Assembly (NCBI GenBank): GCA_048938895.1
Contig: JBHLLU010000010.1
Location: 34,001 to 98,000 of the forward strand
Source of the DNA: Promethearchaeota archaeon
GTDB taxonomy: Archaea > Asgardarchaeota > Lokiarchaeia > Sigyniarchaeales > SOKP01
DNA: 64,000 bases
Reading direction: 5' to 3'
Shown: positions 1 to 64,000 of the stretch, piece after piece
Numbering within the stretch: position 1 is the stretch's first letter
Layout: every line of letters begins with the position of its first letter
Program-made: the position numbers and the translations under genes
The notes under the pieces: generated by a model
Databases searched by the model: none
Seen by the model: only the letters and a program-made list of their open reading frames with translations
Told to the model about the DNA's origin: nothing

Positions 1-811
1 TATCAATATCATGAGTTCGAATAATGTGAGCTCCATTATATACTGCTATTGCTGTTGAAGAGAGTGTTCCATTCAGTCTATCTTCAGGATCAGGGATATC
101 TAGGGTAGTACCGATAAAAGATTTTCTTGAAATGGCCACAAGAACAGGGAGATTTAATTTTCGAAGTTTTCTAAGATTATTTATTATTTTTAGATCATAA
201 ATATGAATTTTTTTTTCAACCCATTTGCCAATTCCAGGATCTAAAATGACTAAATTTTTATTATAACCGTTAGATTTAAGGTGTTTTATGGTCTTCTTAA
301 ATTCATATATAATTTCCTCAATTGTGCATAAATCGCCGGGGAATTTTTTTGATGCCATTAATATAATAGGAATTTTATTCTTAATTATAAAGTTCTCAAG
401 CATTGGATCAGTTTTTAAACAACTCACATCATTGATTATAATTTTTTTGTCATATTCCATGGAAATATTATAAGCGACTTCAGCAACTCGAGCATACTGG
501 GTATCTATAGATATTATAATCTTATTAGAAATATTTTTACAAACATTTTCCATAGCTGATTGAAGCCGCTCAATCTCTTCTTCGATCGTTATTTTTTGAG
601 ACCAAGGAGCGGTAGACCGAGCTCCTAAGTCTAACATAGTAGCCCCATTTTTAATCATTTGTCGTGTTGCATTCTCTAAAGATTTTATGTCAGAATAGAC
701 CGATCCTTGATAGAAACTCTCGGGACTAAGATTTAACACGCCCATTATTACAGTAGGGTGATCATCTCCGATTTCTAAGATGTCATATAAATTCATATAA
801 ATTTTTTTCAT
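1..811 (-). CDS. folP: dihydropteroate synthase (3' end runs off the window)
   Basis: Not in the ORF track. Manual translation from ATG at 811 gives MKKIYMNLYDILEIGDDHPTVIMGVLNLSPESF...LDLGARSTAP...LDPGIG...LVAISRKSFIG...GAHIIRTHD, which are DHPS motifs. Confidence 0.9.
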   Translation of the reverse strand, partial: MKKIYMNLYDILEIGDDHPTVIMGVLNLSPESFYQGSVYSDIKSLENATRQMIKNGATMLDLGARSTAPWSQKITIEEEIERLQSAMENVCKNISNKIIISIDTQYARVAEVAYNISMEYDKKIIINDVSCLKTDPMLENFIIKNKIPIILMASKKFPGDLCTIEEIIYEFKKTIKHLKSNGYNKNLVILDPGIGKWVEKKIHIYDLKIINNLRKLRKLNLPVLVAISRKSFIGTTLDIPDPEDRLNGTLSSTAIAVYNGAHIIRTHDID

Positions 812-868
812 GAGGTATCTAGAAAATGAACAAAGTATATCAAATAAGTTTAATTCTTTTACCCTACA

Positions 869-1654
869 ATGGAATTATTTTCAATCAAACTTCCCCTCAT
901 AAAAGAAAATGATGATTTGCTTAGTATTATAATTGAAAAAATTAAAGAAATGGGGAAATCCTTAAACGAAGGGGATGTAATTGTAATTGCTGAAAAAGTA
1001 ATAGCTACTTCACAGGGGAGAGTAATTAATTTATCTGATGTTTCCAATATCTCAAAACAAGCAAAGAAAATGGCAAAAGAATTTGATATGGACGAAAGGT
1101 ATGTCCAATTGATATTACAGGAAGCATCCATGATTTTAGGTGGCATGACTCATGTAATTTTGGCTCAGGTAAATGATTTTTTAATAGCTAATGCAGGGAT
1201 AGATCAATCAAATGCGGGACCAGGTAAAGTGGTCCTTTTACCAAAAGATCTGAAAAAAGTTGTTTGGGATTATTGGAGGTTATTGAAAGAAGAATTTAGA
1301 TTAGGAAAACTTGGTGTGATTATTTCGGATTCTAGAGTACAACCTCTGAGAAAAGGAACAATCGGTATAGCAATTGCAACCGCAGGTTTTGAACCTGTCG
1401 AAGATCTACGAGGACATCCTGATCTTTTTAATCGACCAATGGAAATCACTATGAGAGCGATAGCAGACGATCTTACAAGTGCAGCTCAATTTCTATTGAG
1501 TGAAGCTGATCAACAGACACCTGTAGTAATTATCAGAGGAAGTAATGTTGAATTTACAGATAATCCCCAACTAACTCCAGAAATGCCTCCAGAACAATGC
1601 CTTTATATGAATATATTCTCAAAATATCTTTTGGAAAAAAAAGAAAAAGATTAG
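869..1654 (+). CDS. cofE: coenzyme F420-0:L-glutamate ligase (CofE family)
   Basis: GDVIVIAEKVIATSQGR, ANAGIDQSN, VIISDSRVQPLRKG, DLRGHPDLF, ADDLTSAA, PVVIIRG. Confidence 0.9.
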   Translation: MELFSIKLPLIKENDDLLSIIIEKIKEMGKSLNEGDVIVIAEKVIATSQGRVINLSDVSNISKQAKKMAKEFDMDERYVQLILQEASMILGGMTHVILAQVNDFLIANAGIDQSNAGPGKVVLLPKDLKKVVWDYWRLLKEEFRLGKLGVIISDSRVQPLRKGTIGIAIATAGFEPVEDLRGHPDLFNRPMEITMRAIADDLTSAAQFLLSEADQQTPVVIIRGSNVEFTDNPQLTPEMPPEQCLYMNIFSKYLLEKKEKD

Positions 1655-1750
1655 AATGAGAATTTAAAATTAGACAAATTTTTTAGAAATCACTTATATG
1701 AATAATTATTGTTTATTTAATTCTATTTCAAAAATTATCCATAGTTAAAA

Positions 1751-3052
1751 ATGAAGGATATAAATTACACTACGATTGAACAAGCATTAAAAAAAAAAGA
1801 ATCCACAGTGAATTTGAGAGGCTGGATATACCGAGAACGGAAATCAAATAAATTCATATTTATTGTATTGAGAGATGAATCGGATATAATTCAATGTGTT
1901 ATACCAAAAACTAAAAATCCAGAGATTTTTAAGAAGGCTGAAAACCTAACAATTGAATCTTCAGTTAAAATTTCCGGAGAACTAAAAGAAGATGAAAGAG
2001 CGCCAACAGGTTATGAAGTTTCGGTGTCAGAGTTAGAGATTGTTCAAATAGCTGACCCATTTCCAATAACAGAATATCAATCACCTGAGCTTTTATATGA
2101 TAATCGTCATCTTTGGATAAGGTCTAGACAATTAAATGCAATCCTTAAAATCAGACATACTGTTGTTGGAGCAATACATGAATTTTTTAGAAGCCGAGGA
2201 TATTACGAGTTTGATGCACCAATTTTCCAACCGAGTCAATCTGAAGGTGGAGCTACTCTTTTTGAGGTTAAATATTTTGATGATATAACCTATCTAAGCC
2301 AAACATGGCAATTATATGCTGAGGCAGGTATTTTTTCTTTGGGAAAAATTTACAATATGAGCCCAACATTTAGAGCGGAAAAGTCAAAAACTTCACGACA
2401 TTTATCAGAATTCTGGATGGCTGAAATGGAAGTTGCCTGGATGCAACTTGATGAAGTTACTGAAGTTGCTAAAGATGAAATTAGGTTTATTGTAAAGGAA
2501 GTATTGAAGAAAAACAAAAAGGAATTAGAAATTCTAGAAAGGGATGTTAAATTATTGGAGCATTATGCAGAAGCAGAATATCCAACAATTAAATATTCCG
2601 AAGCTTTAGAAATTCTTAATACTAAATATAAGATGAATGTTCCTTGGGGTAAGGATTTAAGAACTATTGAGGAAGCTAAAATAGCAGATCATTTTAAGGT
2701 TCCTGTTGTAGTCACACATTATCCTACAGAAATAATGGGTTTTTATAAACCACCAAGTGAAGAGAATCCGAAAGAAGCATTATGTTTTGACATGTTGGCA
2801 CCGGAAGGATATTGTGAAATTGTTGGGGGTTCAGAACGTTCTTTACTACTAGATAATATGAAGAAAAGATTGAAGGCTGATGGAGAAGATCCTAAGAATT
2901 ATGAATGGTATTTTGAATTAAGACGCTATGGAAGTGTACCTCATTCTGGTTATGGAGTTGGAGTTGAGAGGGTTATTATGTGGATATGTGGAATAGATAA
3001 CATTAAAGATGCGATCCCGTTTCCGAGGACTATGTTGCGGAAAGCACCTTAA
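1751..3052 (+). CDS. asnS: asparagine--tRNA ligase
   Basis: N-terminal OB fold; FRAEKSKTSRHLSEFWMAEME, EIVGGSER and YGSVPHSGYGVGVER are AsnRS-type rather than AspRS-type. Confidence 0.88.
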   Translation: MKDINYTTIEQALKKKESTVNLRGWIYRERKSNKFIFIVLRDESDIIQCVIPKTKNPEIFKKAENLTIESSVKISGELKEDERAPTGYEVSVSELEIVQIADPFPITEYQSPELLYDNRHLWIRSRQLNAILKIRHTVVGAIHEFFRSRGYYEFDAPIFQPSQSEGGATLFEVKYFDDITYLSQTWQLYAEAGIFSLGKIYNMSPTFRAEKSKTSRHLSEFWMAEMEVAWMQLDEVTEVAKDEIRFIVKEVLKKNKKELEILERDVKLLEHYAEAEYPTIKYSEALEILNTKYKMNVPWGKDLRTIEEAKIADHFKVPVVVTHYPTEIMGFYKPPSEENPKEALCFDMLAPEGYCEIVGGSERSLLLDNMKKRLKADGEDPKNYEWYFELRRYGSVPHSGYGVGVERVIMWICGIDNIKDAIPFPRTMLRKAP

Positions 3053-3130
3053 AATATTGAATCCATATCTACAAAATAAGAATTATTAAGATCCTTTTCC
3101 TTAATTATTTAAAAGTGTGGTTTATTGTAA

Positions 3131-4612
3131 ATGGCATTCTATGAATACATGGCACATGAACTAATTGAAAAGATAAAAAATAAAGAATTTAAAATAGAAG
3201 AGGTAATTCGCCAAACATTTCAACGAATAGAAGAGACTGATGATAAAGTACATTCTTTTGTCCATTTACATAAAGAAGAAGCGTTAGCTAAAGCAAAGAC
3301 ATTAGATAAAAAACTAAAGCAGGGAAAATCTGTAGGAAAATTATATGGCTTGCCTATCGCTATAAAGGATCTTATTTGTATTAAAGATAGTCCTACTACG
3401 TGTGGATCTAAAATACTGACGAGATACTTACCTCCTTATAATGCAACAGTTATAGAAAAACTACTTGAGCAGGAGGGAGCTATATGTGTGGGACGCACTA
3501 ACATGGATGAATTTGCAATGGGTTCATCAACAGAAAACAGTTCTTATGGCCCTACATATAACCCATGGGATCTTGAACGAGTCCCTGGAGGTTCAAGTGG
3601 GGGATCTGCTTGCTGTATTGCAGCAGGTCAAACATCTGTTTCATTAGGGTCAGATACAGGGGGAAGCATTAGATGTCCAGCTTCTTACTGTGGTGTAGTA
3701 GGATTGAAACCAACTTATGGAAGAGTATCTAGATATGGATTAGTATCATATGCAAATTCATTAGATCAAATTGGTCCGATATCTCGCTGTGTATATGACT
3801 CAGCAATGATATTAGAAATAATCGCAGGACAAGATCCCCTAGATTCCACATCTGCAGATTTTAAAGTTGAAAAATATACTCAAAGTCTTGAAAATCCAAT
3901 TGAAAAAATGGTTCTGGGGATTCCGAAAGAATTTTTTGGTGAAGGCTTGGAAGAAGATGTGAAAGACAGAGTAAATAAAGCTATTGACAAATTAAAAAGT
4001 TTAGGCTCTAAGACAATAGAAATTTCTTTCCCACATTTAGAATATGCAATTCCTACTTATTATTTGATAGCTATGAGTGAAGCTAGTTCCAATTTAGCTA
4101 GATATGATGGATTAAGATATGGTGGTATGAGTGATAATCTAAGTGGAGACATTTATGAAGTATATAGTAGAACTCGAGCTGAAAAATTCGGTAAAGAAGT
4201 AAGAAGAAGGATTGTCTTGGGAAGTTATGCTCTTTCAGCAGGTTATTATGAAATGTTTTACATCAAGGCTTTAAAAGTAAGAACTTTAATTAAAACTGAT
4301 TTTCAAAATGCGTTAAAAAAATGTAATGCAATAGTGTGTCCAACAATGCCTACTACTGCATTTAAGATTGGAGAATTGGTTGATGAGCCATTGAAGATGT
4401 ATTTAATGGATGTTCTAACATGTCCAGTTAATTTAGCAGGTTTACCTGCACTTTCAATTCCCTGTGGGTTTGATAGGAATGACCTTCCTATCGGATTTCA
4501 GATTATTGGCAATTATTTTGACGAAAAATCATTACTGAATATTGGATATTTGCTCGAACAAGAATTAAATATTTATAGGAAATTAGCTCCACTTAAACCA
4601 AGAGGTCAATGA
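3131..4612 (+). CDS. gatA: Asp/Glu-tRNA amidotransferase subunit A
   Basis: Amidase signature (IAIKD, NMDEFAMGSS, PGGSSGGS, GSDTGGSIRCPA) plus SNLARYDG and EVRRRIVLG. Confidence 0.95.
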   Translation: MAFYEYMAHELIEKIKNKEFKIEEVIRQTFQRIEETDDKVHSFVHLHKEEALAKAKTLDKKLKQGKSVGKLYGLPIAIKDLICIKDSPTTCGSKILTRYLPPYNATVIEKLLEQEGAICVGRTNMDEFAMGSSTENSSYGPTYNPWDLERVPGGSSGGSACCIAAGQTSVSLGSDTGGSIRCPASYCGVVGLKPTYGRVSRYGLVSYANSLDQIGPISRCVYDSAMILEIIAGQDPLDSTSADFKVEKYTQSLENPIEKMVLGIPKEFFGEGLEEDVKDRVNKAIDKLKSLGSKTIEISFPHLEYAIPTYYLIAMSEASSNLARYDGLRYGGMSDNLSGDIYEVYSRTRAEKFGKEVRRRIVLGSYALSAGYYEMFYIKALKVRTLIKTDFQNALKKCNAIVCPTMPTTAFKIGELVDEPLKMYLMDVLTCPVNLAGLPALSIPCGFDRNDLPIGFQIIGNYFDEKSLLNIGYLLEQELNIYRKLAPLKPRGQ

Positions 4613-4613
4613 A

Positions 4614-6092
4614 TTGAGTGGTAATTATGAAGATGTAATAATTGGATTGGAAGTCCATATTCAACTTACTAATTTAAAGACAAAACTGTTTTGTAGTTGT
4701 AATGCTGATTATCGAGGTGCTTATCCAAACACACATAATTGCCCAATCTGTTTAGGATTACCAGGTTCTTTACCTGTTATTAATAAAAAAGCTATTGAAT
4801 TTGCTACTAGACTTGGATTAGCACTAGACTGTAAATTCAATGATACGACCTACTTCTTTCGAAAGAATTATTTCTATTGTGATCTTCCAAAAGGATTTCA
4901 GATATCTCAATATAATAAAGCAGGAGGAAGAGCTTTTGCCGATAAGGGTATAATTAATATCAAAATTAATGAGACTAAGAAAGCAATTCAGTTAAATAGA
5001 ATACATTTAGAAGAAGATCCCGCAAGATTAGTGCATAAGGGAAGTATTGCTACGTCTCCATACACTTTAGTTGATTATAATCGATCTGGTGTTTGTCTTA
5101 TCGAAATTGTAACGGAACCAGTGATTAGTTCTCCAGAAGAGGCGAGAGAATTCCTAAAGCAATTAAAATCAATCGTTCAATATACAGGAATATCAGATTT
5201 AGATTTAACTGGTGCTGCTCGAGTAGATGCAAATATATCAATCAAGGGACATGAGCGTAGTGAAGTTAAAAACATTAGTAGTTTCAAGGAAGTAGAACGT
5301 GCATTAAAATGGGAAATTCAGAGGCAGAAGAATTTAATAAAACGAGGAAAGACTCTAATTCAGGAAACAAGACACTGGGATGATAAAAGAAGAATTACAA
5401 TCTCATTAAGGACAAAAGAATTTGAAGAAGACTATCGTTATTTTCCAGAACAAGATTTAGTTCCAATAATAATTCAAGAAGATTTCATTCAAAAAGTTAA
5501 AAATGAATTACCAGAAATGCCAAATGAGAGAGCTATTAGACTTCATATGGACTACAATTTATCAGAATTTGATTCAGAGAATTTAGTGCTTGATAAAGAC
5601 ATTGCAGATTTCTATGAAAATGGTGTGAATTCCGATCCATCTTTTGGTACAAGTGAATATAAGCAATTCTGCAATTGGCTAATGAATGATATTTCACGTT
5701 ATTTAAATGAACATAATAAAACGATAAAAGATACAAAATTGCATTCGAAACAATTAGTAGACTTAATTAATTATATTAATGAAGGTAAGATTACAACAAA
5801 AATTGCAAAATCCTTCATAAGTGAGATGTTAGAAGGCACTTCAATTTCTAATATAATTGAAAAAAAAGGCAAAAAAAGAATTTCTGATGAAGAAGTCATT
5901 GAAAAGATTTCTGAAGAAGCCATTCAAGAAAATCCAAAAATCATCGAGGATTGTCAAAAAAATCCAAGAGCTATTGAAGCCTTAATAGGAAAAGTGATGG
6001 CTAAAACCAAAGGTCAAGCCGATCCGGAGATTACAAGAAGAATCATGTTTAATCTGTTGAAAAAAATAGGGATTGACTTTTCAAAATTATAA
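4614..6092 (+). CDS. gatB: Asp/Glu-tRNA amidotransferase subunit B
   Basis: IGLEVHIQL, KLFC, RKNYFYCDLPKGFQISQY, HLEED, DYNRSG, DYRYFPE; C-terminal YqeY-like tail; TTG start 1 nt after the gatA stop. Confidence 0.95.
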   Translation: MSGNYEDVIIGLEVHIQLTNLKTKLFCSCNADYRGAYPNTHNCPICLGLPGSLPVINKKAIEFATRLGLALDCKFNDTTYFFRKNYFYCDLPKGFQISQYNKAGGRAFADKGIINIKINETKKAIQLNRIHLEEDPARLVHKGSIATSPYTLVDYNRSGVCLIEIVTEPVISSPEEAREFLKQLKSIVQYTGISDLDLTGAARVDANISIKGHERSEVKNISSFKEVERALKWEIQRQKNLIKRGKTLIQETRHWDDKRRITISLRTKEFEEDYRYFPEQDLVPIIIQEDFIQKVKNELPEMPNERAIRLHMDYNLSEFDSENLVLDKDIADFYENGVNSDPSFGTSEYKQFCNWLMNDISRYLNEHNKTIKDTKLHSKQLVDLINYINEGKITTKIAKSFISEMLEGTSISNIIEKKGKKRISDEEVIEKISEEAIQENPKIIEDCQKNPRAIEALIGKVMAKTKGQADPEITRRIMFNLLKKIGIDFSKL

Positions 6093-6160
6093 AAATTAAT
6101 AATAAAGTTATGAATCTTAGGAAATAAGATCTAAATTTTCCAAAAAAAAAGAGAAAAAAA

Positions 6161-6514
6161 TTATAGCCTTTTTCTAAGTTCTGTACTGGCAGCATCCAAT
6201 TTAAGGTTGATAATTCCTAACTTGGCTTCTTTTGTGGTTATTATCGTGAGAATATTACCCTCAATTTCACTGAATAGTATTTTTCCCTTCTCAGATTCTA
6301 TTATTGCACTAAAAAATTGACCCTGCTCTAATTCTTTAGTCGCTCTTTGACTTGCTTTTAAAATTAATGTCACCATAGCTGCTACAGCTTCTGGGTCCAC
6401 CCATCCAGGTAATGCGCTACCTCTTATTAAACCAAATTTTTCAATTAAAGCCGCACCGTGAACTCCTTTAATTGCCTTTAAAGAATCAAGAATTTCTGTT
6501 ATTCTTTCACTCAT
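6161..6514 (-). CDS. roadblock/LC7 (MglB-like) protein
   Basis: 117 aa; GVHGAALIEKFGLI...EAVAAMV...LEQG...AKLGII roadblock pattern. Confidence 0.85.
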   Translation of the reverse strand: MSERITEILDSLKAIKGVHGAALIEKFGLIRGSALPGWVDPEAVAAMVTLILKASQRATKELEQGQFFSAIIESEKGKILFSEIEGNILTIITTKEAKLGIINLKLDAASTELRKRL

Positions 6515-6747
6515 TTAACTCATTCCAATTTTAATGTAGTGAGATTATAAATTCTTTAATTATTATGTAAGGTGTAATTATATATAAGTATACAAATCTT
6601 AATTAAAAAAGCTATTTATCATTTTTTTACTTCTTCCCTGGTTTTGATATTAGATTGATCATAAAGAGATAAGCATATATAATCAAATTTAGATATATAT
6701 TATAATTGAGATTTATTTACTCTAATTTATTTTTGAGAGTGGGGTAA

Positions 6748-7530
6748 TTGGGAAAAGAAGTAGATAAAGCTAAGAAAGTTTTTAAAGAAGCTTTTGATGT
6801 TTTAGGAGATTATTTTGAAGAAAAAAGATCGGATATTGTTATTGAAAAGGAAAAAAAAGCTAAAAAAGGAAAAGTAGCATTAGCTAAGTTTTCTAAGGGT
6901 TTAATTGGTAAGACCGACAAGATTAATTTTAGATTATTGATAGGAGAAAAAAAAGAGCTAGGAGATCATATCTATGAAGCTGTATATTTAAGTGATAAAA
7001 ATGAACCTAGAATTTTTGTATACCAAGTTAACAAAGGAAGACCTTGCAATACTATACTTATGAATTTCAAGGAGGATGGATGGGATGGATACAAAAGTGT
7101 TGAAAAATATAAATCTCTAACTAAATTCCTTGAAATTGTTTATAAGGAAGGTATCTATTACAAGCAGAAAAAGGAAAAAAAAGAAGAAGCTCTAAATAGA
7201 TTAATAAAAGGGTTGAAAAGATCGCTTGAGGCTGTCGAGGACGATGAAAAGTCAAAAAAGGGAAACAACAGCCCCATTGCTATGAAAATTGCGAAAGTTG
7301 TTGCTATAGCGGCAGTTACTACAGTTGTTTCAGCAGCACTAACTCCTGCTGTTGGTGTTATTGCTGAAGAATTAGTTGGTGGGGGCACAATTGGTGGAGA
7401 TGTTATGGGTCAAGCAGCTGATGCTGCAGTCCAAGGATTAAAAAGTTTAGTAGATCCGACCACAATTGCAAAAAAAGCAATTACAAAAACTATTACCAAA
7501 GGAAAAGATCTCCCTGGATCTAATAGATAA
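6748..7530 (+). CDS. hypothetical protein, basic N-terminal domain and Ala/Val/Gly-rich C-terminal hairpin
   Basis: 260-aa ORF, TTG start after GAGTGGGG; no recognisable family. Confidence 0.7.
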   Translation: MGKEVDKAKKVFKEAFDVLGDYFEEKRSDIVIEKEKKAKKGKVALAKFSKGLIGKTDKINFRLLIGEKKELGDHIYEAVYLSDKNEPRIFVYQVNKGRPCNTILMNFKEDGWDGYKSVEKYKSLTKFLEIVYKEGIYYKQKKEKKEEALNRLIKGLKRSLEAVEDDEKSKKGNNSPIAMKIAKVVAIAAVTTVVSAALTPAVGVIAEELVGGGTIGGDVMGQAADAAVQGLKSLVDPTTIAKKAITKTITKGKDLPGSNR

Positions 7531-7605
7531 TAAAAAAATCGTAATATACTTAACCGATTCTTTTTTCATTTTCCTAATAAGTTCTAACAATAAAAAGTGA
7601 GTTAA

Positions 7606-8100
7606 ATTTCAATACTTAAAGAAGAACATGTAAAATGGGGTATAACATACTCCACAGTTATTTCCTCTGTAATCTATATAGTAACGTCTATTATTGGCGG
7701 GGGTTATCCTATGTGGCCAATCTACTCTGGGGCATTTCTTTACGCCGATCTTCAATTTTTATTGGGTTCTATTCCTGGAATTGTATATACCTTGAGAAGG
7801 TGTCAATCAGATCAATCATTTTTGAAATATGGAATAACTGTGGGAGTATTAGGAGGTATTTTCTCTTCTGTGATAAATAGCATATATGAACTGTTTTTAC
7901 TTTTATTAAGAGGAGTAGTGACAATACTCGCCCTTTTTTTTGTGTTAGGTATATTCTTAGTCTCTGGAGTGATAATAGGTTTACTAACAGGAGCCTTATT
8001 AGGGACATTCTACGTATATAAAGAAATGAAAACAGAAAGCAAAGTAGAAACAGATGACAAAGTTGACGATGATTTTTATGCAGATTTAATAGACAAATAA
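7606..8100 (+). CDS. membrane protein with 4 TM helices (track start 7711; frame is open from 7606)
   Basis: Hydrophobic Gly-rich helices and an acidic tail; the upstream in-frame extension encodes one more TM (WGITYSTVISSVIYIVTSIIGG). Confidence 0.65.
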   Translation: MSILKEEHVKWGITYSTVISSVIYIVTSIIGGGYPMWPIYSGAFLYADLQFLLGSIPGIVYTLRRCQSDQSFLKYGITVGVLGGIFSSVINSIYELFLLLLRGVVTILALFFVLGIFLVSGVIIGLLTGALLGTFYVYKEMKTESKVETDDKVDDDFYADLIDK

Positions 8101-8137
8101 TCTAAACAAAAAAAATTAAAAAAAAATTTAAGTCAAT

Positions 8138-9076
8138 TTACATGAGAGTCGCTAAAGAAGTCATTAAAGTTTCCTTCTTTGGCTTGCCTTCTAATAACTC
8201 TTTTTCAACACGTTCAGCCAAAATTTGAGGTGTAAACCTCTCACCATTATTATTAATTTGTTTATAAGTCGTCCATCCATTCAAAGAAAAGACACGATCT
8301 CCAACAGCTCTAAATACTTCCCCGTTAATATTTGCAGCTTTATCAGAAGCTAAGAACACGACCATTGGGGCTACATTTGAAGGATCAAATATATCGAATC
8401 CTCTTTTATCTTTCATACTCATGGTACCCGCCATTGTTGGGGTCGCATCTGTCGTAAGTCTTGTTCTTGCCACAGGTACAATGCAATTAACTGTTGCATA
8501 TTTTTTTAGCTCCATTGATGCAATATTCGTAAAAGCAGCTATTCCTGCTTTCGCAGCACCATAGTTAGCTTGTCCTACATTTCCAAGTAAACCAGCATCA
8601 GAGGCTGTATTAATAATTCTACCAAAAGCACCTAATTCGGGTTTTGCTTTTCCTTGCTCTCTAAAATAGGCTGAAGCATGCCTAGTCATGTTAAATGTTC
8701 CTTTTAAATGAACTGCCATGATTGCATCCCATTCTGCTTCAGACATATTAAATAACATTCGATCCCTTAGAATTCCTGCATTATTTACTAGGATATCTAG
8801 TTTCCCAAATTCGGAAATGGCTTGATCGACCATTTTTTTAGCAGCGTTAAAGTCAGTTACAGAATCGTAATTCCCAACAGCTTTAACACCTAAATTTTTG
8901 ACCTCTTCGACAACCTCATCAGCCACTTTTGTTTCAGATCCAGTTCCATCATGAGATGCTCCTAGATCATTTAGAACTAAATTACATCCTTCTTTTGCCA
9001 TGAGGAGGGCTTCTTCTCGGCCTAAACCACGACCTGCGCCTGTGATTATAGCTACTTTTCCATCTAACATTCCCAT
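8138..9076 (-). CDS. short-chain dehydrogenase/reductase (MFE-2/hydroxyacyl-CoA dehydrogenase-like)
   Basis: TGAGRGLG, NDLG, NNAGILRD, catalytic YGAAK. Confidence 0.9.
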   Translation of the reverse strand: MGMLDGKVAIITGAGRGLGREEALLMAKEGCNLVLNDLGASHDGTGSETKVADEVVEEVKNLGVKAVGNYDSVTDFNAAKKMVDQAISEFGKLDILVNNAGILRDRMLFNMSEAEWDAIMAVHLKGTFNMTRHASAYFREQGKAKPELGAFGRIINTASDAGLLGNVGQANYGAAKAGIAAFTNIASMELKKYATVNCIVPVARTRLTTDATPTMAGTMSMKDKRGFDIFDPSNVAPMVVFLASDKAANINGEVFRAVGDRVFSLNGWTTYKQINNNGERFTPQILAERVEKELLEGKPKKETLMTSLATLM

Positions 9077-9196
9077 TTTTTATCACTCTTAATTAATTTA
9101 AATTTAATTTTGATATGTAAAATTGAATTACAAGTTTAAAAAATTTTAAGGATTTTATATAATTTTATCATTTTAGAATTGGAATTAAAGATATAA

Positions 9197-9697
9197 ATGG
9201 AAACAATTACTCATAATTTAATTGCGGTCATTATTCAAATTTTATGTTTTAAATTCTTATTATTCCCTCTCAATATCCTATTTACCATCATTTTTTCTTT
9301 TTTTTCTCATATTTTTTTTGATGCAATATCAGTAATTACTTACCATACACCAAAAGCCCAAAGAAGAGATTTGTTCTGGATTGTTTGGCATGTTTTCATC
9401 TACACCGCATCGATAATTTCTACACTTGTTTTTATTATTTCATTTTGGCTAAGTTTATTATTCGCGAACATCATGGATATTTGGGATTGGTTTATTCTAA
9501 GACCTATACAAAAAAAGAAGAAAAAAAGAAAGCCAAAATCACAATGGGGTGAAAATTTATATTTACACATTATCGTAGAGTGGTTTAGGAAAAGATGTTT
9601 CAATTGGCTCCCAAAATGGAATTATAAGAAATCCGCTGTCTTCATCGAGATCTCTATTATTATCTGTTTAGTATTAATTATCTTTCCTATTTATTGA
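9197..9697 (+). CDS. hypothetical membrane protein
   Basis: Several TM helices; His/Asp motifs (ITHNL, SHIFFD, YHT) resemble YdjM-like metal hydrolases. Confidence 0.6.
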   Translation: METITHNLIAVIIQILCFKFLLFPLNILFTIIFSFFSHIFFDAISVITYHTPKAQRRDLFWIVWHVFIYTASIISTLVFIISFWLSLLFANIMDIWDWFILRPIQKKKKKRKPKSQWGENLYLHIIVEWFRKRCFNWLPKWNYKKSAVFIEISIIICLVLIIFPIY

Positions 9698-9702
9698 TTT
9701 AC

Positions 9703-10098
9703 TTAATATATAAAGTCTTTAAATTGCCTAAAGTAAAATAAATGACTCTTACATTGACAATCAGAAGAGCCAAAACCTGTAATAAAACCTTCTGATCGTT
9801 CTTTTATTTCTCTTGCAATAATACACTCGAGACGAGAGGTTGATGGGATTAAATATATCTTAATTATACATGTAAGTCTATGGTTTAATAAATAGTCAAT
9901 ATGCCAATGGATCTTTTTTTTATTAGAAGGAAGTATATGCCTATTTACCCGATGTTCCAATGTTGCCGAACCCTTATTCCCCATACCCGATCCGATATAA
10001 AAGTAGAAGCCTGTTTCAAAATGAGCAATTCTCAAGTTACCGATATTAATATCTGCAGCTTCAGAAAGGGAAATAACAAGGATGTAAGTTCCTTTCAT
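9703..10098 (-). CDS. DUF123 / GIY-YIG (Uri superfamily) nuclease-like protein
   Basis: KGTYIL...GFYFYIGSG, RVNRH, HWHIDYLL, GFGSSDCQCKSHL. Confidence 0.85.
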   Translation of the reverse strand: MKGTYILVISLSEAADINIGNLRIAHFETGFYFYIGSGMGNKGSATLEHRVNRHILPSNKKKIHWHIDYLLNHRLTCIIKIYLIPSTSRLECIIAREIKERSEGFITGFGSSDCQCKSHLFYFRQFKDFIY

Positions 10099-10280
10099 TT
10101 CTTACAATTTTTCTTATGATTTTGGTAACAACTATCACATAAGTAAGCCCCACAACGCTTACAAACATTACTGCATTCATCACAAAGTTGAGTATCGCAA
10201 TCTTCACAATTATATATAACCGAATCTGTGTTTTCACCACAGTTCTCACAAATTATATTATTTTCACTCATGTATCTCAT
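10095..10280 (-). CDS. small Cys-rich zinc-binding protein
   Basis: Five CxxC pairs plus HxxxC in 61 aa; 4-nt overlap with the downstream gene. Confidence 0.7.
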   Translation of the reverse strand: MRYMSENNIICENCGENTDSVIYNCEDCDTQLCDECSNVCKRCGAYLCDSCYQNHKKNCKK

Positions 10281-10420
10281 CTCATATACTTATATTTTAT
10301 ATTGATAATATTAATCTCTATTATTGTTAGATAAATAAAACAGTTTTACTTAATTCTCAAGGGATTAACACTTGTTTTCTAAAACTTTTTTTAAAGTATA
10401 ATATTCATAAGGATAATTCA

Positions 10421-12184
10421 GTGATATTATTATCTATGGAAAAAGAACAAGAAAGAACCGAAATTAAAATAGATTTCTCGAGAGAGCGAAAGTTTTTTGA
10501 ACAAGAAGGGAGTTCAAGAGTAATTACTTCTGGATCTCTTTATATGTTTTTTGCTCTGGTTAATGCGGGATGTATTTGGGTTTTCATAATACTGGCTACA
10601 GGTTGGGAAGGCTTAAAATATTTTGGATTAGCTACTGCCATTAATGGAATGGTTGGATTGGTAGGGATTGGGATTTCAAGATATTTTATCGCCGAAATAA
10701 AAACGGCTCTCATTTTAAATGCTGAATTAGGAAGAATAAAAGCTGCGACTTATTCAAAAATACTTATTTTAATTGGATTAATTTTCGGTTTAACAATGAT
10801 TATGATTCCTTATATCTTTGGATTTTTCTTTACAAATACACTATTAAGAGAATGTGTTTTTGCTTCTGGATTTACCACCATATTGTTATATATTAACTTT
10901 GTATTTCAAATTGGATTGCAGATTAAAAACAGATATGATATTATTGCATTTTTATCAATATTTGCTGGAATTTTTCTGTTAATTGGAGGTTATATTTTCA
11001 TATCTCTTAACGTCAATCCATTTTGGTTTGCGTTTTATCCTTTTTTTAACATTACCACCTCAATTTTATTAGCTTTTTATTTCAATAGGGAAGCACCATA
11101 CTCATTCAAAGATATACTAAAAGCTGGTCTAAGAACAAGGACTATGAAGATGAGAGCTTCACCAGAAATAAGAGAGTTCATTGAAGAACACCAAATTTGG
11201 ATATATATGAAAAATTCTGCCTATTCAATGCTTACCAACATCCAAAATTCAAAATTTTTTGAAGATTTAATATTTTTTTTTGCTGCGCTCTATTTAGCCA
11301 TATTTACTGATCCGGAATACCAAGGGTTTGCATTAAGTTTACTAACTGTATTAATGACTTACGGTGCCGTCAAATCAGTTATTTTATATTATTCAGCCCC
11401 ATTAAATATTGAAATTGCAGAAGCAAGTGCAAAAAAAAGATATGACACAATTGAAACTTCGATTAATGACTCTACAAGAGTTTCAAGTATTTTAGCACTT
11501 GGATTTTTAACAGCAATGGTAGCTCTTTCAGGAAAATTATTGCTTTATTTACATAGAGATTTGTTTTTAGAGGGAGGATCAGTGAATACAGACGTTTTAA
11601 CAATGGCTGAATTTTTGTTTATTTTTATTATATTTGGTCAATTTTTATATGGTTATTCTACACTATTTGGGAATGCGTTAATTGGGTCTGGAAATGCAAA
11701 CTCTGCAGCAAGAGGTTTTCTAATCACAATAATACTTATAACGAGTTTATCTCCAATTTATATTTTCCTTTTCGGTATAATAGGGATCGGATTTGTCATG
11801 TTGATCTCAGCTTTCTTCTTATTACCTTATACAATTTGGCAGTTGAAAGGAAAGCTTAATATACATTATAATGTAAGAATTTATCGCTTGATTCCTAATA
11901 TAATTATTTTATTTTTCATATTATGGGTATTTCCGATTAATAATACTATTATTTTAATCTTAAGTATTATCATTGGGGCTTCAATATATTTAATGTTGAA
12001 TCCATTCTTTGGAGTATCTATTCCTGCTGATCTTCAAATGATAAACGACTTATTCAATACATTAAGAATTAAATTCTTTGGGGATTTAATAGTCAAAGCT
12101 ATGAGAACAACTTATAATGTAAGTCCTTTAAATAAGGATCAAATCGTTCTTGAAGAAAATAGACTGGTATTAGTTAAGAAATAG
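10421..12184 (+). CDS. MOP/MATE-superfamily polytopic membrane protein (flippase-like)
   Basis: About 14 TM in two halves; GISRYFIAE and GNALIGSG motifs resemble polysaccharide flippases. Confidence 0.6.
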   Translation: MILLSMEKEQERTEIKIDFSRERKFFEQEGSSRVITSGSLYMFFALVNAGCIWVFIILATGWEGLKYFGLATAINGMVGLVGIGISRYFIAEIKTALILNAELGRIKAATYSKILILIGLIFGLTMIMIPYIFGFFFTNTLLRECVFASGFTTILLYINFVFQIGLQIKNRYDIIAFLSIFAGIFLLIGGYIFISLNVNPFWFAFYPFFNITTSILLAFYFNREAPYSFKDILKAGLRTRTMKMRASPEIREFIEEHQIWIYMKNSAYSMLTNIQNSKFFEDLIFFFAALYLAIFTDPEYQGFALSLLTVLMTYGAVKSVILYYSAPLNIEIAEASAKKRYDTIETSINDSTRVSSILALGFLTAMVALSGKLLLYLHRDLFLEGGSVNTDVLTMAEFLFIFIIFGQFLYGYSTLFGNALIGSGNANSAARGFLITIILITSLSPIYIFLFGIIGIGFVMLISAFFLLPYTIWQLKGKLNIHYNVRIYRLIPNIIILFFILWVFPINNTIILILSIIIGASIYLMLNPFFGVSIPADLQMINDLFNTLRIKFFGDLIVKAMRTTYNVSPLNKDQIVLEENRLVLVKK

Positions 12185-12185
12185 A

Positions 12186-12674
12186 TTATTTTTTGAATGT
12201 CTTTGAAATTTTGGAAAATTGATTCTTTATTATAAAAATTATTAAAATGACTTGTAGTCCTATTAAAGAATACAACAACAAATCTAAGTAAAAGCTGGCA
12301 TGTACATTCATACCTAACCAACTCTTAATCCAACATCCAGAATCACCATTAGTGAACAATAAACAATCGGTAACTGATAAATAGAGAATATGAAATCCCA
12401 ATGATAGAATAATAACGAGTATTCCTAAGATTATTTGAAAATAAAAATATTTACTAACTCTTCTATGCATCAAGGGTGGATTCAATATTAAATTTTCATT
12501 CTTCTTTAATTGGTCAATAATAAGCTCTTTTAAGAGTTTTTTCTCATTCAATAAGTTTTGATTCTTTTCTTTTAAGAGTTTATTCTGAACAATTAAATTT
12601 TGATAATTTATATTGAGTTGTTTAGCTTTCCCCTCAAGTTCCTGATTTTTTTTGTTAACCCCAGACTTACTCAT
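12186..12674 (-). CDS. hypothetical protein, N-terminal coiled coil plus 2 TM
   Basis: Heptad-rich N-terminus, then two hydrophobic helices flanking a loop with two Cys. Confidence 0.65.
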   Translation of the reverse strand: MSKSGVNKKNQELEGKAKQLNINYQNLIVQNKLLKEKNQNLLNEKKLLKELIIDQLKKNENLILNPPLMHRRVSKYFYFQIILGILVIILSLGFHILYLSVTDCLLFTNGDSGCWIKSWLGMNVHASFYLDLLLYSLIGLQVILIIFIIKNQFSKISKTFKK

Positions 12675-12917
12675 AATAGTATTTACATATTCTTAGGAAA
12701 GAGATTCTGAAATATAAAATATCTAAAAATATTACCCCAATTTTGTATAATTTGAATATTTAATAAGACTTATCCTATTAATAAATAATTAAAATATTTT
12801 TTTTCCGTTATGTTAAAACAAATTTTGAATGAAATGTTAATTAAAAGAAAAAAGAAAATAGTAATAATAATTTAGAATAAAATTTAAAAATCAATAAGAA
12901 AAAAAAAGGTGTAAAAT

Positions 12918-13778
12918 TTAATATTCATAAAAACCCTTCCCAGTTTTCCTCCCAAGATGGCCATCATTTACCAATTTTTGCAATAATGGGCTTGGGCGAT
13001 AATTAGTTCCTAATTCTTTTTCTAAATAAGTTCCTATATGGTGGTATGTATCATTACCCACTAAATCAGACAATTCTAAAGGTCCCATAGGAAAATTGAA
13101 TGCTAATTTACATGCTGTATCTATATCTTTAGCATCAGCGATTCCTTTCATTAATAAGTTGATTGCTTCATTGCATAATACATAGATGAGTCTACTTGTT
13201 ACAAAACCAGGTGAATCATTGATAACCACCACTGTTTTCCCCAAACTTTCAGAAAATAGCTTCGACTTTTCTACTATTTCATCTGAAGTTTTTTTCCCCT
13301 TTATTAATTCAATCAATTTCATCACTGGAGCAGGATTAAAAAAATGAATTCCTATTATCCTTTCTTGGTGCTTACTTTTTGAACCTATATCTGTAATGCT
13401 CAATGATGATGTGTTAGAAGCAAGAATGATATCAGTGTTACACTTTCTGTCTAGCTGAGAGAATAAATCTTGTTTTAAATTCATATCTTCAGATACAGCT
13501 TCAATTACCATTTGCACATTCTCAATTGCATCATCTATACTAATAGTAGTATGTATTCGATTAATTACTTGTTCTGCATCTTCCTTGGTGATTTTATTTT
13601 TAGCAACAAAAAACTTCTGTAAGTTTGAATCAATCAAATTATTGCTTTTGACTAATATATCTTCACTTATATCAACTAAATTCACATTGATTCCGTTTAT
13701 TGCTAATAATTGGGTGATTCCTGACCCCATTATACCTGCTCCGATTACACATACGCTTTTTATATCCATTCTCACCAC
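12918..13778 (-). CDS. hbd: 3-hydroxyacyl-CoA (3-hydroxybutyryl-CoA) dehydrogenase
   Basis: [52 protein letters not shown]. Confidence 0.92.
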
Positions 13779-14575
13779 TATTTCCTAAATTTATTAAAAT
13801 CAGGTTTACGTTTTTCTAAAAATGCATTTTTCCCTTCTACCGCTTCATCTGTACCATAATATAATGATAATCCCCCAACTCCTAACTGAGTAACTCCTGT
13901 TACTCCATCCGTTTCAGCTAAAAATGCATATTTCAGCATTTTTAACGCGTTAGGGCTTTTTTCTAGTAATTCATTACACCATTGCTCAACTTCTTCATCT
14001 AGTCTTTCCATGGGGACTACTGCATTCACAAGTCCCATCTCCAAAGCTTGTTGAGCAGTATAACGTCGACAGAGATACCATATTTCTTTCGCACGTTTTA
14101 TACCTACAGCACGCATTAAATCTCCCGTTCCATAACCGGGGTCAAAAGATCCAACTCTCGGTCCAGCTTGTCCTAATTGGGCGTGTTCTGCTGCAATACT
14201 TAAATCACAATTAACATGCCATACATGACCACCCCCGATTGCATATCCATTCACTCTGGCTATAACGGGTTTGGGCAGTGTACGGATGAGATGGGTAACA
14301 CGTTGCCAACCAACTTCGAGAGGTAACATTTGACTCCCTTTATACCCCCCCTTTTCTCGAGTACTCTGATCTCCACCGGTACAAAAAGCTTTTTCTCCAA
14401 TCCCCGTAAATACAACGACACCTATTTCATTATCAAAGCATCTATTAAATGCATCCATTAACTCATGCACTGTTTTCTGTGTGCACGCATTGTAGACTGC
14501 AGGACGATTGATTGTGATTCGAACTATACGATCTTTCTTTTCAAATATTATATCTTCATAATCCAAAATTTTCAA
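13778..14575 (-). CDS. crotonase-family BadI/MenB-like enzyme (2-ketocyclohexanecarboxyl-CoA hydrolase or DHNA-CoA synthase)
   Basis: [48 protein letters not shown]. Confidence 0.85.
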
Positions 14576-14785
14576 CTCAATTTTATAATTTTATCAAATT
14601 GAAATACATTCATTAAACATAATCTCATAACCTTTAAAACACCTTTCCAAATTTAATTTAAAATTTAAAGAGAGAAATACTACGTGAAACCCTAATTTCA
14701 CGATCAGAATTTTAGTTTCAATAATACTGTTTTAAAAGAAAGAATGATAAAGTATGTAAACTTTTAGAAATGTGTGAATAAAAGG

Positions 14786-15313
14786 TTATAAAACCATCTT
14801 TTGCTTAATCTCTTGAACCATTTTATAACCGTTTTCATTTATTTCAGTGATAATATCTCTTAATATTTCATTTATAGCCATGCCGTGCAAATCACACGAT
14901 ACATACAAAAGAGAGATGATCTCTTTCGCTAATATTGATATATTCTTAATATCATTAATAGGGATTCTAATTCCAAGAGCTTTTAAATCCAAGTGGGTCT
15001 CTTTTTCCTGTTGACGGATTGTTAGTAAAATATCATTTTTTCTACCTTTCCATTCTTCAGTAATCGCTCTTATTGATAATAGATATCTTTTTGTAGGACT
15101 TCCAATACCCATAACATCTTTTGCAAAATCTAAAGATTCAGAATTTCTTATTGTTTTTAACCCAAATGTTCTATTAAGTTTATAATTCTTGTCTAACTTA
15201 AGTTTCATTTTAGAAATTTCATCAGTTAATTGTTCGACTTTTAACGCTAATTTCTCGAATTTTTCAAGAAATAATTCTTCCACATTGGATTCATAATTGC
15301 TTATTATAGACAC
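14786..15313 (-). CDS. hypothetical protein
   Basis: 175-aa ORF with an N-terminal coiled coil. Confidence 0.65.
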   Translation of the reverse strand: MSIISNYESNVEELFLEKFEKLALKVEQLTDEISKMKLKLDKNYKLNRTFGLKTIRNSESLDFAKDVMGIGSPTKRYLLSIRAITEEWKGRKNDILLTIRQQEKETHLDLKALGIRIPINDIKNISILAKEIISLLYVSCDLHGMAINEILRDIITEINENGYKMVQEIKQKMVL

Positions 15314-15450
15314 CTCTAATGATTAAATATGATATCATTTGAATTATTCTTTGATAAAACTAATTATTAATCTATTAATCTATAGAGAATTTATAATTTA
15401 CAAAAAAGAATAAAAACTTAAATTTAATTTAGATTCCAAGGAAGTTCTCT

Positions 15451-16686
15451 TTAATAATCTTGGTCTTGATTTAACTTATGAGTTTCTTTTTCCACTTCAT
15501 CCTCATCGGTAATATCAACACTTTCCAACGATGTTATTGCATCTTGTTCATCTGTTTTTGAAGGAGGGAGAAAAATAGTCTCTTTCTCCTGATCTATTTT
15601 TGTCTTTGTTTGGCTCTTCAGTTTATAATATTTACAAATTTCATATGTTCCAATAGCTATTAATAACAATAAGAAAAATGCCAAGACGGCTACATTTTTA
15701 ACGAGATTTATGAGATTATTGTTTAAATCTGCCAATTGATTAATAAATAGATAATCGATATCCTCAAATAAAGAATATGGGAAAAAGTGGATAAATTCAA
15801 ATGCTACTTTTGAAAGTATTAACCAGATAATGACTGTATCAAGTTTGAATCTTTTAAATCTTTTGCTAAGTAATTCTGCCTGTGATCCCATGAGAGTACT
15901 CAGAGAGTAGAATATAATAAACATATCTGGAATGATCATACCGAGATATGCCCAGATAGTATTGATTTCTTCAGAAATAGATTCAAGGTTAACAATACCA
16001 AGATAGATTTTTAATACCAAGAAAAGCGTGTAAAAAGAAACTAAGAGAGCAAAAATACCAAACCATCCTGCAAATACTTTTTTGAACATAAAGATAATTG
16101 ATATAGCTGTAAGTCCAAGTAATATTCCCCCAACGAGAATATAAACACCATTCAAGTACCATGGAACTTCAATTGGGTCTTCAATTACTATAGAAAAATC
16201 AAAAATTGTTGGTCCAATTACACACAGGAATAAAAATAGAATTGAACCAACAATACCGCCTATATAGATCAAAACTCTTATGAAAGATTTGGCTTTAGAT
16301 ACTTTATATAGTCTATTATCAATATTTCTACCAAGTAAATAAGCACCATAAAGAATAAACCAAGAAGAAAAGAAGAAATACGAAATTATAGAAATTGCGA
16401 AAAGAATAATGAGTAATATTGAAATTAAGAGCATTATTGGCAAAGAAATTAGCAAAAACAAGATAACTTTCCACGCGGGGTATTCAAAAATGTCTTTCTT
16501 TGATATCAGAGACAATAAGAATAAGAACATAAGAAATACTAAGAAAGGAAGGAATATGATTATACCTATGAAAGAAACTATAGGATCTGGGAAGGGTATT
16601 ATTGCTATACCAACTAATAACCATATTACAATAACTAATAATCTCCAATTTTTACCTAATTTCTTAAAATTATCAATAATATCCAT
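15451..16686 (-). CDS. polytopic membrane protein with acidic cytoplasmic tail
   Basis: About 10 TM helices; no family recognised. Confidence 0.7.
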   Translation of the reverse strand: MDIIDNFKKLGKNWRLLVIVIWLLVGIAIIPFPDPIVSFIGIIIFLPFLVFLMFLFLLSLISKKDIFEYPAWKVILFLLISLPIMLLISILLIILFAISIISYFFFSSWFILYGAYLLGRNIDNRLYKVSKAKSFIRVLIYIGGIVGSILFLFLCVIGPTIFDFSIVIEDPIEVPWYLNGVYILVGGILLGLTAISIIFMFKKVFAGWFGIFALLVSFYTLFLVLKIYLGIVNLESISEEINTIWAYLGMIIPDMFIIFYSLSTLMGSQAELLSKRFKRFKLDTVIIWLILSKVAFEFIHFFPYSLFEDIDYLFINQLADLNNNLINLVKNVAVLAFFLLLLIAIGTYEICKYYKLKSQTKTKIDQEKETIFLPPSKTDEQDAITSLESVDITDEDEVEKETHKLNQDQDY

Positions 16687-16786
16687 AAAAAATTAGTTAT
16701 ACTCCATATATTTAAACTTTCTGATTCAAATGAGCGATTTAAAAAGCCTATAGCATATTGTATTTAGGGTGTAGACTCGATTTGGA

Positions 16787-17590
16787 TTATTTTATAAATT
16801 CTGTTAAGTCTTTTTGAGGATTATGGCTATGAAAGCTTATAGCAAATTTATTTCTGAGATTATTTACACTTTCAGGGGCTGATCCCTGAAAATGGTTATT
16901 CACAATGATAAAAATTTCAAATACTTCTGGGATTTTAAGTAATTTTTGAACATTCTTATACAGATTTTTTAAAATTTTTCCCTGATCCCTCTGAATTCTG
17001 TTAAAAACAGTTAATTCTCTATCCCCGATTAATCTAATATAATAATAATATTGATCTTCTAAGTAAAAAGGTTTAATTCCAGGCATATATGTTGTTCCTA
17101 GTATTATTTTATTCCCATCGATAAGCTTAGAAAGGATTACTGGATTAAACCAAGAATTATCTCTAAACTCGATAATATATCGATAACCTGAGGGAAGTTG
17201 ATTAATTAGGCTTTTCATTTTACCGAAATGATTATCTGTGTATTTAAACCATGGCGGGAACTGCAAGAGGAATGCGATTGCTTTTTCCTTCAAGTGACTT
17301 AATATAGAGAAAAAATTTATTATGTTTAAGTCTAATTCAGGATCATCTAAATTATGAGTGATTTTTTGCCATACTTTTACAATAAAACGAAAATTTTCCG
17401 GAACTCGGTTTTCCCAATTTTTTACTATATCTATGGTTGGTATATTATAAAAAGTAGAATTTATCTCAACTAAATCAAAATTTTTTGAGAAAAATTCTAA
17501 ACGGTGGGCTCTCTCTAATTTTTTTGGATAAAAAGATCCAACCCAATCATTATAATCCCATCCAGCAGTTCCTATCTCAATTTTAGCCAT
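16787..17590 (-). CDS. DUF72 (YecE-like) protein
   Basis: IGTAGWDYNDWVGSFYP, VEINSTFY, KVWQKITH, LLQFPP, EFRDNSW, VNNH. Confidence 0.9.
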   Translation of the reverse strand: MAKIEIGTAGWDYNDWVGSFYPKKLERAHRLEFFSKNFDLVEINSTFYNIPTIDIVKNWENRVPENFRFIVKVWQKITHNLDDPELDLNIINFFSILSHLKEKAIAFLLQFPPWFKYTDNHFGKMKSLINQLPSGYRYIIEFRDNSWFNPVILSKLIDGNKIILGTTYMPGIKPFYLEDQYYYYIRLIGDRELTVFNRIQRDQGKILKNLYKNVQKLLKIPEVFEIFIIVNNHFQGSAPESVNNLRNKFAISFHSHNPQKDLTEFIK

Positions 17591-17764
17591 GGAAAGAATG
17601 CTTACATTAAATGTATCTTATACATTCAATGAATTTATATTAAAATAATTATTTTTTATGAAAAATTAATTTGAATTTAAAGATTTAAAATAGAAGTGAG
17701 TTTTAAAATATATAGAAAGAAAGATATAAATAATTCTGCTTGAAAATATAATTAGTGATTTAAA

Positions 17765-18496
17765 GTGAGTATAGATTGGACAAAAATAGAAGAAAATCCC
17801 AAAAAGAAGCATTCCATAGACGGTACTATTTTGTTAGACTTCAGAACGACTAATGAGGATTTAGAACTAAGAGTAAAACAATTGGTTAAAGAGTTAGAGA
17901 AAAAAGCAGAGAATTTAGAAAATGTAAAGAAGAAATTAGCTGGTCGAGAAAAAAGTCTAATTCAACTAACAGAAAAAAGATCAACAGCTAGAAAATCGCT
18001 TGACAATATAAAAGAAGAAAAATTGCATACAGATATAAAAGTGACACAATTAACAGCTGCAAAATCCGATCTAGAAAAAAAATTAAATGATTGTACAAAG
18101 AAAATCTCAACCTTAGAAAATCAATTTAAACATGTTGTGAAAAATTCAGAAGGATTTGAACAGAAGTTATTCCATAAAGAAAAAGAAATTCAAACCAAGG
18201 AAGAAGAGATGTTAAAGAAAACTAAAGAGATACTTGCTAAAGAGAAAGAAATTCAAAATTTAAAATCTCTTTTGGGCCAAAGAGATAAGGAAATTGATTT
18301 TCTCAAAAAGAATTTAGAGGTTGAGAAGGGAAAAACTTCCTATCAAATCAAACAAGTTGAAGCTCTTGAGGCGAATATGGCAAAATCAGAAAGTATTATA
18401 GGTATGATAAACAAAATTAAAGAATTACTTCATGTAAAAGGATTTCTATCAGATAAAGAATTTGAAGATCTATATTTAACTTTAAATATCTCGTAG
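17765..18496 (+). CDS. long coiled-coil protein (paralog 1)
   Basis: Continuous heptads; termini shared with the next ORF. Confidence 0.8.
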   Translation: MSIDWTKIEENPKKKHSIDGTILLDFRTTNEDLELRVKQLVKELEKKAENLENVKKKLAGREKSLIQLTEKRSTARKSLDNIKEEKLHTDIKVTQLTAAKSDLEKKLNDCTKKISTLENQFKHVVKNSEGFEQKLFHKEKEIQTKEEEMLKKTKEILAKEKEIQNLKSLLGQRDKEIDFLKKNLEVEKGKTSYQIKQVEALEANMAKSESIIGMINKIKELLHVKGFLSDKEFEDLYLTLNIS

Positions 18497-18685
18497 GACA
18501 TTTTAAGAAAATTTATTCATCTTGAAACAAAGTTTAATAACACCATCTTACATTATAGATTAATATCGAAATAAAATATTGCCTTAAGAATTATATTTTA
18601 ATAAAAGATATAAATTTCCTAACCAGAATTAAATATAAGTTCATTTAATTTACAAAAATTAAAAAATTGTTAGGGTGGTTAAAAA

Positions 18686-19420
18686 ATGTCGATTGATTGG
18701 GCAAAAGCGGAAGAAAGACCAGATAAAAAGTTAGCTATTGAAGGAAAGGTCTTATTAGACTTAAGATCAAAAATAAATAATTTGGAAAAGCAATTAGCTC
18801 AGAAAACAAAAGACCTAGATAAAACATCAAATGATCTTAAAGCGACAAAAGAAAAATTATCTGACGTCTCGAAAAAAGCAGAAGAGCACTCTAAAAACCT
18901 CGTGGAGACCAAAAAAAATTTTGAACGTGCTAAAGAAGAAAAACTTTATGCAGATGCTGAAATTAATAAAATTAAGGCCTCAAAGTCAGAACTAGAAGAA
19001 AAACTGTCAGAAACTAATTCAAAAATTACGGAATTTGAAAAAAAATTGAAAGAATCTTCATTAAAGGTAGAAACTCTAGAAAAAGAAAAAAATAGTGTAT
19101 TAGAAAATTATGAGCACGAAAAATCAAGTGTTAAGGACGAATTACAGCAAAAAGTAAACGAAATTGAAGCTCTTAAAAAGGAATTACAGTCAACTAAATC
19201 AGATAAATATGTCGAAATTGAAACTCTAACTAATGAGAAAGATGCTCAAGCAAAAGAAGTAAATGCACTTAAATTAAAAATTGAATCTCTTAAACAATCA
19301 GTTGCTGAAGCTAAAGGTGCACCTCAACTTATAGCAGAGATAAAGGGAATCATGGTTCATAAGGGTTTCCTTTCAGATAAAGAATTTGATGATTTACTTG
19401 AGAAATTAGAAAGTACATAA
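18686..19420 (+). CDS. long coiled-coil protein (paralog 2)
   Basis: MSIDW...LLDLR N-cap and HKGFLSDKEFDDL C-cap match the previous ORF. Confidence 0.8.
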   Translation: MSIDWAKAEERPDKKLAIEGKVLLDLRSKINNLEKQLAQKTKDLDKTSNDLKATKEKLSDVSKKAEEHSKNLVETKKNFERAKEEKLYADAEINKIKASKSELEEKLSETNSKITEFEKKLKESSLKVETLEKEKNSVLENYEHEKSSVKDELQQKVNEIEALKKELQSTKSDKYVEIETLTNEKDAQAKEVNALKLKIESLKQSVAEAKGAPQLIAEIKGIMVHKGFLSDKEFDDLLEKLEST

Positions 19421-19443
19421 TAAATTCTTTTTATTGTATTAGA

Positions 19444-20538
19444 ATGGTTAACTTAATTTGGAATACGAAAGTTGATATTAGTACCAATATAGATGAATTA
19501 AAAAATAAATTTTCCAATTTTTTTGAACTTTTAATTATTGATTCTTATGCTAAAGAGAAAGAATCCCACATTAATTTAAAATATGAAAATTGGAATAATA
19601 AGTTATTTTGGAGTGATAATTTTAAAGTTATATTATATCTACTTAATGATTTTGAGAATAAAATCGATTTAATTTATATAGATCCCCCTTTCTTTTCTGG
19701 TATTAATTATAAGATTCAAATTAAAGAAAAAGATAAGATCTTTGATTTAATTGCTTATTATGATCACTGGAAGAAGGATTTAGATTCATATTTACAAATG
19801 TTATATGAGAGAATAATCCTATTCAAAAAGTTGCTATCAGATACGGGTCTCTTGTTTATTCATTTAGATTGGCATGCGAGTCACTATATACGATTGATAT
19901 TAGATGAAGTTTTCGGGAACGACCATTTCGTAAATAATATAATATGGTATTATTATAATAAGTACTCTGCAGGTAAGAAAAATTTACCACGTGCTCATGA
20001 TGATATCCTTGTATATTCCAAGACAAACAATTATACTTTAAATGAGATTAGATTACCACGAAAAAGACCAAGAAAGCAATTAATGCGAGTCAATGTAAAT
20101 GGGATCTTGAAAAATGTAAAAGATAAAGATGGTCATGTAAAATATCGTATGGTGTCTGATAAGAAATTAGATGATGTCTGGAAAATTCCATGTTTACAAC
20201 CTGCTTCAAAGGAATGGACTGGTTTTCCTACTCAAAAACATCATGAATTACTTGAGAGAATTTTAAGATTGGGCTCTAATGAAGGAGATTTGGTGGCTGA
20301 CTTCTTTTGTGGATCTGGTACAACTCTTTTAGCCGCAGAAAAGTTAAAAAGACGATGGATAGGGTGTGATATTTCTAATTATTCAATTTATATTACACGA
20401 AAGAGAATATTGAAATACCATAAAAAGAATCAGAACGAATATCCATTTGAAATTTTTACTCATATTGACGATAAAAAAGAGGAAATTATTAAATCAGGCT
20501 TTTTCCAAAAAGATCTTTCAATAGAAAGAAAAAAATAG
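19444..20538 (+). CDS. beta-class N6-A/N4-C DNA methyltransferase (Mod-like)
   Basis: IYIDPPF precedes FPTQKH and DFFCGSGTT. Confidence 0.9.
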   Translation: MVNLIWNTKVDISTNIDELKNKFSNFFELLIIDSYAKEKESHINLKYENWNNKLFWSDNFKVILYLLNDFENKIDLIYIDPPFFSGINYKIQIKEKDKIFDLIAYYDHWKKDLDSYLQMLYERIILFKKLLSDTGLLFIHLDWHASHYIRLILDEVFGNDHFVNNIIWYYYNKYSAGKKNLPRAHDDILVYSKTNNYTLNEIRLPRKRPRKQLMRVNVNGILKNVKDKDGHVKYRMVSDKKLDDVWKIPCLQPASKEWTGFPTQKHHELLERILRLGSNEGDLVADFFCGSGTTLLAAEKLKRRWIGCDISNYSIYITRKRILKYHKKNQNEYPFEIFTHIDDKKEEIIKSGFFQKDLSIERKK

Positions 20539-20562
20539 AAATTTATAAAAAGATAACGATCT

Positions 20563-21999
20563 TTAACCGTTTCCCTCATGGAATTCTATATTATAACCGA
20601 GATATTTTGAAACTGCCTCATAGACTATATCTCCAACATGAGTTAGGGTAGCAGCAACGTGATGAGCAAAACCACCTAAACATAGTGCCTTTAATAAATT
20701 TTGCAAATTAGGAATTTCAACCACGCCAAAACCTCCAAATGTGTTTAGTGGATCTTCAGTATATCTACCTTCTGCTAATATTGCTTTGATTTTTCCGAAC
20801 AAATCGTCAGTTTCAATTCGGAGTAATGTACAGGGTTTAGTTTTAATTCTACCTTGGATAGCCCCAAAACTTACATCACCTCCTTTTAAATCTGAAATTA
20901 TAGGATGAATTGTCATTTTAGTATCTTGAAAAAAAGATTTTGGAAGGTTACTGCAATGAAACAGTATCATTTTATTTGGATCATCTCCATAATTATTATT
21001 CCAATCGAGGATTGCAGAAGGTGTATCTGTAGCTGTTTGTAAAATCAACATACCTATTAAACCAGGAATGTCCACCTCGCAAGCAGCAGGAACCAACCCC
21101 TCACTAAACATGCTCATCACGGCGCAAGGCACAATACCAAAATTATCTTGAATTGATGGCCAACATTGGAATGCAAAACCATCAAGTTCATTTTCTTCAA
21201 CCCAATCCTCAATTACAATTGCCAATTTTGCTAATTTAAGAATTGCATCTTCTGGAAAAGATGTAGTTGAAGTGTAATTTCTAATAAATTCAATTTTATT
21301 TCTAATTCTTGGTTCATCGTCTCGTATTTGTTGAATTAAACCAAAAATTTCAGATAAATCAATTGGTTCAATACTTATACCGTTAAATTCTAAAATTTTT
21401 TCACTGTACCTAACTGTTTCAAAAGCGTTTGGTCGAGTTCCAATTTGACCTAACCTTGCATTTTGCAGTTTTTTAACAATTCTACAGATTTTTTCGAACT
21501 TTATGAGATCTTCTTTAAATATATCTGATTTTATAGGGCAAGTATGATGTTTTGTAAGAGTAAAGGGGATACCATATTGATATAATACACTTGTTACAGA
21601 TATCTTTCCACAGAAAGCATCTCTTCGATGACGTCTATCCATTTTCTCAAGTTCATCCGAAGATGCATGAATCAAAACAGGGACATTAAGATTGGCTATC
21701 TTCAGGGTATTTGCTACACCTTTTTCATCACCAAAATTAGGAAGTATTACTATAATTCCACTTATTTTTTCCTTATTTACCTTAAATAATAAAGCTGATT
21801 TTTTAGCATCTTCATAAGTCTCTACACATCCAAATTTAGAATCCTCCTCACTTAAAATAATGTAAGCATAATCTAGCTCGTTCATAATATCTATAATTTC
21901 GAGCCTTCCTTCTTTTGCTAGATGATCCGGGAATACATCACGATTTCCTACAATGATTCCAAAAGTAGTCTTGGGGGATGTTTTTAATGTTAATCCCAT
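20563..21999 (-). CDS. L-fucose/L-arabinose isomerase family protein
   Basis: NFGDE, RRDAFCGKIS, QCWP, ACEVD, FHCSN, GFAHH. Confidence 0.85.
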   Translation of the reverse strand: MGLTLKTSPKTTFGIIVGNRDVFPDHLAKEGRLEIIDIMNELDYAYIILSEEDSKFGCVETYEDAKKSALLFKVNKEKISGIIVILPNFGDEKGVANTLKIANLNVPVLIHASSDELEKMDRRHRRDAFCGKISVTSVLYQYGIPFTLTKHHTCPIKSDIFKEDLIKFEKICRIVKKLQNARLGQIGTRPNAFETVRYSEKILEFNGISIEPIDLSEIFGLIQQIRDDEPRIRNKIEFIRNYTSTTSFPEDAILKLAKLAIVIEDWVEENELDGFAFQCWPSIQDNFGIVPCAVMSMFSEGLVPAACEVDIPGLIGMLILQTATDTPSAILDWNNNYGDDPNKMILFHCSNLPKSFFQDTKMTIHPIISDLKGGDVSFGAIQGRIKTKPCTLLRIETDDLFGKIKAILAEGRYTEDPLNTFGGFGVVEIPNLQNLLKALCLGGFAHHVAATLTHVGDIVYEAVSKYLGYNIEFHEGNG

Positions 22000-22088
22000 C
22001 GTTTAAATCTCGCATGTAATTTTAAAAAATTTAATTAAGTAATTTAATTAAAGAATTTAAAACTAAAATAAAATTTGCTAAGAATTCA

Positions 22089-23351
22089 ATGAATATTTTC
22101 CTTAGAATTAAAAATTTAATTAAACGTTTTTGGGAGCATAAGATATTTCGATTTGCTATACTTCTTCAATTATTTTACTTTTTTCTATCGATTATTTTAT
22201 TTCTACTAGTTTATAGAGAAAAAAATGATTTTGTTATTTTTTACAATGTTGGTGATATATTTCTTAATGATGTTGAGAATCTATACAATCAAGCTTATTA
22301 TTTATGGGATTTTAGATATTTTCCTTTATCTGCACTGTTTTTTCTCCCTTTTTCAATACTCCCTTTTGAATTAGCGTTTGTATGTTTTAATATATTTAAT
22401 TTTTTGCTGAATATTTTAATTTCTGTAATCCTCTATAAAATCATTAAGCTTGTTAGGTTCAAAAACCATGAAAAAGATGATAAAAGAGTGATATTATACA
22501 TATCAATATATTTAATGGGTTTACCTCATATATTGAATTATATATATGGACAAATTAATTTATTTATAACATTATTTATTTTAATTTCTCTTTATATTTT
22601 CCTTGAATATGAATCTCTTAAGTGGCAATTAATAGGAAGTATAATTTTAGGAATAAGTATTATAGTCAAGCCGACTAGCTTTTTTCTAATTCCTTTTTTG
22701 ATAATTTTAACCATTGACTGGAGAAATAAGAAGATAAAGATTAATTTTATTACAAGCATGGTAAGATTAATAGGAGTTATTATCCCTGTATCACTTAATG
22801 CTATAATCTTTCTTATTTATCCTAGTCTTTTAAAAGGTTTTTTGGATACGAATTTCACAGGGACTAACCCTGTTGCGATGAACTTTTCTTTTAGTATTAC
22901 TAAACTTATCACTAATTTCTGCTACTTTAATAACTTCCCTTTTAGTCAAATCTTAGTGCTGATTAGCGTAATTTGTATTGTTGGGGGTTTGGGTTATATT
23001 GTATTTGTTTTTAGAAGATTTAAAAAAAATTCAATTATTTATGGGTATGCATTTGGCATTATTATTATGCTACTTACGTATTATGATTCATGGGATCATC
23101 ATCTTCTAAATTTGACCCCAATCCTTATTATAATAATGTTTAATCTTCCCCGAAAGTCGACAGTTTCAAATTCAATTAAAACTAGTCTATTTTTCTTTAG
23201 CTTTTTTGATTTAGCTTTTATAGGAATTTGGTATCTCATATATCCATTATTCCCATATAATTTTGAAGCTACATTTTTCTTGTTGCTCGTGTTTTATGCA
23301 GTTTCAAAGTATTGTTTGAAAAATAAAAAAAACTCCTCAGAGATGGTCTAA
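22089..23351 (+). CDS. GT87/DUF2029-like GT-C membrane glycosyltransferase (paralog 1)
   Basis: NDFVIFY after TM1, FRYFP, GQIN, IVKP, SWDHH. Confidence 0.8.
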   Translation: MNIFLRIKNLIKRFWEHKIFRFAILLQLFYFFLSIILFLLVYREKNDFVIFYNVGDIFLNDVENLYNQAYYLWDFRYFPLSALFFLPFSILPFELAFVCFNIFNFLLNILISVILYKIIKLVRFKNHEKDDKRVILYISIYLMGLPHILNYIYGQINLFITLFILISLYIFLEYESLKWQLIGSIILGISIIVKPTSFFLIPFLIILTIDWRNKKIKINFITSMVRLIGVIIPVSLNAIIFLIYPSLLKGFLDTNFTGTNPVAMNFSFSITKLITNFCYFNNFPFSQILVLISVICIVGGLGYIVFVFRRFKKNSIIYGYAFGIIIMLLTYYDSWDHHLLNLTPILIIIMFNLPRKSTVSNSIKTSLFFFSFFDLAFIGIWYLIYPLFPYNFEATFFLLLVFYAVSKYCLKNKKNSSEMV

Positions 23352-23353
23352 AA

Positions 23354-24118
23354 ATGAAACATCGATTATTTTTATTTGGTTTTTTAGTTTTTTTCCTCCT
23401 CAGCAGCAATATGGTTGCACAAGTAAATGCAATTAAATACAAAGCTGGTATTAAAGAAAGTGACAAATTAATATGGAAATGTAAAGTGTGTAATCAAGCT
23501 GAGATGAACCTCATTTTTGGTGTTGAATGGAACACGAAGGGATTTTTTCAAAATCTTAGTAAGGGATCTAATATGAAATGGGAAATAAATAATATTGAAG
23601 TAAATGAAACATCGATAAGAATGAATTTTAGTATATGGTTTTGGACTGAAAATAGAAATTGGGGTGTAAAGGTTAATGATTCTCAAATTATTTATTATAA
23701 AGATCCAACATCTTATTCTGAAGATATAAACTTTACGAACCATGGTTTTTTCGTCCCATTCTGGTTTCCTATACCCGTAGGAGATTTTATGGGAAGTTTG
23801 AATTTTAATGCATGGTATGATGTGGATAACAGAGTCTTACCCACACTTAATGTGGATATTCCTAAAGATGCCATCTCACCTGGTTTCCCTAATAAAGGCG
23901 TAAAGATTATTGCTATTTATAATGATCAAGGGATTTTAAGTTCATACAAGCTTTATATAAAAGGAAATGTCGTTATTATCGATATTTCTCTTGATTTTTT
24001 ACCATTTTATGTGTTACCTGTCATAATTGGATTATTCTCAATTATATCTATTATGGTTGTAGGTTATATTATTAGAAAATTAAAATTTACACAAACAACA
24101 ACTCTCAAAAGAAAATGA
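23354..24118 (+). CDS. exported protein with signal peptide and C-terminal TM anchor
   Basis: N-terminal hydrophobic leader ending VNA; beta-rich Trp/Asn-rich body; C-terminal TM then basic tail. Confidence 0.75.
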   Translation: MKHRLFLFGFLVFFLLSSNMVAQVNAIKYKAGIKESDKLIWKCKVCNQAEMNLIFGVEWNTKGFFQNLSKGSNMKWEINNIEVNETSIRMNFSIWFWTENRNWGVKVNDSQIIYYKDPTSYSEDINFTNHGFFVPFWFPIPVGDFMGSLNFNAWYDVDNRVLPTLNVDIPKDAISPGFPNKGVKIIAIYNDQGILSSYKLYIKGNVVIIDISLDFLPFYVLPVIIGLFSIISIMVVGYIIRKLKFTQTTTLKRK

Positions 24119-25383
24119 AGATAGTAGATATCTTAATTTCATTAAAAAGTCGGTTTAAAGAGCTCTGGGATTATAAAATATTTAAAACTGCAGTCTTTGT
24201 TCATGGAGGATATTTCATATTCTCTATAATTTTAACGCTTATATTCTTTCCAAAACAGAATGATTTCCTCGTGTATTATAATGTAGGTGGAGTTGCTTTA
24301 AAAAATTTAAATAATCTTTATACTACTTCATACAATTGGCCTTTTAGGTATTTACCAATGGCAGCATTATTTTTTATTCCGTTCAATCTAATGGGATTTT
24401 ATTTAGGATTTATTGTATTCAATTCACTCAATTTAATTATTAATATCTTAATTTCTGTGGTTCTGTACAAAATAATAATACTTATAAGAGCAAGTGATCA
24501 TGAAAAAGAGGAAACGAGAGTTATACTCTATATATGTATATATTTAATGAGTCTGCCTAACCTTTTTAATTACATTTTGGGCCAAATCAATTTGTATGTA
24601 ACATTATTAATTTTAATATCACTATTTATATTTTTGAAACATGAAGAACTGAAATGGGACTTAATAGCATGTTTTTTACTTGGAATTAGTATAATAGTAA
24701 AGCCAATCACAATTTTTATGATTCCATTTATTTTTATAATTCACTTTGATTTAACTACGAAAAAGCTTAAATTTAATTTCCAAAGAAGTTTGATAAGATT
24801 AATTGGAATTTTACTTCCTATTTCCGTAAATTTGATATTATTTTTTATGTTACCCGATTTATTAGATGGATTTATTACTGCAAACTTTACAAGCGCAGAA
24901 CCTTCTCAAATTAATCATTCTTTTAGTATAACTAAACTTGTCTTAAATTCTTTATATTTTATGGGACTCACGGAACAACAAGTGCTAACTCTACAAATGC
25001 CCATTTTTTTTATTATTACTTTTATATTTAGTATAATAGGATTCATTTCATATGTTATAAGAAGAACTACAAATTATTCATTAATTTATGGTTATTGCTT
25101 TGGAATATTAATAATGTTTCTTTGCTATTTTGATACCTGGGATCATCATTTATTAAATTTAATCCCTCTTTTAATCATTATCTTATTTAATTTCCCAAGA
25201 AAATCCAGTTATACCAAAAAATTTATCAAACCTGGTTTGTTTTTCTTTTGTTTTTTTGATCTTGCTTTCATGGGATTATTTTTTCTAACCAAAGAATTTT
25301 TTCCTTTTAATTTTGCCAGTACTATTTTTCTTTTACTTATCTTTTATTTATTGGTCAGATACTGTACCACGAAAAAAATATAG
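24115..25383 (+). CDS. GT87/DUF2029-like GT-C membrane glycosyltransferase (paralog 2)
   Basis: NDFLVYY, FRYLP, GQIN, IVKP, TWDHH; collinear with paralog 1. Confidence 0.8.
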   Translation: MKIVDILISLKSRFKELWDYKIFKTAVFVHGGYFIFSIILTLIFFPKQNDFLVYYNVGGVALKNLNNLYTTSYNWPFRYLPMAALFFIPFNLMGFYLGFIVFNSLNLIINILISVVLYKIIILIRASDHEKEETRVILYICIYLMSLPNLFNYILGQINLYVTLLILISLFIFLKHEELKWDLIACFLLGISIIVKPITIFMIPFIFIIHFDLTTKKLKFNFQRSLIRLIGILLPISVNLILFFMLPDLLDGFITANFTSAEPSQINHSFSITKLVLNSLYFMGLTEQQVLTLQMPIFFIITFIFSIIGFISYVIRRTTNYSLIYGYCFGILIMFLCYFDTWDHHLLNLIPLLIIILFNFPRKSSYTKKFIKPGLFFFCFFDLAFMGLFFLTKEFFPFNFASTIFLLLIFYLLVRYCTTKKI

Positions 25384-25397
25384 GTCTAATAAGAATT

Positions 25398-26147
25398 ATG
25401 GAGATAATACCAGCTATAGATATCAGCAATGGAAAGTGTGTAAGGTTGTATAAAGGACGGAAAGGATCTGAAAAAGTATACTTTGAGGATCCACTTGAAG
25501 CTCTTAATTTTTGGATTAGTAATGGTGCAAACCGTATCCATATTATAGATTTAGATGGTGCTTGGGGCTCTGACGTTAACAAACAATTGGTCAAAAACAT
25601 TATTGAAAACACTAAAAATAAATTGAAGATTCAGATTGGAGGTGGTGTAAGAACTATTGAATCTGTGTTAAGTTTAATCGATATGGGGGTTGATCGTATT
25701 ATATTAGGTACATTTGCCATTCAAAATCCAAAAATTGTGAGTAAATTAATTGAAAAAATTGGTTCTGACAAGTTAATAATTGCAATAGATTATCTAAATG
25801 AAAAAATTGCTATTCATGGATGGACAAAACTCACAAATAGAGACCCTTTCATATTTGGGAGAAAATTAGAAAAAATTGGTGTAAAACTTATACTATTTTC
25901 GTCAATTAATGCAGATGGAACCTTACAGGGCCCTGATTTTCAAAATATTCAAAAATTAGTAAAAACTTTAAATAAAGTTTCGGTATTTGTAGCTGGAGGC
26001 GTTCGAGATGTTGATGATCTTGATAAACTGAATAAAATCGGTGTTAAAGGAGTAATTATTGGAAAAGCATTTTATGAACAGAAAATTCCATTTTCAATAA
26101 TCAAAAATTCTAAATATGATGATGAAAATATAATTAAAGGAGACTAA
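25398..26147 (+). CDS. hisA: ProFAR isomerase (histidine biosynthesis)
   Basis: IIPAIDISNGKCVRLYKG, HIIDLDGA, QIGGGVR, DGTLQGPD, AGGV, GKAFY. Confidence 0.93.
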   Translation: MEIIPAIDISNGKCVRLYKGRKGSEKVYFEDPLEALNFWISNGANRIHIIDLDGAWGSDVNKQLVKNIIENTKNKLKIQIGGGVRTIESVLSLIDMGVDRIILGTFAIQNPKIVSKLIEKIGSDKLIIAIDYLNEKIAIHGWTKLTNRDPFIFGRKLEKIGVKLILFSSINADGTLQGPDFQNIQKLVKTLNKVSVFVAGGVRDVDDLDKLNKIGVKGVIIGKAFYEQKIPFSIIKNSKYDDENIIKGD

Positions 26148-26199
26148 GAATTAGTATAAAAATATAATAGAATTCCAAAATTAATTTTATTACTAGAAG

Positions 26200-26928
26200 A
26201 TGTTTCAAGAATTTTATCTACCACCATTATTAGTTGTTTTCGCTCCTGCGTTCACTTTAGGTATTCTTCATACAGCACTTCCGTGTGAAGATAAAGCAAT
26301 CTTCTTTTTTTGGTCCTTTGGGATTTCTAAAACACCTCTACGTAGTGTTTTAATATTAGTTCTATATGGTCTAGGTTTAATGTCATCAAATTTACTATTA
26401 GCGTGTATAACAATTGTTATTAGTTTCCTTCCTCAGATATTTATTCCAGGTATTATTCCTAATGACTATACGATTAACTTTTTTGGAGCAGTTGTCTCTA
26501 TGTTTGCAAGTATAATTTTATTATTTTTTATTACAAGAAGAAAATATATACCCCATTCTAAATATAAGGATGAATTGAGTGAATTAAATTGGGAAAAAAA
26601 GAAAACACCATATCTTTTTGGTATCCTAGCAGGGTTTGCTCCTTGTATTTTTGAATTACTTATCTATTCTCAATGCTTACAATATTCACTTAGTGGGATT
26701 TTTATAGATGGCATTTTTACTGTATTCTATTTTTCTTTAGGTACTTTTGTAGGACTTTTTCCATTAGCTTTGGCAAAGCATGGAACTTCACAAATATTAA
26801 AAACTAAAGAACCAAAAACCAATCGAGTTTTACTTATAATGATATTGATAATTATAATATTCAACACTATTGTAATGATTTTGTCATTTTTGCGCATCCC
26901 GGTTTTCCCAAAAGTAAAGTTTGATTAA
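26200..26928 (+). CDS. DsbD_2/NiCoT-like 6-TM membrane protein
   Basis: GILHTALPCED and GILAGFAPC motifs, FSLGT; 6 TM. Confidence 0.55.
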   Translation: MFQEFYLPPLLVVFAPAFTLGILHTALPCEDKAIFFFWSFGISKTPLRSVLILVLYGLGLMSSNLLLACITIVISFLPQIFIPGIIPNDYTINFFGAVVSMFASIILLFFITRRKYIPHSKYKDELSELNWEKKKTPYLFGILAGFAPCIFELLIYSQCLQYSLSGIFIDGIFTVFYFSLGTFVGLFPLALAKHGTSQILKTKEPKTNRVLLIMILIIIIFNTIVMILSFLRIPVFPKVKFD

Positions 26929-27087
26929 ATCTGGTAAGAACTTATTTGATATTAATGAAAAATTTAATTATCTTTAGATTATTCATATTATTTGAGATTG
27001 CCAAAATTTGGTCTATTAAAATATTTTAAGCTGTAATTTTTTTATAATAATATAGATTTCAAAAAACCTATAATAATAATAATAATA

Positions 27088-29457
27088 ATGAAATGCCTAT
27101 TCTGTGAGAGTCAAAATATCGATTATACTTGCGAAAAATGTAAATCGAGTTTCTGTATTAATCATATTGCCACAACAGAAATTCATGAGTGTAAAAAACA
27201 TAGTCTTATCTATTCAAAAGCGAAAGCGCTTGAAAGGAATTTTAAATGTACTGTAGTTGAAGAAAGTGAATGTCCTTCATGCAAATCTCTCCTAAGATTA
27301 GAAAGATTATCTTCAGGTCAATATTATTTGGAATGCACTAATCCTCAATGTCCGGACTCTTGGAATTCTTATTTAAAAACTCCCGGATTATTCTTTCCAA
27401 CAAAAGAAAAATTAGCAAGAGAAGCTTTACGGTATAATCTTATAAAAGGAAATAGATTGATTCTCTGCAGTAAAAAATTGAAACATATTATTGGAAAAGA
27501 AATATGTCCTAATTGTTTTTTGGATTTATTGAGAAGAGCCCCACTCATTAATTTCTCAACAATAATGAATTCGTTCAATATTTCTGCGGATCAAATGATA
27601 AAGTTTATCAATAAATATATGGATGAGGAACGAATTTATGGAATTATAGACCAGAAGAGTCAAATGTTTTACTATATCTCACCAGATTTACGAGAAAATT
27701 TATTATCCAAGTTTAATAATGAGGGAATAATTAAAGTAGAAGATATATCTACAATGTTAGATATGAGCAGTGAAATCGCTCGTAAAGTTATTTATAAATT
27801 AATCAATCAATTCCAAATAAAAGGTTCATTTTCACAAGATAAGAGTATATATTTCACTCAAAAATATATTTTAGATAATTTAATAGAATCAATTAATAAG
27901 AAAGGCAGAGTACCTATAAAAGAGTTGGCAAAAAATTTAGATTTACCACAGGAACTTGTAAAATCTTTCTGTGTTAATTTAATGAGAGCAAAAGCAGTTA
28001 ATGGCTATTTTGCAGATCGGGGCAATGAAATAATCACTGCAAATCAAATCTTCAGAGAGATTAAAGTTTTTGCAAAAGACACAGGTTTATTCGAACTTAA
28101 TAAACTAGCCACTAATTTAAAGATTGCTGTAGAATTAGCGAGAAAAAGTTTGCATGAATTAATTAAGACTGGTAAGATTAAAGGTTTGTTTACTCAAAGA
28201 AGAGAATTTATGACAAACAAGCATATGGAGATGAAGATAAAAGAAATTGCTCGGGCATATCGAACTATGCCTTTAAGAGAACTTTCAAATCGGTTAGGAG
28301 TGACTGAATCGAGTATAGAAGAAAATTTAGCACAAATTATTGCACGAGGGGATATTGATGGTTATATCGATATGTCAAAAAGAAACTTTACAGCTTATTC
28401 AGTACCAAGAGAAAAACCTCAAGAAGTTCAAGATATTCCAACTGCTACTGATGGTGGAAAAATTGAGGTTGTTCGTGACTATGATTTTGTAGGAGGGCAA
28501 CTCCATTTTAAAGTTGCTGTACGTAATATAACTAATATGGCTATAAATTCTGTAAAGGTAATCTTAGATGTTCCCAGTTCATATAAAGTAAAAACACCAT
28601 TAATCAACATCCCGGTTATTGAAGCAAAGAATTCAAGGGGAGTAGATTTTTACTTAGAACCAAAAGAATGTGGGATCTCTTCGATTGGGGGTGATGTTAT
28701 ATACAAAACAGCTGCAGGTGTAAAAAAGACTATTCATATCAAGAAACGCGAGGTTCAAATAAAATGTCCGTTGGTGGTATCGTGTTTATCAACTATAGAG
28801 GATGTTCAAATTACAATTCAAGATCTCCCAAACGATGCTCGAGCATTTTTAATAGCTGACTTGGATCCTAGATTAGCATATAGAGCAGCTGTTCGAACTC
28901 TAAAACGTTTTGAGGTAAGTACAGTAACATCTCATGAAGGGAAAGATACAAAAGGAAAATATGAAGCAGAATCTTGGCATTGTAGTGAGGCAAAAGTCAC
29001 CGGTGGTAGAATTGTCACGAGAATTTATGTTTCTGAAACAAATCAATCTCTAGAGGTAAGGGTGTGGTGTGGGGAAGCTGGTCAACTAACAGGCTTCTTA
29101 GCTAAAATTATCGAACTTCTTTTTGAAGAGATTAATATTATTCGAAAGATTAAATCGGAAGAAAGGGAAAAAACGATTGATGTAATGGCAATTACACAAA
29201 ATTTGGCTGAAATGTCTGATTATTGTATGTTAAGATGGAAAGCTCAGAATATTAGAAATAAATTACATGATACTTTTGTCCGTGTAAGAAAAATAATTGG
29301 AGATAATGAAGCGATCCTTGGAAGAATGGAGTTTTGGTTGACACAATTAAATAAATATGGAAAAGATGATAAAATCGATGATTCTGATGCAGATAAGCTT
29401 GTAAATGATCTTGAAAACTTCAAGTCTGTTATCGCTAGGGCTATTAAGATTAATTAA
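27088..29457 (+). CDS. multidomain protein: Zn fingers, tandem winged-helix/PCI repeats, Ig-like plus platform C-terminus
   Basis: Cys clusters at aa 1-145; about five WH repeats, the last a classic PCI (YRTMPLRELSNRLGV...GDIDGYID); beta-sandwich FKVAVRNITNMAINSVKV. Confidence 0.75.
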   Translation: MKCLFCESQNIDYTCEKCKSSFCINHIATTEIHECKKHSLIYSKAKALERNFKCTVVEESECPSCKSLLRLERLSSGQYYLECTNPQCPDSWNSYLKTPGLFFPTKEKLAREALRYNLIKGNRLILCSKKLKHIIGKEICPNCFLDLLRRAPLINFSTIMNSFNISADQMIKFINKYMDEERIYGIIDQKSQMFYYISPDLRENLLSKFNNEGIIKVEDISTMLDMSSEIARKVIYKLINQFQIKGSFSQDKSIYFTQKYILDNLIESINKKGRVPIKELAKNLDLPQELVKSFCVNLMRAKAVNGYFADRGNEIITANQIFREIKVFAKDTGLFELNKLATNLKIAVELARKSLHELIKTGKIKGLFTQRREFMTNKHMEMKIKEIARAYRTMPLRELSNRLGVTESSIEENLAQIIARGDIDGYIDMSKRNFTAYSVPREKPQEVQDIPTATDGGKIEVVRDYDFVGGQLHFKVAVRNITNMAINSVKVILDVPSSYKVKTPLINIPVIEAKNSRGVDFYLEPKECGISSIGGDVIYKTAAGVKKTIHIKKREVQIKCPLVVSCLSTIEDVQITIQDLPNDARAFLIADLDPRLAYRAAVRTLKRFEVSTVTSHEGKDTKGKYEAESWHCSEAKVTGGRIVTRIYVSETNQSLEVRVWCGEAGQLTGFLAKIIELLFEEINIIRKIKSEEREKTIDVMAITQNLAEMSDYCMLRWKAQNIRNKLHDTFVRVRKIIGDNEAILGRMEFWLTQLNKYGKDDKIDDSDADKLVNDLENFKSVIARAIKIN

Positions 29458-29571
29458 ATAAACCCAAAAACACATAAAAAAAATTTATAAACCTTATATA
29501 CTATATGTTATATTAAATAATTAGTATCTTTCCCTATAATTTTCATTCAATTAATAAAAAGTGAGAACCTA

Positions 29572-29988
29572 ATGTCACCAATCATCTCGATCTCAATTAA
29601 TGAGAACCTTAAAAAGTTCATAAATAAATTAGTTTCAAGGAATCAGTACGAAAACAAATCTAAATTAATCAGAGATGCGTTATTACGATTAATGTCAACA
29701 ATAGATATTTCAAGCATGGATCTTGCCAGCGAATTAGCTCCAATTCCTAAAAGAATAGTAGGAAATCTTATCCTCATTGCTCCTAATGATTATTTAATAC
29801 AAAAGAAGCTAAATAGAATAGAAAATGAATATAAAGATCAAATTATTAGTAAAAACGTTAATTTTGTGAATCAGAACTCTATTATATTCATGATCTTCGA
29901 AGGTCAAGTGCAGGATTTTCAGAAACTCGTTGTCGAAATCAACAGCATCGAAGAGATTAAAAATTTTAGATATTTAATTGTTAATTAA
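29572..29988 (+). CDS. ribbon-helix-helix (CopG/NikR-like) regulator with ACT-like C-domain
   Basis: IISISINENLKKFINKLV...YENKSKLIRDAL. Confidence 0.75.
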   Translation: MSPIISISINENLKKFINKLVSRNQYENKSKLIRDALLRLMSTIDISSMDLASELAPIPKRIVGNLILIAPNDYLIQKKLNRIENEYKDQIISKNVNFVNQNSIIFMIFEGQVQDFQKLVVEINSIEEIKNFRYLIVN

Positions 29989-30049
29989 TTTTGTTAGATT
30001 CTAAATTTCCTCCTTTTATTTACAGTATTAGAAAATAAGTGATCATACT

Positions 30050-30406
30050 ATGGGTAAAAATAAATATGGTAAAGGATATCAAAAGAGCGTTAAATCTTCT
30101 ACAAGACAGAGAGAGGGAGGAGATCCAATCCATGGAGGTAAAATGAAGGCGAGCCATATTTTAGTTGATAAGTTTAGTAAAGCACAAGAAATTTATGAAG
30201 ATATTAATGCAGGAATAAATTTTGAGACTTTAGCACGACAGTATTCAAATTGTCCAAGTAAAAAAAAGGGAGGAAAATTAGGAGATTTTTCAAAAGGAGA
30301 AATGGTTAATGAATTCTGGAATGCTTGCAGTAAGTTGAAAGTAGGTGAAATCTCTCAACCAATAAAAACTCAATATGGTTATCATATTATTAAACGAACG
30401 GGATAA
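30050..30406 (+). CDS. parvulin-type peptidyl-prolyl isomerase
   Basis: ASHILV, FETLARQYSNCPS, GGKLG, GEMV, TQYGYHII; basic N-terminal extension. Confidence 0.92.
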   Translation: MGKNKYGKGYQKSVKSSTRQREGGDPIHGGKMKASHILVDKFSKAQEIYEDINAGINFETLARQYSNCPSKKKGGKLGDFSKGEMVNEFWNACSKLKVGEISQPIKTQYGYHIIKRTG

Positions 30407-30414
30407 GTATAGTT

Positions 30415-30519
30415 TAGCCCAGCACGGATTCGAACCGTGGTCCAGGGGTTCAGAGCCCCCGATGCTTGACCTTTTTGCTATTGAGCAGATAAAATTGCCC
30501 AATTCTACACTACTGGGCT
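30415..30519 (-). tRNA. tRNA-Gln (anticodon CTG) with a 33-nt D-loop insert
   Basis: Acceptor AGCCCAG/CTGGGCT (A1-U72), anticodon arm GGGGG-CTCTGAA-CCCCT, T arm CACGG-TTCGAAT-CCGTG; extra sequence at 30472-30504 between G15 and G18. Confidence 0.88.
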
Positions 30520-30678
30520 ATCTAAGTTGTTTTCTAATTTTAATAATTTTATTTCTCTAAAAAATATTTGCTATCTTGATGATTTACCATCAAAAGCTTG
30601 TGAAACTTAAGCGATTAGGACTTCTAAATTCTGGACTAAATAAGTTAAATTTATAAATTTTTAAATTTATTAATTTAC

Positions 30679-30813
30679 TTGGATTACATTCGATTTGGAG
30701 GATTCAAAAAGATATCAGTTTCAAAAACTATTTTCTATTTTAAACCCCGTGACTGAAAAAACCCCGTAAACTGAACAACTTTTTAACAAAAATTCCTCCT
30801 TAGTGTAATCCAA
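30679..30813. repeat. 135-bp imperfect inverted repeat with an internal direct repeat
   Basis: Nested complementary pairs TTGGATTACA/TGTAATCCAA, GGAGGA/TCCTCC, AAAAAG/CTTTTT, TCAGTTT/AAACTGA; AAACCCCGT..ACTGAA twice. Confidence 0.7.
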
Positions 30814-30887
30814 CCTTTTATAGTTATATAAATAGTGTATTATTACCATATCATCTTAAAATTAAAAAAGATAGGATTTTCGAGCAT

Positions 30888-32087
30888 TTAGTCTAGTTTA
30901 TTGTGAAAATAATCGAAAATTTCACCAAAATACTTATCAGACATACCGGCAATATAATCTCTTACAATTAAAGTTAATTTATTACTATTTTTGAGAGGTT
31001 GATAGTAAGTTGCATAATTCTGATCATCAATATATTCAATATGGTCTTTAAATATAGGAGAATCATAGTTAGCTTCTTCTAAATCTTTTAAACACTCTAT
31101 AAAGATTAGTTCAAATTTTTCTTTTAAATTATCTACAAAAGTCTTGTCAGATGCATTTTTTTTGAAAAGATCTCTACGTGTATAGATATTTTCATAGTTA
31201 AAGGCTTTTAATTCTTTTAACGCCTCGAAAATATCATCTGAATAACCAATTACATCGTTATCAAGGCTATAACTTAATAAATCTGTTATAAGAGTGTCAA
31301 TAATCTTAGCATTTGTATTTCCTAAGACAGATTTACATATATTTGGAATTTGATTTCGAGTAATGAGTTTTAATAAAATTGCATCTTCAATATCTCTACC
31401 AACATAACTAATAGTATCAGCAAATCGTACTGCTATTCCTTCATAAGACATAGGGATTCTTTTAATTTTGTCTTTATTAAAGCAATCATTGTATTCTTTT
31501 AGGTGATCTTCCCATGTTTTTCCATTTCTTTTTATTGGTTTTAATTGTTGTTCATTAACCTCCCCGTCATGGCAGAGAATGCCATCTAATACTTGTAACG
31601 TTAAGTTGAGTCCTTTAGCGGGTTGATCTGGATATCTCTTCTCAAGAGAAGAAAGCCATCGAATCCCTTGGGCATTATGACTAAATGTCCCCATTTTATA
31701 CTTTTCACTTATTTCATTTAAGATTTCTTCCCCAAGATGTCCGAATGGTGAGTGACCTATATCATGCCCTAAAGCAATAGCTTCTATTAGATCTGTGTTT
31801 AACCTCAAGACACGCCCTATTTGCCGACTAACTCGGGAAACTAAGGTGACGTGAAGCGATCTATGAGTAATATTCGCATTATTTACCGCAAAGAATACCT
31901 GAGTTTTATCTATGTACCGCGAATAAGCTTTTGAATGTACAATACGATCAACGTCTCTAAAAAAAGGAGGTCTAATATCTTCACTCTCATCTTCATAATA
32001 TCTCGTTGCTTCAGCATCTAATACACCATGTATTCCAACATCTCTCATCATTCTCGTTTGCAAGTGTTCAATCGTCTTCTTATCCAT
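30888..32087 (-). CDS. dgt: dGTP triphosphohydrolase-like HD protein
   Basis: FFRDVDRIVHSKAYSRYIDKTQV, RSLHV, LGHDIGHSPFGHLGE, FSHNAQG, ADTISY, DYIAGMSD. Confidence 0.85.
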   Translation of the reverse strand: MDKKTIEHLQTRMMRDVGIHGVLDAEATRYYEDESEDIRPPFFRDVDRIVHSKAYSRYIDKTQVFFAVNNANITHRSLHVTLVSRVSRQIGRVLRLNTDLIEAIALGHDIGHSPFGHLGEEILNEISEKYKMGTFSHNAQGIRWLSSLEKRYPDQPAKGLNLTLQVLDGILCHDGEVNEQQLKPIKRNGKTWEDHLKEYNDCFNKDKIKRIPMSYEGIAVRFADTISYVGRDIEDAILLKLITRNQIPNICKSVLGNTNAKIIDTLITDLLSYSLDNDVIGYSDDIFEALKELKAFNYENIYTRRDLFKKNASDKTFVDNLKEKFELIFIECLKDLEEANYDSPIFKDHIEYIDDQNYATYYQPLKNSNKLTLIVRDYIAGMSDKYFGEIFDYFHNKLD

Positions 32088-32193
32088 TTCTCAAATCAAC
32101 CTTTTCTAAAAGCTATATAAAAAAGATTAGTAGGGAAAAAATAAAGATTTTGTTTATCCAAGAAAGAAGTTTAAAAAAGTTTTATAACAGAGA

Positions 32194-33141
32194 TTAGCCC
32201 ATTTTCATATCAATTGCATTATAGGGGCATTTTTCTTTACATTTTAAGCAAAAATTGCATTCTCCTTTTCCTGTAAAGAATTCAAATGGTTCGTCTAGGA
32301 TTCTAATTTGTTTTGGGCATACTTTCTCACAAATTCCACACTCTGTTCTTCCTACACATCTCACGGGATTTCTTGTCAATTTTAAAAAGGAATATTCCGA
32401 GATTGTTGAAGCTACCGCAGCAAAAGGGCATAAGTATCTGCAGTATACACGTGGATACCATACAGAAAGAATAATTATCGCTAAATAGAAGAAGAAGATA
32501 AAAAATGTTATAAAGTTTGAGAATAGTGGTTCTAGACTGCCTGTTTGAACCATATCTTTGATCATATTAGGAAAGAATACAAATATATATTCAGAAAGAG
32601 AAAAATAACCCATTGGTTTTTTTCCAAAATCTCCTAAATTAGCTCTATAATCTACATAAAAGTCATAATTAGTCGTAGCTGTTATTCCTAAAGGAATAAT
32701 AAGAATGATAATTAGGATGACAAACGCATACTTAATTTTTAAGAAAGATTTATGGGTATTCATCTTTAAAGTTCTTTTTGGTGTTGGAATAGCTGCACAG
32801 GCATCTTGGATTGCACCAATTGGGCATATCCAACCACAAAAAATCCGGTTAGTAAATAAGATAATTATAACTAACACAGCTATCAATAATAATGGAAAAA
32901 TTCCATCTACAATGGAATAAAATATCATCTCTAGAATTCCAGCTCCATTAGAAAGTGGATTTTGAGCAGCATTCAAAACGGGAAGAACTTTTATGAAAGC
33001 TTCTAAACTTATTAGATTTAACGTAAATAATTGTTCAAGAATAACATAATTTATTATGATAAAGGCTATAAATTGAGCAATATGTCTTGAAATCGTTGTT
33101 CTATTACTTTTTATTTTTGATTGAAAACCTTTAATATTCAA
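32194..33141 (-). CDS. 4Fe-4S-binding membrane protein (NapH/MauN-like)
   Basis: RIFCGWICPIGAIQD, RVYCRYLCP, and two C-terminal ferredoxin motifs. Confidence 0.85.
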   Translation of the reverse strand: MNIKGFQSKIKSNRTTISRHIAQFIAFIIINYVILEQLFTLNLISLEAFIKVLPVLNAAQNPLSNGAGILEMIFYSIVDGIFPLLLIAVLVIIILFTNRIFCGWICPIGAIQDACAAIPTPKRTLKMNTHKSFLKIKYAFVILIIILIIPLGITATTNYDFYVDYRANLGDFGKKPMGYFSLSEYIFVFFPNMIKDMVQTGSLEPLFSNFITFFIFFFYLAIIILSVWYPRVYCRYLCPFAAVASTISEYSFLKLTRNPVRCVGRTECGICEKVCPKQIRILDEPFEFFTGKGECNFCLKCKEKCPYNAIDMKMG

Positions 33142-33230
33142 AAGTTACCACTGACCACTTCTTTAACAAACTTAATTAATACTATTTAAAAAAATTAATT
33201 CTTGTCTTAAGAAATTTCAAAAGAATAAGT

Positions 33231-33259
33231 AAATTTTCGCTAAGAGCGAAAGTTTTTTT
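33231..33259. terminator. stem-loop with adjacent T run between two minus-strand genes
   Basis: AAATTTTCGCT-AAG-AGCGAAAGTTT then TTTT; function unproven. Confidence 0.3.
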
Positions 33260-33306
33260 GTAGTTCTTAATTAAACAAAAAGTGACTATTTAGTTATGAA
33301 ATCAGG

Positions 33307-35217
33307 TTATTTAAGAAGTACAGTCTCCAAATTTGTTGGTGATTTTGTTTGCTTTCTAAGTTTTTTGTGGATCATTGTTGATAAACTAATACATTTCGTT
33401 GCTTCTCCATGGTTTACAATAATAGATTTAGGTCTTGGTTGAATTCGTCTTAAAAACTGAGAGATTTGGCTTCTTGATGAATGTCCTGAAAAACCTTCAA
33501 GAGTAAAAACTTTTAGATTAATTTTTACTAGTTGAGTACGACCTTTAGCATCAACATATGTAAACTCACGAAATCCTTTTTGCAATCTTGAACCTAATGT
33601 TCCGTTAACCTGATATGACACAAAAATGAGTGCATTTTTAGCATCATTCGCTAGTTCTCGTAAATATTGTACTGAAGGTCCACCTATAAGCATTCCACTA
33701 GTTGCTAAAATAATACAAGGTCCTCCTTTAATAATGTCTAACCGTTCTTCTTGAGCAGAAACTGTTTCGAAATAATCACTTAAAAAAGGATTTTTTCCTT
33801 GGTGCAATATCTTTTCTCTTAAATCACTACTTAAATAGTCCGGATTAGCTGTATGTATCGCTGTAGCTTCACTAATTAATCCATCTATAAAAATGGGAAC
33901 TTTATCTATAAATCCTTTTGAAATATATTCCTCTAGAACTATTAATAGTTCTTGAGCTCGTCCCACAGCTAGTACGGGGACTAGAACTTTTCCCCCTCTT
34001 TTGAGTGTAGAATTTAAAATCTGTTTAAGTTCTTTTTCAGATTCTTGCCTGCTAGGAATTCGATCCTGAGGCCCACCATAAGTTGATTCTATTAATAGAC
34101 TTTCGACTCGAGGAAACTTTACGGCTGCTTTTTCTAATAACCGTGTTTTTTGAAATTTAAAGTCTCCAGTGTACACAAAATTGTAATCTCCTTTCCCGAA
34201 ATGTAAGTGAATCATTGATGATCCTAAAATATGTCCAGAATTATGAAGTGTTAATTTAATATCGGGTGCAATATCAGTTACTTTACCCCAAGAAAGGGGA
34301 ATCGTATGAAGAACGGTTTGTTTTACATCTCTTTTTGAATAGGGTAAAGGAGTCCCTTCTTTTTCACAGATCTGAATGAAATCCAGTTGTAGCATTGTTG
34401 CTAAGTTTCTTGTAGGTAAGGTACAATAAACAGGACCACGATAACCATATTTATAGAGGAATGGTACAAGTCCACAATGATCTAGATGTGCGTGTGAAAT
34501 TATTACAGCATCGAGATCTCTTAAAGAGAATTCTGGAACATCAAAAAAAGGGAATTTATCATTAGGATTTCCAACGTTTAATCCTACATCCAATAGTACA
34601 CTACTATCTCTTGTTTGCATTAAAATACAGGATCTACCAACTTCACGAAAACCTCCTAATGCTGTTAATCTTATATTCAAATCCTTAAATAATGGTGGTC
34701 TATGAATTCTTTTACCAATATTTAGGAGAATATCTTTCTGAGTTTGCCTTTCTTTTTTTAACATACCTCTTATTAATTGAATGGTTCTTGATGTTAGTGG
34801 GGGTGTTCTTATAGTTTTAGGTTGCCAAAAAGTGTTTGATCTAATTTCCTTTAAATTAATTCCTTTTTTACCAATTACAAGTCCAGGCTTTCCAGATTCA
34901 ATAATAACTTCTCCTCTGGTGTGATCGAAGGAAATATCTGAAATTTCTGCATCATTATTTACTAAATTTCTAATATATTCTTCAGTTTCCGCAGGATCCT
35001 TACGTTTATCTACATTCCATCGAAAAACAACACGTTTTCTCATAGTTTTGGCTAAATCTTTTAAAATTGTTGAACTTTCAATAGCATCCACATCCGAATT
35101 TTCTGAATAAACAGCTATTTCTGGTCCCTCAAATTCGATTTTATTGACTTTTATTTCAGGTGGTAGGTTTTGGATTATTTCATTTTTTATTCTTACTAGC
35201 TCTCCTTCATAACTCAT
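33307..35217 (-). CDS. fttA: aCPSF1/FttA beta-CASP ribonuclease (transcription termination factor)
   Basis: N-terminal KH domains (KPGLVIGK), LGGFREVGRSC, SHAHLDH, GHILGS, ESTYG, FSGH, VNHGE. Confidence 0.95.
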   Translation of the reverse strand: MSYEGELVRIKNEIIQNLPPEIKVNKIEFEGPEIAVYSENSDVDAIESSTILKDLAKTMRKRVVFRWNVDKRKDPAETEEYIRNLVNNDAEISDISFDHTRGEVIIESGKPGLVIGKKGINLKEIRSNTFWQPKTIRTPPLTSRTIQLIRGMLKKERQTQKDILLNIGKRIHRPPLFKDLNIRLTALGGFREVGRSCILMQTRDSSVLLDVGLNVGNPNDKFPFFDVPEFSLRDLDAVIISHAHLDHCGLVPFLYKYGYRGPVYCTLPTRNLATMLQLDFIQICEKEGTPLPYSKRDVKQTVLHTIPLSWGKVTDIAPDIKLTLHNSGHILGSSMIHLHFGKGDYNFVYTGDFKFQKTRLLEKAAVKFPRVESLLIESTYGGPQDRIPSRQESEKELKQILNSTLKRGGKVLVPVLAVGRAQELLIVLEEYISKGFIDKVPIFIDGLISEATAIHTANPDYLSSDLREKILHQGKNPFLSDYFETVSAQEERLDIIKGGPCIILATSGMLIGGPSVQYLRELANDAKNALIFVSYQVNGTLGSRLQKGFREFTYVDAKGRTQLVKINLKVFTLEGFSGHSSRSQISQFLRRIQPRPKSIIVNHGEATKCISLSTMIHKKLRKQTKSPTNLETVLLK

Positions 35218-35628
35218 AATATATCATCATTTTGACTAGTTGTTATTAATACTATAATTCTGTATACCGAGTTTAGAAATTTAATTTATTATTCATATAG
35301 TTTGTGTCTTCGGTAATCAACTCAATATGTTGAAATATTTATTAATAGCACTCGAAATTTTATTTATATATATAATCTAATATTTGATAAACACTATTTT
35401 GAATAAATAGAATATCTTTCTCTTACAATAAAATTCATTAATGAAGAGAATTATTTTTAGAATGAAATACTTCTAAATTTCTATGATAGATATAATTTAA
35501 TCAAATAAAAACATTTTGATTATTAAAATAAAAACGATTCGGTTATTCAAAACTCTTTAACTGATATCTACACAGTTTTTTGAAGGAAATTAGATAAATT
35601 TTTTTAAAGATAGTAAATAGAGTCATTT

Positions 35629-36261
35629 ATGAGTAAAATTAAAATTGGGGCTATTGCTTCTGGATCTGGATCTAATTTTGAAAGCATTGTTCAATCTTGT
35701 GAAGATGGCATTCTAAAAGAAAAAGCTTCAGTCGAAGTCTTAATTTGTAATAAAGCAGGAGTATTATGTATAGAACGAGCAATAAAGCATAAAATTCCAT
35801 ATATTTTGATTGAATCTGATAAACATAAAGGTACAAGAGAAGAGTTTGACCAAAAAATGATTGAAGTTCTTGACCAGTATGAATGTGAATTAATTACTTT
35901 AGTAGGATATATGCGTTTTGTCAGTGAACTATTCATAAATCACTTTAAGGGGAATGTAATGAACATACATCCTGCTCTTCTACCGAGTTTTAAGGGAATG
36001 CATGCCCATGAGGATGCTATAGCCTATGGTGTTAAGGTATCAGGTGTTACAGTTCATTTTGTTGATGTTCATGAAGATCATGGACCAATTATCATCCAGA
36101 AAGCAGTTCCTGTCTATGATACCGATAATAAAGATACTTTAGGCTCAAGAATCCTAAAATGGGAACATAAGGCTTTTCCAAAAGCAATTGAACTATTCTG
36201 TGATAGACGTTTACATGTTGAAGGCCGGATTGTAAAAATAGATGGAGAAGTTAAATTATAA
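35629..36261 (+). CDS. purN: phosphoribosylglycinamide formyltransferase
   Basis: SGSGSNF, LVGYMR, NIHPALLPSF, GVTVHFVD, GPIIIQ. Confidence 0.95.
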   Translation: MSKIKIGAIASGSGSNFESIVQSCEDGILKEKASVEVLICNKAGVLCIERAIKHKIPYILIESDKHKGTREEFDQKMIEVLDQYECELITLVGYMRFVSELFINHFKGNVMNIHPALLPSFKGMHAHEDAIAYGVKVSGVTVHFVDVHEDHGPIIIQKAVPVYDTDNKDTLGSRILKWEHKAFPKAIELFCDRRLHVEGRIVKIDGEVKL

Positions 36262-36480
36262 AATTTACTTTATAATTAAGGGAAATGATTTTAATGCGCT
36301 TTCTGACCCAACGGATTAATATAGTTCTTATACTATTTTTAAAATGACGAAGATCTTGAGTAGCGAGAAATCATTTCCCACCTTTTACTAAATTAACTCT
36401 ATTTATTTACAAACACTAAAGTTTTAATCCAAATAACAATAATTCCTAAATAATTATATAGAAATCGGATATTTTTAAGA

Positions 36481-38670
36481 ATGCCACGTAGAAAAGAAAT
36501 CACGGAAATACTAAATCTGATGGAAAAAACTCAAAATATAAGAAATATCGGATTTGTTGGACATATCGACCATGGTAAAACCACACTCTCTGATTCTCTT
36601 TTAAGTGAAGCTGGATTTTTATCACCAGAATTGGCAGGCGAAGCCCGAGCATTAGACTACTTAGAAGAAGAGCAACAACGTGGCATAACTATGAAATCAG
36701 CAAATATTTCACTATACTATGAAAAATCACTCGAAGATAAAGAGCCCTTCCTTATAAATTTAGTAGATACACCGGGTCACTTAGATTTTAGCGGTAAGGT
36801 AACTCGCGCTTTACGATTGGTTGATGGGGTTGTAGTGGTAGTTGATGCTGTAGAAGAAATAATAACACAATCAGAGACTGTAATCAAACAAGCCCTACAA
36901 GAAGGAGTTAAACCAATTCTTTTTATTAACAAGATCGATCGTTTAATAAGGGAATTAAAACTTTCAGATGAAGAAATTAAGAAAAAGTATATTCGAATTA
37001 TAAAATCCTTCAATACTCTTTTGGATAGATATGCAGATCACCCATTTAACAAAAAATGGAAGGTATCACCTTTAGCGGGTAATGTTGCATTTGGATCAGC
37101 CCTTCATAAATGGGGTTTTACTCATAATATTCTTGAACAGAGTACTATAAAATTTAAGGATATTAGAGAGCGATATAAAAAGGAGACTTATACTAAAGAT
37201 AGTTATGCAAACTTATCTAAGTATTTACCTATTCATAAGGCTATTCTTGAGATGGTTGTAAATCACTTACCAAATCCTATTGATGCTCAAAAATACAGAA
37301 TTGGAAAAATTTGGGATGGTGATATAAATTCTAACTTAGGAAAAGCAATGATTAATTGTGATAGTGAAGGTCCACTAATTATTTGTTTAAGCAAAGTTCA
37401 AGCGGATAAGCACGGTCTTATTTCTACTGGAAGGATTTTTTCTGGAAGTTGTAGCAAAAAGAGCAAGATTTTTCTTTTAAATGAAAACAATTTTGAAACT
37501 ATTCAAAGAGTCGCCATTTTCATGGGACAGAGAAGGGAACAAGTTGATAAAATCCCTGTAGGTAATATCGTTGCTATCGAAGACTTAAAAGGCGTAAGAA
37601 GTGGTGAAACTATTGTGGATAGTAATAATTTCAATAATATGGTCCCATTCGAAAGTGTCAAATATATAACAACACCTGTAGTAACAGTCTCGATTGAACC
37701 GGAATATCTTAGGGATCTAGATCTGATGAAAAAATTAATTGAAGATCTTTTAGTTGAAGATCCAAATCTAAAATTTGAAATAAATGAGGAAACAGGAGAA
37801 TTTTTGTTAAGTGGAATGGGTCCGTTACATTTAGAAGTAACTGCTAACGAAATAAATAAGAGAGGAGTCAAAGTTTCTATATCCGACCCGAGAGCTGTTT
37901 TTAAAGAATCTTGTCGATATAATTCCTCCTCCATTACAGTGCAATCTTCTGATTCTAAAAATAGATTGAAACTTAGAATTGAAAGACTAGACGATAAAAC
38001 AGTCAATTTTTTTCAAAATACAGATTATAGAAATATAAAACCCTTTGAGACGTTAAAAGAAGTATTAAACGAATATACAGATTTAACTCCTTATGAGATA
38101 GAGAATTTCTGGATTTGTGATGATGATCAAAATATAATCATCTATGAAGGAAGTTGGGACTTAGGGAAAGAGTATAAAGAAGAAATGATTGAAATTTTTG
38201 AGAAAATCCATTTAAATGGGCCATTATGCGGAGAAAAGCTTACAGAAATTAAAATTATTATTGAAGAATTGGAATTAGAAAATCTCTCGCAGGAAAATGT
38301 TTTTACTGAATTATCTACGTTATTTTACAATGCGATAAAAAAGGGATTACTACAAGGAGAGCTCATCTTATTGGAGCCTATTTATCATACAATCATACAA
38401 CTACCTCCCGATCATATTAAAAATGTACTATCATTATTATCAAAATATTCTGCAAAGATAAAGAGTATAGATCAAGAAAAAGAATACCAAGCAGTGATAG
38501 AAATCTTATTATCAGTTCGTAATTCGTTAAAATTTGCAGATGATATACGAAGTACTACTTCAGGGAAAGCGTTTTGGCAGAATGAATTTTATGCATTTAT
38601 GGAAGTTCCAGAGCATGAATCAAAAAAGTTAATTGAAGATTTAAAATTTCTTAAAGGAATCTCATGGTAA
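36481..38670 (+). CDS. elongation factor 2 family GTPase, divergent paralog without the diphthamide loop
   Basis: GHIDHGKTT, RGITMK, DTPGH, NKID, GMGPLHLE, GPLCGE; no HEDxxHRG in domain IV. Confidence 0.85.
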   Translation: MPRRKEITEILNLMEKTQNIRNIGFVGHIDHGKTTLSDSLLSEAGFLSPELAGEARALDYLEEEQQRGITMKSANISLYYEKSLEDKEPFLINLVDTPGHLDFSGKVTRALRLVDGVVVVVDAVEEIITQSETVIKQALQEGVKPILFINKIDRLIRELKLSDEEIKKKYIRIIKSFNTLLDRYADHPFNKKWKVSPLAGNVAFGSALHKWGFTHNILEQSTIKFKDIRERYKKETYTKDSYANLSKYLPIHKAILEMVVNHLPNPIDAQKYRIGKIWDGDINSNLGKAMINCDSEGPLIICLSKVQADKHGLISTGRIFSGSCSKKSKIFLLNENNFETIQRVAIFMGQRREQVDKIPVGNIVAIEDLKGVRSGETIVDSNNFNNMVPFESVKYITTPVVTVSIEPEYLRDLDLMKKLIEDLLVEDPNLKFEINEETGEFLLSGMGPLHLEVTANEINKRGVKVSISDPRAVFKESCRYNSSSITVQSSDSKNRLKLRIERLDDKTVNFFQNTDYRNIKPFETLKEVLNEYTDLTPYEIENFWICDDDQNIIIYEGSWDLGKEYKEEMIEIFEKIHLNGPLCGEKLTEIKIIIEELELENLSQENVFTELSTLFYNAIKKGLLQGELILLEPIYHTIIQLPPDHIKNVLSLLSKYSAKIKSIDQEKEYQAVIEILLSVRNSLKFADDIRSTTSGKAFWQNEFYAFMEVPEHESKKLIEDLKFLKGISW

Positions 38671-38717
38671 AATGAGTTCTAGCAATAGAGTTATTTTACT
38701 AAAATGTGAAAAATTGT

Positions 38718-40025
38718 TTAATATTTTTTACTAAATTTTATGATTTCGTCTTGAATCTGGTAATTAGGAAGAACCAAGTTAGCAAAGCCTTTTTCCGCTG
38801 CAAATTTTGGCATCGCATATAGAATTGATGTTTCTTCAGATTCGGCAATCGTCTTACCCCCCAATTTTTGGATCGCACCTAATCCCTCAACACCATCTGA
38901 GCCCATCCCTGTCAACAATATGCCCATCGCTCTATTCCTATAAATTTTGGCAGCAGAAAAAAATAATATATCTATTGACGGCATGCAGTAGTTTATAGGG
39001 GCACTTTTATAAATTTTTATACATGGATTATTATTTTTAGTTGTGATTTCAATGTGGTTATCTCCAGGAGCAATATATACTGTTCCATTTCGAATATATT
39101 CACCATCAGATGCAACTTTTATATCTAATTCACATTCTAAATTTAAATTATCAACAAATGCTTCTGTAAAGTGTGCAGATAAATGCTGAACTATTAAAAT
39201 TGGTGAGGGGAATTTGCTTGGTAGTGCTTTTAATATGGAAGTTATGGTACGAGGCCCACCTACGCTAGCCCCAATCACTATAAGATTTGAAGTTAAGGTA
39301 ACTCCCTTAATGGGTGTCAAATCTGGTGTAAAAGAAGATTTTTTAACTGTTTTGAATTGATATTCTGGTTTTTTTTGTTCCTCTAATGGTTTGAATCTCG
39401 GCGGTTTTATTTCCTGATTTTTCAATTTTCTGAGATTACTTGAAATTTTGTTCTCTCTATTCTTAGTTTTGCCAATATCGATAATTTGTTGGTCTTCCTC
39501 TGATTCTTGGATAGGTGTGAGTGTGTTTAAATATCGCCCAAATTTAAAGATCTCATCAATAATTTCTTGTCTGAGAGATATAGGTTTTTTATATTCTTCA
39601 TTTTCTTTTTTAAATATTCTTTTTATTTGGGATTGAGATGCTAGAAGAACTTTCGAGAGTAATTCTTCCCGGAATTTTGGTAAATCTTTAGCACCTATAC
39701 CTCCTGGTTTTATTATATAATCAAATGCCCCCATTAAAAGTGCCTGGATAGAAGAATCAAGGTTTTTGGGACTTATGGCGGAAAGTATAACAGTAGGTGT
39801 TGGACGTTCTTCCATGATCATTTTAAAAGCGTCTAACCCATTCATTTTTGGCATCAGTAAATCTAAAACCAAGACATCTGGGCTAAATTTCTTAACAAAT
39901 TTAACAGCTTCCTCTCCATCCTTTGCATATTCTAAGATGTTTATCAAATCGTGACCTTTAAGAATTTGAGCAATATTTTTTCTTAAATACGCAGAATCAT
40001 CAGCAATTATAACATCAATTGACAG
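38718..40025 (-). CDS. cheB: chemotaxis response regulator methylesterase CheB (copy 1; probable CTG start at 40025)
   Basis: Receiver domain (IIADDSAY lies upstream of the track start; LDLLMP; DYIIKP) plus esterase GASVGGP, VQH, LTGMGSDG. Confidence 0.92.
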   Translation of the reverse strand: MSIDVIIADDSAYLRKNIAQILKGHDLINILEYAKDGEEAVKFVKKFSPDVLVLDLLMPKMNGLDAFKMIMEERPTPTVILSAISPKNLDSSIQALLMGAFDYIIKPGGIGAKDLPKFREELLSKVLLASQSQIKRIFKKENEEYKKPISLRQEIIDEIFKFGRYLNTLTPIQESEEDQQIIDIGKTKNRENKISSNLRKLKNQEIKPPRFKPLEEQKKPEYQFKTVKKSSFTPDLTPIKGVTLTSNLIVIGASVGGPRTITSILKALPSKFPSPILIVQHLSAHFTEAFVDNLNLECELDIKVASDGEYIRNGTVYIAPGDNHIEITTKNNNPCIKIYKSAPINYCMPSIDILFFSAAKIYRNRAMGILLTGMGSDGVEGLGAIQKLGGKTIAESEETSILYAMPKFAAEKGFANLVLPNYQIQDEIIKFSKKY

Positions 40026-40095
40026 CTAAATCTCCCATAGTAGCAAATTTGATTTAATAAATATTAGTGCACTCAAATTTATACTTATTTAAATA

Positions 40096-41055
40096 CTAAA
40101 ACAAGGTTGAAATTAAATATGTAAATAATTCATCTATTCCCTCACCTGTATATGCGGATGTTTCAAAAAAAGGAAAATGATATGCTTTTGCAAGCTTTTG
40201 AGCTCGTAACTTAAGTTCCTGACGATCCTTGGTTAAATCGATTTTATTCCCAACTAATATGATTGGAATGGATAGATCTTTGATAAAATGGCGAGATTCT
40301 TCGATCCAATTAGATATATTATTGAGAGTTTCTTGTTTGGAATAATCAAACAAAATAAGGATTGCATTTGAATAAGGATAGTAATACTTGCGAATTTTAG
40401 CAAATCCTCTTAATCCACCTAGGTCAAGGAGATATAAAAATAAACTATGCTCTTTAGATATTTGTAAAGTCTTATCTTTAATTGATATTCCTATAGTTGG
40501 TCTATAACTTTCTTGGAAATTTCCTCTACAATACATTTCAACCAAAGAACTCTTTCCAACTGATTCTGAACCAACGATTACTATTTTGTTAACATTATTG
40601 TTAGCATATTGAGCATTATGGTTAGGATTCAAAATTAGATCTCCAGTATTACTTAATTTTGGTAAATTAATTGAAGTTTCTTTATTATTGAGCAGTAATG
40701 AAATTTTTTCTGCCACAATATAAGCAAAAGGGATAAATTGATTTATATTAGAATATTGATCACCAACCAAAACAAAGATTGCAGGAGTTACTCTGCTTAA
40801 TTCTATATAAAATAATTGAAATTCATTAGTCGCAAGGGTACCACTTCCAAATGAAGTTTCTGTATACTTCTTTATTCGGTTTATGGTCTGTTCGAGAATA
40901 CCCATAATAGCACCAATTAATTCTTCATCAAACCCACCGATTGATTTTTTAGCAATAATTAGCCCATCTAAATCAACAACTAAAGCAGCTAAAAGATCTT
41001 GTGTTTCGCCTAACAGATTGGCAAGCAGTTCTTCCAATATTGTTATCTTTGACAT
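40096..41055 (-). CDS. roadblock domain plus Rab/Ras-like small GTPase fusion
   Basis: N-terminal LLAALVVDLDGLIIA...DEELIGA; G1 GSESVGKSS, G2 PTIG, G3 DLGG, G4 NKID, G5 ETSA. Confidence 0.9.
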   Translation of the reverse strand: MSKITILEELLANLLGETQDLLAALVVDLDGLIIAKKSIGGFDEELIGAIMGILEQTINRIKKYTETSFGSGTLATNEFQLFYIELSRVTPAIFVLVGDQYSNINQFIPFAYIVAEKISLLLNNKETSINLPKLSNTGDLILNPNHNAQYANNNVNKIVIVGSESVGKSSLVEMYCRGNFQESYRPTIGISIKDKTLQISKEHSLFLYLLDLGGLRGFAKIRKYYYPYSNAILILFDYSKQETLNNISNWIEESRHFIKDLSIPIILVGNKIDLTKDRQELKLRAQKLAKAYHFPFFETSAYTGEGIDELFTYLISTLF

Positions 41056-41061
41056 TTGTTT

Positions 41062-41736
41062 TTATAGGTTTATATCATATTTTAAATTTAGAGTTTTAAA
41101 TAAGGTTTTTAGAATATTGATACAAGGGATAGAGCACATAATGCAATTCAAATTAATTTCTGGTAGTGTAATTTTTGTTTGTATTATTATTAGAAAGTCT
41201 GAGGATCTAGAATATTTAGCAATTATTCCATTTAACATCGCTTGTAAAGTGTCAAGTGCTACAGTTGGGACATTAGGAATTAATTGAGTTGATAATAAAT
41301 CAGCTAACGCAGTAGTATAATGTCCAGTTAGAATATTGCCTATTTCTTTAATGATACTAAGAGAAATATCGTCTAGATCTTCAACTTTTACTATTTCTTC
41401 ATTAGGAATTTTTTGGTTAAAATTTAAAAGATTGATTAAATTAATGAGTGATTCTTTAGTGAATATTTGAATTATTGATAATTTTAAGTTGTAAGAAACC
41501 TCAGAATAAACCCCAAATACCTCAACTTGTGGTGTATCAAACACTTCAGGGACTTTCCAAAAGGGTATAATCTCCGCTGAAGTAAGAGATACTTCTATTT
41601 CACTATTAAGTAATTTTGAAAGAGCTGTGATTGCATGACCAGAACCAATATTTCCTAGTTCTTTTAGTGTATCTAATTGTTCTCTGGTTAATTTATATTC
41701 ATTTAGACGTACTAAATTTTTATTATTTTTATTCAT
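41062..41736 (-). CDS. cheC: CheC-family CheY-P phosphatase
   Basis: LKELGNIGSGHAITALS and IKEIGNILTGHY. Confidence 0.9.
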   Translation of the reverse strand: MNKNNKNLVRLNEYKLTREQLDTLKELGNIGSGHAITALSKLLNSEIEVSLTSAEIIPFWKVPEVFDTPQVEVFGVYSEVSYNLKLSIIQIFTKESLINLINLLNFNQKIPNEEIVKVEDLDDISLSIIKEIGNILTGHYTTALADLLSTQLIPNVPTVALDTLQAMLNGIIAKYSRSSDFLIIIQTKITLPEINLNCIMCSIPCINILKTLFKTLNLKYDINL

Positions 41737-41763
41737 CTTTTATTTCTCTTTTCTATTTGATTA

Positions 41764-42309
41764 CTATGAATAAACAAATTTACTAAAATCCTCTAATCCC
41801 GTTGATTTAAGATACAATGTAAGATCTTTAGAATCAAAGATTACGATTCTCCCTTTAGATCCCCCTGTATCTTCCTTTATAATTTCAATTTTCAATTTTT
41901 TCAATTCTTCTTTAATATATCCAATATTATCTATTCCTACTAAGTTATTATCTAAATCAAAAATTTTGGAGCCTCCTACAATTATTGCTTTTATTTGCTC
42001 ATATTTGGCACCACAATCTATTAATTCTTGCATTAAGAGCCTGGCAGATAAATTGGCATACTTATGAGGATAATTTATTACTTTTTTTGTAGCTTTGGGG
42101 AGTAGAATATGAGACATACCACAAATCTTATTTTTATAATCACAAAGAATTAATGCTATACAAGAACCTAACCCGTAAATAGAGAGTTTTGGGGAAACCT
42201 TACTTAACTTATACTTACCATTAATAATAGCATAATGACCTATTGGTAAATTAATTACCCCATCTTTACCAACCTCCTCAATTTTTCCTTTTTGGCACCT
42301 ATAGGTCAA
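41764..42309 (-). CDS. cheD: chemoreceptor glutamine deamidase CheD
   Basis: GLGSCIA, GMSHILLP, KYAN, GGSKIF, EDTGGSKGR. Confidence 0.92.
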   Translation of the reverse strand: MTYRCQKGKIEEVGKDGVINLPIGHYAIINGKYKLSKVSPKLSIYGLGSCIALILCDYKNKICGMSHILLPKATKKVINYPHKYANLSARLLMQELIDCGAKYEQIKAIIVGGSKIFDLDNNLVGIDNIGYIKEELKKLKIEIIKEDTGGSKGRIVIFDSKDLTLYLKSTGLEDFSKFVYS

Positions 42310-42326
42310 AATATATATACCTCTCT

Positions 42327-43472
42327 TTAATTATTAATATCGTTTGTAAATTTTTGAGCAAAATCAATCATTTCCCGACCAATTAAATAATTAGGAAGCA
42401 CAATTTTAGCTGCTCCTCTCTTAATAGCTGCTTTTGGCATACCATATACAATACAAGTTTCTTCGGATTCAACTATCGTTTTACCACCTGAATTTTTGAT
42501 TGCATCTAATCCTGCAGCTCCATCATCCCCCAATCCTGTCAAAAGTATACCCATTGCAGATTGTTTATAAATTTCTGCTACAGAAGAAAATAAAACATCA
42601 ACCGAGGGCATGCAAAAATTAACAGGTTTTCCTTTAAATATCTTAATAGATGGAGAATTATTTCTTAACACAACTTTCATGTGATTTCCACCAGGACTTA
42701 GGTATACCTTTCCAGATTCGATTTTTTCACCATCTACTGGGATTTTGATCTCAATATCACACACTTCATTCAATGATTTAGCAAACTGTTTCATAAAAAA
42801 GGCATCTAAATGTTGCACCATTAATATTGGGCAGGGGAAATTTCTTGGTATTGATCTTAAGATCGATTTTAGTGTTCTAGGTCCTCCGGTGCTGGTACCA
42901 ATTACTATAACATTCGATTTCAACTTTTTATTGTCTGGAAGAGCCGCTTTTAAGGATTTAATTGCAATTGAGTTGACAGATTCTTCAAAAATGTTCTTTT
43001 TTTCTGCCAAATTCGAGTTTAATTGAAAATCAATTGATTTTTTGATTAGATTATTTCGTTTCTCATAAGTTTTTTTTATTTTTCCAGCATATAAAATGCT
43101 TGAAACCAACTTCTTTTTAAATTTAGGAAATTCCTCTTCCCATAAACCACTAGGTTTTATGATAAAATCAAATGCACCAAGAAGTAAAGCTTGAACAGAA
43201 TTATCTAACGCTTCAAGTTGGAGTCCAGTAAAAACTATTGTTGGTATGGGATAGTGTTCTGAAAGGAACTTGAGAACAGACAAGCCATCAATTTCAGGCA
43301 TTATAAGATCTAATACAATTACATCAGGGTTATGATCACCGATCTTTTGGATTGCTTCTCTACCATTTCTGGCGATATCTATAACTTCAATTTCTTCATT
43401 AGATGATACCATTTCAGCAATTACCTTTCTTTGATATGCTGAATCCTCGGCAAGTAATACTCTTATTGGCAT
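42327..43472 (-). CDS. cheB: chemotaxis response regulator methylesterase CheB (copy 2)
   Basis: VLLAEDSAY, LDLIMP, GTSTGGP, VQH, PSVD, LTGLGDDG, YGMP. Confidence 0.93.
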   Translation of the reverse strand: MPIRVLLAEDSAYQRKVIAEMVSSNEEIEVIDIARNGREAIQKIGDHNPDVIVLDLIMPEIDGLSVLKFLSEHYPIPTIVFTGLQLEALDNSVQALLLGAFDFIIKPSGLWEEEFPKFKKKLVSSILYAGKIKKTYEKRNNLIKKSIDFQLNSNLAEKKNIFEESVNSIAIKSLKAALPDNKKLKSNVIVIGTSTGGPRTLKSILRSIPRNFPCPILMVQHLDAFFMKQFAKSLNEVCDIEIKIPVDGEKIESGKVYLSPGGNHMKVVLRNNSPSIKIFKGKPVNFCMPSVDVLFSSVAEIYKQSAMGILLTGLGDDGAAGLDAIKNSGGKTIVESEETCIVYGMPKAAIKRGAAKIVLPNYLIGREMIDFAQKFTNDINN

Positions 43473-43607
43473 TATCTGAAACTTATACTATTAATTTATT
43501 TTAAAATAAATTTAGTTTTGAGATGATAATTAATTCCTAAATATTCAGTTTGGAAGATAAAGCGTTCAACTATGTGAATATTTTTAATTTTAAACAATTT
43601 TTACTCA

Positions 43608-44156
43608 CTATCTTTCTAATATCTTTTCAATTTCGTTAAATCTTTGTTGTATATGTTCAATTGAATATTTGATGTGACTTTGCATTTCCTTTATTTCCAT
43701 TAGTATCTTTTTTATTCGAGATTTATCAGAATTTGATATTATCGTACTATCTTGAATTGAAGCTCTTGTATTAGATAGTGGTATTCTTGAATCGAATTCT
43801 AGTAAAGGTTCATTTTTGATTGAACTGTTTCTAGATTCTCCAGGATAAGTTAGATCAATCCTATTTTCTTTAATTTCTCGGTATATAACTCTGAAGTCAG
43901 ATGGTTCTAAACCTTGTTTTATTACTTCATATTTGAAATTATAGAATTTTTTTTTTGTTTTGAGTTTCCCAGCCCAATTAGCCGCCATATACCTATGAAA
44001 TAAACGAGAGTGACTGCCAGCCCAGATCCATATTAGTTTAATTTTCTTATCTATAATTAAGTATACTCCAGAAGGATCAAAAATCTTCTCTGGTTTTAAT
44101 TTTATGGTCTCTCCATCAACTTTATATATATAATCATAATAAGTTGTTTTTAGCAT
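43608..44156 (-). CDS. single gelsolin-repeat protein with C-terminal coiled coil
   Basis: FDPSGVYLIID...IWIWAGSHS...YMAANWAGKL...VIKQGLEPSDF matches the gelsolin repeat pattern; heptad tail. Confidence 0.75.
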   Translation of the reverse strand: MLKTTYYDYIYKVDGETIKLKPEKIFDPSGVYLIIDKKIKLIWIWAGSHSRLFHRYMAANWAGKLKTKKKFYNFKYEVIKQGLEPSDFRVIYREIKENRIDLTYPGESRNSSIKNEPLLEFDSRIPLSNTRASIQDSTIISNSDKSRIKKILMEIKEMQSHIKYSIEHIQQRFNEIEKILER

Positions 44157-44258
44157 TATTCATACATTCTTTTTTCTGGGCTTAATATTTTTTTTTCAAT
44201 ACCTTTCTTAAAATTGAAAAAAAAAATATAATAATTATATTTTTAGAAAAGAATAAAT

Positions 44259-46241
44259 TTAAGAGTAGAAATTTAACAGCGCGTCTAAGAGATTATGTAG
44301 AGTATCTAGACTTGGTATAAATAGAAATGTACCAACAATTTCAATGTCTTTAATAATGACACTTGTGGTTATTACTAAAGATAATTTCTTTAAAAGTCCA
44401 ATCTCTTCCTTTAAAATACTAAATAATCCGGTAGGCTTATCAACACTCATGTCAGGTGGTTCAGTCATTAAACGTATCCCTAATAAATCTCCTATAGCAC
44501 TAACATAATGACTTCCCAAAATATGTCCCAGTTCTGAAATCGCACTTTTATATAACTCTGGAAAATCGTCTGCTTTATTAATACTTTTTCTTAAATCGAT
44601 ATTCTTTTTATCAGGATCATCAACTATTATTGAAGTTATGTTAATTGCGTCTTTGATATTAAACATGGTAAGAACTGTAGCTCTAGTTTTTCCAATAATA
44701 TTACTCCAGGCAACTAGAAGCTTTTCATCTTTTGTACTTATTTTTTTAGCATAATCATCTAATTCTACCATCTCTACTGAAGGAATATTAATGTCAACTC
44801 TTTTATTAATCATTTGTGCTAATGCATTAGCTGCATTACCAGCACCTATATTTCCGACTTCTTGAAGTGCGTCCCTCTGGAGTTCTGTGAGTTTTAGTTT
44901 AGTAATATCTAAAATTTCTTGTTCTTGACTCTCTTCTAAACCACCAATTGAGAATTCTTGATCAATACCGAGTTTAGTAAAAAATATTTTTAATGTCTTA
45001 ATATCTGGTATAAAGAAGAAAATCCCTTTTAATTTCAAATCCGAGACTTTCACTGAAGTTTTAATTATTATTATTACATCGGCAATTGATTTGAGTTCTT
45101 GAGAAAGAAATTCACCTAACTCACCAGCATTACTCATTGCAAACTCAGGTATATCAATCATCAATTTCGTCTCTAATAAATCTGCCAAGGCAGATGCATA
45201 ATGACCTGCCATGATATTACCCATTTCAGTAATTGTTGAAACTGCAAAGTCATCAAGATCTTCTTTTGATGTTACCTTATTAGGATCTAATTTTGATTTT
45301 TTTCCTGCTAAGGATGCGATTAATTTCATTAAAGGTTTCATTTCGAAAATATTTAAGATTGTAGATTGAGAAGGCTCATCAATATGACAAAAAATACCGC
45401 ATACTCTCTCTTTAGGTCCCCCGAACTGATCTGCTAATTGATCAAAAGAAATTATTCCTACATCTGTTAGAGTGACATCAATTTTCTTCTTAATTAACCT
45501 AGATAGGGCTGTAACTGCATTTCCTGTTCCAATATTTCCCATTTCTTTGAGGATATCCTTTTGATCAGCTGATAAAATTAAATTATCCGTATCAGGTATT
45601 TTTGATAAATGTGATTTTTTCACATGTGTTTGAGGGAGAATAACAGTAGACTCTGTATGACTTATTTCTTTTTTCTTAGGCTCACTCAGTGTTTTAGGCA
45701 CAACTTTAGGTTTTTGAGGGATTATTGAAATTTTTTCAATCTTTTCTTCTTTTTTCCTTTCTGTAATTTTTGTATATGGTTGGATCAATGTGTTTAAATC
45801 TAATAGAATAAGTACTTCATCTTGAAAAACTCCTGTCAGTTTTATAAATTTAAAATCTATATTTGTTTTTATAATAGCCCCTTGTTGTTTAAAAATTGAA
45901 ATTGGAAATTCTCTTACACCGATTACAGAATCTACTAATAAAGCAATACGAAGATCACCCCATTCCAAAAGTAATATCCTTGAATGATTATTTAAACCAT
46001 AATCTATACTATCTGAACAAATATTATGTCTTAAAGAAATAATAGAATAAATTTCTCCCCTTATATTTATAACTCCAACAATAGATTTATCTGATAATGG
46101 TACGGGGATAATTGTATCTCCAGGCACATATATCTCTTTCACCTTTTCAACTTCAATGAGATATTTCTCACTTTTTATTTCTATTATAACAGCAGTTAAA
46201 TTTTCTCCATATTCCAGATTTTCATATTCACTTTCTATCAT
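44259..46241 (-). CDS. CheW-CheC-CheC fusion protein
   Basis: N-terminal CheW (VKEI, VPLS, GVINIRGEI, ALLVDSV), K/E/P-rich linker, then four CheC motifs (EMGNI, EMGNI, EVGNI, ELGHI). Confidence 0.88.
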   Translation of the reverse strand: MIESEYENLEYGENLTAVIIEIKSEKYLIEVEKVKEIYVPGDTIIPVPLSDKSIVGVINIRGEIYSIISLRHNICSDSIDYGLNNHSRILLLEWGDLRIALLVDSVIGVREFPISIFKQQGAIIKTNIDFKFIKLTGVFQDEVLILLDLNTLIQPYTKITERKKEEKIEKISIIPQKPKVVPKTLSEPKKKEISHTESTVILPQTHVKKSHLSKIPDTDNLILSADQKDILKEMGNIGTGNAVTALSRLIKKKIDVTLTDVGIISFDQLADQFGGPKERVCGIFCHIDEPSQSTILNIFEMKPLMKLIASLAGKKSKLDPNKVTSKEDLDDFAVSTITEMGNIMAGHYASALADLLETKLMIDIPEFAMSNAGELGEFLSQELKSIADVIIIIKTSVKVSDLKLKGIFFFIPDIKTLKIFFTKLGIDQEFSIGGLEESQEQEILDITKLKLTELQRDALQEVGNIGAGNAANALAQMINKRVDINIPSVEMVELDDYAKKISTKDEKLLVAWSNIIGKTRATVLTMFNIKDAINITSIIVDDPDKKNIDLRKSINKADDFPELYKSAISELGHILGSHYVSAIGDLLGIRLMTEPPDMSVDKPTGLFSILKEEIGLLKKLSLVITTSVIIKDIEIVGTFLFIPSLDTLHNLLDALLNFYS

Positions 46242-46272
46242 AATTTTTACCTTTTTCTATTTCCTCCGTTTA

Positions 46273-47124
46273 TTATTTCATCATAATTCCTTTCCAAACT
46301 AATTCTATCTCAGAATTATCTTCAGAAGCTTCAGTAAAAAAATCTGATTGTTTAAAAATTGAAATTTGACCCCCATTTGAATTTTGATATACATAATTTA
46401 ATAAGTCCTCAGAGCTTGTAAAGTTAAATCCTGCTAATTTTAATTCTGAATTATTGATAATTAAAAGATCTTCTCTGTTAAAAGAAAGATTTTCTTCAAT
46501 CCATTCAATCCACAACTCTGGAGTTATTTCTATATTATCAATCTTGATAGCTTCATCAATAGGTATATTTCTGAATGATTTACCTGCCGGAAAAATAATT
46601 CTATTTGGATTTAAATTTTCCTTCTTCACGTATTCGCTAATTTCTTTTAGTGAGTTTTTAAAACTATTCAATTCTAAAATATCATGACATGAAACAATTA
46701 TTTTTTCTTTTTCCTCTGTATCAAGAATAAAATCAATTGAATTTGCAAATTGGTTATTAATACTGATAGTTTTAATATTAAGCCCTAAATGATATTTAAG
46801 GTATTGATAAAATCGCCATTTAACTGCTAATTTATCGTTTATTTCCCTGCTGATAAAGATTTGAAAGAGTATTTTTCTTTGAGGCTCATCCAATTTTGAT
46901 AAATCTGCATATTTCTTACTGTCATTTCCTATTATATCAAATTTCATTGCAGATTTAGAGCTCGTTGCCTTAGATCCTTTATCTTTTTTATTAGATATAG
47001 TCTCTAAATCTCTTAAAAAATGATCGAATTCACTAACTGTGAATTTTGGCAGAATTTGTTCAATCAGATAGGTTATATATTCTTTTGATTTGTCTTGTAT
47101 TGTTTCATAAAACTGTAAATTCAT
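46273..47124 (-). CDS. hypothetical protein in che cluster, possible degenerate PD-(D/E)xK fold
   Basis: SIDFILD...IIVSCH resembles ID...ECK without the catalytic residues; GGAGG upstream. Confidence 0.6.
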   Translation of the reverse strand: MNLQFYETIQDKSKEYITYLIEQILPKFTVSEFDHFLRDLETISNKKDKGSKATSSKSAMKFDIIGNDSKKYADLSKLDEPQRKILFQIFISREINDKLAVKWRFYQYLKYHLGLNIKTISINNQFANSIDFILDTEEKEKIIVSCHDILELNSFKNSLKEISEYVKKENLNPNRIIFPAGKSFRNIPIDEAIKIDNIEITPELWIEWIEENLSFNREDLLIINNSELKLAGFNFTSSEDLLNYVYQNSNGGQISIFKQSDFFTEASEDNSEIELVWKGIMMK

Positions 47125-47173
47125 TATAATTCCTCCGATTTTTTTCTAGTAATTTTTGTTCTTTTTTTTTAAT

Positions 47174-49177
47174 TTATCCAATAAAAAACGATTCTAATTC
47201 TGAAAATTTAATCTCTTTTCCGGTTATATTTTTTAAATAGTACATTATCTCTCTTTCTTGATATGGTTGTAGAGTTTCAAGATTGAAAGATATTTTCCGT
47301 TCTCCTGATTTATCAGGTTTACTAAGTTTATATTCTAAATTTGAAGAAACTAATTCAAATGAATCTGGAAATGCATCAGTAATATTCACATCAGTTAATT
47401 TTATGTTAGAACCATTTGTTACAGTTATGTAAATTGCAAATTCATTAATATCCCTCCCAGGGAAAATCTCCTTTCCCGTCATTAACTTTCGGCGTTTATG
47501 AGTAATTTTAAGGGAAGATTTGTCAATATTATCAACTGCATCATTTATAACATAGTAATCTTTAGAATCTGCGTCAAAGAATTTCATATAATAAGATTTA
47601 ATCTCTATTGGAAAGTTATATTCTTTTTCATAATCTGGTGTTACTGCTGTTAAAGGGTATTTTACTTCTAAAAAGTCATCTACTCCAATCAAAACACTCC
47701 CATGATTAGTTTCTAAATTAAGATTCAATTCTAAAATATGATCATGAGCGGGATCATCATCATTGGGACTAATTTTTATTGAGATATCTTCAAGTTTTAT
47801 TTCACCCGAAGAATTTAAAAATTGAAAATATGAAATTTCCTTTGGGGGTAAAAAATCTGCAGGTATTCTTTCTTGAGTAATAATACCTTTTATTGGTAGA
47901 GTACCTTGATTCTTTACTATAAATTCTGTTTTTACTTTTGCTTCTTCAAATGACTTTATTTCACGTTCTTCAATATTCTTCTTGATCAAGGCATTAACTA
48001 CTTTAAATAAGTTATCTTCTACTAGCACAGTAATCATAGAATTTTTCTCAACTTTGTAATCCACTGAATATTCAACCTTTCTAGAGAAAGTTGGTTCTCT
48101 TTCATCTTGATAGTCAATATGTTCAGTCGTATAACTCTCATTGGGGACTATTTTTATCTCTCTTTCACTCAAATCTAATTCTAGCAACTTTTCTTTTTTG
48201 GATTTATCCATAATAAGAATTGAATTTAATTTCATCTTAAAATCACTATGATTTTCGAATACTAGAGAACAGTCCCAGTGATTAGGGTTATGTTCTTTTT
48301 CTGTTTTTCTAATTGCATGCATAGCGTGTGAATAAGCAGAGAAATGTTCAATTTCTACTTCTGATATGGTTTGATTCTTTAAATTGAATGAAATCTCTAT
48401 TCTCCCTGTTCTAATATCTTCTTTCCTTTTCGGAAATATATTTGCATGAAGAATTAATTCTACATGCTCCCCAGGATTTAGGTTTTTGATAGGGATCTCG
48501 ATATAATTATTAGTAATTTCAATATCTTTACTCAACCCTCCCTCAAATTCCAAATCATAGAAGTTATTTAAAAAATATTTCTTTAATTTCACATTTTCCA
48601 AAATTGTGGAAGAAACATTTTCAATATATATAGAAAATTTGACTTTATTTTCTCTTCCTAAAAGTAACATATAATTTTTTTGAGATGATTTATTTGATTC
48701 ATCAAAACTATCAAGTTTCACATAATCGATATCTTTACTCAAATTTTCTATATCTTCATTTACGGATATTATATCAGGTAAGATTTCTGAATTTACGATT
48801 TCATATTTTAGAATTTTATTTGAATTAGGTTCAAAGATTCCTAAATGCATTCCTTTTTCAGAATCTTGTTTATCAAATTGAGTACCTGTAAATTTTATAA
48901 AAGTATCCCAGATTCTATCCTTTAGCGAGTTATTAAACACAACTATGTTCCCATAACCAGCTAATGTTTTCCTGGTCTTATTATTTTGATAATGATACTC
49001 TAAAAATTCTTCATTAAGTATTAGTATCTCTGACATGGAACCAAGTGAGCTTGAATCTATTTTCTTCTCTCTCTCTTTTATTTGTACCATTTTCCCTACT
49101 TCTCTTATTGGCATACCAAGAAAACTTGAGCTATTACTTAACTTTAATTTGTCTTGGTTAACCTTCTTAAAACCCAT
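47174..49177 (-). CDS. cytoplasmic protein with about 5 tandem Ig-like beta-sandwich domains
   Basis: Repeated strand-N motifs (IVVFNN, IYIENV, LVFENH, FIVKNQG, ITVTNGS...TDAFP); no signal peptide or TM. Confidence 0.65.
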   Translation of the reverse strand: MGFKKVNQDKLKLSNSSSFLGMPIREVGKMVQIKEREKKIDSSSLGSMSEILILNEEFLEYHYQNNKTRKTLAGYGNIVVFNNSLKDRIWDTFIKFTGTQFDKQDSEKGMHLGIFEPNSNKILKYEIVNSEILPDIISVNEDIENLSKDIDYVKLDSFDESNKSSQKNYMLLLGRENKVKFSIYIENVSSTILENVKLKKYFLNNFYDLEFEGGLSKDIEITNNYIEIPIKNLNPGEHVELILHANIFPKRKEDIRTGRIEISFNLKNQTISEVEIEHFSAYSHAMHAIRKTEKEHNPNHWDCSLVFENHSDFKMKLNSILIMDKSKKEKLLELDLSEREIKIVPNESYTTEHIDYQDEREPTFSRKVEYSVDYKVEKNSMITVLVEDNLFKVVNALIKKNIEEREIKSFEEAKVKTEFIVKNQGTLPIKGIITQERIPADFLPPKEISYFQFLNSSGEIKLEDISIKISPNDDDPAHDHILELNLNLETNHGSVLIGVDDFLEVKYPLTAVTPDYEKEYNFPIEIKSYYMKFFDADSKDYYVINDAVDNIDKSSLKITHKRRKLMTGKEIFPGRDINEFAIYITVTNGSNIKLTDVNITDAFPDSFELVSSNLEYKLSKPDKSGERKISFNLETLQPYQEREIMYYLKNITGKEIKFSELESFFIG

Positions 49178-49240
49178 TTCATTTTCCTCCGAATTTTTAT
49201 TAATTCTGTAAAATTTTTGATTATTTTTATAAAAAAACCT

Positions 49241-51325
49241 CTAATTAATTTTATTTATCATAGATATCTCGTATTCTGATGATTGTTCTGATATAATGTT
49301 CAACACATCTAAGATGAGACAAATTGAACCTTCACCTGTAATAGTAGATCCCAAAATATCTCGAGAGTCGGAATAACCTGAGGCAAATGGTTTAACAACT
49401 ACATCTAATTGTTGAAGTTGTTTATCTGCAACCAGGATTGCCGACTGATTATCATCCTTTTGACACCATATTGCTACTCGTTTAAATGAATTTTCATCAT
49501 TTAGTTCCACCATTCTTAGGTGTTGGTCTAGATTTATTACAGGTATTAATTTTGAATCTACTTTATAGTATTGTTTACCCTCAATGTATTCTACATTATT
49601 CTGATTGAAAAAGTATATCTGTTTTATATTCTCTGTTGGAATCGCAAATAAATCCTGTGAGACTTGTATTAGTTGAGCCCTTAGAATTGCCCTTGTAAAT
49701 GGCACCACAAGAGTAAATTTGGTTCCACTATTTTCTTGTGATTCTATAAGGAAATCTCCACCTAATTCTTTTATTTTTTCTGCTACTATAGCTAATCCCA
49801 TACCTCTTCCTGAAATAATATCAGCATCACTTAAGGTTGAGAATCCTGGCATTAGTATAAATTTATTCAGGGCTTCATTAGTAAACTCTTTAACTTCATT
49901 AGAATCATAATAGCCTTTATCAATAATCTTTTGTCTAACATTATCATAATCAATCCCACTTCCATCATCTTCTACTTCAATATATATGGATCCTGCTTTT
50001 CTATAAGTTTTCAGTCTCAAAATTCCTAATTCATTCTTACCTTTTTTCTTTCTCTCTTTTGGTAATTCAATTCCATGATATATAGCATTTCGTATTAAAT
50101 GAACCAGCGGAGAATTTAGTTCTTCTAATATTTTTCTGTCAATCTCTACATTCGTCCCTTGTAATATTAGTCGTAATTTTTTCCCTGTTTCATTTGCTAC
50201 ATCTCGGACAAGTCTTTTATACTTTCTGAAAGTTGAATCGACTCTTACCAATTTCAAATTAAAAAGAATTTCTTGAATATCCAAAAAAGGTTTATCCATT
50301 TTATCAAAAAGCCTGTTAATTGCTCTATCTTGTCTATCTTTTAAAAGCTGGCTTATGTGATTTTTCATTATTACTAATTCCCCAAAATAATTCATTAGTT
50401 CCTCTAATTTTTCAATGTTAACTTTGACACTCGTTATCTTTACATTTTCATCAGAATAATCTTCTACAATATTAGTTACTCGGTCAAACCCTTCATCAAT
50501 GACTTCTACTTCATATAAACTTTCTTCTTCAGATTCATGACTCGTAGTTTCTACTTGTTCCCTCTCCCATTTAGTCTTTAGATCAGCAATTATATCTCTA
50601 AATTCTTGTGGTTTCATTGTAGAAATAACAATATTCTCAATTTCCAAAATTTCATCTAAAATATGTGATATTTCGGACTTATTAGCTTGACTGATGTAAA
50701 AGATTTCAAATTCATTTTTCAAAATTGCTTTTTCTAAAGATTCTGGAGCGGGATTGGTCCAACATATCTGCCCTTTTCCATTCAAAGCCCGGAATATAAT
50801 AAAAAGTCTTACTTTTTTAAATACACAGGTATCTTCTAAACGAATATAAATTTTATAGGGCTTCCTCTGATTATCCTCTAATATCTTTATAATTTCTTCA
50901 GTAGAAATTGGTTGGATAAAAGTTATATCATACTCTACTTCAAAAGTATCAAAACTTCCTTTTATATCATCAACAAATTTACTATCAATATCTGATAAAT
51001 CTCCTGCTTTAACTTTTTTTAAGACATTCCGAAGTACATCTAAACTCTCAAAAAGCATATTAATAAAATCTGTACGCTTTTTTGGTGATACTTTTTTATC
51101 TTTTGTATTATCTAAAAAGGTTTCAAAGTGATGACAAAATTTTGAAAGATTTTCAAATCCTGCCATAGCAGTGAGTCCCTTTAGAGTGTGAAATGTAAAA
51201 AAAAGTTCCTGAATGGGTTTAGGATTTTCTGGATTTTCCTCTAAATTAAGAATCTCATCCTCTGTCTTCTGAATAAGATCTTCTGATTCACTTATGAAAA
51301 GTTTAATATCGTCGTTAGATGCCAC
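49241..51325 (-). CDS. cheA: chemotaxis histidine kinase CheA
   Basis: HPt FHTLKG, P2 region, LVHLIRNAIYHGIE, DDGSGID, GFST, GRGMGL, C-terminal CheW-like domain. Confidence 0.96.
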   Translation of the reverse strand: MASNDDIKLFISESEDLIQKTEDEILNLEENPENPKPIQELFFTFHTLKGLTAMAGFENLSKFCHHFETFLDNTKDKKVSPKKRTDFINMLFESLDVLRNVLKKVKAGDLSDIDSKFVDDIKGSFDTFEVEYDITFIQPISTEEIIKILEDNQRKPYKIYIRLEDTCVFKKVRLFIIFRALNGKGQICWTNPAPESLEKAILKNEFEIFYISQANKSEISHILDEILEIENIVISTMKPQEFRDIIADLKTKWEREQVETTSHESEEESLYEVEVIDEGFDRVTNIVEDYSDENVKITSVKVNIEKLEELMNYFGELVIMKNHISQLLKDRQDRAINRLFDKMDKPFLDIQEILFNLKLVRVDSTFRKYKRLVRDVANETGKKLRLILQGTNVEIDRKILEELNSPLVHLIRNAIYHGIELPKERKKKGKNELGILRLKTYRKAGSIYIEVEDDGSGIDYDNVRQKIIDKGYYDSNEVKEFTNEALNKFILMPGFSTLSDADIISGRGMGLAIVAEKIKELGGDFLIESQENSGTKFTLVVPFTRAILRAQLIQVSQDLFAIPTENIKQIYFFNQNNVEYIEGKQYYKVDSKLIPVINLDQHLRMVELNDENSFKRVAIWCQKDDNQSAILVADKQLQQLDVVVKPFASGYSDSRDILGSTITGEGSICLILDVLNIISEQSSEYEISMINKIN

Positions 51326-51353
51326 ATAATCACCCCATTATTTAACAAATTTA

Positions 51354-51749
51354 TTATTTTTTATTAGCTGTCTTATTCTTTAGAATACGGTCCATTACCT
51401 CAAGAATTTGTTCAGACTTGAAGGGTTTCTGAATGAAGTCCTTTGCACCTTTTTTAGCTGCTTCCAAGACTAAGGCTTCTTGTCCTAATGCGGACACAAC
51501 GACGATTAATGCACTAGGATTAATTTTTAAGATCTCTTCTGTTGCTTCAATACCACCTTTCTCGGGCATCACTAAATCCATGGTAACCAAATCAGGATTT
51601 AACTTTTTATATAAGGATATAGCTTCAACTCCATTAGCTGCCTCGCCAACTACCTCGATTTGTTCCATCTTGCTAATAATGGCTTTTAGCATATTCCTTG
51701 TAAAAGCTGCATCGTCTACTATCATAACCCTTTTTTTATCGTTTGTCAT
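51354..51749 (-). CDS. cheY: chemotaxis response regulator CheY
   Basis: VMIVDDAAFTR, TMDLVMP, VSALGQ, FIQKPF (Bacillus/archaeal type). Confidence 0.93.
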   Translation of the reverse strand: MTNDKKRVMIVDDAAFTRNMLKAIISKMEQIEVVGEAANGVEAISLYKKLNPDLVTMDLVMPEKGGIEATEEILKINPSALIVVVSALGQEALVLEAAKKGAKDFIQKPFKSEQILEVMDRILKNKTANKK

Positions 51750-51776
51750 TTAATCAACTCCATTTTTATTTTAAAT

Positions 51777-52319
51777 TTAATTTTTTGTCAATGATGTTTT
51801 ATCCTGTTGGATTTGAAATTCTTCAATTTCAGTCAGAATCTTTCCTAACTCAAGCATAATCCTTGGTCTTTCATTGAAATTTATGACACCTTTAATATAT
51901 TTCATAGCTACACTGGTTTGAAAAATAGGACTTAATGCTTTAATTTCATTGCTATCAATGTGATCTATATTTATAATGCGATCGACGTAAAACCCAACAA
52001 GGTTTTTATCCACTTTCAAAATAATTATATATTTTCTTGTGTTACTATTATTTTCTTCTTCCATAGAGGACTTTTTTGAGCGATACAACATATATTCATT
52101 TAAATTTAATTTTTTCTTCAAATTAACAATGTGTATGATTTCTCCTCTATAGTTATAAATTCCATCTATGTATTCCAAGCTTTTCGGCAATTTTCTTATT
52201 TGTCCCGCTTGTATTATTTCTTTAACATCAAGAAGGTCAATAACAAATTGCTCCCATCCAATTTGGAAAATAAGGATGGATACTTGATTTAACTTTTTAT
52301 ATTCTTGGTCTTGTATCAT
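51777..52319 (-). CDS. cheW: chemotaxis coupling protein CheW
   Basis: DVKEII, LPKSLEYIDGIYNYRGEII, GFYVDRI, IKGVI. Confidence 0.9.
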   Translation of the reverse strand: MIQDQEYKKLNQVSILIFQIGWEQFVIDLLDVKEIIQAGQIRKLPKSLEYIDGIYNYRGEIIHIVNLKKKLNLNEYMLYRSKKSSMEEENNSNTRKYIIILKVDKNLVGFYVDRIINIDHIDSNEIKALSPIFQTSVAMKYIKGVINFNERPRIMLELGKILTEIEEFQIQQDKTSLTKN

Positions 52320-52337
52320 TTTCTTTTTACCTCTTTT

Positions 52338-53159
52338 CTATATTAAAAAATATTGATTGATTTTTTCTTCAAAACAATTAAAAGGGGTTATATCCCCGTT
52401 GAAATCCCTTAAGTGATCTTTGTATTGATAAAGAAACTCGTCAGCTAATAAATACATATATCTTTGTACTAAGGAGGTCATATTTTCTACTAAAAAGGCG
52501 AAGATTACATCGCTCTTTGAAATAACATAAAATTGTTGATTACCAAAGTTAATTTCTTTTAGCTTTGCTCCTGTTTCCTCTCCGATAATTGTATTTGAGA
52601 ATGATAATAAGGCGGAAATAAAGCCACCAATGTGGACTTCATGATCTGCAATTTCTGATCTATCCTTATTGATTTTTGATATATATGGACTTCCCGCCAC
52701 ACCTATAATAAAAATTGCTATGATCCCGTCAGTTTTTGGAATTTCCACAGCATTATCAAAATCTTCGATTATTTGCAAGACAGGTTCGTTTAACTGAAAT
52801 TTTCGATTAATTTTCCTGGAAAGGAAATATAATTTAGAAAAGTTTACTGAGCTGTCTTTCTTCTCCATATATATTATGACTAATATATCTTGATTATGAT
52901 TTTCAAAATAATGGATGAAAAGCGTGAATTTTTCTAAGGGAATAATTGAATTTCCCTGTCTTTTATTTACAATTTCTTTTTTATATAATTCAATCACATT
53001 TTGAATAAGTGGTACTCCTATTCCTTTTTGAAATAAAACCTTAAATTTAGCTTCTATATCTGTTTGTGAAATCTTTACCAATCCGATCCCTAATATTTCC
53101 ATAATTATTGGGTTGTCCTTAGAATTTTGATAGTTTTCCATGATTATCATTTCCTTCAT
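52338..53159 (-). CDS. longin/roadblock-fold protein (probably two domains)
   Basis: C-terminal IFIIGVAGSPYI...IGGFISALLSFS...LKEINFG...DEFLYQY...FNGDITPF is typical of Asgard longin-like domains. Confidence 0.7.
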   Translation of the reverse strand: MKEMIIMENYQNSKDNPIIMEILGIGLVKISQTDIEAKFKVLFQKGIGVPLIQNVIELYKKEIVNKRQGNSIIPLEKFTLFIHYFENHNQDILVIIYMEKKDSSVNFSKLYFLSRKINRKFQLNEPVLQIIEDFDNAVEIPKTDGIIAIFIIGVAGSPYISKINKDRSEIADHEVHIGGFISALLSFSNTIIGEETGAKLKEINFGNQQFYVISKSDVIFAFLVENMTSLVQRYMYLLADEFLYQYKDHLRDFNGDITPFNCFEEKINQYFLI

Positions 53160-53176
53160 TCCTAAGATTGTTTATA

Positions 53177-53374
53177 TTATTCCAATAGCCTAGATTGCAT
53201 TTCATCAGCTAATTTTCCTAATTTGTTTGCGGTTGTTGTAATTTCTTCCATTTGTGAGAAATAATATTTAGGAGTACCTGTCCTAACCTCTTTAAAGATT
53301 ACAATGACTAGAAGGAAGTAGTATGAATTAATTTTGAAATTTATTCCTATTACTAATGCTTTTCCAATAATCAT
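53177..53374 (-). pseudogene. probable remnant of a methyl-accepting chemotaxis protein
   Basis: Tail SQMEEITTTANKLGKLADEMQ resembles an MCP C-terminal methylation helix; only 65 aa; first in the che cluster. Confidence 0.45.
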
Positions 53375-53751
53375 TTTTATTGTACCTGAGGTTATGTTAA
53401 ATATACATTTTTGTAAATAATGGTCTTTTTGTGGTAAAATTAATTCCTAAAAATATTTTTATTGTGCGTCTATTTTTGATGAACTAAAGATTTTATAAAA
53501 TTTGTATTATTTAAACTTATGTTGTTGTAAAATATTTTGTACTTATGGCATATATATTTTGATTCCAATTATTTGAATAACTAAATCTGAATCAAAGTAT
53601 AACATTTTAGAGACAAAAATTTAAATAACACAAAAAAATTATATATTAAATGTTTTTTGAACACAAAGAACATTTACCATCATTTACCAAAAAAGTATAC
53701 CGAAACTTGGAGGCATATAAAAAACTTCTTCTAATAACGAAGTGATATAAC

Positions 53752-54414
53752 TTGACGTTACAAGATTCCGTAAATAATAAAACAGAAGATTTTTTCGAAG
53801 AAGTGTCAATAAGATGCCCTAAGTGTAAAACAGGTCAAAATCTTAAAATTCCTGTTAAAGTTATCAACCAAAGTAAACAATTAACTACTGTTTCAATACC
53901 TTCAGGTTTAAATTGTGAACACAGTTTTCAAGCCTTTGTAGATAAGAATTTTAAAGTAAGAGGATACCAAACAGTGGACTTTGAATTTTCACATTTAGAA
54001 CTATATGAGAGTACCCTCTTAAAAGATGAAGAAGAAGAAACTACAAAAAGTACTGACTTCACTTCAATGCCTATTTTCCAAAAAATAATCCATTTACTAA
54101 GAGATTATGTTGATGATAAAGAAGTTATCGGGAGTGGGATATTTAGTGAAGAAGGAAAGGTCTTATATTCCTCGCTACCTCAAACAACTTTATTTAATAC
54201 AATGAAGGAATTTGAGGTTAGAAATGAAAAGAATTTAATTAGCGTTAAAAAGATGTATTTAGAACTAGAAAATAATGAGAAATTTATATCTAAATTTATG
54301 GAAATAGATGGTGTAAGGTTCAATCTTGTGTTAATGTTTTCCTTCAGAACCAAGTTTGGAATGGGTAATTTAATTTTGAGGGATCTTTTAAGAAAACTTC
54401 AGAAGATAATCTAG
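53752..54414 (+). CDS. Zn-ribbon plus roadblock/profilin-like protein
   Basis: CPKC...CEHSFQAFVDKNFKVRGYQ; C-terminal VIGSGIFSEEGKVLYS...KFGMGNLIL. Confidence 0.7.
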   Translation: MTLQDSVNNKTEDFFEEVSIRCPKCKTGQNLKIPVKVINQSKQLTTVSIPSGLNCEHSFQAFVDKNFKVRGYQTVDFEFSHLELYESTLLKDEEEETTKSTDFTSMPIFQKIIHLLRDYVDDKEVIGSGIFSEEGKVLYSSLPQTTLFNTMKEFEVRNEKNLISVKKMYLELENNEKFISKFMEIDGVRFNLVLMFSFRTKFGMGNLILRDLLRKLQKII

Positions 54415-54671
54415 ACCTACTAGAAGCTCTAGTTCAAGCTTCCATTTACACTCAAAATGCTAATTACATTATGAAAATTTCATGCTTAATCTACCACCTC
54501 AAAAATTTAATTCGATAATAATTTTTCCCACAACTATGATTTCAAATCATGCCATGAGATTATTTTGTATACAAACGCATTTTTAGTAAAAGAAAAAGGA
54601 AAACATTTAAAAATTAAAGTATAATTATTATTCAAATATCGAATTAACGACTAAATCATTTGTGAATTTTA

Positions 54672-54926
54672 ATGTCGATTATGGATGATAAAATTAATAG
54701 AAAAATAAACCTTGTTAAGAATATCTTGAAAAATGTTTACGAAATTTTAGAACTATTCAAACCATTGCTAGAAATAATGTTAAAAATGGAAGAATCTGAA
54801 CGATTTAAGAAAAATGGTGTTTTTCAAAAAGCAGCGTCTCTATTTGGTGAAATTTCCGTATTGTGTAAAGAAATCGAAGATGATACTCCGGCACTAAACC
54901 TCTTTTTAGATAACCTTGGTAATTAG
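54672..54926 (+). CDS. small helical hypothetical protein
   Basis: 84-aa ORF with GTGA upstream. Confidence 0.55.
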   Translation: MSIMDDKINRKINLVKNILKNVYEILELFKPLLEIMLKMEESERFKKNGVFQKAASLFGEISVLCKEIEDDTPALNLFLDNLGN

Positions 54927-54949
54927 ATTAAAAATTGTTTATTAGTAGA

Positions 54950-55020
54950 TGCGCCCGCCGGGAATTGAACCCGGGACGCTGGCTTGGGAAGCCAGCATAT
55001 TACCACTATACTACGAGCGC
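54950..55020 (-). tRNA. tRNA-Gly (anticodon CCC)
   Basis: GCGCTCG/CGGGCGC acceptor, CTGGC-TTCCCAA-GCCAG anticodon arm, CCGGG-TTCAATT-CCCGG T arm. Confidence 0.95.
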
Positions 55021-55400
55021 ATGAATTATGAAATAAGAATATTTTATTATAATTAGAATTATTAATTAAAACTTTTTGAATTTTAAGAAAATCATACTTA
55101 AACCATATCTTTTAATTTAGAGTATCAAAGAAAATCTATAAAGCCATGCTTTATTAGAATGCCCACACCATTCCCATTCATAAAAATTCAAAAATTTGTC
55201 AGTAAACTGGTTTTACAAAGTAATTATGTTTCAATTCATAGAACAATTATGGTTTTCCTCAAAATTAAAACTATAATCCCTATTAAAAATATAGGAGTGT
55301 GGTAAGAAAACAATTTTATAAATTTCATTTGAAATCTTATGGAGATGATTTTCTAAACCTCCAAATTAAATTATCAAAGATCCATGGATAGTAAGGTTAA

Positions 55401-57365
55401 TTGGCTATTTATAATATTAAACAACTTCATTATACAAGAGTGATTTCTATGCCACGTGAATTGAAAGATGAATCAATGGGTTTTACAGGTGAAAAAAAAA
55501 ATCAGAAGTTTGTATCAGACGAAAAATATCGAAGTTTAATTAATAACCTTACTGATATTATTCTTGAAGGAGACTCAAAATCTATCGTATCCTATGTTAG
55601 TCCTCAGTGTTATGATATTATCGGATATAGACCAAAAGAAATAATTGGTAAGAGTGCTCTTGATTTCATTCATCCTGATGATGTTTTATTGATAGCAGAA
55701 GTTATTAAGATAGCTTTTAATACTGGGGAAATGATTTCAGTTCCGAAATATAGACTATTACATAAGAATGGGAGTTATATTTTCGTTTCAGCAAAAGGTA
55801 AATTCATTGGAAATGTTGAGGATAGAAAGTTTATTGTAGCTATAAGAGACATTACAGCTAGAATAGAAATTGAACAGAAATTATACGAATCTGAAGAGAA
55901 ATATAAGCATTTGTTTCAAAATTCTCCCTATGGGATTATTCTACTAAACTTTAATGGGATAATATTTGATTTTAATTTAACTATTGAAAAGACTTTCGGA
56001 TATTTAAAGAAGGATTTTATTGGAAGAGATTTTTTTAAAATTCCCGCTTTACCTTCTGATATATTACCTCTATTAAAACAGAGATTTGAATTATATAAAA
56101 AGAATAAGGAATTAGAACCAATTGAACTTCAGGTATATAGGAATGATGGGACTGCTATATGGGTCAATCCTCAGGTTTCATTAATTACTCTTGCAAATGA
56201 AACATTTATTCAAATCATAGTGCAGGATATTTCAGAAAAAAAGCAAGCAGAGCTAAAATTTATTGAGTCGGCAATTAAATATAAGTTAATTTCTGAAAAT
56301 GCTAGTGATTTAATTTTAATTGTCAGTGAGAATTTGATAATTGAGTATATAAATGAAGAACCTCTTTTTCAACTGAGTGGTTATTCAATAGAAGAAGTTA
56401 TAGGAAAAAGAGCTTTAAATTTCATACATTTTGATGATGCCAAGAATGCTTTAAAGCAATTTTCAGAGAATTTTGAGCAAAAGGGACGTGGTACAATAGA
56501 GGTAAGAATTATGCATAAGGAGGGTTATTCGGTTGATGTGGAAATAAAAGGAAGTCTATTTCATAATGAGAAAGGAGAACCAAAAGCACTTTTAATTACT
56601 AGAGATATCACAGAAAGAAAAAAAGCGGAGAAACAAATTCTTGAAGAAAATAAGAAATTACTTGAAATTAGCCAAATTAAGAGTGAATTGATTACAACAA
56701 CTTCCCATGAACTCAAAACACCATTGAATTCTATATATACTGCTTCACAAATGCTTTTAAGTAATTTTAAAGATGAAATTGGTGAAGAATCTTTAAAATT
56801 TATTGAAATAATTCATAGAGGAGGTCAGAAACTAAAAATATTGATAGAAAATCTTCTTGATACTTCAAAAATTGAAGCTGAGAAATTTAGTCTACACTTA
56901 CAAGAAGAAAATATAGTAAAACTTACTATTAATAGTATAAATGATGTAATGTATTGGGCTGATAGCCGAAATATTAATTTATTAGCAGATCATCCACAAG
57001 AGTTGATTGTTTTGGTTGATCGAATTAAAATTGAACAGGTATTAACAAATCTTCTTTCAAACGCAATTAAGTATACACCCCCTTTTGGTAAAATTTATGT
57101 AAAAATTAATGAAGAAGAAAATTGGAATAGGATATCTATACAAGATAATGGTATTGGTTTAACTAAGAAAGAAATTAAAAAGCTATTTAAAAAATTTGGA
57201 AATGTTGACCGATTTGGAGAAAATCCCGACATAGAGAGTTATGGAACAGGTCTTGGTTTATACATCTCAAAAGAAATAATAGATCTCCATAGCGGTGAGA
57301 TATGGGTAGAGTCTGAAGGAAGAAATATGGGATCTACCTTTATTATTAGATTACCAAAATTATGA
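55401..57365 (+). CDS. soluble 3xPAS sensor histidine kinase (start may be ATG at 55449)
   Basis: Three PAS/PAC repeats (FIHPDD, RDIT), SHELKTPL, NLLSNAIKY, DNGIG, GTGLGL; no TM. Confidence 0.93.
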   Translation: MAIYNIKQLHYTRVISMPRELKDESMGFTGEKKNQKFVSDEKYRSLINNLTDIILEGDSKSIVSYVSPQCYDIIGYRPKEIIGKSALDFIHPDDVLLIAEVIKIAFNTGEMISVPKYRLLHKNGSYIFVSAKGKFIGNVEDRKFIVAIRDITARIEIEQKLYESEEKYKHLFQNSPYGIILLNFNGIIFDFNLTIEKTFGYLKKDFIGRDFFKIPALPSDILPLLKQRFELYKKNKELEPIELQVYRNDGTAIWVNPQVSLITLANETFIQIIVQDISEKKQAELKFIESAIKYKLISENASDLILIVSENLIIEYINEEPLFQLSGYSIEEVIGKRALNFIHFDDAKNALKQFSENFEQKGRGTIEVRIMHKEGYSVDVEIKGSLFHNEKGEPKALLITRDITERKKAEKQILEENKKLLEISQIKSELITTTSHELKTPLNSIYTASQMLLSNFKDEIGEESLKFIEIIHRGGQKLKILIENLLDTSKIEAEKFSLHLQEENIVKLTINSINDVMYWADSRNINLLADHPQELIVLVDRIKIEQVLTNLLSNAIKYTPPFGKIYVKINEEENWNRISIQDNGIGLTKKEIKKLFKKFGNVDRFGENPDIESYGTGLGLYISKEIIDLHSGEIWVESEGRNMGSTFIIRLPKL

Positions 57366-57498
57366 TATAATTTACTTATGAAAATGGTATACTAGAAATT
57401 TTAAATCTTACTTCTTTTTTAATATAATATCATCAACAATCTCAGCAATCATAAATTCTAAAGTTTAGAATTATGTAACTAATTTGTAGTGAATTAAT

Positions 57499-58149
57499 AT
57501 AAACTCTTCAAAAAACAATAATAGGGATTTAAAGAATTTTTCCCCTTTTGGTGTTTATGGATTATTATCAATAACATTTGGATTTATGGGGGATATTTTA
57601 GCTTGCATTTTTTTCCCAGATTATAATTTTATGGAAAGGGCTGTAAGTTCATTATGTAAAGGAGGAGGAGGAATATTTTTTCAATTTGGGTCGGTACTTT
57701 CAGGGATATTTGCGATTCCCTTTGTCATATACCTTAATAAATCATTCAATATCAATTATGTAAATGAAAATTTAAAAAAAAAAGCAAAAGTAGTGGCAGT
57801 TATTTCTTGTACAGGTTTAATAATTTTAGGAGTTTTTTGTGGCTCTGATCCCATAATAGCAGTAATACATGGAGTTTCAGCAGTAATAAGTTGGTTATTC
57901 GGACTATTTTATATTACATTTTTCAATTTTTTTATGTTAAGAGATCCCAAATACTCTAGAACACTTTCGTTTTTTGGATTTTCCGCCACTCTCACTTTAT
58001 CAACTCTGATGATATTATTTTTTTTAGCATTCATTCCATCTTTAAGTTTTTTAGTAGTGATATTACCTTTCGTTGAGTGGGTAAATACCATCATTATAAT
58101 AATCTGGTATTTTATAGTTTCAATTTTCACCATCGTTAAAAAAATATAA
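57499..58149 (+). CDS. DUF998-like membrane protein (paralog 1; track start 57586, probable ATA/ATT start upstream)
   Basis: PDY...VSSL, IHG and EW motifs shared with the next ORF. Confidence 0.7.
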   Translation: MNSSKNNNRDLKNFSPFGVYGLLSITFGFMGDILACIFFPDYNFMERAVSSLCKGGGGIFFQFGSVLSGIFAIPFVIYLNKSFNINYVNENLKKKAKVVAVISCTGLIILGVFCGSDPIIAVIHGVSAVISWLFGLFYITFFNFFMLRDPKYSRTLSFFGFSATLTLSTLMILFFLAFIPSLSFLVVILPFVEWVNTIIIIIWYFIVSIFTIVKKI

Positions 58150-58199
58150 AGTTCCAAAATCATAAATTTTTTTAAAGTATAAATAGTTGGGTAATTATT

Positions 58200-58919
58200 A
58201 TGGGAAAGATTAATGATTTTTTTGATATTCTTTTTAGGCATTTACCTGGATATATATTTGGATTATTAACATTCATGATCGGTACTTCTGGATTTATTAT
58301 AGCTATTTTATTATCCCCCGATTATATCTTATGGGAAAAATCTATAAGCGTATTGGGGCATCAACCTGGAGGTATTTTTTCAAGAATAGGTTTAATTATT
58401 TCCAATTTACTGGCAATACCATTTATAATCTATATCGCTAGAACTCTAAGAGATGACCATATGAATGAAAAGATTATAAAAAGCGCAGTGGGTATAGGTA
58501 TTTTTATTTCAATAGTTGCAGCATTATCAGGGGTAATATCTGGGCGAGTTCAGTTCATAAAGGATTTGCATGGGTTATTAGCCCTTTTTAGTTGGATTGG
58601 GGCTCTTATCGTTTGTTTCCTCTTTGGATATCTAATGTTAAAGAATCAGAAATATTCGAAATCAGCAGTATATTTTAGTTTTATTATAGCTGCTATTTTC
58701 GCTTCTTTTCTTATCCCCTTTTTTATTACAAATTTTTGTAGTGCCAATCCAAATATATGTGGGACATTTGGTACACGTGTATATACTATCATGCCTACTT
58801 ATGAATGGATTGTTATGTTTTCTATTCTTTTTTGGTACTTATTTAACTCAATTTACATATTAAGAAACAAAATAAATTTATCAAATTCTAAAATAAAAAG
58901 TGAGGTTTACCATGAATAA
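58200..58919 (+). CDS. DUF998-like membrane protein (paralog 2)
   Basis: PDY...ISVLG, LHG, YEW; 6 TM. Confidence 0.75.
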   Translation: MGKINDFFDILFRHLPGYIFGLLTFMIGTSGFIIAILLSPDYILWEKSISVLGHQPGGIFSRIGLIISNLLAIPFIIYIARTLRDDHMNEKIIKSAVGIGIFISIVAALSGVISGRVQFIKDLHGLLALFSWIGALIVCFLFGYLMLKNQKYSKSAVYFSFIIAAIFASFLIPFFITNFCSANPNICGTFGTRVYTIMPTYEWIVMFSILFWYLFNSIYILRNKINLSNSKIKSEVYHE

Positions 58920-59586
58920 CTTCAGTATAGTGGAAAATGTAGGTATTAACAGTAAATCTGCTTTGATTGTTGTTGATATGCAAAATGATTTTATACCAGG
59001 TGGTGCTTTACCTGTAGAAGAAGGAGATCTCATAATAGGAGATATCAACCAACTTGCTAAAGAATTTAAGAAAAAGGAAGCATTAGTTGTCCTTACTCAA
59101 GATTGGCATCCTCTGAATCATATGTCGTTCGCTAGTAATCACCCAGGAAGGAACCCTGGTGATGAATTTTCTTCTGATAATGGAGCTATCGGTCCCGTAT
59201 TATGGCCAAATCATTGTGTCCAGAATACAAAAGGTGCTGAATTTCATAAGAATTTAAAAGTAAGATTAGCAGATGAAATTATCCAGAAGGGAATGAATCC
59301 TAATGTAGATAGTTATTCTGGATTTCAAGATAATGATAAAAAATCAGAAACAGGGCTTAATAAATATTTAAGTTCAAAAAATATTGCGCAAATCTTTATA
59401 TGTGGATTAGCCCTAGATTATTGTTGTTATTTTACTGCAATGGATGGCGTTAATTTCGGGTATGATGTTTATTTCGTAGTGGACATGTCAAAAGGTATTG
59501 ATTTACCTGAAGGAAATATAAAAAAAGCCTTGGAAAACATGAAAAATAAGGGTATCAAATTTGTAAATAAAGCAAGCTTTATCTAA
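58900..59586 (+). CDS. pncA: nicotinamidase/pyrazinamidase (start may be ATG at 58912)
   Basis: VVDMQNDF, QDWHPLNH, WPNHCVQ, KG...DSYSGF, GLALDYC. Confidence 0.93.
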   Translation: MRFTMNNFSIVENVGINSKSALIVVDMQNDFIPGGALPVEEGDLIIGDINQLAKEFKKKEALVVLTQDWHPLNHMSFASNHPGRNPGDEFSSDNGAIGPVLWPNHCVQNTKGAEFHKNLKVRLADEIIQKGMNPNVDSYSGFQDNDKKSETGLNKYLSSKNIAQIFICGLALDYCCYFTAMDGVNFGYDVYFVVDMSKGIDLPEGNIKKALENMKNKGIKFVNKASFI

Positions 59587-59626
59587 ATAATAAAGGTTAT
59601 TTTACATCTTACTTTTCATTCAATTA

Positions 59627-60103
59627 ATGCTACAAAAGTTTCCCTATAAGTCAATTCTAATTGTTTGCAGTGTAAATACTGCTCGAAGCCCTATGGCTGA
59701 AGGATATTTGAGAGATTTCTTCTCTAAGAAGAATATTGAAGTTGAAGTTAAATCAGGTGGGATCTCTTCTCATGCAAGAGATGGTATGCTAATATCTATG
59801 GATTCAAAACTAGCCATGAATGATATAGGGATAAAGCTATCAGACACATCAGTGTCTATTGATCTAAAGAAACATCGTAACCTAATAGAAGAAGCTGATT
59901 TAATCTTAACTTTAACAGAAAAACATAAACATGAAATAAAGAAATTTGTCAATACAAATAATAAGAAATTATTTACAATAAAAGAATTTGGGGGTCGTGG
60001 TGGAGATATTCAAGACCCTAGTATGAAAGAGGAGCTTTTTAGTGAAGTAAGAGATGAAATTATAGAGTGTTTATCTGAAGGTTTAAAAAAATATTCTTTT
60101 TAG
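59627..60103 (+). CDS. low-molecular-weight protein Tyr/Arg phosphatase or ArsC family
   Basis: VCSVNTARSPMAE P-loop, ADLILT, DIQDP. Confidence 0.85.
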   Translation: MLQKFPYKSILIVCSVNTARSPMAEGYLRDFFSKKNIEVEVKSGGISSHARDGMLISMDSKLAMNDIGIKLSDTSVSIDLKKHRNLIEEADLILTLTEKHKHEIKKFVNTNNKKLFTIKEFGGRGGDIQDPSMKEELFSEVRDEIIECLSEGLKKYSF

Positions 60104-60106
60104 ATC

Positions 60107-60955
60107 ATGATTGAATATATAGTAATTGCGTTAATCCAAGGATTGTTCGAATGGCTTCCTATCTCTTCATCTGGACAAGTAATGATTGTATCAACCAATT
60201 TTTTTAGTATTTCTCCAGATGATGCATTTAGTCTTTCAATATGGTTACATTTAGGCACTGCATTAGCAGTCTTGCTAAAATTTCGTGGAGATTTTTTAGG
60301 AATAATAAGAACAATTATACCAGGGAGAAAGAATTCTACTAGTGATTTTGATATCAAAAAGAGAAACTGGATAATTTATGCCACAATTGGAACCGCAATA
60401 ACAGCAATTCCCCTTTATTTTACCTTTAAAATAATCTTATTAGATGTTTTTGAGGCAATCCAAGGAGATATCATTACTCTTTTCATTTCGGGTTTGTTAA
60501 TTCTTACAGGGATAGTTATAATTAAGACTAAAAGGGTATATGGAGATACTAAATTACTTGATAGTCCACAAAATCAAATTCAGAAGGATAGTACAATATC
60601 TGGTCTAGTTCAAGGATTTTCTATACTACCTGGAATATCTCGTTCTGGAGTCACTGTTTCAACTATCCTACTTGAGAAATATACGCAAGATAATGCTCTT
60701 AGATTAAGCTTCTTGATGTCAGTGCCAGTTGTATTCGCTTCCATAATTGTAGATATTATTTTTGGTGAAGGTTCGATTTTTGGAACTTTAAATATGATAA
60801 CGATTGTTACAATCACAATAGTTAGTTTTTTGGTAGGGTATCTTACCATAGAACTCTTATTAAAATTAGCAAGTAAAATTAATTTTGGTTATTTTTGCAT
60901 ACTTTATGGGATCGTTGCTTATTTTGTTATTATTCCTTTTCTATTAATCCCTTAA
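60107..60955 (+). CDS. uppP: undecaprenyl(polyprenyl)-diphosphate phosphatase BacA family
   Basis: QGLFEWLPISSSG, LHLGT, PGISRSGVT, LSFLMSVP. Confidence 0.92.
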   Translation: MIEYIVIALIQGLFEWLPISSSGQVMIVSTNFFSISPDDAFSLSIWLHLGTALAVLLKFRGDFLGIIRTIIPGRKNSTSDFDIKKRNWIIYATIGTAITAIPLYFTFKIILLDVFEAIQGDIITLFISGLLILTGIVIIKTKRVYGDTKLLDSPQNQIQKDSTISGLVQGFSILPGISRSGVTVSTILLEKYTQDNALRLSFLMSVPVVFASIIVDIIFGEGSIFGTLNMITIVTITIVSFLVGYLTIELLLKLASKINFGYFCILYGIVAYFVIIPFLLIP

Positions 60956-61848
60956 AGCTTCAGTATATAATCCTTTAAAAATTCCATTAAAACTTTTTCA
61001 ACTTTAGGAATTCCCTTAAAACTTGGGAAATCATTCAAATCAATTATATACATTTTGTCTTGATTAATAGGTTTGACCAAATCAAATCCAAATATTTTAA
61101 GGTTTAACTCTTTTGATAAAATTTGAGATAAACTTATTGTTTCTTCTGTAATTTTTAACTCTTCTCTTTCAATTAGACTTACATCAATAGTCTCTGGTTT
61201 TTCTCGTAAGTATATATAGATTGGGTTTTCTCTTTTAATTCCAAAAACTTTTTCTCCAATTACATATATTTTTCGTTCATAGCCGTCACATTCAATGAAT
61301 TCTTGAATATAAACATCATAGTATAAGAACTGATTATACATTTCACAAAATTTATCAATATCTTCAATTTTCTGAACTAGAAAATTAAAACGATTGTATT
61401 TATCATGTTGATAATGACTTTTAATAACTAAAGGTAATTTAGATAATGCCCATTCTTTAAATCTGTCGACATCTGATAAAGTATAATTCCATGATTTAGG
61501 AATTAAAAAGTTTTCTAACTCATTTTTATTATCTTCAAAGATTTTTCTTAATTTATAATCTAAAGCAATTTTATTTTTGCATAATAAAATAGTGTCAATA
61601 TCATGTAGAGTTGGAATGTTATAAAGCTTAGCAAAATGTAATAAATCAATAGAGCATTCATTTCTTACTTTCACAATTAATAAATCTGCTTTTTTGAATG
61701 AAGAAGGCATTTCTGAAAGGCAGAAAAAATCTTGTTGAGGATCATGCAGAATTACATCAATTTCTTGTATTTGTTGTAAATCATTAATTAATTGAGAAAT
61801 TACATCATGATCCTGTCGTGCGGATAATATTACCTTTCGTTTCATCAT
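60952..61848 (-). CDS. ATP-grasp enzyme, ITPK1-like or RimK-like
   Basis: PLVIK, IQEFI...KIYVIGE, FGFDLV...IIDLNDFPSF. Confidence 0.75.
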   Translation of the reverse strand: MMKRKVILSARQDHDVISQLINDLQQIQEIDVILHDPQQDFFCLSEMPSSFKKADLLIVKVRNECSIDLLHFAKLYNIPTLHDIDTILLCKNKIALDYKLRKIFEDNKNELENFLIPKSWNYTLSDVDRFKEWALSKLPLVIKSHYQHDKYNRFNFLVQKIEDIDKFCEMYNQFLYYDVYIQEFIECDGYERKIYVIGEKVFGIKRENPIYIYLREKPETIDVSLIEREELKITEETISLSQILSKELNLKIFGFDLVKPINQDKMYIIDLNDFPSFKGIPKVEKVLMEFLKDYILKL

Positions 61849-61953
61849 AATTGTAAAGTATTTAGAATAAACTTTCTTAGAACTAGTATTTTTTTAAAAC
61901 TTTATTTTGAATTAAAACAAATTATATGTATAAATATCTATCGTGATAAATTT

Positions 61954-63255
61954 ATGGAAAAAATTGAGAAGAAAAAGGCGTTTAACAGCTTCATAAAGAG
62001 CCAAATCATAATGATCGGGGTTCTCTTCATCGGAGATCAGCTTTTCGGCTTTTTTGAGCAAAACTTCTTTAATACTTACATTGAGCACATCCTTGAATTA
62101 AGGTACATATACATCGCAATAATGGTAAATTTGTCTGCTCTTATGGGATTGATCTTTAACCTCACATGGGGAACCATATCTGATAACACAAGAAGTAGAT
62201 TTGGTAGAAGAAGACCATACCTTTTATTTGGAGGAGTAACTTCGGGAGTAGCTATGATTCTTTATAGTTTTTCACCAGATTATTTTTGGGTCATCATCTT
62301 TGATGTAATTATTATAGGAGTAGCATCTAATGCGTATTTTTCTTCTGAACGAGCATTGATTCCAGATACCGTAGATAAAGAGCACAGAGGACGAGCAAAT
62401 GGAATGATAACTGTTTTTGGGAACCTTGGGATCTTAATTGCAGTAGCATTCTTTCTCCTTGTTTATGAATTATTTGCTGTTCCCGATCCAGGAGATCCAA
62501 CAGAAAATATTTTAACAATTGAAGGATATTTTTTTATTTTAACCTCAGGAGGAATTTTCTTCATATTTACGGGATTTTTAGGTTTTTTCAAAATTAAAGA
62601 AAAACCTGTCGAAGAACTACCCCCAAGAAAGAAATTTGGTGAAGATTTAAAAGCATTATTCAACCGGCGAACAGTTTTTGAACATAAAGATTTCTTTAAA
62701 TTGATTGGCGCTTATATTATTTTTAAAACTGGCATAAACTTAGTACTTCCATTCTTGTTTAACTTCTTATTTGATCTTGGGTTGTCAACACTTGAGTTAT
62801 TAATGGGAATTGCTGTTGGGTTTCCAGTACTGGTAATAAGCACTCTATTCATGGGTAGAATTTCTGATAAATATGGGAGAAAGAAGTTCCTTCCAGTTTT
62901 CATATTAATTGCTAGTATAGGATTTTTTACAATGCTTTTTGTAAAAAATCCTGTTACGTCGGAGGTGAATTTAGGCATTTTCATCTTTTCTTTACCATTT
63001 ATTTTGATAGGAATTCTTGGTTTAACAGCACCTTTAGATGCATGGAGTCAGGATTTACTTCCAGAAGACATGCGTGGGAAATTTGGTGGTATTTATAACT
63101 TAATGTGGGTTATTTCTCAATTTATTGGTAGTACTGCGGGAGGGATAATTGGAGATACTATTGGTTTAGTGTGGATATTTCTCTTTGGCCCTATAATATT
63201 AATTGTTTCAATCCCATTCTTCCTAAATGTGAAAGAGACCTTAGACACAATATAA
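61954..63255 (+). CDS. MFS transporter
   Basis: 12 TM; GTISDNTRSRFGRRRPY and GRISDKYGRK motifs. Confidence 0.9.
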   Translation: MEKIEKKKAFNSFIKSQIIMIGVLFIGDQLFGFFEQNFFNTYIEHILELRYIYIAIMVNLSALMGLIFNLTWGTISDNTRSRFGRRRPYLLFGGVTSGVAMILYSFSPDYFWVIIFDVIIIGVASNAYFSSERALIPDTVDKEHRGRANGMITVFGNLGILIAVAFFLLVYELFAVPDPGDPTENILTIEGYFFILTSGGIFFIFTGFLGFFKIKEKPVEELPPRKKFGEDLKALFNRRTVFEHKDFFKLIGAYIIFKTGINLVLPFLFNFLFDLGLSTLELLMGIAVGFPVLVISTLFMGRISDKYGRKKFLPVFILIASIGFFTMLFVKNPVTSEVNLGIFIFSLPFILIGILGLTAPLDAWSQDLLPEDMRGKFGGIYNLMWVISQFIGSTAGGIIGDTIGLVWIFLFGPIILIVSIPFFLNVKETLDTI

Positions 63256-63406
63256 AAAATATCTTATCTTTTATTTTAATTTTTAATATATTGAAAAATT
63301 ATTTTCTTTGAGGTTCAACAATTATTTTAATCCATTAATTTAACTACCTAAGGTTCTGGGAATAATAGTGCTCTCATTTTTATAATCTTCTTAGAAAATA
63401 TTTAGT

Positions 63407-64000
63407 TTATAATCCTTTTATTCCATCAATTAACATCATTAGTATGGTTTTTATGTCTATGTTTAATCCTTCTTTCAATTGTTCCTTTAGTGCAGATGGA
63501 TCAAAATTCTTATTTACGTGTTTTACCCATTCTAAATAGTTCATCGAAATGATTTGATCGATATCAAATTCTTGTTTTAATTCTTCTCCTAAATTTAATA
63601 TTTCTTTATGTGAAATTTGTATTTTTTCATTTTCCTTTAATAATATTAATGGGGGTAAACAATAATGATCCGCAAACGAGATCGTCTCAGAGGGAGGCAT
63701 ATCACCTATATATGGCGCTATGATTAAATTGAACTTTAAATTTTTACCACTATAACTTGGTGCAGCAGATTGATTATGGTTAGAAAATTTCTCCCCAAGA
63801 ATAGCAGCATGTCCACATCCTTCGGTCCAATATTTAAGCATTTCCCCATGATAATTTCCAAAAGGATTAATTCTTACTTCTTGCCCACCCTTTCCAGAAA
63901 ATCCATTCTTCTTGATTTTCAAAGGAGTAAAAGCAAAGTTAGCTGCTTTTAAGGCATTGTATCCAATTAATAATCCTTTTTTACGGTCAGTGAGTGCCAT
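63407..64000 (-). CDS. hypothetical protein, C-terminal part (5' end beyond window)
   Basis: Open frame reaches the window edge; no family recognised. Confidence 0.6.
   Translation of the reverse strand: MALTDRKKGLLIGYNALKAANFAFTPLKIKKNGFSGKGGQEVRINPFGNYHGEMLKYWTEGCGHAAILGEKFSNHNQSAAPSYSGKNLKFNLIIAPYIGDMPPSETISFADHYCLPPLILLKENEKIQISHKEILNLGEELKQEFDIDQIISMNYLEWVKHVNKNFDPSALKEQLKEGLNIDIKTILMMLIDGIKGL

What the first reader, a model, noticed from the sequence alone, without database searches (positions are those of the whole stretch)
38718..53374. Chemosensory (Che) cluster interleaved with gelsolin, Rab-like GTPase and longin/roadblock genes, with no archaellum output: candidate Che-to-cytoskeleton system
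Seen: 14 co-oriented ORFs, mostly 6-70 bp apart, in the order [MCP stub]-longin-cheW-cheY-cheA-multi-Ig-unknown-cheW/C/C-gelsolin-cheB-cheD-cheC-roadblock/GTPase-cheB. No cheF, arl/fla, pilus or cheR gene is in the 64 kb. Established: characterised archaeal Che systems signal through CheF to the archaellum, and Asgard gelsolins regulate actin. Roadblock (MglB) and longin folds act as GAP/GEF-type partners of small GTPases, and Myxococcus Frz controls polarity through MglA/MglB. Inference: CheY-P here may be routed to a small-GTPase switch and an actin regulator, a prokaryotic sensory front end driving eukaryote-like protrusion or crawling behaviour. I know of no description of this arrangement but cannot check the literature.
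Basis: partly seen in the sequence, partly recalled or inferred. Interest (0 to 1): 0.93.

Follow-up and report, generated by a model that had tools for sequence, protein, structure and literature searches.

The report
Chemotaxis operon with gelsolin and GTPase
In a group of Loki-type Asgard archaea with no detectable swimming filament gene, the chemotaxis gene cluster carries a gelsolin-like gene, and usually longin and Ras-type GTPase genes, hinting that chemical sensing may be wired to the cell skeleton.

Summary
Window 38718-53374 (minus strand) carries 13 ORFs plus a decayed MCP stub: tandem-longin, CheW, CheY, CheA, a DUF11 protein, an unknown protein ("U"), CheW-CheC-CheC, a gelsolin-like protein, CheB, CheD, CheC, Roadblock-Ras GTPase, CheB.

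The arrangement is conserved. Of 400 genomes sampled from the phylum, 47 carry U, all in one class. The gelsolin gene follows CheW-CheC-CheC in 36 of 37 informative loci. Its orthologue is found in 41 of 400 genomes, all 41 among those 47. Roadblock-Ras lies inside 23 of 30 informative loci, and the longin gene lies upstream of CheW in 32 of 35.

The own genome (98.7% complete) gave no CheF, archaellin or T4F platform-protein match. None of the 47 gave an archaellin match.

The proposed routing of CheY-P to the GTPase and gelsolin, and on to actin, is inference only. The one complex prediction gave no answer and no RNA run was listed. A minimal type-IV-filament-like locus exists elsewhere in the genome but does not track the cluster.

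Seven literature searches found no description of this linkage. Verdict: a real, conserved, apparently undescribed variant of a chemosensory system; its mechanism is open.

The parts
53177..53374 (-). Decayed MCP remnant (65-aa ORF), 17 bp upstream of the longin gene
   Evidence: Its C-terminal ~30 aa hit seven MCP genes of the own genome (tblastn E 3e-4 to 0.014; the same seven genes as). Intact MCP genes occupy this position in G031, G169, G254, G276, G277, G278, G279, and upstream of CheW in G191. No Pfam hit on the stub itself. Not found in genus-level relatives at E 1e-5.
52338..53159 (-). Tandem-longin protein (273-aa ORF; true start probably at codon 4 or 7)
   Evidence: AF2 pLDDT 77. 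VIA Z 13.1 to Sec22 longin and Z 10.5 to a Loki longin domain. Foldseek top hits are the multi-longin Rab GEFs Fuzzy-Inturned and Mon1-Ccz1 (E 1e-4 to 5e-4). An orthologue has a stop at codon 3. Present upstream of CheW in 32 of 35 informative loci.
51777..52319 (-). CheW
   Evidence: Pfam CheW E 1e-25. Only tblastn match in the genome at E<=1e-6.
51354..51749 (-). CheY (single receiver domain)
   Evidence: Pfam Response_reg E 4e-26. D12, D13, D58, S86, K108 are invariant in 25 orthologues, and residues 85-111 are almost wholly invariant (all but positions 92, 95 and 107).
49241..51325 (-). CheA histidine kinase
   Evidence: Pfam Hpt, P2, H-kinase_dim, HATPase_c and CheW domains. Single copy in the genome.
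47174..49177 (-). DUF11-type beta-sandwich protein, 667 aa; no N-terminal hydrophobic stretch seen by eye
   Evidence: DUF11 in 18 of 18 orthologues. Sequence. Atlas neighbours are DUF11 proteins. Kept next to CheA or CheD in both types of Loki che loci.
46273..47124 (-). Protein 'U', 283 aa, no known family; weak restriction-endonuclease-like core
   Evidence: AF2 pLDDT 78. Best Foldseek E 0.024 (Can2/Card1). Best VIA Z 6.8, which is inconclusive. Found in 47 of 400 phylum genomes, all in one class.
44259..46241 (-). CheW-CheC-CheC fusion, 660 aa
   Evidence: Pfam CheW E 3e-21; CheC E 2e-37 with 3 stretches; CheX.
43608..44156 (-). Single-domain gelsolin-like protein with a variable linker and a conserved C-terminal amphipathic helix (residues ~145-182)
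   Evidence: PDB profile hits are gelsolins. PF00626 in 13 of 21 orthologues. Conservation pattern. Directly after CheW-CheC-CheC in 36 of 37 informative loci. Orthologue in 41 of 400 genomes, all carrying U.
42327..43472 (-). CheB (receiver plus methylesterase), copy 1
   Evidence: Pfam CheB_methylest E 4e-59.
41764..42309 (-). CheD
   Evidence: Pfam CheD E 4e-19.
41062..41736 (-). CheC
   Evidence: Pfam CheC E 1e-21.
40096..41055 (-). Roadblock-Ras-like small GTPase fusion, 319 aa
   Evidence: Ras in 20 of 20 and Robl_LC7 in 17 of 20 orthologues. Best solved relatives are Rab39B, Rab23 and Rab22A (E about 1e-24). G1-G5 motifs are kept, the residue after DxxG is never Gln, and 12 of the 15 rows that reach the C-terminus end without a Cys.
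38718..39947 (-). CheB, copy 2, kept next to the GTPase gene
   Evidence: Pfam CheB_methylest E 6e-57. The Ras-CheB pair stays together in G179 even when separated from the cluster.
53752..54414 (+). Divergently transcribed 220-aa protein with a Cys-x2-Cys ... Cys-x-His motif; a conserved neighbour, membership uncertain
   Evidence: Upstream of the cluster in 11 of the genus-level loci listed. Two copies flank the cluster in G181, and a partial match lies at one end of the G276 locus. No Pfam hit. Alignment.

Best explanation
This is the single chemosensory (Che) operon of a Lokiarchaeial (Promethearchaeota) genome. Three eukaryote-signature-type genes are co-inherited parts of it: a tandem-longin protein, a Roadblock-Ras-like GTPase, and a one-domain gelsolin with a C-terminal helix.

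Shown here:
- The Che core is complete: CheA, CheW, CheY with all phospho-acceptor residues, CheW-CheC-CheC, two CheB, CheD and CheC. CheR and MCP genes lie elsewhere in the genome.
- The gelsolin gene is embedded between che genes across at least nine genera.
- The gelsolin orthogroup exists only in genomes that carry this cluster.
- These genomes gave no archaellin or CheF match.

Inferred: the output of the CheA-CheY phosphorelay is not a rotary filament. It is a small-GTPase switch, with Roadblock-Ras as the switch and the tandem-longin protein as its GEF-like partner. Through the gelsolin, which may pair up through its C-terminal helix, the switch would act on the actin filaments that these archaea make. 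Chemoreceptor signals would then bias protrusion growth, cell shape or crawling.

My odds: about 0.9 that the three genes are working parts of the Che system, and about 0.45 that signal flows from Che to the GTPase, gelsolin and actin.
For: Identity of the parts.

Synteny (tblastn tables):
- Gelsolin directly follows CheW-CheC-CheC in 36 of 37 informative loci with a close U orthologue (genera g1, g6, g14, g15, g17, g21, g22, g23, g30), at 42-85% identity.
- In many genus loci CheR sits on its other side, so it is flanked by che genes.
- In the more distant loci the GTPase gene follows the gelsolin gene within about 20-80 bp.

Phyletic pattern:
- The gelsolin orthologue is present in 41 of 400 phylum genomes, one copy each. 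All 41 are among the 47 that carry U. None of the 353 without U has it.
- Among 41 relatives, all 9 genomes with the orthologue also have the CheA orthologue.
- Deletions that removed che genes also removed it (G001, G004).

No classical output:
- The own genome is 98.7% complete and gave no match to CheF, archaellin or T2SSF, while the control genomes did.
- Archaellin: 0 of 41 relatives and 0 of the 47 cluster genomes.
- CheF: 1 of 400, in a genome whose che locus lacks the gelsolin.

A substrate exists: five actin-family genes in the own genome.

Precedent, recalled and not tested here: Myxococcus Frz acts on the MglA GTPase and its Roadblock-fold GAP MglB. Asgard gelsolins bind actin (the paper was seen only as a reference-list entry).
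Against: - No result here shows contact or signal flow between CheY, CheA or CheC and the accessory proteins.
- Che loci of the same class exist without gelsolin or longin hits: G168, and the second locus type in G170, G026 and G039. These genes are therefore not needed for a Loki Che system as such. The universally kept accessory pair is the DUF11 protein plus U, whose roles are unknown.
- The GTPase gene is missing from the locus in 4 of 30 informative genomes and is a remnant in one (G024). G208 (76% complete) has no copy above 31% identity.
- Gelsolin homology rests on modest E-values (4e-6 at best). No structure model of it was made, and actin binding is untested.
- Gene linkage cannot give the direction of the link. 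The cytoskeleton could position the receptor array rather than receive its output.
- A T4F-like ATPase, pilin-like and peptidase locus exists in the genome.
Confidence: 0.45

Rival explanations
1. The direction is the reverse. The longin/Roadblock-Ras switch and the gelsolin are assembly or positioning factors that place or anchor the chemoreceptor array, for example on actin filaments or at protrusions. The true output of CheY-P would then be something else, perhaps the DUF11-U pair.
For: - The longin gene sits directly after an MCP gene at the head of the operon in 7 distant loci, and after its remnant here.
- The DUF11 protein and U are the accessory genes kept in all Loki-class che loci, which would suit a conserved output or array part.
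- The gelsolin and longin genes are limited to one locus type.
- GTPase-based positioning of chemoreceptor arrays or poles is known in bacteria (recalled).
Against: No localisation data exist. The strict restriction of the gelsolin orthogroup to Che genomes fits either direction. An array-anchoring gelsolin has no precedent that I know of.
Confidence: 0.25
2. The Che system steers a type-IV-filament-type appendage or another surface structure not yet recognised. The eukaryote-like genes are accessory or unrelated passengers.
For: - The own genome has, on contig C91, a T2SSE-family ATPase (E 1e-16), an adjacent 140-aa protein with a pilin-like hydrophobic N-terminus, a 507-aa ORF and a Peptidase_A24-like gene.
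- PMC13705601 (section 7 read in full) reports scattered T4F components in many Asgard genomes.
Against: - The ATPase is found in 21 of 24 genus genomes whether or not they have CheA. It is present in 13 of 14 without CheA and in 8 of 10 with it, so it does not track the cluster.
- No T2SSF platform or archaellin match.
- Passenger genes would not be kept embedded in the operon at 42-85% identity across nine genera.
Confidence: 0.12
3. The system is a chemosensory pathway with a non-motility output, such as cell-cell interaction, development or gene expression. The gelsolin and GTPase genes share only regulation with it.
For: - Chemosensory systems with alternative cellular functions are common in bacteria (recalled).
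- PMC9834061 (passages) suggests che genes of Loki archaea may serve communication, interaction and motility.
- Extra receiver-domain genes lie after the GTPase gene in distant loci.
Against: The cluster encodes no response regulator with a DNA-binding or enzymatic output domain other than CheB. The gelsolin's exclusive co-occurrence argues for a shared function rather than shared regulation alone.
Confidence: 0.13
4. Chance neighbourhood, or mis-called domains.
For: The window's own gelsolin copy and its Roadblock domain fall below Pfam cut-offs.
Against: Order is conserved in dozens of genomes. The phyletic association is perfect in this sample. Profile and fold evidence supports the domain calls.
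Confidence: 0.02

Closest known systems
Archaeal Che system acting through CheF on the archaellum switch (Halobacterium, Haloferax)
   Same: Same core parts: CheA with a P2 domain, CheW, CheY, CheB, CheD, CheC; CheR and MCPs in the genome.
   Different: No CheF, archaellin or platform-protein match in the genome. It also carries DUF11, U, tandem-longin, gelsolin and Roadblock-Ras genes inside the operon.
Myxococcus xanthus Frz chemosensory pathway controlling the MglA GTPase and its Roadblock-fold GAP MglB (recalled)
   Same: A Che-type pathway linked to a Ras-superfamily GTPase and a Roadblock domain, with no flagellum-type rotor as output.
   Different: - Here the GTPase is Ras/Rab-like by best matches and is fused to its Roadblock domain.
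- It is encoded inside the che operon.
- A gelsolin and a tandem-longin protein accompany it.
- There is no FrzZ- or FrzX-type extra regulator in the window.
- No functional link has been tested.
Asgard gelsolins ProGel and 2DGel (solved structures 7c2f, 7c2h, 7whf, 7whg)
   Same: Best sequence matches of the gelsolin-like protein. It shares the signature of a hydrophobic strand followed by W-x-G and the long helix.
   Different: It has one G domain plus a linker and a conserved C-terminal helix. It forms an orthogroup restricted to Che genomes. Identity to the solved proteins is low.
Asgard Roadblock-GTPase and longin architectures (PMC10933270, passages seen)
   Same: The Roadblock-GTPase fusion and longin domains are described there as common in Asgard genomes.
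   Different: That paper states that MK-D1 GTPase genes are generally not in operons with Roadblock or longin genes. Here a GTPase and a longin gene share a conserved operon with che genes.
Che genes and putative chemoreceptor arrays of 'Ca. Lokiarchaeum ossiferum' (PMC9834061, passages seen)
   Same: It shows that Loki archaea carry che genes (27 of 97 Asgard MAGs in that paper) and probably build arrays.
   Different: The passages seen make no mention of gelsolin, GTPase or longin linkage. PMC13705601 says that organism has an archaellum, and the cluster genomes here gave no archaellin match.

Membership tests
Che two-component chemosensory system | CheA kinase with Hpt, dimerisation, ATPase and CheW-like domains, plus CheW and CheY | tested here: met
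   Pfam matches are all above cut-off. CheY keeps D12, D13, D58, S86 and K108.
Che two-component chemosensory system | Receptors (MCP) and adaptation enzymes (CheR, CheB, CheD, CheC) present in the genome | tested here: met
   Seven MCP genes (eight matches, two in one frame). Two CheR above cut-off, on other contigs. Two CheB, CheD and CheC in the cluster.
Archaeal CheF-archaellum taxis pathway | CheF adaptor and an archaellum (archaellin, ArlJ-type platform) | tested here: not met
   PF04283, PF01917 and PF00482 gave no match in a 98.7% complete genome, while the control genomes matched. Very divergent homologues could be missed.
Gelsolin/villin superfamily | Gelsolin-homology domain | tested here: met
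   Profile against PDB: the first four hits are gelsolin-family proteins, E 4e-6 to 2.4e-4. PF00626 in 13 of 21 orthologues, best E 2e-4. No 3D model was made, so support is by sequence only and modest.
Gelsolin/villin superfamily | Binds, caps or severs actin | not testable with these tools
   Actin genes are present in the genome. Binding was not tested.
Longin-domain proteins (SNARE-like fold; multi-longin GEFs) | beta2-alpha-beta3-alpha(-alpha) fold | tested here: met
   AF2 model pLDDT 77. Z 13.1, rmsd 2.6 over 117 residues to Sec22. Z 10.5 to a Loki longin domain for the N-terminal half.
Longin-domain proteins (SNARE-like fold; multi-longin GEFs) | Nucleotide-exchange activity on a partner GTPase | not testable with these tools
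   Foldseek top hits are the Fuzzy-Inturned and Mon1-Ccz1 GEFs (E 1e-4 to 5e-4). This is a resemblance of fold only.
Ras-superfamily small GTPase with Roadblock domain | G1-G5 nucleotide-binding motifs and a Roadblock/LC7 domain | tested here: met
   GxxxxGK[ST], PTxG, DxxG, NKxD and ETSA are conserved in 20 orthologues. Ras in 20 of 20 and Robl_LC7 in 17 of 20.
Ras-superfamily small GTPase with Roadblock domain | Catalytic Gln after DxxG and C-terminal prenylation Cys (Ras/Rab type) | tested here: not met
   The residue after DxxG is L, I, K, A or F in all 20. Of the 15 rows that reach the C-terminus, 12, including the window copy, end without a Cys; three have a Cys 2, 6 or 7 residues from the end, and five rows stop short of the C-terminus. 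So it is not a classical Rab; hydrolysis probably needs a partner.
Frz-MglA/MglB-type polarity control | MglA-family GTPase, a separate MglB GAP, and Frz-type response regulators acting on them | not tested
   The best solved matches are Rab and Ras proteins. No phylogeny was made against MglA. The likeness is one of logic, not membership.

The most novel reading that the evidence does not exclude
A bacterial-type two-component chemoreceptor array in an Asgard archaeon steers actin-based protrusion or crawling. It would do so through a Ras-like GTPase switch, with Roadblock and longin regulators, and a dedicated gelsolin. That would be a chemotaxis-to-cytoskeleton pathway assembled before eukaryotes, replacing the rotary filament as the motor output.
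Probability: 0.3. Interest if true: 0.95.

Novelty: new variant of a known kind. Interest (0 to 1): 0.82.

Why it matters
Chemosensory pathways are known to drive rotary filaments, pili or second messengers. Actin-based directed movement is regarded as a eukaryotic invention run by small GTPases. [quoted passage not shown] These genomes gave no match to the usual motor genes.

If the parts work together, this gives a concrete and biochemically testable candidate for how signal-guided cytoskeletal behaviour could have begun. It would also assign a first cellular context to one specific Asgard gelsolin, one GTPase and one longin protein out of the dozens of paralogues in these genomes.

Even under the most cautious reading, it defines a Loki-specific set of Che accessory proteins (DUF11 protein, U, tandem-longin, gelsolin) that could stand where CheF stands in other archaea.

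Tried and rejected
- Complex prediction. CheY was the partner, against Roadblock-Ras, tandem-longin and gelsolin, each given as an alignment. Result: no answer (ipSAE 0.00 and 0.01, mark 0.32). This is no evidence either way.
- RNA evidence. No RNA holder was listed for window 42300-47200.
- Upstream 220-aa protein as a Roadblock protein. Profile comparison with the GTPase's family gave probability 0.5%. Rejected.
- The 155-aa and 199-aa ORFs after CheR in the second locus type (L066). They resemble the longin C-half (hmmsearch E 2.8e-5 among 8 sequences; hhalign probability 6.9%) and the 220-aa protein (probability 2%). Too weak; kept only as leads.
- Protein U. No PDB sequence hit. Foldseek best E 0.024. 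VIA best Z 6.8, with mostly restriction-endonuclease-like folds. Inconclusive.
- PDB sequence searches gave nothing useful for the longin protein or the DUF11 protein.
- ESM Atlas calls gave leads only.
- One DUF11 orthologue matched the adaptor mu-homology family (E 1e-5; 1 of 18) and two matched the adaptin C2 domain (E 0.005). Not pursued.
- A second possible receptor-longin link. On contig C99 an MCP, a HisKA-receiver protein, a 154-aa longin paralogue and a 139-aa ORF lie in a row; the last gave no Pfam hit and only a weak match (E 1.3e-4, 11.2 bits, 8-sequence database) to the Roadblock half of the GTPase. The longin plus 139-aa pair also occurs in genomes without CheA (G012, G013). It is therefore not counted as support.
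- Recent horizontal transfer. GC content is even across the window, and the cluster region falls within the window's range. The chromosomal flanks (EF-2, PurN; the 220-aa and 84-aa ORFs and a PAS kinase) are shared within the genus. Not supported.
- Literature. Searches found no paper that links che genes with gelsolin, GTPase or longin genes in Asgard archaea. I read passages only, except section 7 of PMC13705601, which I read in full. I did not ask for supplementary files. Supplementary Table 4 and Extended Data Fig. 8 of PMC9834061, and S4 Table and S10 Fig of PMC13705601, were not seen and may bear on novelty and on T4F content.

Full report
**What is there**

Window 38718-53374 holds 13 ORFs, all on the minus strand. 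Pfam names nine of them without doubt:
- CheW.
- CheY.
- CheA (Hpt, P2, dimerisation, ATPase and CheW domains).
- A 660-aa CheW-CheC-CheC fusion.
- CheB.
- CheD.
- CheC.
- A 319-aa protein with a Ras-family domain (E 4e-38).
- A second CheB.

Intergenic gaps computed are 6 to 148 bp. The flanks are housekeeping or unrelated genes (EF-2 and PurN-like on one side; a 220-aa ORF, an 84-aa ORF and a PAS histidine kinase on the other). GC content is even across the window. Record titles of related loci name the organisms as Promethearchaeota (Lokiarchaeia) MAGs.

**The four ORFs without a Pfam name, and the GTPase**

(a) The first gene (52338-53159) is a tandem-longin protein.
- An AlphaFold2 model from 17 orthologues (pLDDT 77, pTM 0.67) shows two beta-beta-alpha-beta-beta-beta-alpha units.
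- A search of about 48,000 solved chains puts longin domains on top. For residues 142-270: Sec22 (Z 13.1, rmsd 2.6, 117 aligned), then VAMP7, synbindin, sedlin and Fuzzy.
- For residues 13-136: the longin domain of a Lokiarchaeota Roadblock-Longin protein (Z 10.5), then C9orf72-SMCR8, FLCN-FNIP2 and GATOR1.
- Foldseek's first hit is the Rab23 exchange factor Fuzzy-Inturned, E 1e-4. Tandem PAS/Cache domains also appear at similar E-values.

(b) The 182-aa protein (43608-44156) is gelsolin-like.
- The single sequence already ranks three Asgard gelsolins first in the PDB (E 7e-4 to 7e-3).
- A profile of 21 orthologues raises this to E 4e-6 for ProGel 7c2f, followed by 2DGel3, villin, Heimdall 2DGel and CapG.
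- 13 of 21 orthologues touch Pfam Gelsolin at E<=1 (best 2e-4).
- The alignment shows three segments: a highly conserved domain (1-110), a variable linker, and a conserved amphipathic helix (about 145-182). Its regular hydrophobic spacing suggests a coiled coil. That last point is my inference.

(c) The 667-aa protein is a DUF11-type beta-sandwich protein (18 of 18 orthologues). By eye it has no N-terminal hydrophobic stretch, so it is probably cytoplasmic.

(d) The 283-aa protein 'U' has no family. Its model (pLDDT 78) gives only weak restriction-endonuclease-like matches.

The GTPase:
- It has an N-terminal Roadblock domain (17 of 20 orthologues) and conserved G1-G5 motifs.
- It has no Gln after DxxG. 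Of the 15 orthologues aligned to the C-terminus, 12, including the window copy, end without a Cys; three have a Cys 2, 6 or 7 residues from the end.
- Its nearest solved relatives are Rab39B, Rab23 and Rab22A.

The 65-aa ORF at 53177-53374 is a true MCP remnant.

**Is the arrangement conserved?**

Yes, strongly.

- Genus and order level. In 41 relatives, the CheA orthologue is found in 11 genomes and the gelsolin orthologue in 9. All 9 are among the 11.
- Phylum level. A profile of U finds 47 of 400 sampled genomes. All 47 lie in families f1, f2, f3, f4 and f7 of one class.
- I fetched the locus from 46 of these 47 genomes and tabulated gene order by tblastn.

Results for loci with a close U orthologue:
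- **Core order.** The order is (MCP)-longin-CheW-CheY-CheA-DUF11-U-CheW·CheC·CheC-gelsolin.
- **Gelsolin.** It follows the CheW-CheC-CheC gene in 36 of 37 loci that reach that far. The exception is G168, with W-Y-A-DUF11-U-W-C-R-B. Six loci end too early, and one genome has only a fragment.
- **Tandem-longin.** It precedes CheW in 32 of 35 informative loci (absent in G191, G168 and the rearranged G006).
- **Roadblock-Ras.** It lies inside the locus in 23 of 30 informative cases. In G179 and G191 it lies about 14 kb downstream on the same strand; in G179, where this was examined, it is still paired with a CheB gene and an A-type ATPase operon lies between. It is a remnant in G024. It is not in the locus in G003, G208, G031 and G181.
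- **Distant loci.** In five of the more distant loci (G278, G282, G276, G277, G254) the GTPase is the next matched gene after the gelsolin gene, within about 20-80 bp in four and about 1.2 kb in G254.
- **CheR.** In many genus-level loci a CheR gene sits between gelsolin and CheB. In the window that space is a 135-bp gap, and CheR is on other contigs.

A second locus type (G170, G026, G039: W-Y-B-A-D-DUF11-U-WCC-R) keeps DUF11 and U but gives no gelsolin or longin hit with my HMMs.

A profile of the gelsolin orthogroup at E<=1e-25 finds 41 of 400 genomes, one copy each. All 41 are among the 47 with U, and none of the other 353 has it. Where a locus contig ended before the gelsolin position, the orthologue turns up on another contig — at its very edge in G203 and G184, about 0.7-1.1 kb in from the end in G204, G214 and G225.

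Deletion scars show secondary loss:
- G001 keeps the 220-aa gene, the longin gene and the 3' end of CheB2.
- G004 keeps the 5' third of CheA joined to the 3' half of CheB2.

**Is there a classical output?**

- The own genome (4.65 Mb, 98.7% complete, 7.5% contamination) gives no match to CheF, archaellin or the T2SSF platform family. The same searches match in control archaea.
- Archaellin is not found in any of 41 relatives. It is over cut-off in only 3 of 400 phylum genomes, none of them a cluster genome.
- CheF is found in 1 of 400 genomes. That genome, G039, has the second locus type.
- The genome does have a small T4F-like locus on contig C91: a T2SSE ATPase, a 140-aa protein with a pilin-like N-terminus, a 507-aa ORF and a Peptidase_A24-like gene.
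- Its ATPase occurs in 21 of 24 genus genomes irrespective of CheA: 13 of 14 without CheA and 8 of 10 with it. It therefore does not share the cluster's patchy distribution.
- PMC13705601 (section 7 read in full) reports that T4F parts are scattered in Asgard genomes and that 'Ca. L. ossiferum' has an archaellum. A divergent filament therefore cannot be excluded.
- Five actin-family genes are present.

**How it most likely works**

Shown:
- A complete Che phosphorelay is present, with receptors elsewhere in the genome.
- CheY carries all catalytic residues, and residues 85-111, which I take (by inference from receiver-domain topology) to be the alpha4-beta5-alpha5 face, are almost wholly invariant over 25 orthologues.
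- Three eukaryote-type genes are inherited and lost together with the che genes.

Inferred:
- Longin and Roadblock domains are the usual partners of small GTPases.
- The GTPase here lacks its catalytic Gln, so it should depend on partners.
- Gelsolin domains act on actin.

The simplest circuit is receptor to CheA to CheY-P to the longin/Roadblock-Ras switch to gelsolin to local actin remodelling. I put this at 0.45.

The same facts fit the reverse reading, in which the GTPase and gelsolin place or anchor the array (0.25). They also fit control of an unrecognised appendage (0.12) or a non-motility output (0.13).

Two facts weigh against giving gelsolin and longin the whole output role. DUF11 and U are kept in every Loki-class che locus seen here. 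Some che loci lack gelsolin and longin altogether.

**Comparison with what is known**

The core is an ordinary archaeal Che system, but the defining output link (CheF and the archaellum) was tested and not met. In logic it resembles Myxococcus Frz acting on MglA/MglB (recalled, not tested here). The GTPase, however, is Ras/Rab-like and fused to Roadblock, and the genes are in one operon.

- Roadblock-GTPase fusions and longin proteins of Asgard archaea are described in PMC10933270 (passages). That paper says GTPase genes of MK-D1 are generally not in operons with such regulators.
- Che genes and putative receptor arrays of a Loki archaeon are described in PMC9834061 (passages).
- Seven full-text searches found no paper that reports che genes linked to gelsolin, GTPase or longin genes. 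Supplementary files were not seen.

**Verdict**

Both computable refutation tests came out in its favour, but no evidence yet shows signal flow.

I rate it a new variant of a known kind (a chemosensory system with an unusual, lineage-specific accessory and output set), interest 0.82. The boldest reading still open is Che-driven actin-based behaviour in an Asgard archaeon.

Noticed in passing
Own genome contig C91:12081-18321 (locus L079): A minimal type-IV-filament-like locus next to ribosomal protein genes and a Cdc6/Orc gene. It comprises a T2SSE-family ATPase (722 aa), a 140-aa ORF with a pilin-like hydrophobic N-terminus, a 507-aa ORF, a V4R-domain protein and a Peptidase_A24-like gene. 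The ATPase is present in 21 of 24 genus genomes.
   Followed up: partly
Own genome contig C99:4648-7474 (locus L085): A row of genes on one strand: a short MCP (276 aa), a HisKA-plus-receiver protein (248 aa), a 154-aa longin protein that is 37% identical to the C-terminal half of the cluster's longin protein, and a 139-aa ORF with no Pfam hit that weakly matches (E 1.3e-4) the Roadblock half of the GTPase. The longin plus 139-aa pair also occurs in genomes without CheA.
   Followed up: partly
L086 (G001:C419) and L024 (G004:C66): Deletion scars of the cluster. G001 keeps the longin gene joined to the 3' end of CheB2. G004 keeps the 5' third of CheA joined to the 3' half of CheB2. The cluster is being lost repeatedly within the genus; CheA is found in 10 of 24 genus genomes.
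   Followed up: partly
L019/L048 and L020 (G006, single-contig genome): The cluster is split into two halves about 1.08 Mb apart: (truncated CheW)-Y-A-DUF11-U, and WCC-gelsolin-B-D-C-Ras-B. The longin gene is missing. This is either a rearrangement or a misassembly.
   Followed up: no
L043:13527-14555, L059:7380-8288 and other genus loci: A CheR gene (303-343 aa) lies between the gelsolin and CheB genes in many relatives. It is absent from that position in the window, which has a 135-bp gap there. The own genome's 343-aa CheR frame lies on contig C53.
   Followed up: yes
window 53752-54414 (+) and 54672-54926 (+): A 220-aa protein with a CxxC...CxH motif and an 84-aa ORF are conserved just upstream of the cluster in the genus. 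The 220-aa gene flanks the cluster on both sides in G181. Neither has a Pfam family, and no similarity to the Roadblock domain was found.
   Followed up: partly
L076 (G179:C18) and L077 (G191:C7): About 14 kb lies between the gelsolin gene and the Roadblock-Ras gene. In G179 (L076) it holds an A/V-type ATPase operon (subunits I, c and A confirmed by Pfam) and a universal-stress-protein gene, and the GTPase is still paired with a CheB gene; G191 has ORFs of matching sizes but only a Na/Ca exchanger there was confirmed.
   Followed up: partly
G171:C1:5215287-5217284 and 859980-865961: A 6.0-Mb single-contig genome of the same order has six archaellin-family matches, including three in tandem, and three CheA-like genes at 28-29% identity. 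It gave no match to U or to the Che-linked gelsolin.
   Followed up: no
Alignment A8 (orthologues of window 47174-49177): One of 18 DUF11-protein orthologues matches the adaptor-complex mu-homology family (E 1e-5) and two match the adaptin C2 domain (E 0.005). This hints that the beta-sandwich domains may be adaptin-like.
   Followed up: no
Own genome contig C85:12245-13345 (outside the window, about 60 kb from the cluster): One of the five actin-family genes lies on the same contig as the cluster (E 1e-42, the weakest of the five).
   Followed up: no

Follow-up and report, generated by a model that had tools for sequence, protein, structure and literature searches.

A Rab-like roadblock-GTPase without the switch II glutamine in the chemotaxis gene cluster of a Lokiarchaeia-type archaeon

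The window analyzed here is a stretch of 64,000 nucleotides from a Promethearchaeota archaeon (contig JBHLLU010000010.1, positions 34,001 to 98,000). It contains a chemotaxis (che) gene cluster on the minus strand, in which a roadblock-Rab-like GTPase is encoded. An earlier note, made from the sequence alone, had placed the GTPase gene 6 bp after cheC and ahead of a cheB gene. This arrangement proved correct, as the cheC stop codon occupies 41062-41064, the ATG of the GTPase gene 41055-41053, and the second cheB gene of the cluster begins 70 nt beyond the end of the GTPase gene. The gap of only 6 nt suggests co-transcription with cheC. The genes are the following.

38718..40025, minus strand: second cheB (CheB2), Pfam CheB_methylest (E 6e-57) and Response_reg
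40096..41055, minus strand: roadblock-Rab-like GTPase, ORF of 319 aa plus stop codon at 40096-40098, Pfam Ras
41062..41736, minus strand: cheC, directly upstream of the GTPase gene, Pfam CheC (E 1e-21)
41764-42309, minus strand: cheD (Pfam)
42327-43472, minus strand: first cheB (Pfam)
43608..44156, minus strand: gelsolin-like protein of 182 aa, identified with a profile of 16 orthologs against the PDB
44259..53159, minus strand: remainder of the cluster (Pfam), namely the seven genes below
44259-46241, minus strand: CheW-CheC-CheC fusion (Pfam)
46273-47124, minus strand: protein of 283 aa without a family name
47174-49177, minus strand: DUF11-like protein of 667 aa (Pfam)
49241-51325, minus strand: CheA (Pfam)
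51354-51749, minus strand: CheY (Pfam)
51777-52319, minus strand: CheW (Pfam)
52338-53159, minus strand: tandem longin+roadblock protein of 273 aa (Pfam, AF2 model)

The gelsolin-like protein is a constant member of the cluster, found across the che loci compared. The best PDB match of its 16-ortholog profile was the Thorarchaeota gelsolin-like protein 7c2f (E 3.1e-7), followed by 2DGel, villin and CapG. The AF2 model of the 273-aa protein (pLDDT 81.1, pTM 0.80) consists of two modules of the β-β-α-β-β-β-α type. Foldseek matched it to Fuzzy-Inturned/CPLANE, Mon1-Ccz1, TRAPP, LAMTOR and AP2 sigma at E values of 1e-4 to 3e-3, with PAS/LOV chains ranking just as high. Searches of the unnamed cluster proteins against Pfam at E values up to 5 returned nothing credible, and a divergent 220-aa neighbor had no match in the PDB. 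For the 283-aa protein, the Protein Atlas gave no more than Mrr/restriction-endonuclease-like leads below threshold (0.81; TM 0.36-0.44), and we therefore assign it to no family.

The GTPase itself is made up of two domains joined by a linker, and its G domain carries five G motifs.

40690..41055, minus strand: N-terminal roadblock-type domain, residues 1-122 (AF2 topology and Pfam matches of orthologs)
40597..40689, minus strand: linker, residues 123-153, the part of the model with the lowest confidence (residues 147-151 at pLDDT < 50)
40099..40596, minus strand: Rab/Ras-like G domain, residues 154-319 (Pfam Ras, Foldseek, VIA-align, PDB profile)
40549..40572, minus strand: G1/P-loop GSESVGKS, G162-S169; G162, G167 and K168 invariant in 137 sequences
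40495..40497, minus strand: G2 Thr187 in switch I, YRPTIG; P186 and T187 nearly invariant
40408..40425, minus strand: G3/switch II DLGGL-R, D211-R216; Leu215 in place of the catalytic Gln
40237..40248, minus strand: G4 NKID, N270-D273, for guanine specificity; K271 and D273 invariant, N270 nearly so
40150..40158, minus strand: G5 SAY, S300-Y302; S300 invariant, A301 nearly invariant

In the full-length AF2 model (pLDDT 90.1, pTM 0.89), the N-terminal domain has the elements H3-17, E21-28, E33-38, H44-63, E71-75, E79-85, E92-99 and H104-122. This order of helix, two strands, helix, three strands and helix is the α-β-β-α-β-β-β(-α) topology of the roadblock fold. Pfam Robl_LC7 (PF03259) matched the full protein weakly at residues 9-51 (E 0.004, 17.3 bits) and the N-terminal domain alone somewhat better (E 0.0011, 19.1 bits), both under the 23-bit cut-off. 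It was matched at E ≤ 0.01 by 26 of the 33 orthologous N-terminal domains, the best at 4.7e-7. We assigned the domain to the roadblock type because of these ortholog matches and the modeled topology. A profile of the domain run against the PDB was unusable, yielding a designed repeat protein, a spurious hit built from summed weak repeats, and CvnB5 at E 0.34. The roadblock-GTPase presumably dimerizes.

The G domain was matched by Pfam Ras (PF00071) at residues 157-317 with an E value of 4e-38 (cut-off, 21.6 bits). Its best Foldseek matches were the GTP forms of Rab3A, Rab8 and Rab27, with TM values up to 0.90 by target, and its nearest solved relative by sequence profile against the PDB was the Thorarchaeota Rab 7ezb (E 8e-51). 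VIA-align superposed 167 residues on Rab3C with a Z score of 24.4 and an rmsd of 1.8, as befits a Ras/Rab fold. The scores were lower for κB-Ras1 (9qu1_F, Z 17.8) and for MglA (Z 16.1), which places the G domain closer to Rabs than to MglA. The description of the protein as Rab-like thus holds for its fold. It does not extend to the C terminus, which reads FTYLISTLF and has no Cys, so that the prenylation motif of Rabs is absent. A preprint reports that no sequence from Asgard archaea is specifically sister to the Rabs of eukaryotes (bioRxiv 10.1101/2024.02.28.582541).

The motifs that the earlier note had read from the letters were all found again in the translation: G1, G2 and G4 are intact, G5 is SAY, and G3 is DLGGL. 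The codon for Leu215 at 40411-40413 is TTA on the coding strand ("taa" on the plus strand). The protein therefore has the G1, G2, DxxG, G4 and G5 elements of the Ras superfamily but not DxxGQ, and in the profile alignment to solved Rabs Leu215 aligns with the residue that is the catalytic Gln in 7ezb and in Rab2A. In addition, Glu164 occupies the position of Ras Gly12, where 19 of the 27 genomic orthologs also have Glu. G2 reads PT[ILV]G in 117 of 120 homologs and ATIG in 3.

We then aligned homologs, as the earlier note had proposed for DLGGL(R). Among 120 homologs that are 49% or more identical and keep G1, G2, G4 and G5, none has Gln at position 215 (L 86, I 20, S 7, V 2, A 2, T 1, F 1, K 1), and neither does any of the 27 genomic orthologs. 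In 111 of the 120, the position is thus taken by a hydrophobic residue (L, I, V, F or A), as in HAS-GTPases. The next residue is Lys or Arg in 116 of 120, whereas it is variable in Gln-bearing paralogs.

The roughly 25 top-ranking representatives of 50%-identity clusters share the Gln-less motif, and Gln-bearing DLAGQ forms appear only below an E value of 1e-43. In a tree of 81 roadblock-GTPases, a branch with SH-aLRT support of 100 separates the 36 Gln-less rows from the other rows. The outgroup, made up of sister roadblock-GTPase fusions of the same architecture, retains Gln in 43 of its 45 rows. By this sequence evidence, the Gln-less proteins belong to a single clade, distinct and old, among the roadblock-RasL GTPases of Asgard archaea (Lokiarchaeia-type); the tree indicates that Gln was lost once.

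The closest described relatives are the Asgard RB-GTPase fusions of the RasL group, which in the accessible parts of their description have the same order of roadblock and Rab/Ras-like G domain, are found in genomes of the Lokiarchaeia type that encode dozens of small GTPases, and lack a prenylation motif (Tran et al. 2024, PMC10933270; bioRxiv 10.1101/2024.02.28.582541). Supplementary figures of Tran et al. classify the 74 GTPases of MK-D1 (PMC10933270). In contrast to the sister RB-GTPases with DLAGQ, the clade described here lacks Gln and has a short form that lies within che clusters, two features that the accessible parts of both reports do not mention (PMC10933270; bioRxiv 10.1101/2024.02.28.582541). 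Outside subscription journals, we found no published account of a connection between an Asgard small GTPase and che genes, or of a roadblock-GTPase clade without Gln.

A bacterial counterpart is Rup1, a prokaryotic Ras-like family with a Gln-less G3 and otherwise eukaryote-like G motifs, encoded beside two-component-type signaling genes and proposed to receive Gln in trans, as described by Wuichet and Sogaard-Andersen (2014, PMC4316618). Rup1 proteins are, however, bacterial, single-domain and set among different neighbors (PMC4316618). The two losses of Gln were probably independent, because the tree places the one described here inside the Asgard roadblock-GTPases. In Rag/Gtr proteins, the G domain precedes a C-terminal roadblock; the order is reversed here, and the Gtr1_RagA match (18.5 bits) is under its 22-bit cut-off.

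Natural substitutions at the positions of Ras Gly12 and Gln61 are also known from κB-Ras/NKIRAS, Rnd and RhoH. These proteins are mostly GTP-bound and are controlled by means other than a GTPase cycle. Unlike the GTPase described here, they are eukaryotic, and they are not known to have a roadblock fusion or a link to chemotaxis.

We propose that the GTPase is a Gln-less accessory switch or adaptor of the Che cluster in genomes without CheF or archaellin matches, one that binds GTP but has little intrinsic hydrolysis, a reading to which we give about an even chance. GTP binding would be expected because all nucleotide- and Mg-binding motifs are intact. Intrinsic hydrolysis would be very slow because no catalytic residue in cis is in view. 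The protein might thus act as an adaptor that stays GTP-bound for long periods, with the roadblock as its platform, and it would probably be turned off by a partner that supplies a catalytic residue in trans. RapGAP does so for Rap, as do TBC GAPs for Rabs. Both such regulation in trans and a role in Che signaling are hypotheses. The slowness of hydrolysis is what we infer from the motifs, since HAS-GTPases with a hydrophobic residue at the Gln position still hydrolyze GTP by other means, according to the accessible parts of their description (PMC2848588). The nearly invariant Lys/Arg216 is a counterpoint as well, as a catalytic or transition-state role for this residue is compatible with the sequence.

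These observations bear on a first alternative, a normally cycling GTPase whose hydrolysis is not impaired because Gln is replaced in cis. The replacement might be Lys/Arg216, the fused roadblock or a basic residue that lies two positions ahead of the G2 Thr, any of which could position the attacking water or stabilize the transition state. The pattern at position 216 argues for it, and so does the precedent of HAS-GTPases, which hydrolyze GTP through cis elements despite the hydrophobic substitution and with the other G motifs intact, by the available account (PMC2848588). HAS-GTPases belong to other GTPase families, and the characterized ones use K+, a P-loop Asn and a K-loop (PMC2848588). 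The residue in question, at the fourth P-loop position, is Ser165 here and Asn in 3 of 120 homologs, which argues against this K+-dependent mechanism.

For the roadblock, MglB-type domains are GAPs that act by positioning residues, according to the available text (PMC4316618), and the pTM of 0.89 suggests a fixed arrangement of roadblock and G domain in the predicted model. The earlier note had weighed a slow, mostly GTP-bound switch against one that needs another catalytic residue or its fused roadblock. The roadblock option is weakened, since nearly all sister fusions of the same architecture keep their Gln, so that the fusion by itself is no specific substitute for it. Gln-bearing paralogs, too, often have a Lys or Arg two positions before the G2 Thr, and the Arg finger of MglA lies directly next to the Thr, where the GTPase has Pro186. 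Lys/Arg216 aside, comparing the clade with Gln-bearing sequences revealed no clade-specific conserved polar or catalytic residue. The clade-specific differences are mostly at hydrophobic-core positions, with G306 versus N and K220 versus R in addition, and none is obviously catalytic. We therefore regard a normally cycling enzyme as unlikely, and return to the hydrolysis-poor accessory switch to consider its genomic setting.

The GTPase had been located within the che operon, and it is a conserved member of the cluster across the genomes and loci compared. In the genus, the short form of about 319 aa is present in 19 of the 25 CheA-positive genomes and in none of the 29 CheA-negative ones, counts that are not independent because genomes of one genus are kin. 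It adjoins CheB2 in 18 of these 19 genomes. In other genera, the short form lies beside che genes in all 15 loci, which come from at least 8 genera and 3 families, despite rearrangements. Its place in the cluster varies: it follows cheC, cheB1 or the gelsolin-like gene, or it heads a pair with cheB2. The neighbor downstream of it carries a REC domain in most loci, being mostly CheB2 and, in 3 loci, a PAS-kinase-REC hybrid. In contrast, members of the clade with long forms (433 aa, or 491 aa where a longin domain is present) were away from che genes in the 3 loci examined, indicating that the Gln-less trait itself is not tied to chemotaxis.

In the same genus, cheC is followed by cheB2 without an intervening GTPase gene in three che operons that are contiguous (G024, G044 and G003). 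The short form is thus dispensable, an accessory part with a non-essential role in Che signaling if it has one. The point of control that the earlier note suggested would accordingly not be an obligatory one. The one line of evidence that suggests a link of the GTPase to Che signaling is its gene neighborhood. A three-chain complex prediction with residues 1-180 of CheB2, CheY and the GTPase gave an ipSAE of 0.00 in both runs; this complex is unlike those of the tool's calibration, and the value speaks neither for nor against binding.

A second alternative is that the GTPase is a passenger in the che cluster, one of about 69 small-GTPase paralogs with a function unrelated to chemotaxis. The genome does hold 69 small-GTPase matches, and a passenger would be expected to be dispensable and to vary in position, as this gene is and does. 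The absence of the short form from CheA-negative genomes, its invariable presence beside che genes in the loci from other genera despite rearrangements, and the short gap to cheC argue against it, however, and we give this explanation little credence.

Slightly less probable still is that the Che system has the GTPase as its main output, controlled by CheY-P or CheB2 in place of the CheF-archaellum route, with the gelsolin-like and longin-roadblock proteins relaying its signal to the actin cytoskeleton or to machinery at the cell surface. The genome, rated 98.7% complete, returned no match to CheF or archaellin, although its che cluster is full and MCPs gave 8 matches. The gelsolin-like and longin+roadblock genes share the cluster, the GTPase gene comes right after the gelsolin-like one at 4 loci of a different genus (L076, L079, L080 and L081), and the REC domains downstream would also fit such a role.

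A precedent exists in Myxococcus xanthus, where the Ras-like MglA and the roadblock protein MglB are tied to a Che-type pathway and response regulators, the Frz system acting on MglA/MglB and RomR, by the accessible account (PMC4316618). The likeness has limits. MglB is a separate protein and MglA keeps its Gln in a TVPGQ or GTPGQ motif along with an Arg finger by the G2 Thr, according to the same source (PMC4316618), whereas here the roadblock is fused to the G domain, G3 is DLGGL and the Arg finger is lacking. Against a main output, 6 of the 25 CheA-positive genomes in the genus lack the gene, its absence being clean in the three contiguous operons, which makes an essential output unlikely. 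Matches to T2SSE-family ATPases (62 and 28 bits) rule out the claim that the genome has no pilus motor, and they leave room for another filament motor.

We are equally doubtful of the wider scenario, in which Lokiarchaeia without an archaellum would have wired a bacterial-type Che phosphorelay to a eukaryote-type module of GTPase, roadblock, longin and gelsolin proteins, steering actin or protrusions rather than a rotary motor, as a forerunner of eukaryotic chemotaxis from G protein to actin.

The accessory switch that we favor would nonetheless be of interest. The cited literature, in its accessible parts, assigns no cellular pathway to any of the dozens of eukaryote-like small GTPases of Asgard archaea. 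The Gln-less clade combines a fixed genomic partner, a che cluster without matches to known motor adaptors, with a clear biochemical oddity. If the link to Che is true, bacterial-style two-component sensing would be joined to the eukaryotic toolkit for directed movement (GTPase, longin, roadblock and gelsolin), and the GTPase is an as yet unproven candidate link between chemical sensing and eukaryote-style G-protein signaling. If it is false, the clade is still a natural Gln-less Rab/Ras-like lineage, useful for understanding how such switches turn off.

The last possibility, that Leu215 arose by a sequencing error, is confined to one strain or marks a pseudogene in decay, can be dismissed with near certainty, as no homolog has Gln, the contig of an independent sample is identical across the Leu codon, dN/dS against 24 orthologs is 0.10-0.29 (purifying selection), and the reading frame is intact in all 19 orthologs of the genus, one of which is cut by a contig end. 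That contig (run X2, 1341 nt) comes from a different sample of the same study; over 40294-41100, which it covers, it differs from the window at one position, 40625. The cross-check of the Leu codon uses X2 alone, as X3 and X4 lack cover over part of 40146-40432 and the 43 differences of X5 are unlisted. The 27 orthologs use six different Leu codons at position 215.

Alignment showed that CheB2 consists of a REC domain, a conserved extension of about 70 aa, a variable Lys/Glu-rich linker and the methylesterase domain. The gene had been listed as 38718-39947, but comparison of start codons places its true start at 40025. The start codon is CTG here, where orthologs use TTG, ATG or GTG at the same place, and runs X2 to X5 have G>A at 40025, which turns it into TTG.

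The GTPase gene is followed downstream by a second cheB gene (CheB2). Translation of its open reading frame confirmed the coordinates, the 6-nt gap after cheC, the G1 to G5 motifs and the TTA codon reported in the earlier note, as well as the absence of any C-terminal Cys.

40096-41055, minus strand: GTPase gene, open reading frame of 319 aa with an ATG start
41062-41736, minus strand: cheC (Pfam CheC, E = 1e-21), its stop 6 nt upstream of the GTPase ATG
Residues 162-169, minus strand: G1, GSESVGKS
Thr187, minus strand: G2, from the translation of the GTPase gene
Residues 211-215, then Arg216, minus strand: G3, DLGGL
40411-40413, minus strand: Leu215 codon, TTA
Residues 270-273, minus strand: G4, NKID
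Residues 300-302, minus strand: G5, SAY

Pfam assigned residues 157-317 to Ras (E = 4e-38) and matched residues 9-51 weakly, below the cut-off, to Robl_LC7 (E = 0.004), a profile that reached E ≤ 0.01 in 26 of 33 orthologous N-terminal domains. In an AlphaFold2 model built from a 137-sequence alignment (pLDDT 90.1, pTM 0.89), residues 3-122 form an alpha-beta-beta-alpha-beta-beta-beta-alpha module of the roadblock type, joined by a less confident linker to the G domain (residues 154-318). The best matches of the G domain were Rabs in their GTP form, headed in Foldseek by Rab27, Rab3A-GppNHp and Rab8-GTP; VIA-align Z scores were 24.4 for Rab3C, 18.0 for a Lokiarchaeota RagA-like GTPase, 17.8 for kappaB-Ras1 and 16.1 for MglA. 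The domain belongs with the RasL/Rab-like proteins. We rejected an identity with MglA because of the DLGGL sequence of G3 and of Pro186, which occupies the position where the MglA Arg finger would adjoin the G2 Thr, with Rag because neither the domain order nor the profile matches were those of Rag, and with Rab in the strict sense because the protein has no prenylation motif. In architecture it matches the Asgard RB-GTPases catalogued in MK-D1, as described in the accessible part of Tran et al. 2024 (PMC10933270). In the openly accessible literature covered, neither a Gln-less roadblock-GTPase clade nor its che linkage was described.

Profile alignment to solved structures placed Leu215 opposite the catalytic Gln of a Thorarchaeota Rab (7ezb) and of Rab2A. 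None of the best 120 homologs from a collection of 5.8 billion proteins (49-100% identity) has Gln at this position (L 86, I 20, S 7, V 2, A 2, T 1, F 1, K 1), so the Leu is not the strain-specific change that the earlier note had allowed for. Residue 216 is a Lys or an Arg in 116 of the 120. GK[ST] and P/A-T-[ILV]-G are retained throughout, as are, in the 119 rows aligned, [TIV]S[ASV] at G5 and NKxD, with T or S replacing the Asn in two. The sources are named as Lokiarchaeia- or Promethearchaeota-type MAGs, including Lokiarchaeum GC14_75 (71%). Among 27 genomic orthologs, position 215 is L in 19, I in 4, and S, A, V or K in one each, and the Leu is encoded by six different codons. When 1.84 billion cluster representatives were searched exhaustively, the best 25 or so hits (E < 1e-46) all read D-x-[GSA]-[GS]-[LIVKTFS]-[KRHD]; they included 433-aa forms with a C-terminal extension and 478-489-aa forms bearing an additional longin-like domain at the N-terminus (Pfam Longin matched weakly in two of six scanned). 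The first Gln-bearing roadblock-GTPases, with DLAGQ, appeared at E = 1e-43. We computed a maximum-likelihood tree from 81 rows of roadblock-GTPases, keeping every sixth close homolog and including the trait column (1 of 325). One of its branches (SH-aLRT 100) separates 36 Gln-less rows from 43 rows with Gln and two isolated rows with another residue (E and H). This topology points to a single, old loss of the Gln in the clade. The window's own genome has 69 small-GTPase matches and nine full-length roadblock fusions; in the eight fusion loci aligned, the Gln is missing only from the GTPase gene and from a long paralog on contig C114 that is 44% identical to it.

Since the nucleotide- and Mg-binding motifs are all intact, the protein is expected to bind GTP. 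Substitutions of Ras Gln61 cripple both intrinsic and GAP-stimulated hydrolysis, and RapGAP and TBC GAPs provide catalytic residues in trans. For Rup1, a published Gln-less prokaryotic GTPase, a trans-supplied Gln has been proposed (accessible part of PMC4316618). On these precedents we favor, at about even chances, a switch on a roadblock platform that would bind GTP, hydrolyze it poorly on its own without the switch-II Gln, and serve the Che cluster as an accessory adaptor, with any off-switch supplied in trans. Catalysis in cis, by Lys/Arg216 or the roadblock domain, is unlikely. Lys/Arg216 was the single notable basic residue specific to the Gln-less clade. The other residues conserved there yet different in Gln-bearing relatives were for the most part hydrophobic core positions, along with G306 and K220, and included no new polar or catalytic candidate. 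According to the accessible parts of PMC4316618 and PMC2848588, MglA has its Arg finger next to the G2 Thr, and K+-dependent HAS-GTPases carry a P-loop Asn. The window GTPase has the hydrophobic substitution that defines HAS-GTPases, yet it does not share their K+ machinery, as its P-loop lacks that Asn. At position 164, the counterpart of Ras Gly12, 19 of 27 orthologs have Glu; we give this little weight because non-Gly residues are common there in Gln-bearing paralogs, Rabs and Arfs too.

The cluster reads, on the minus strand, longin+roadblock, CheW, CheY, CheA, DUF11-like, a 283-aa protein of unknown function, a CheW-CheC-CheC fusion, gelsolin-like, CheB, CheD, CheC, GTPase and CheB2. Five long contigs of the genus (G002, G016, G022, G006, G009) match this order, and a sixth (G007), beginning within the GTPase gene, shows only GTPase-CheB2. 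Six CheA-positive genomes of the genus lack the short-form gene (about 319 aa), and three of them (G024, G044, G003) have a contiguous operon running from CheC straight into CheB2; the gene is thus dispensable, which would fit a mere passenger in the cluster. We nonetheless consider this reading improbable. Among the 54 genus genomes, this one included, 25 have CheA, and all 19 with a short form (at least 61% identity) are among them, against none of the 29 CheA-negative ones; CheB2 follows within 200 nt in 18 of the 19, and a member of the Gln-less clade occurs in 41 of 161 genomes of the class, counts that overstate independence because these genomes are kin. In all 15 short-form loci examined from other genera and families, che genes adjoin the GTPase; the upstream neighbor is CheC, CheB1, CheR or a gelsolin-like gene, and the downstream one is either CheB2 or a PAS-kinase-REC hybrid, the latter in three loci from a single genus. 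The earlier note's observation is confirmed and its interpretation partly supported: the Gln-less GTPase is a conserved gene of the che cluster, and the three operons without it speak against an obligatory point of control.

The long forms had no che context in the three loci examined, and they occur in CheA-negative genomes too (G052, G063). The 433-aa Gln-less paralogs at L045 8772-10759 (C114) and L044 9334-11923, with no che genes in either locus, carry a C-terminal extension of about 115 aa, in which a neighboring Cys-rich protein of about 195 aa also ends. In the exception to close CheB2 spacing, G069 (2.1 kb; L085 7977-9971), the roughly 2 kb hold only two 91-aa frames and may represent inserted DNA or the remains of a gene. 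In sister-genus loci L080 10667-13842, L081 6403-9436 and L079 3187-5676, a PAS-HisKA-HATPase-REC hybrid kinase, not CheB2, follows the GTPase, with a Gtr1/RagA-like GTPase directly after the kinase in two of these loci. At 33307-38670 the window's cluster is flanked by an aCPSF1-like gene, purN and a 729-aa EF-2-like GTPase paralog, an arrangement recurring in genus relatives and two other genera (L074, L075).

The 182-aa protein at 43608-44156 (minus strand) has a gelsolin-type domain, its profile matching an Asgard/Thorarchaeota gelsolin-like protein (7c2f, E = 3.1e-7) and further 2DGel, villin and CapG; it has a conserved helical tail and occurs in all of the examined che loci that are long enough. 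That the GTPase is the main Che output toward actin is quite doubtful. CheF and archaellin profiles had no match in this genome (4.65 Mb, 98.7% complete, 7.5% contamination), in which positive controls did match, eight MCP matches were found and CheR is encoded away from the cluster. T2SSE-family (PilB/ArlI-type) ATPase matches of 62 and 28 bits (C91:13104-13817 and C123:59410-59775) suggest that some type IV filament system may be present. The 273-aa first cluster protein (52338-53159, minus strand), with no Pfam match, was modeled as two tandem longin/roadblock-type modules (pLDDT 81, pTM 0.80). It matched Fuzzy-Inturned, Mon1-Ccz1 and BLOC-3 (multi-longin Rab-GEF subunits), TRAPP, LAMTORs (Ragulator) and AP2 sigma at modest E-values, with PAS/LOV chains ranking as high. 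Members of its protein family are encoded by 99 of the 135 genomes in the taxonomic family, some paralogs lying away from che clusters, and we regard the 273-aa protein as a candidate GEF/GAP platform and nothing more. Two further constant members are the 283-aa protein (46273-47124, minus strand), with sub-threshold nuclease-fold leads, and the 667-aa DUF11-like protein with Ig-type repeats (47174-49177, minus strand), whose counterparts in two sister genera are longer, at about 1050 aa.

A 1341-nt contig from another sample of the same study (run X2) is identical to the window across the Leu215 codon, against the sequencing error that the earlier note had considered. dN/dS against 24 orthologs was 0.10-0.29 (nearest pair, dS 0.79 and omega 0.12), with dS saturated for most pairs and no estimate for two; the gene is thus maintained by selection. 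An error or a pseudogene as the origin of Leu215 is refuted. At 40023-40025 (minus strand), where 10 orthologs begin CheB2 with TTG, ATG or GTG, the window has CTG; the first canonical start (TTG, 39947) would delete the receiver domain's N-terminal strand and Asp-Asp pocket. In contigs from runs X2-X5, a G>A change at 40025, giving TTG, occurs alongside the window's G, and the start difference is therefore a strain-level polymorphism.
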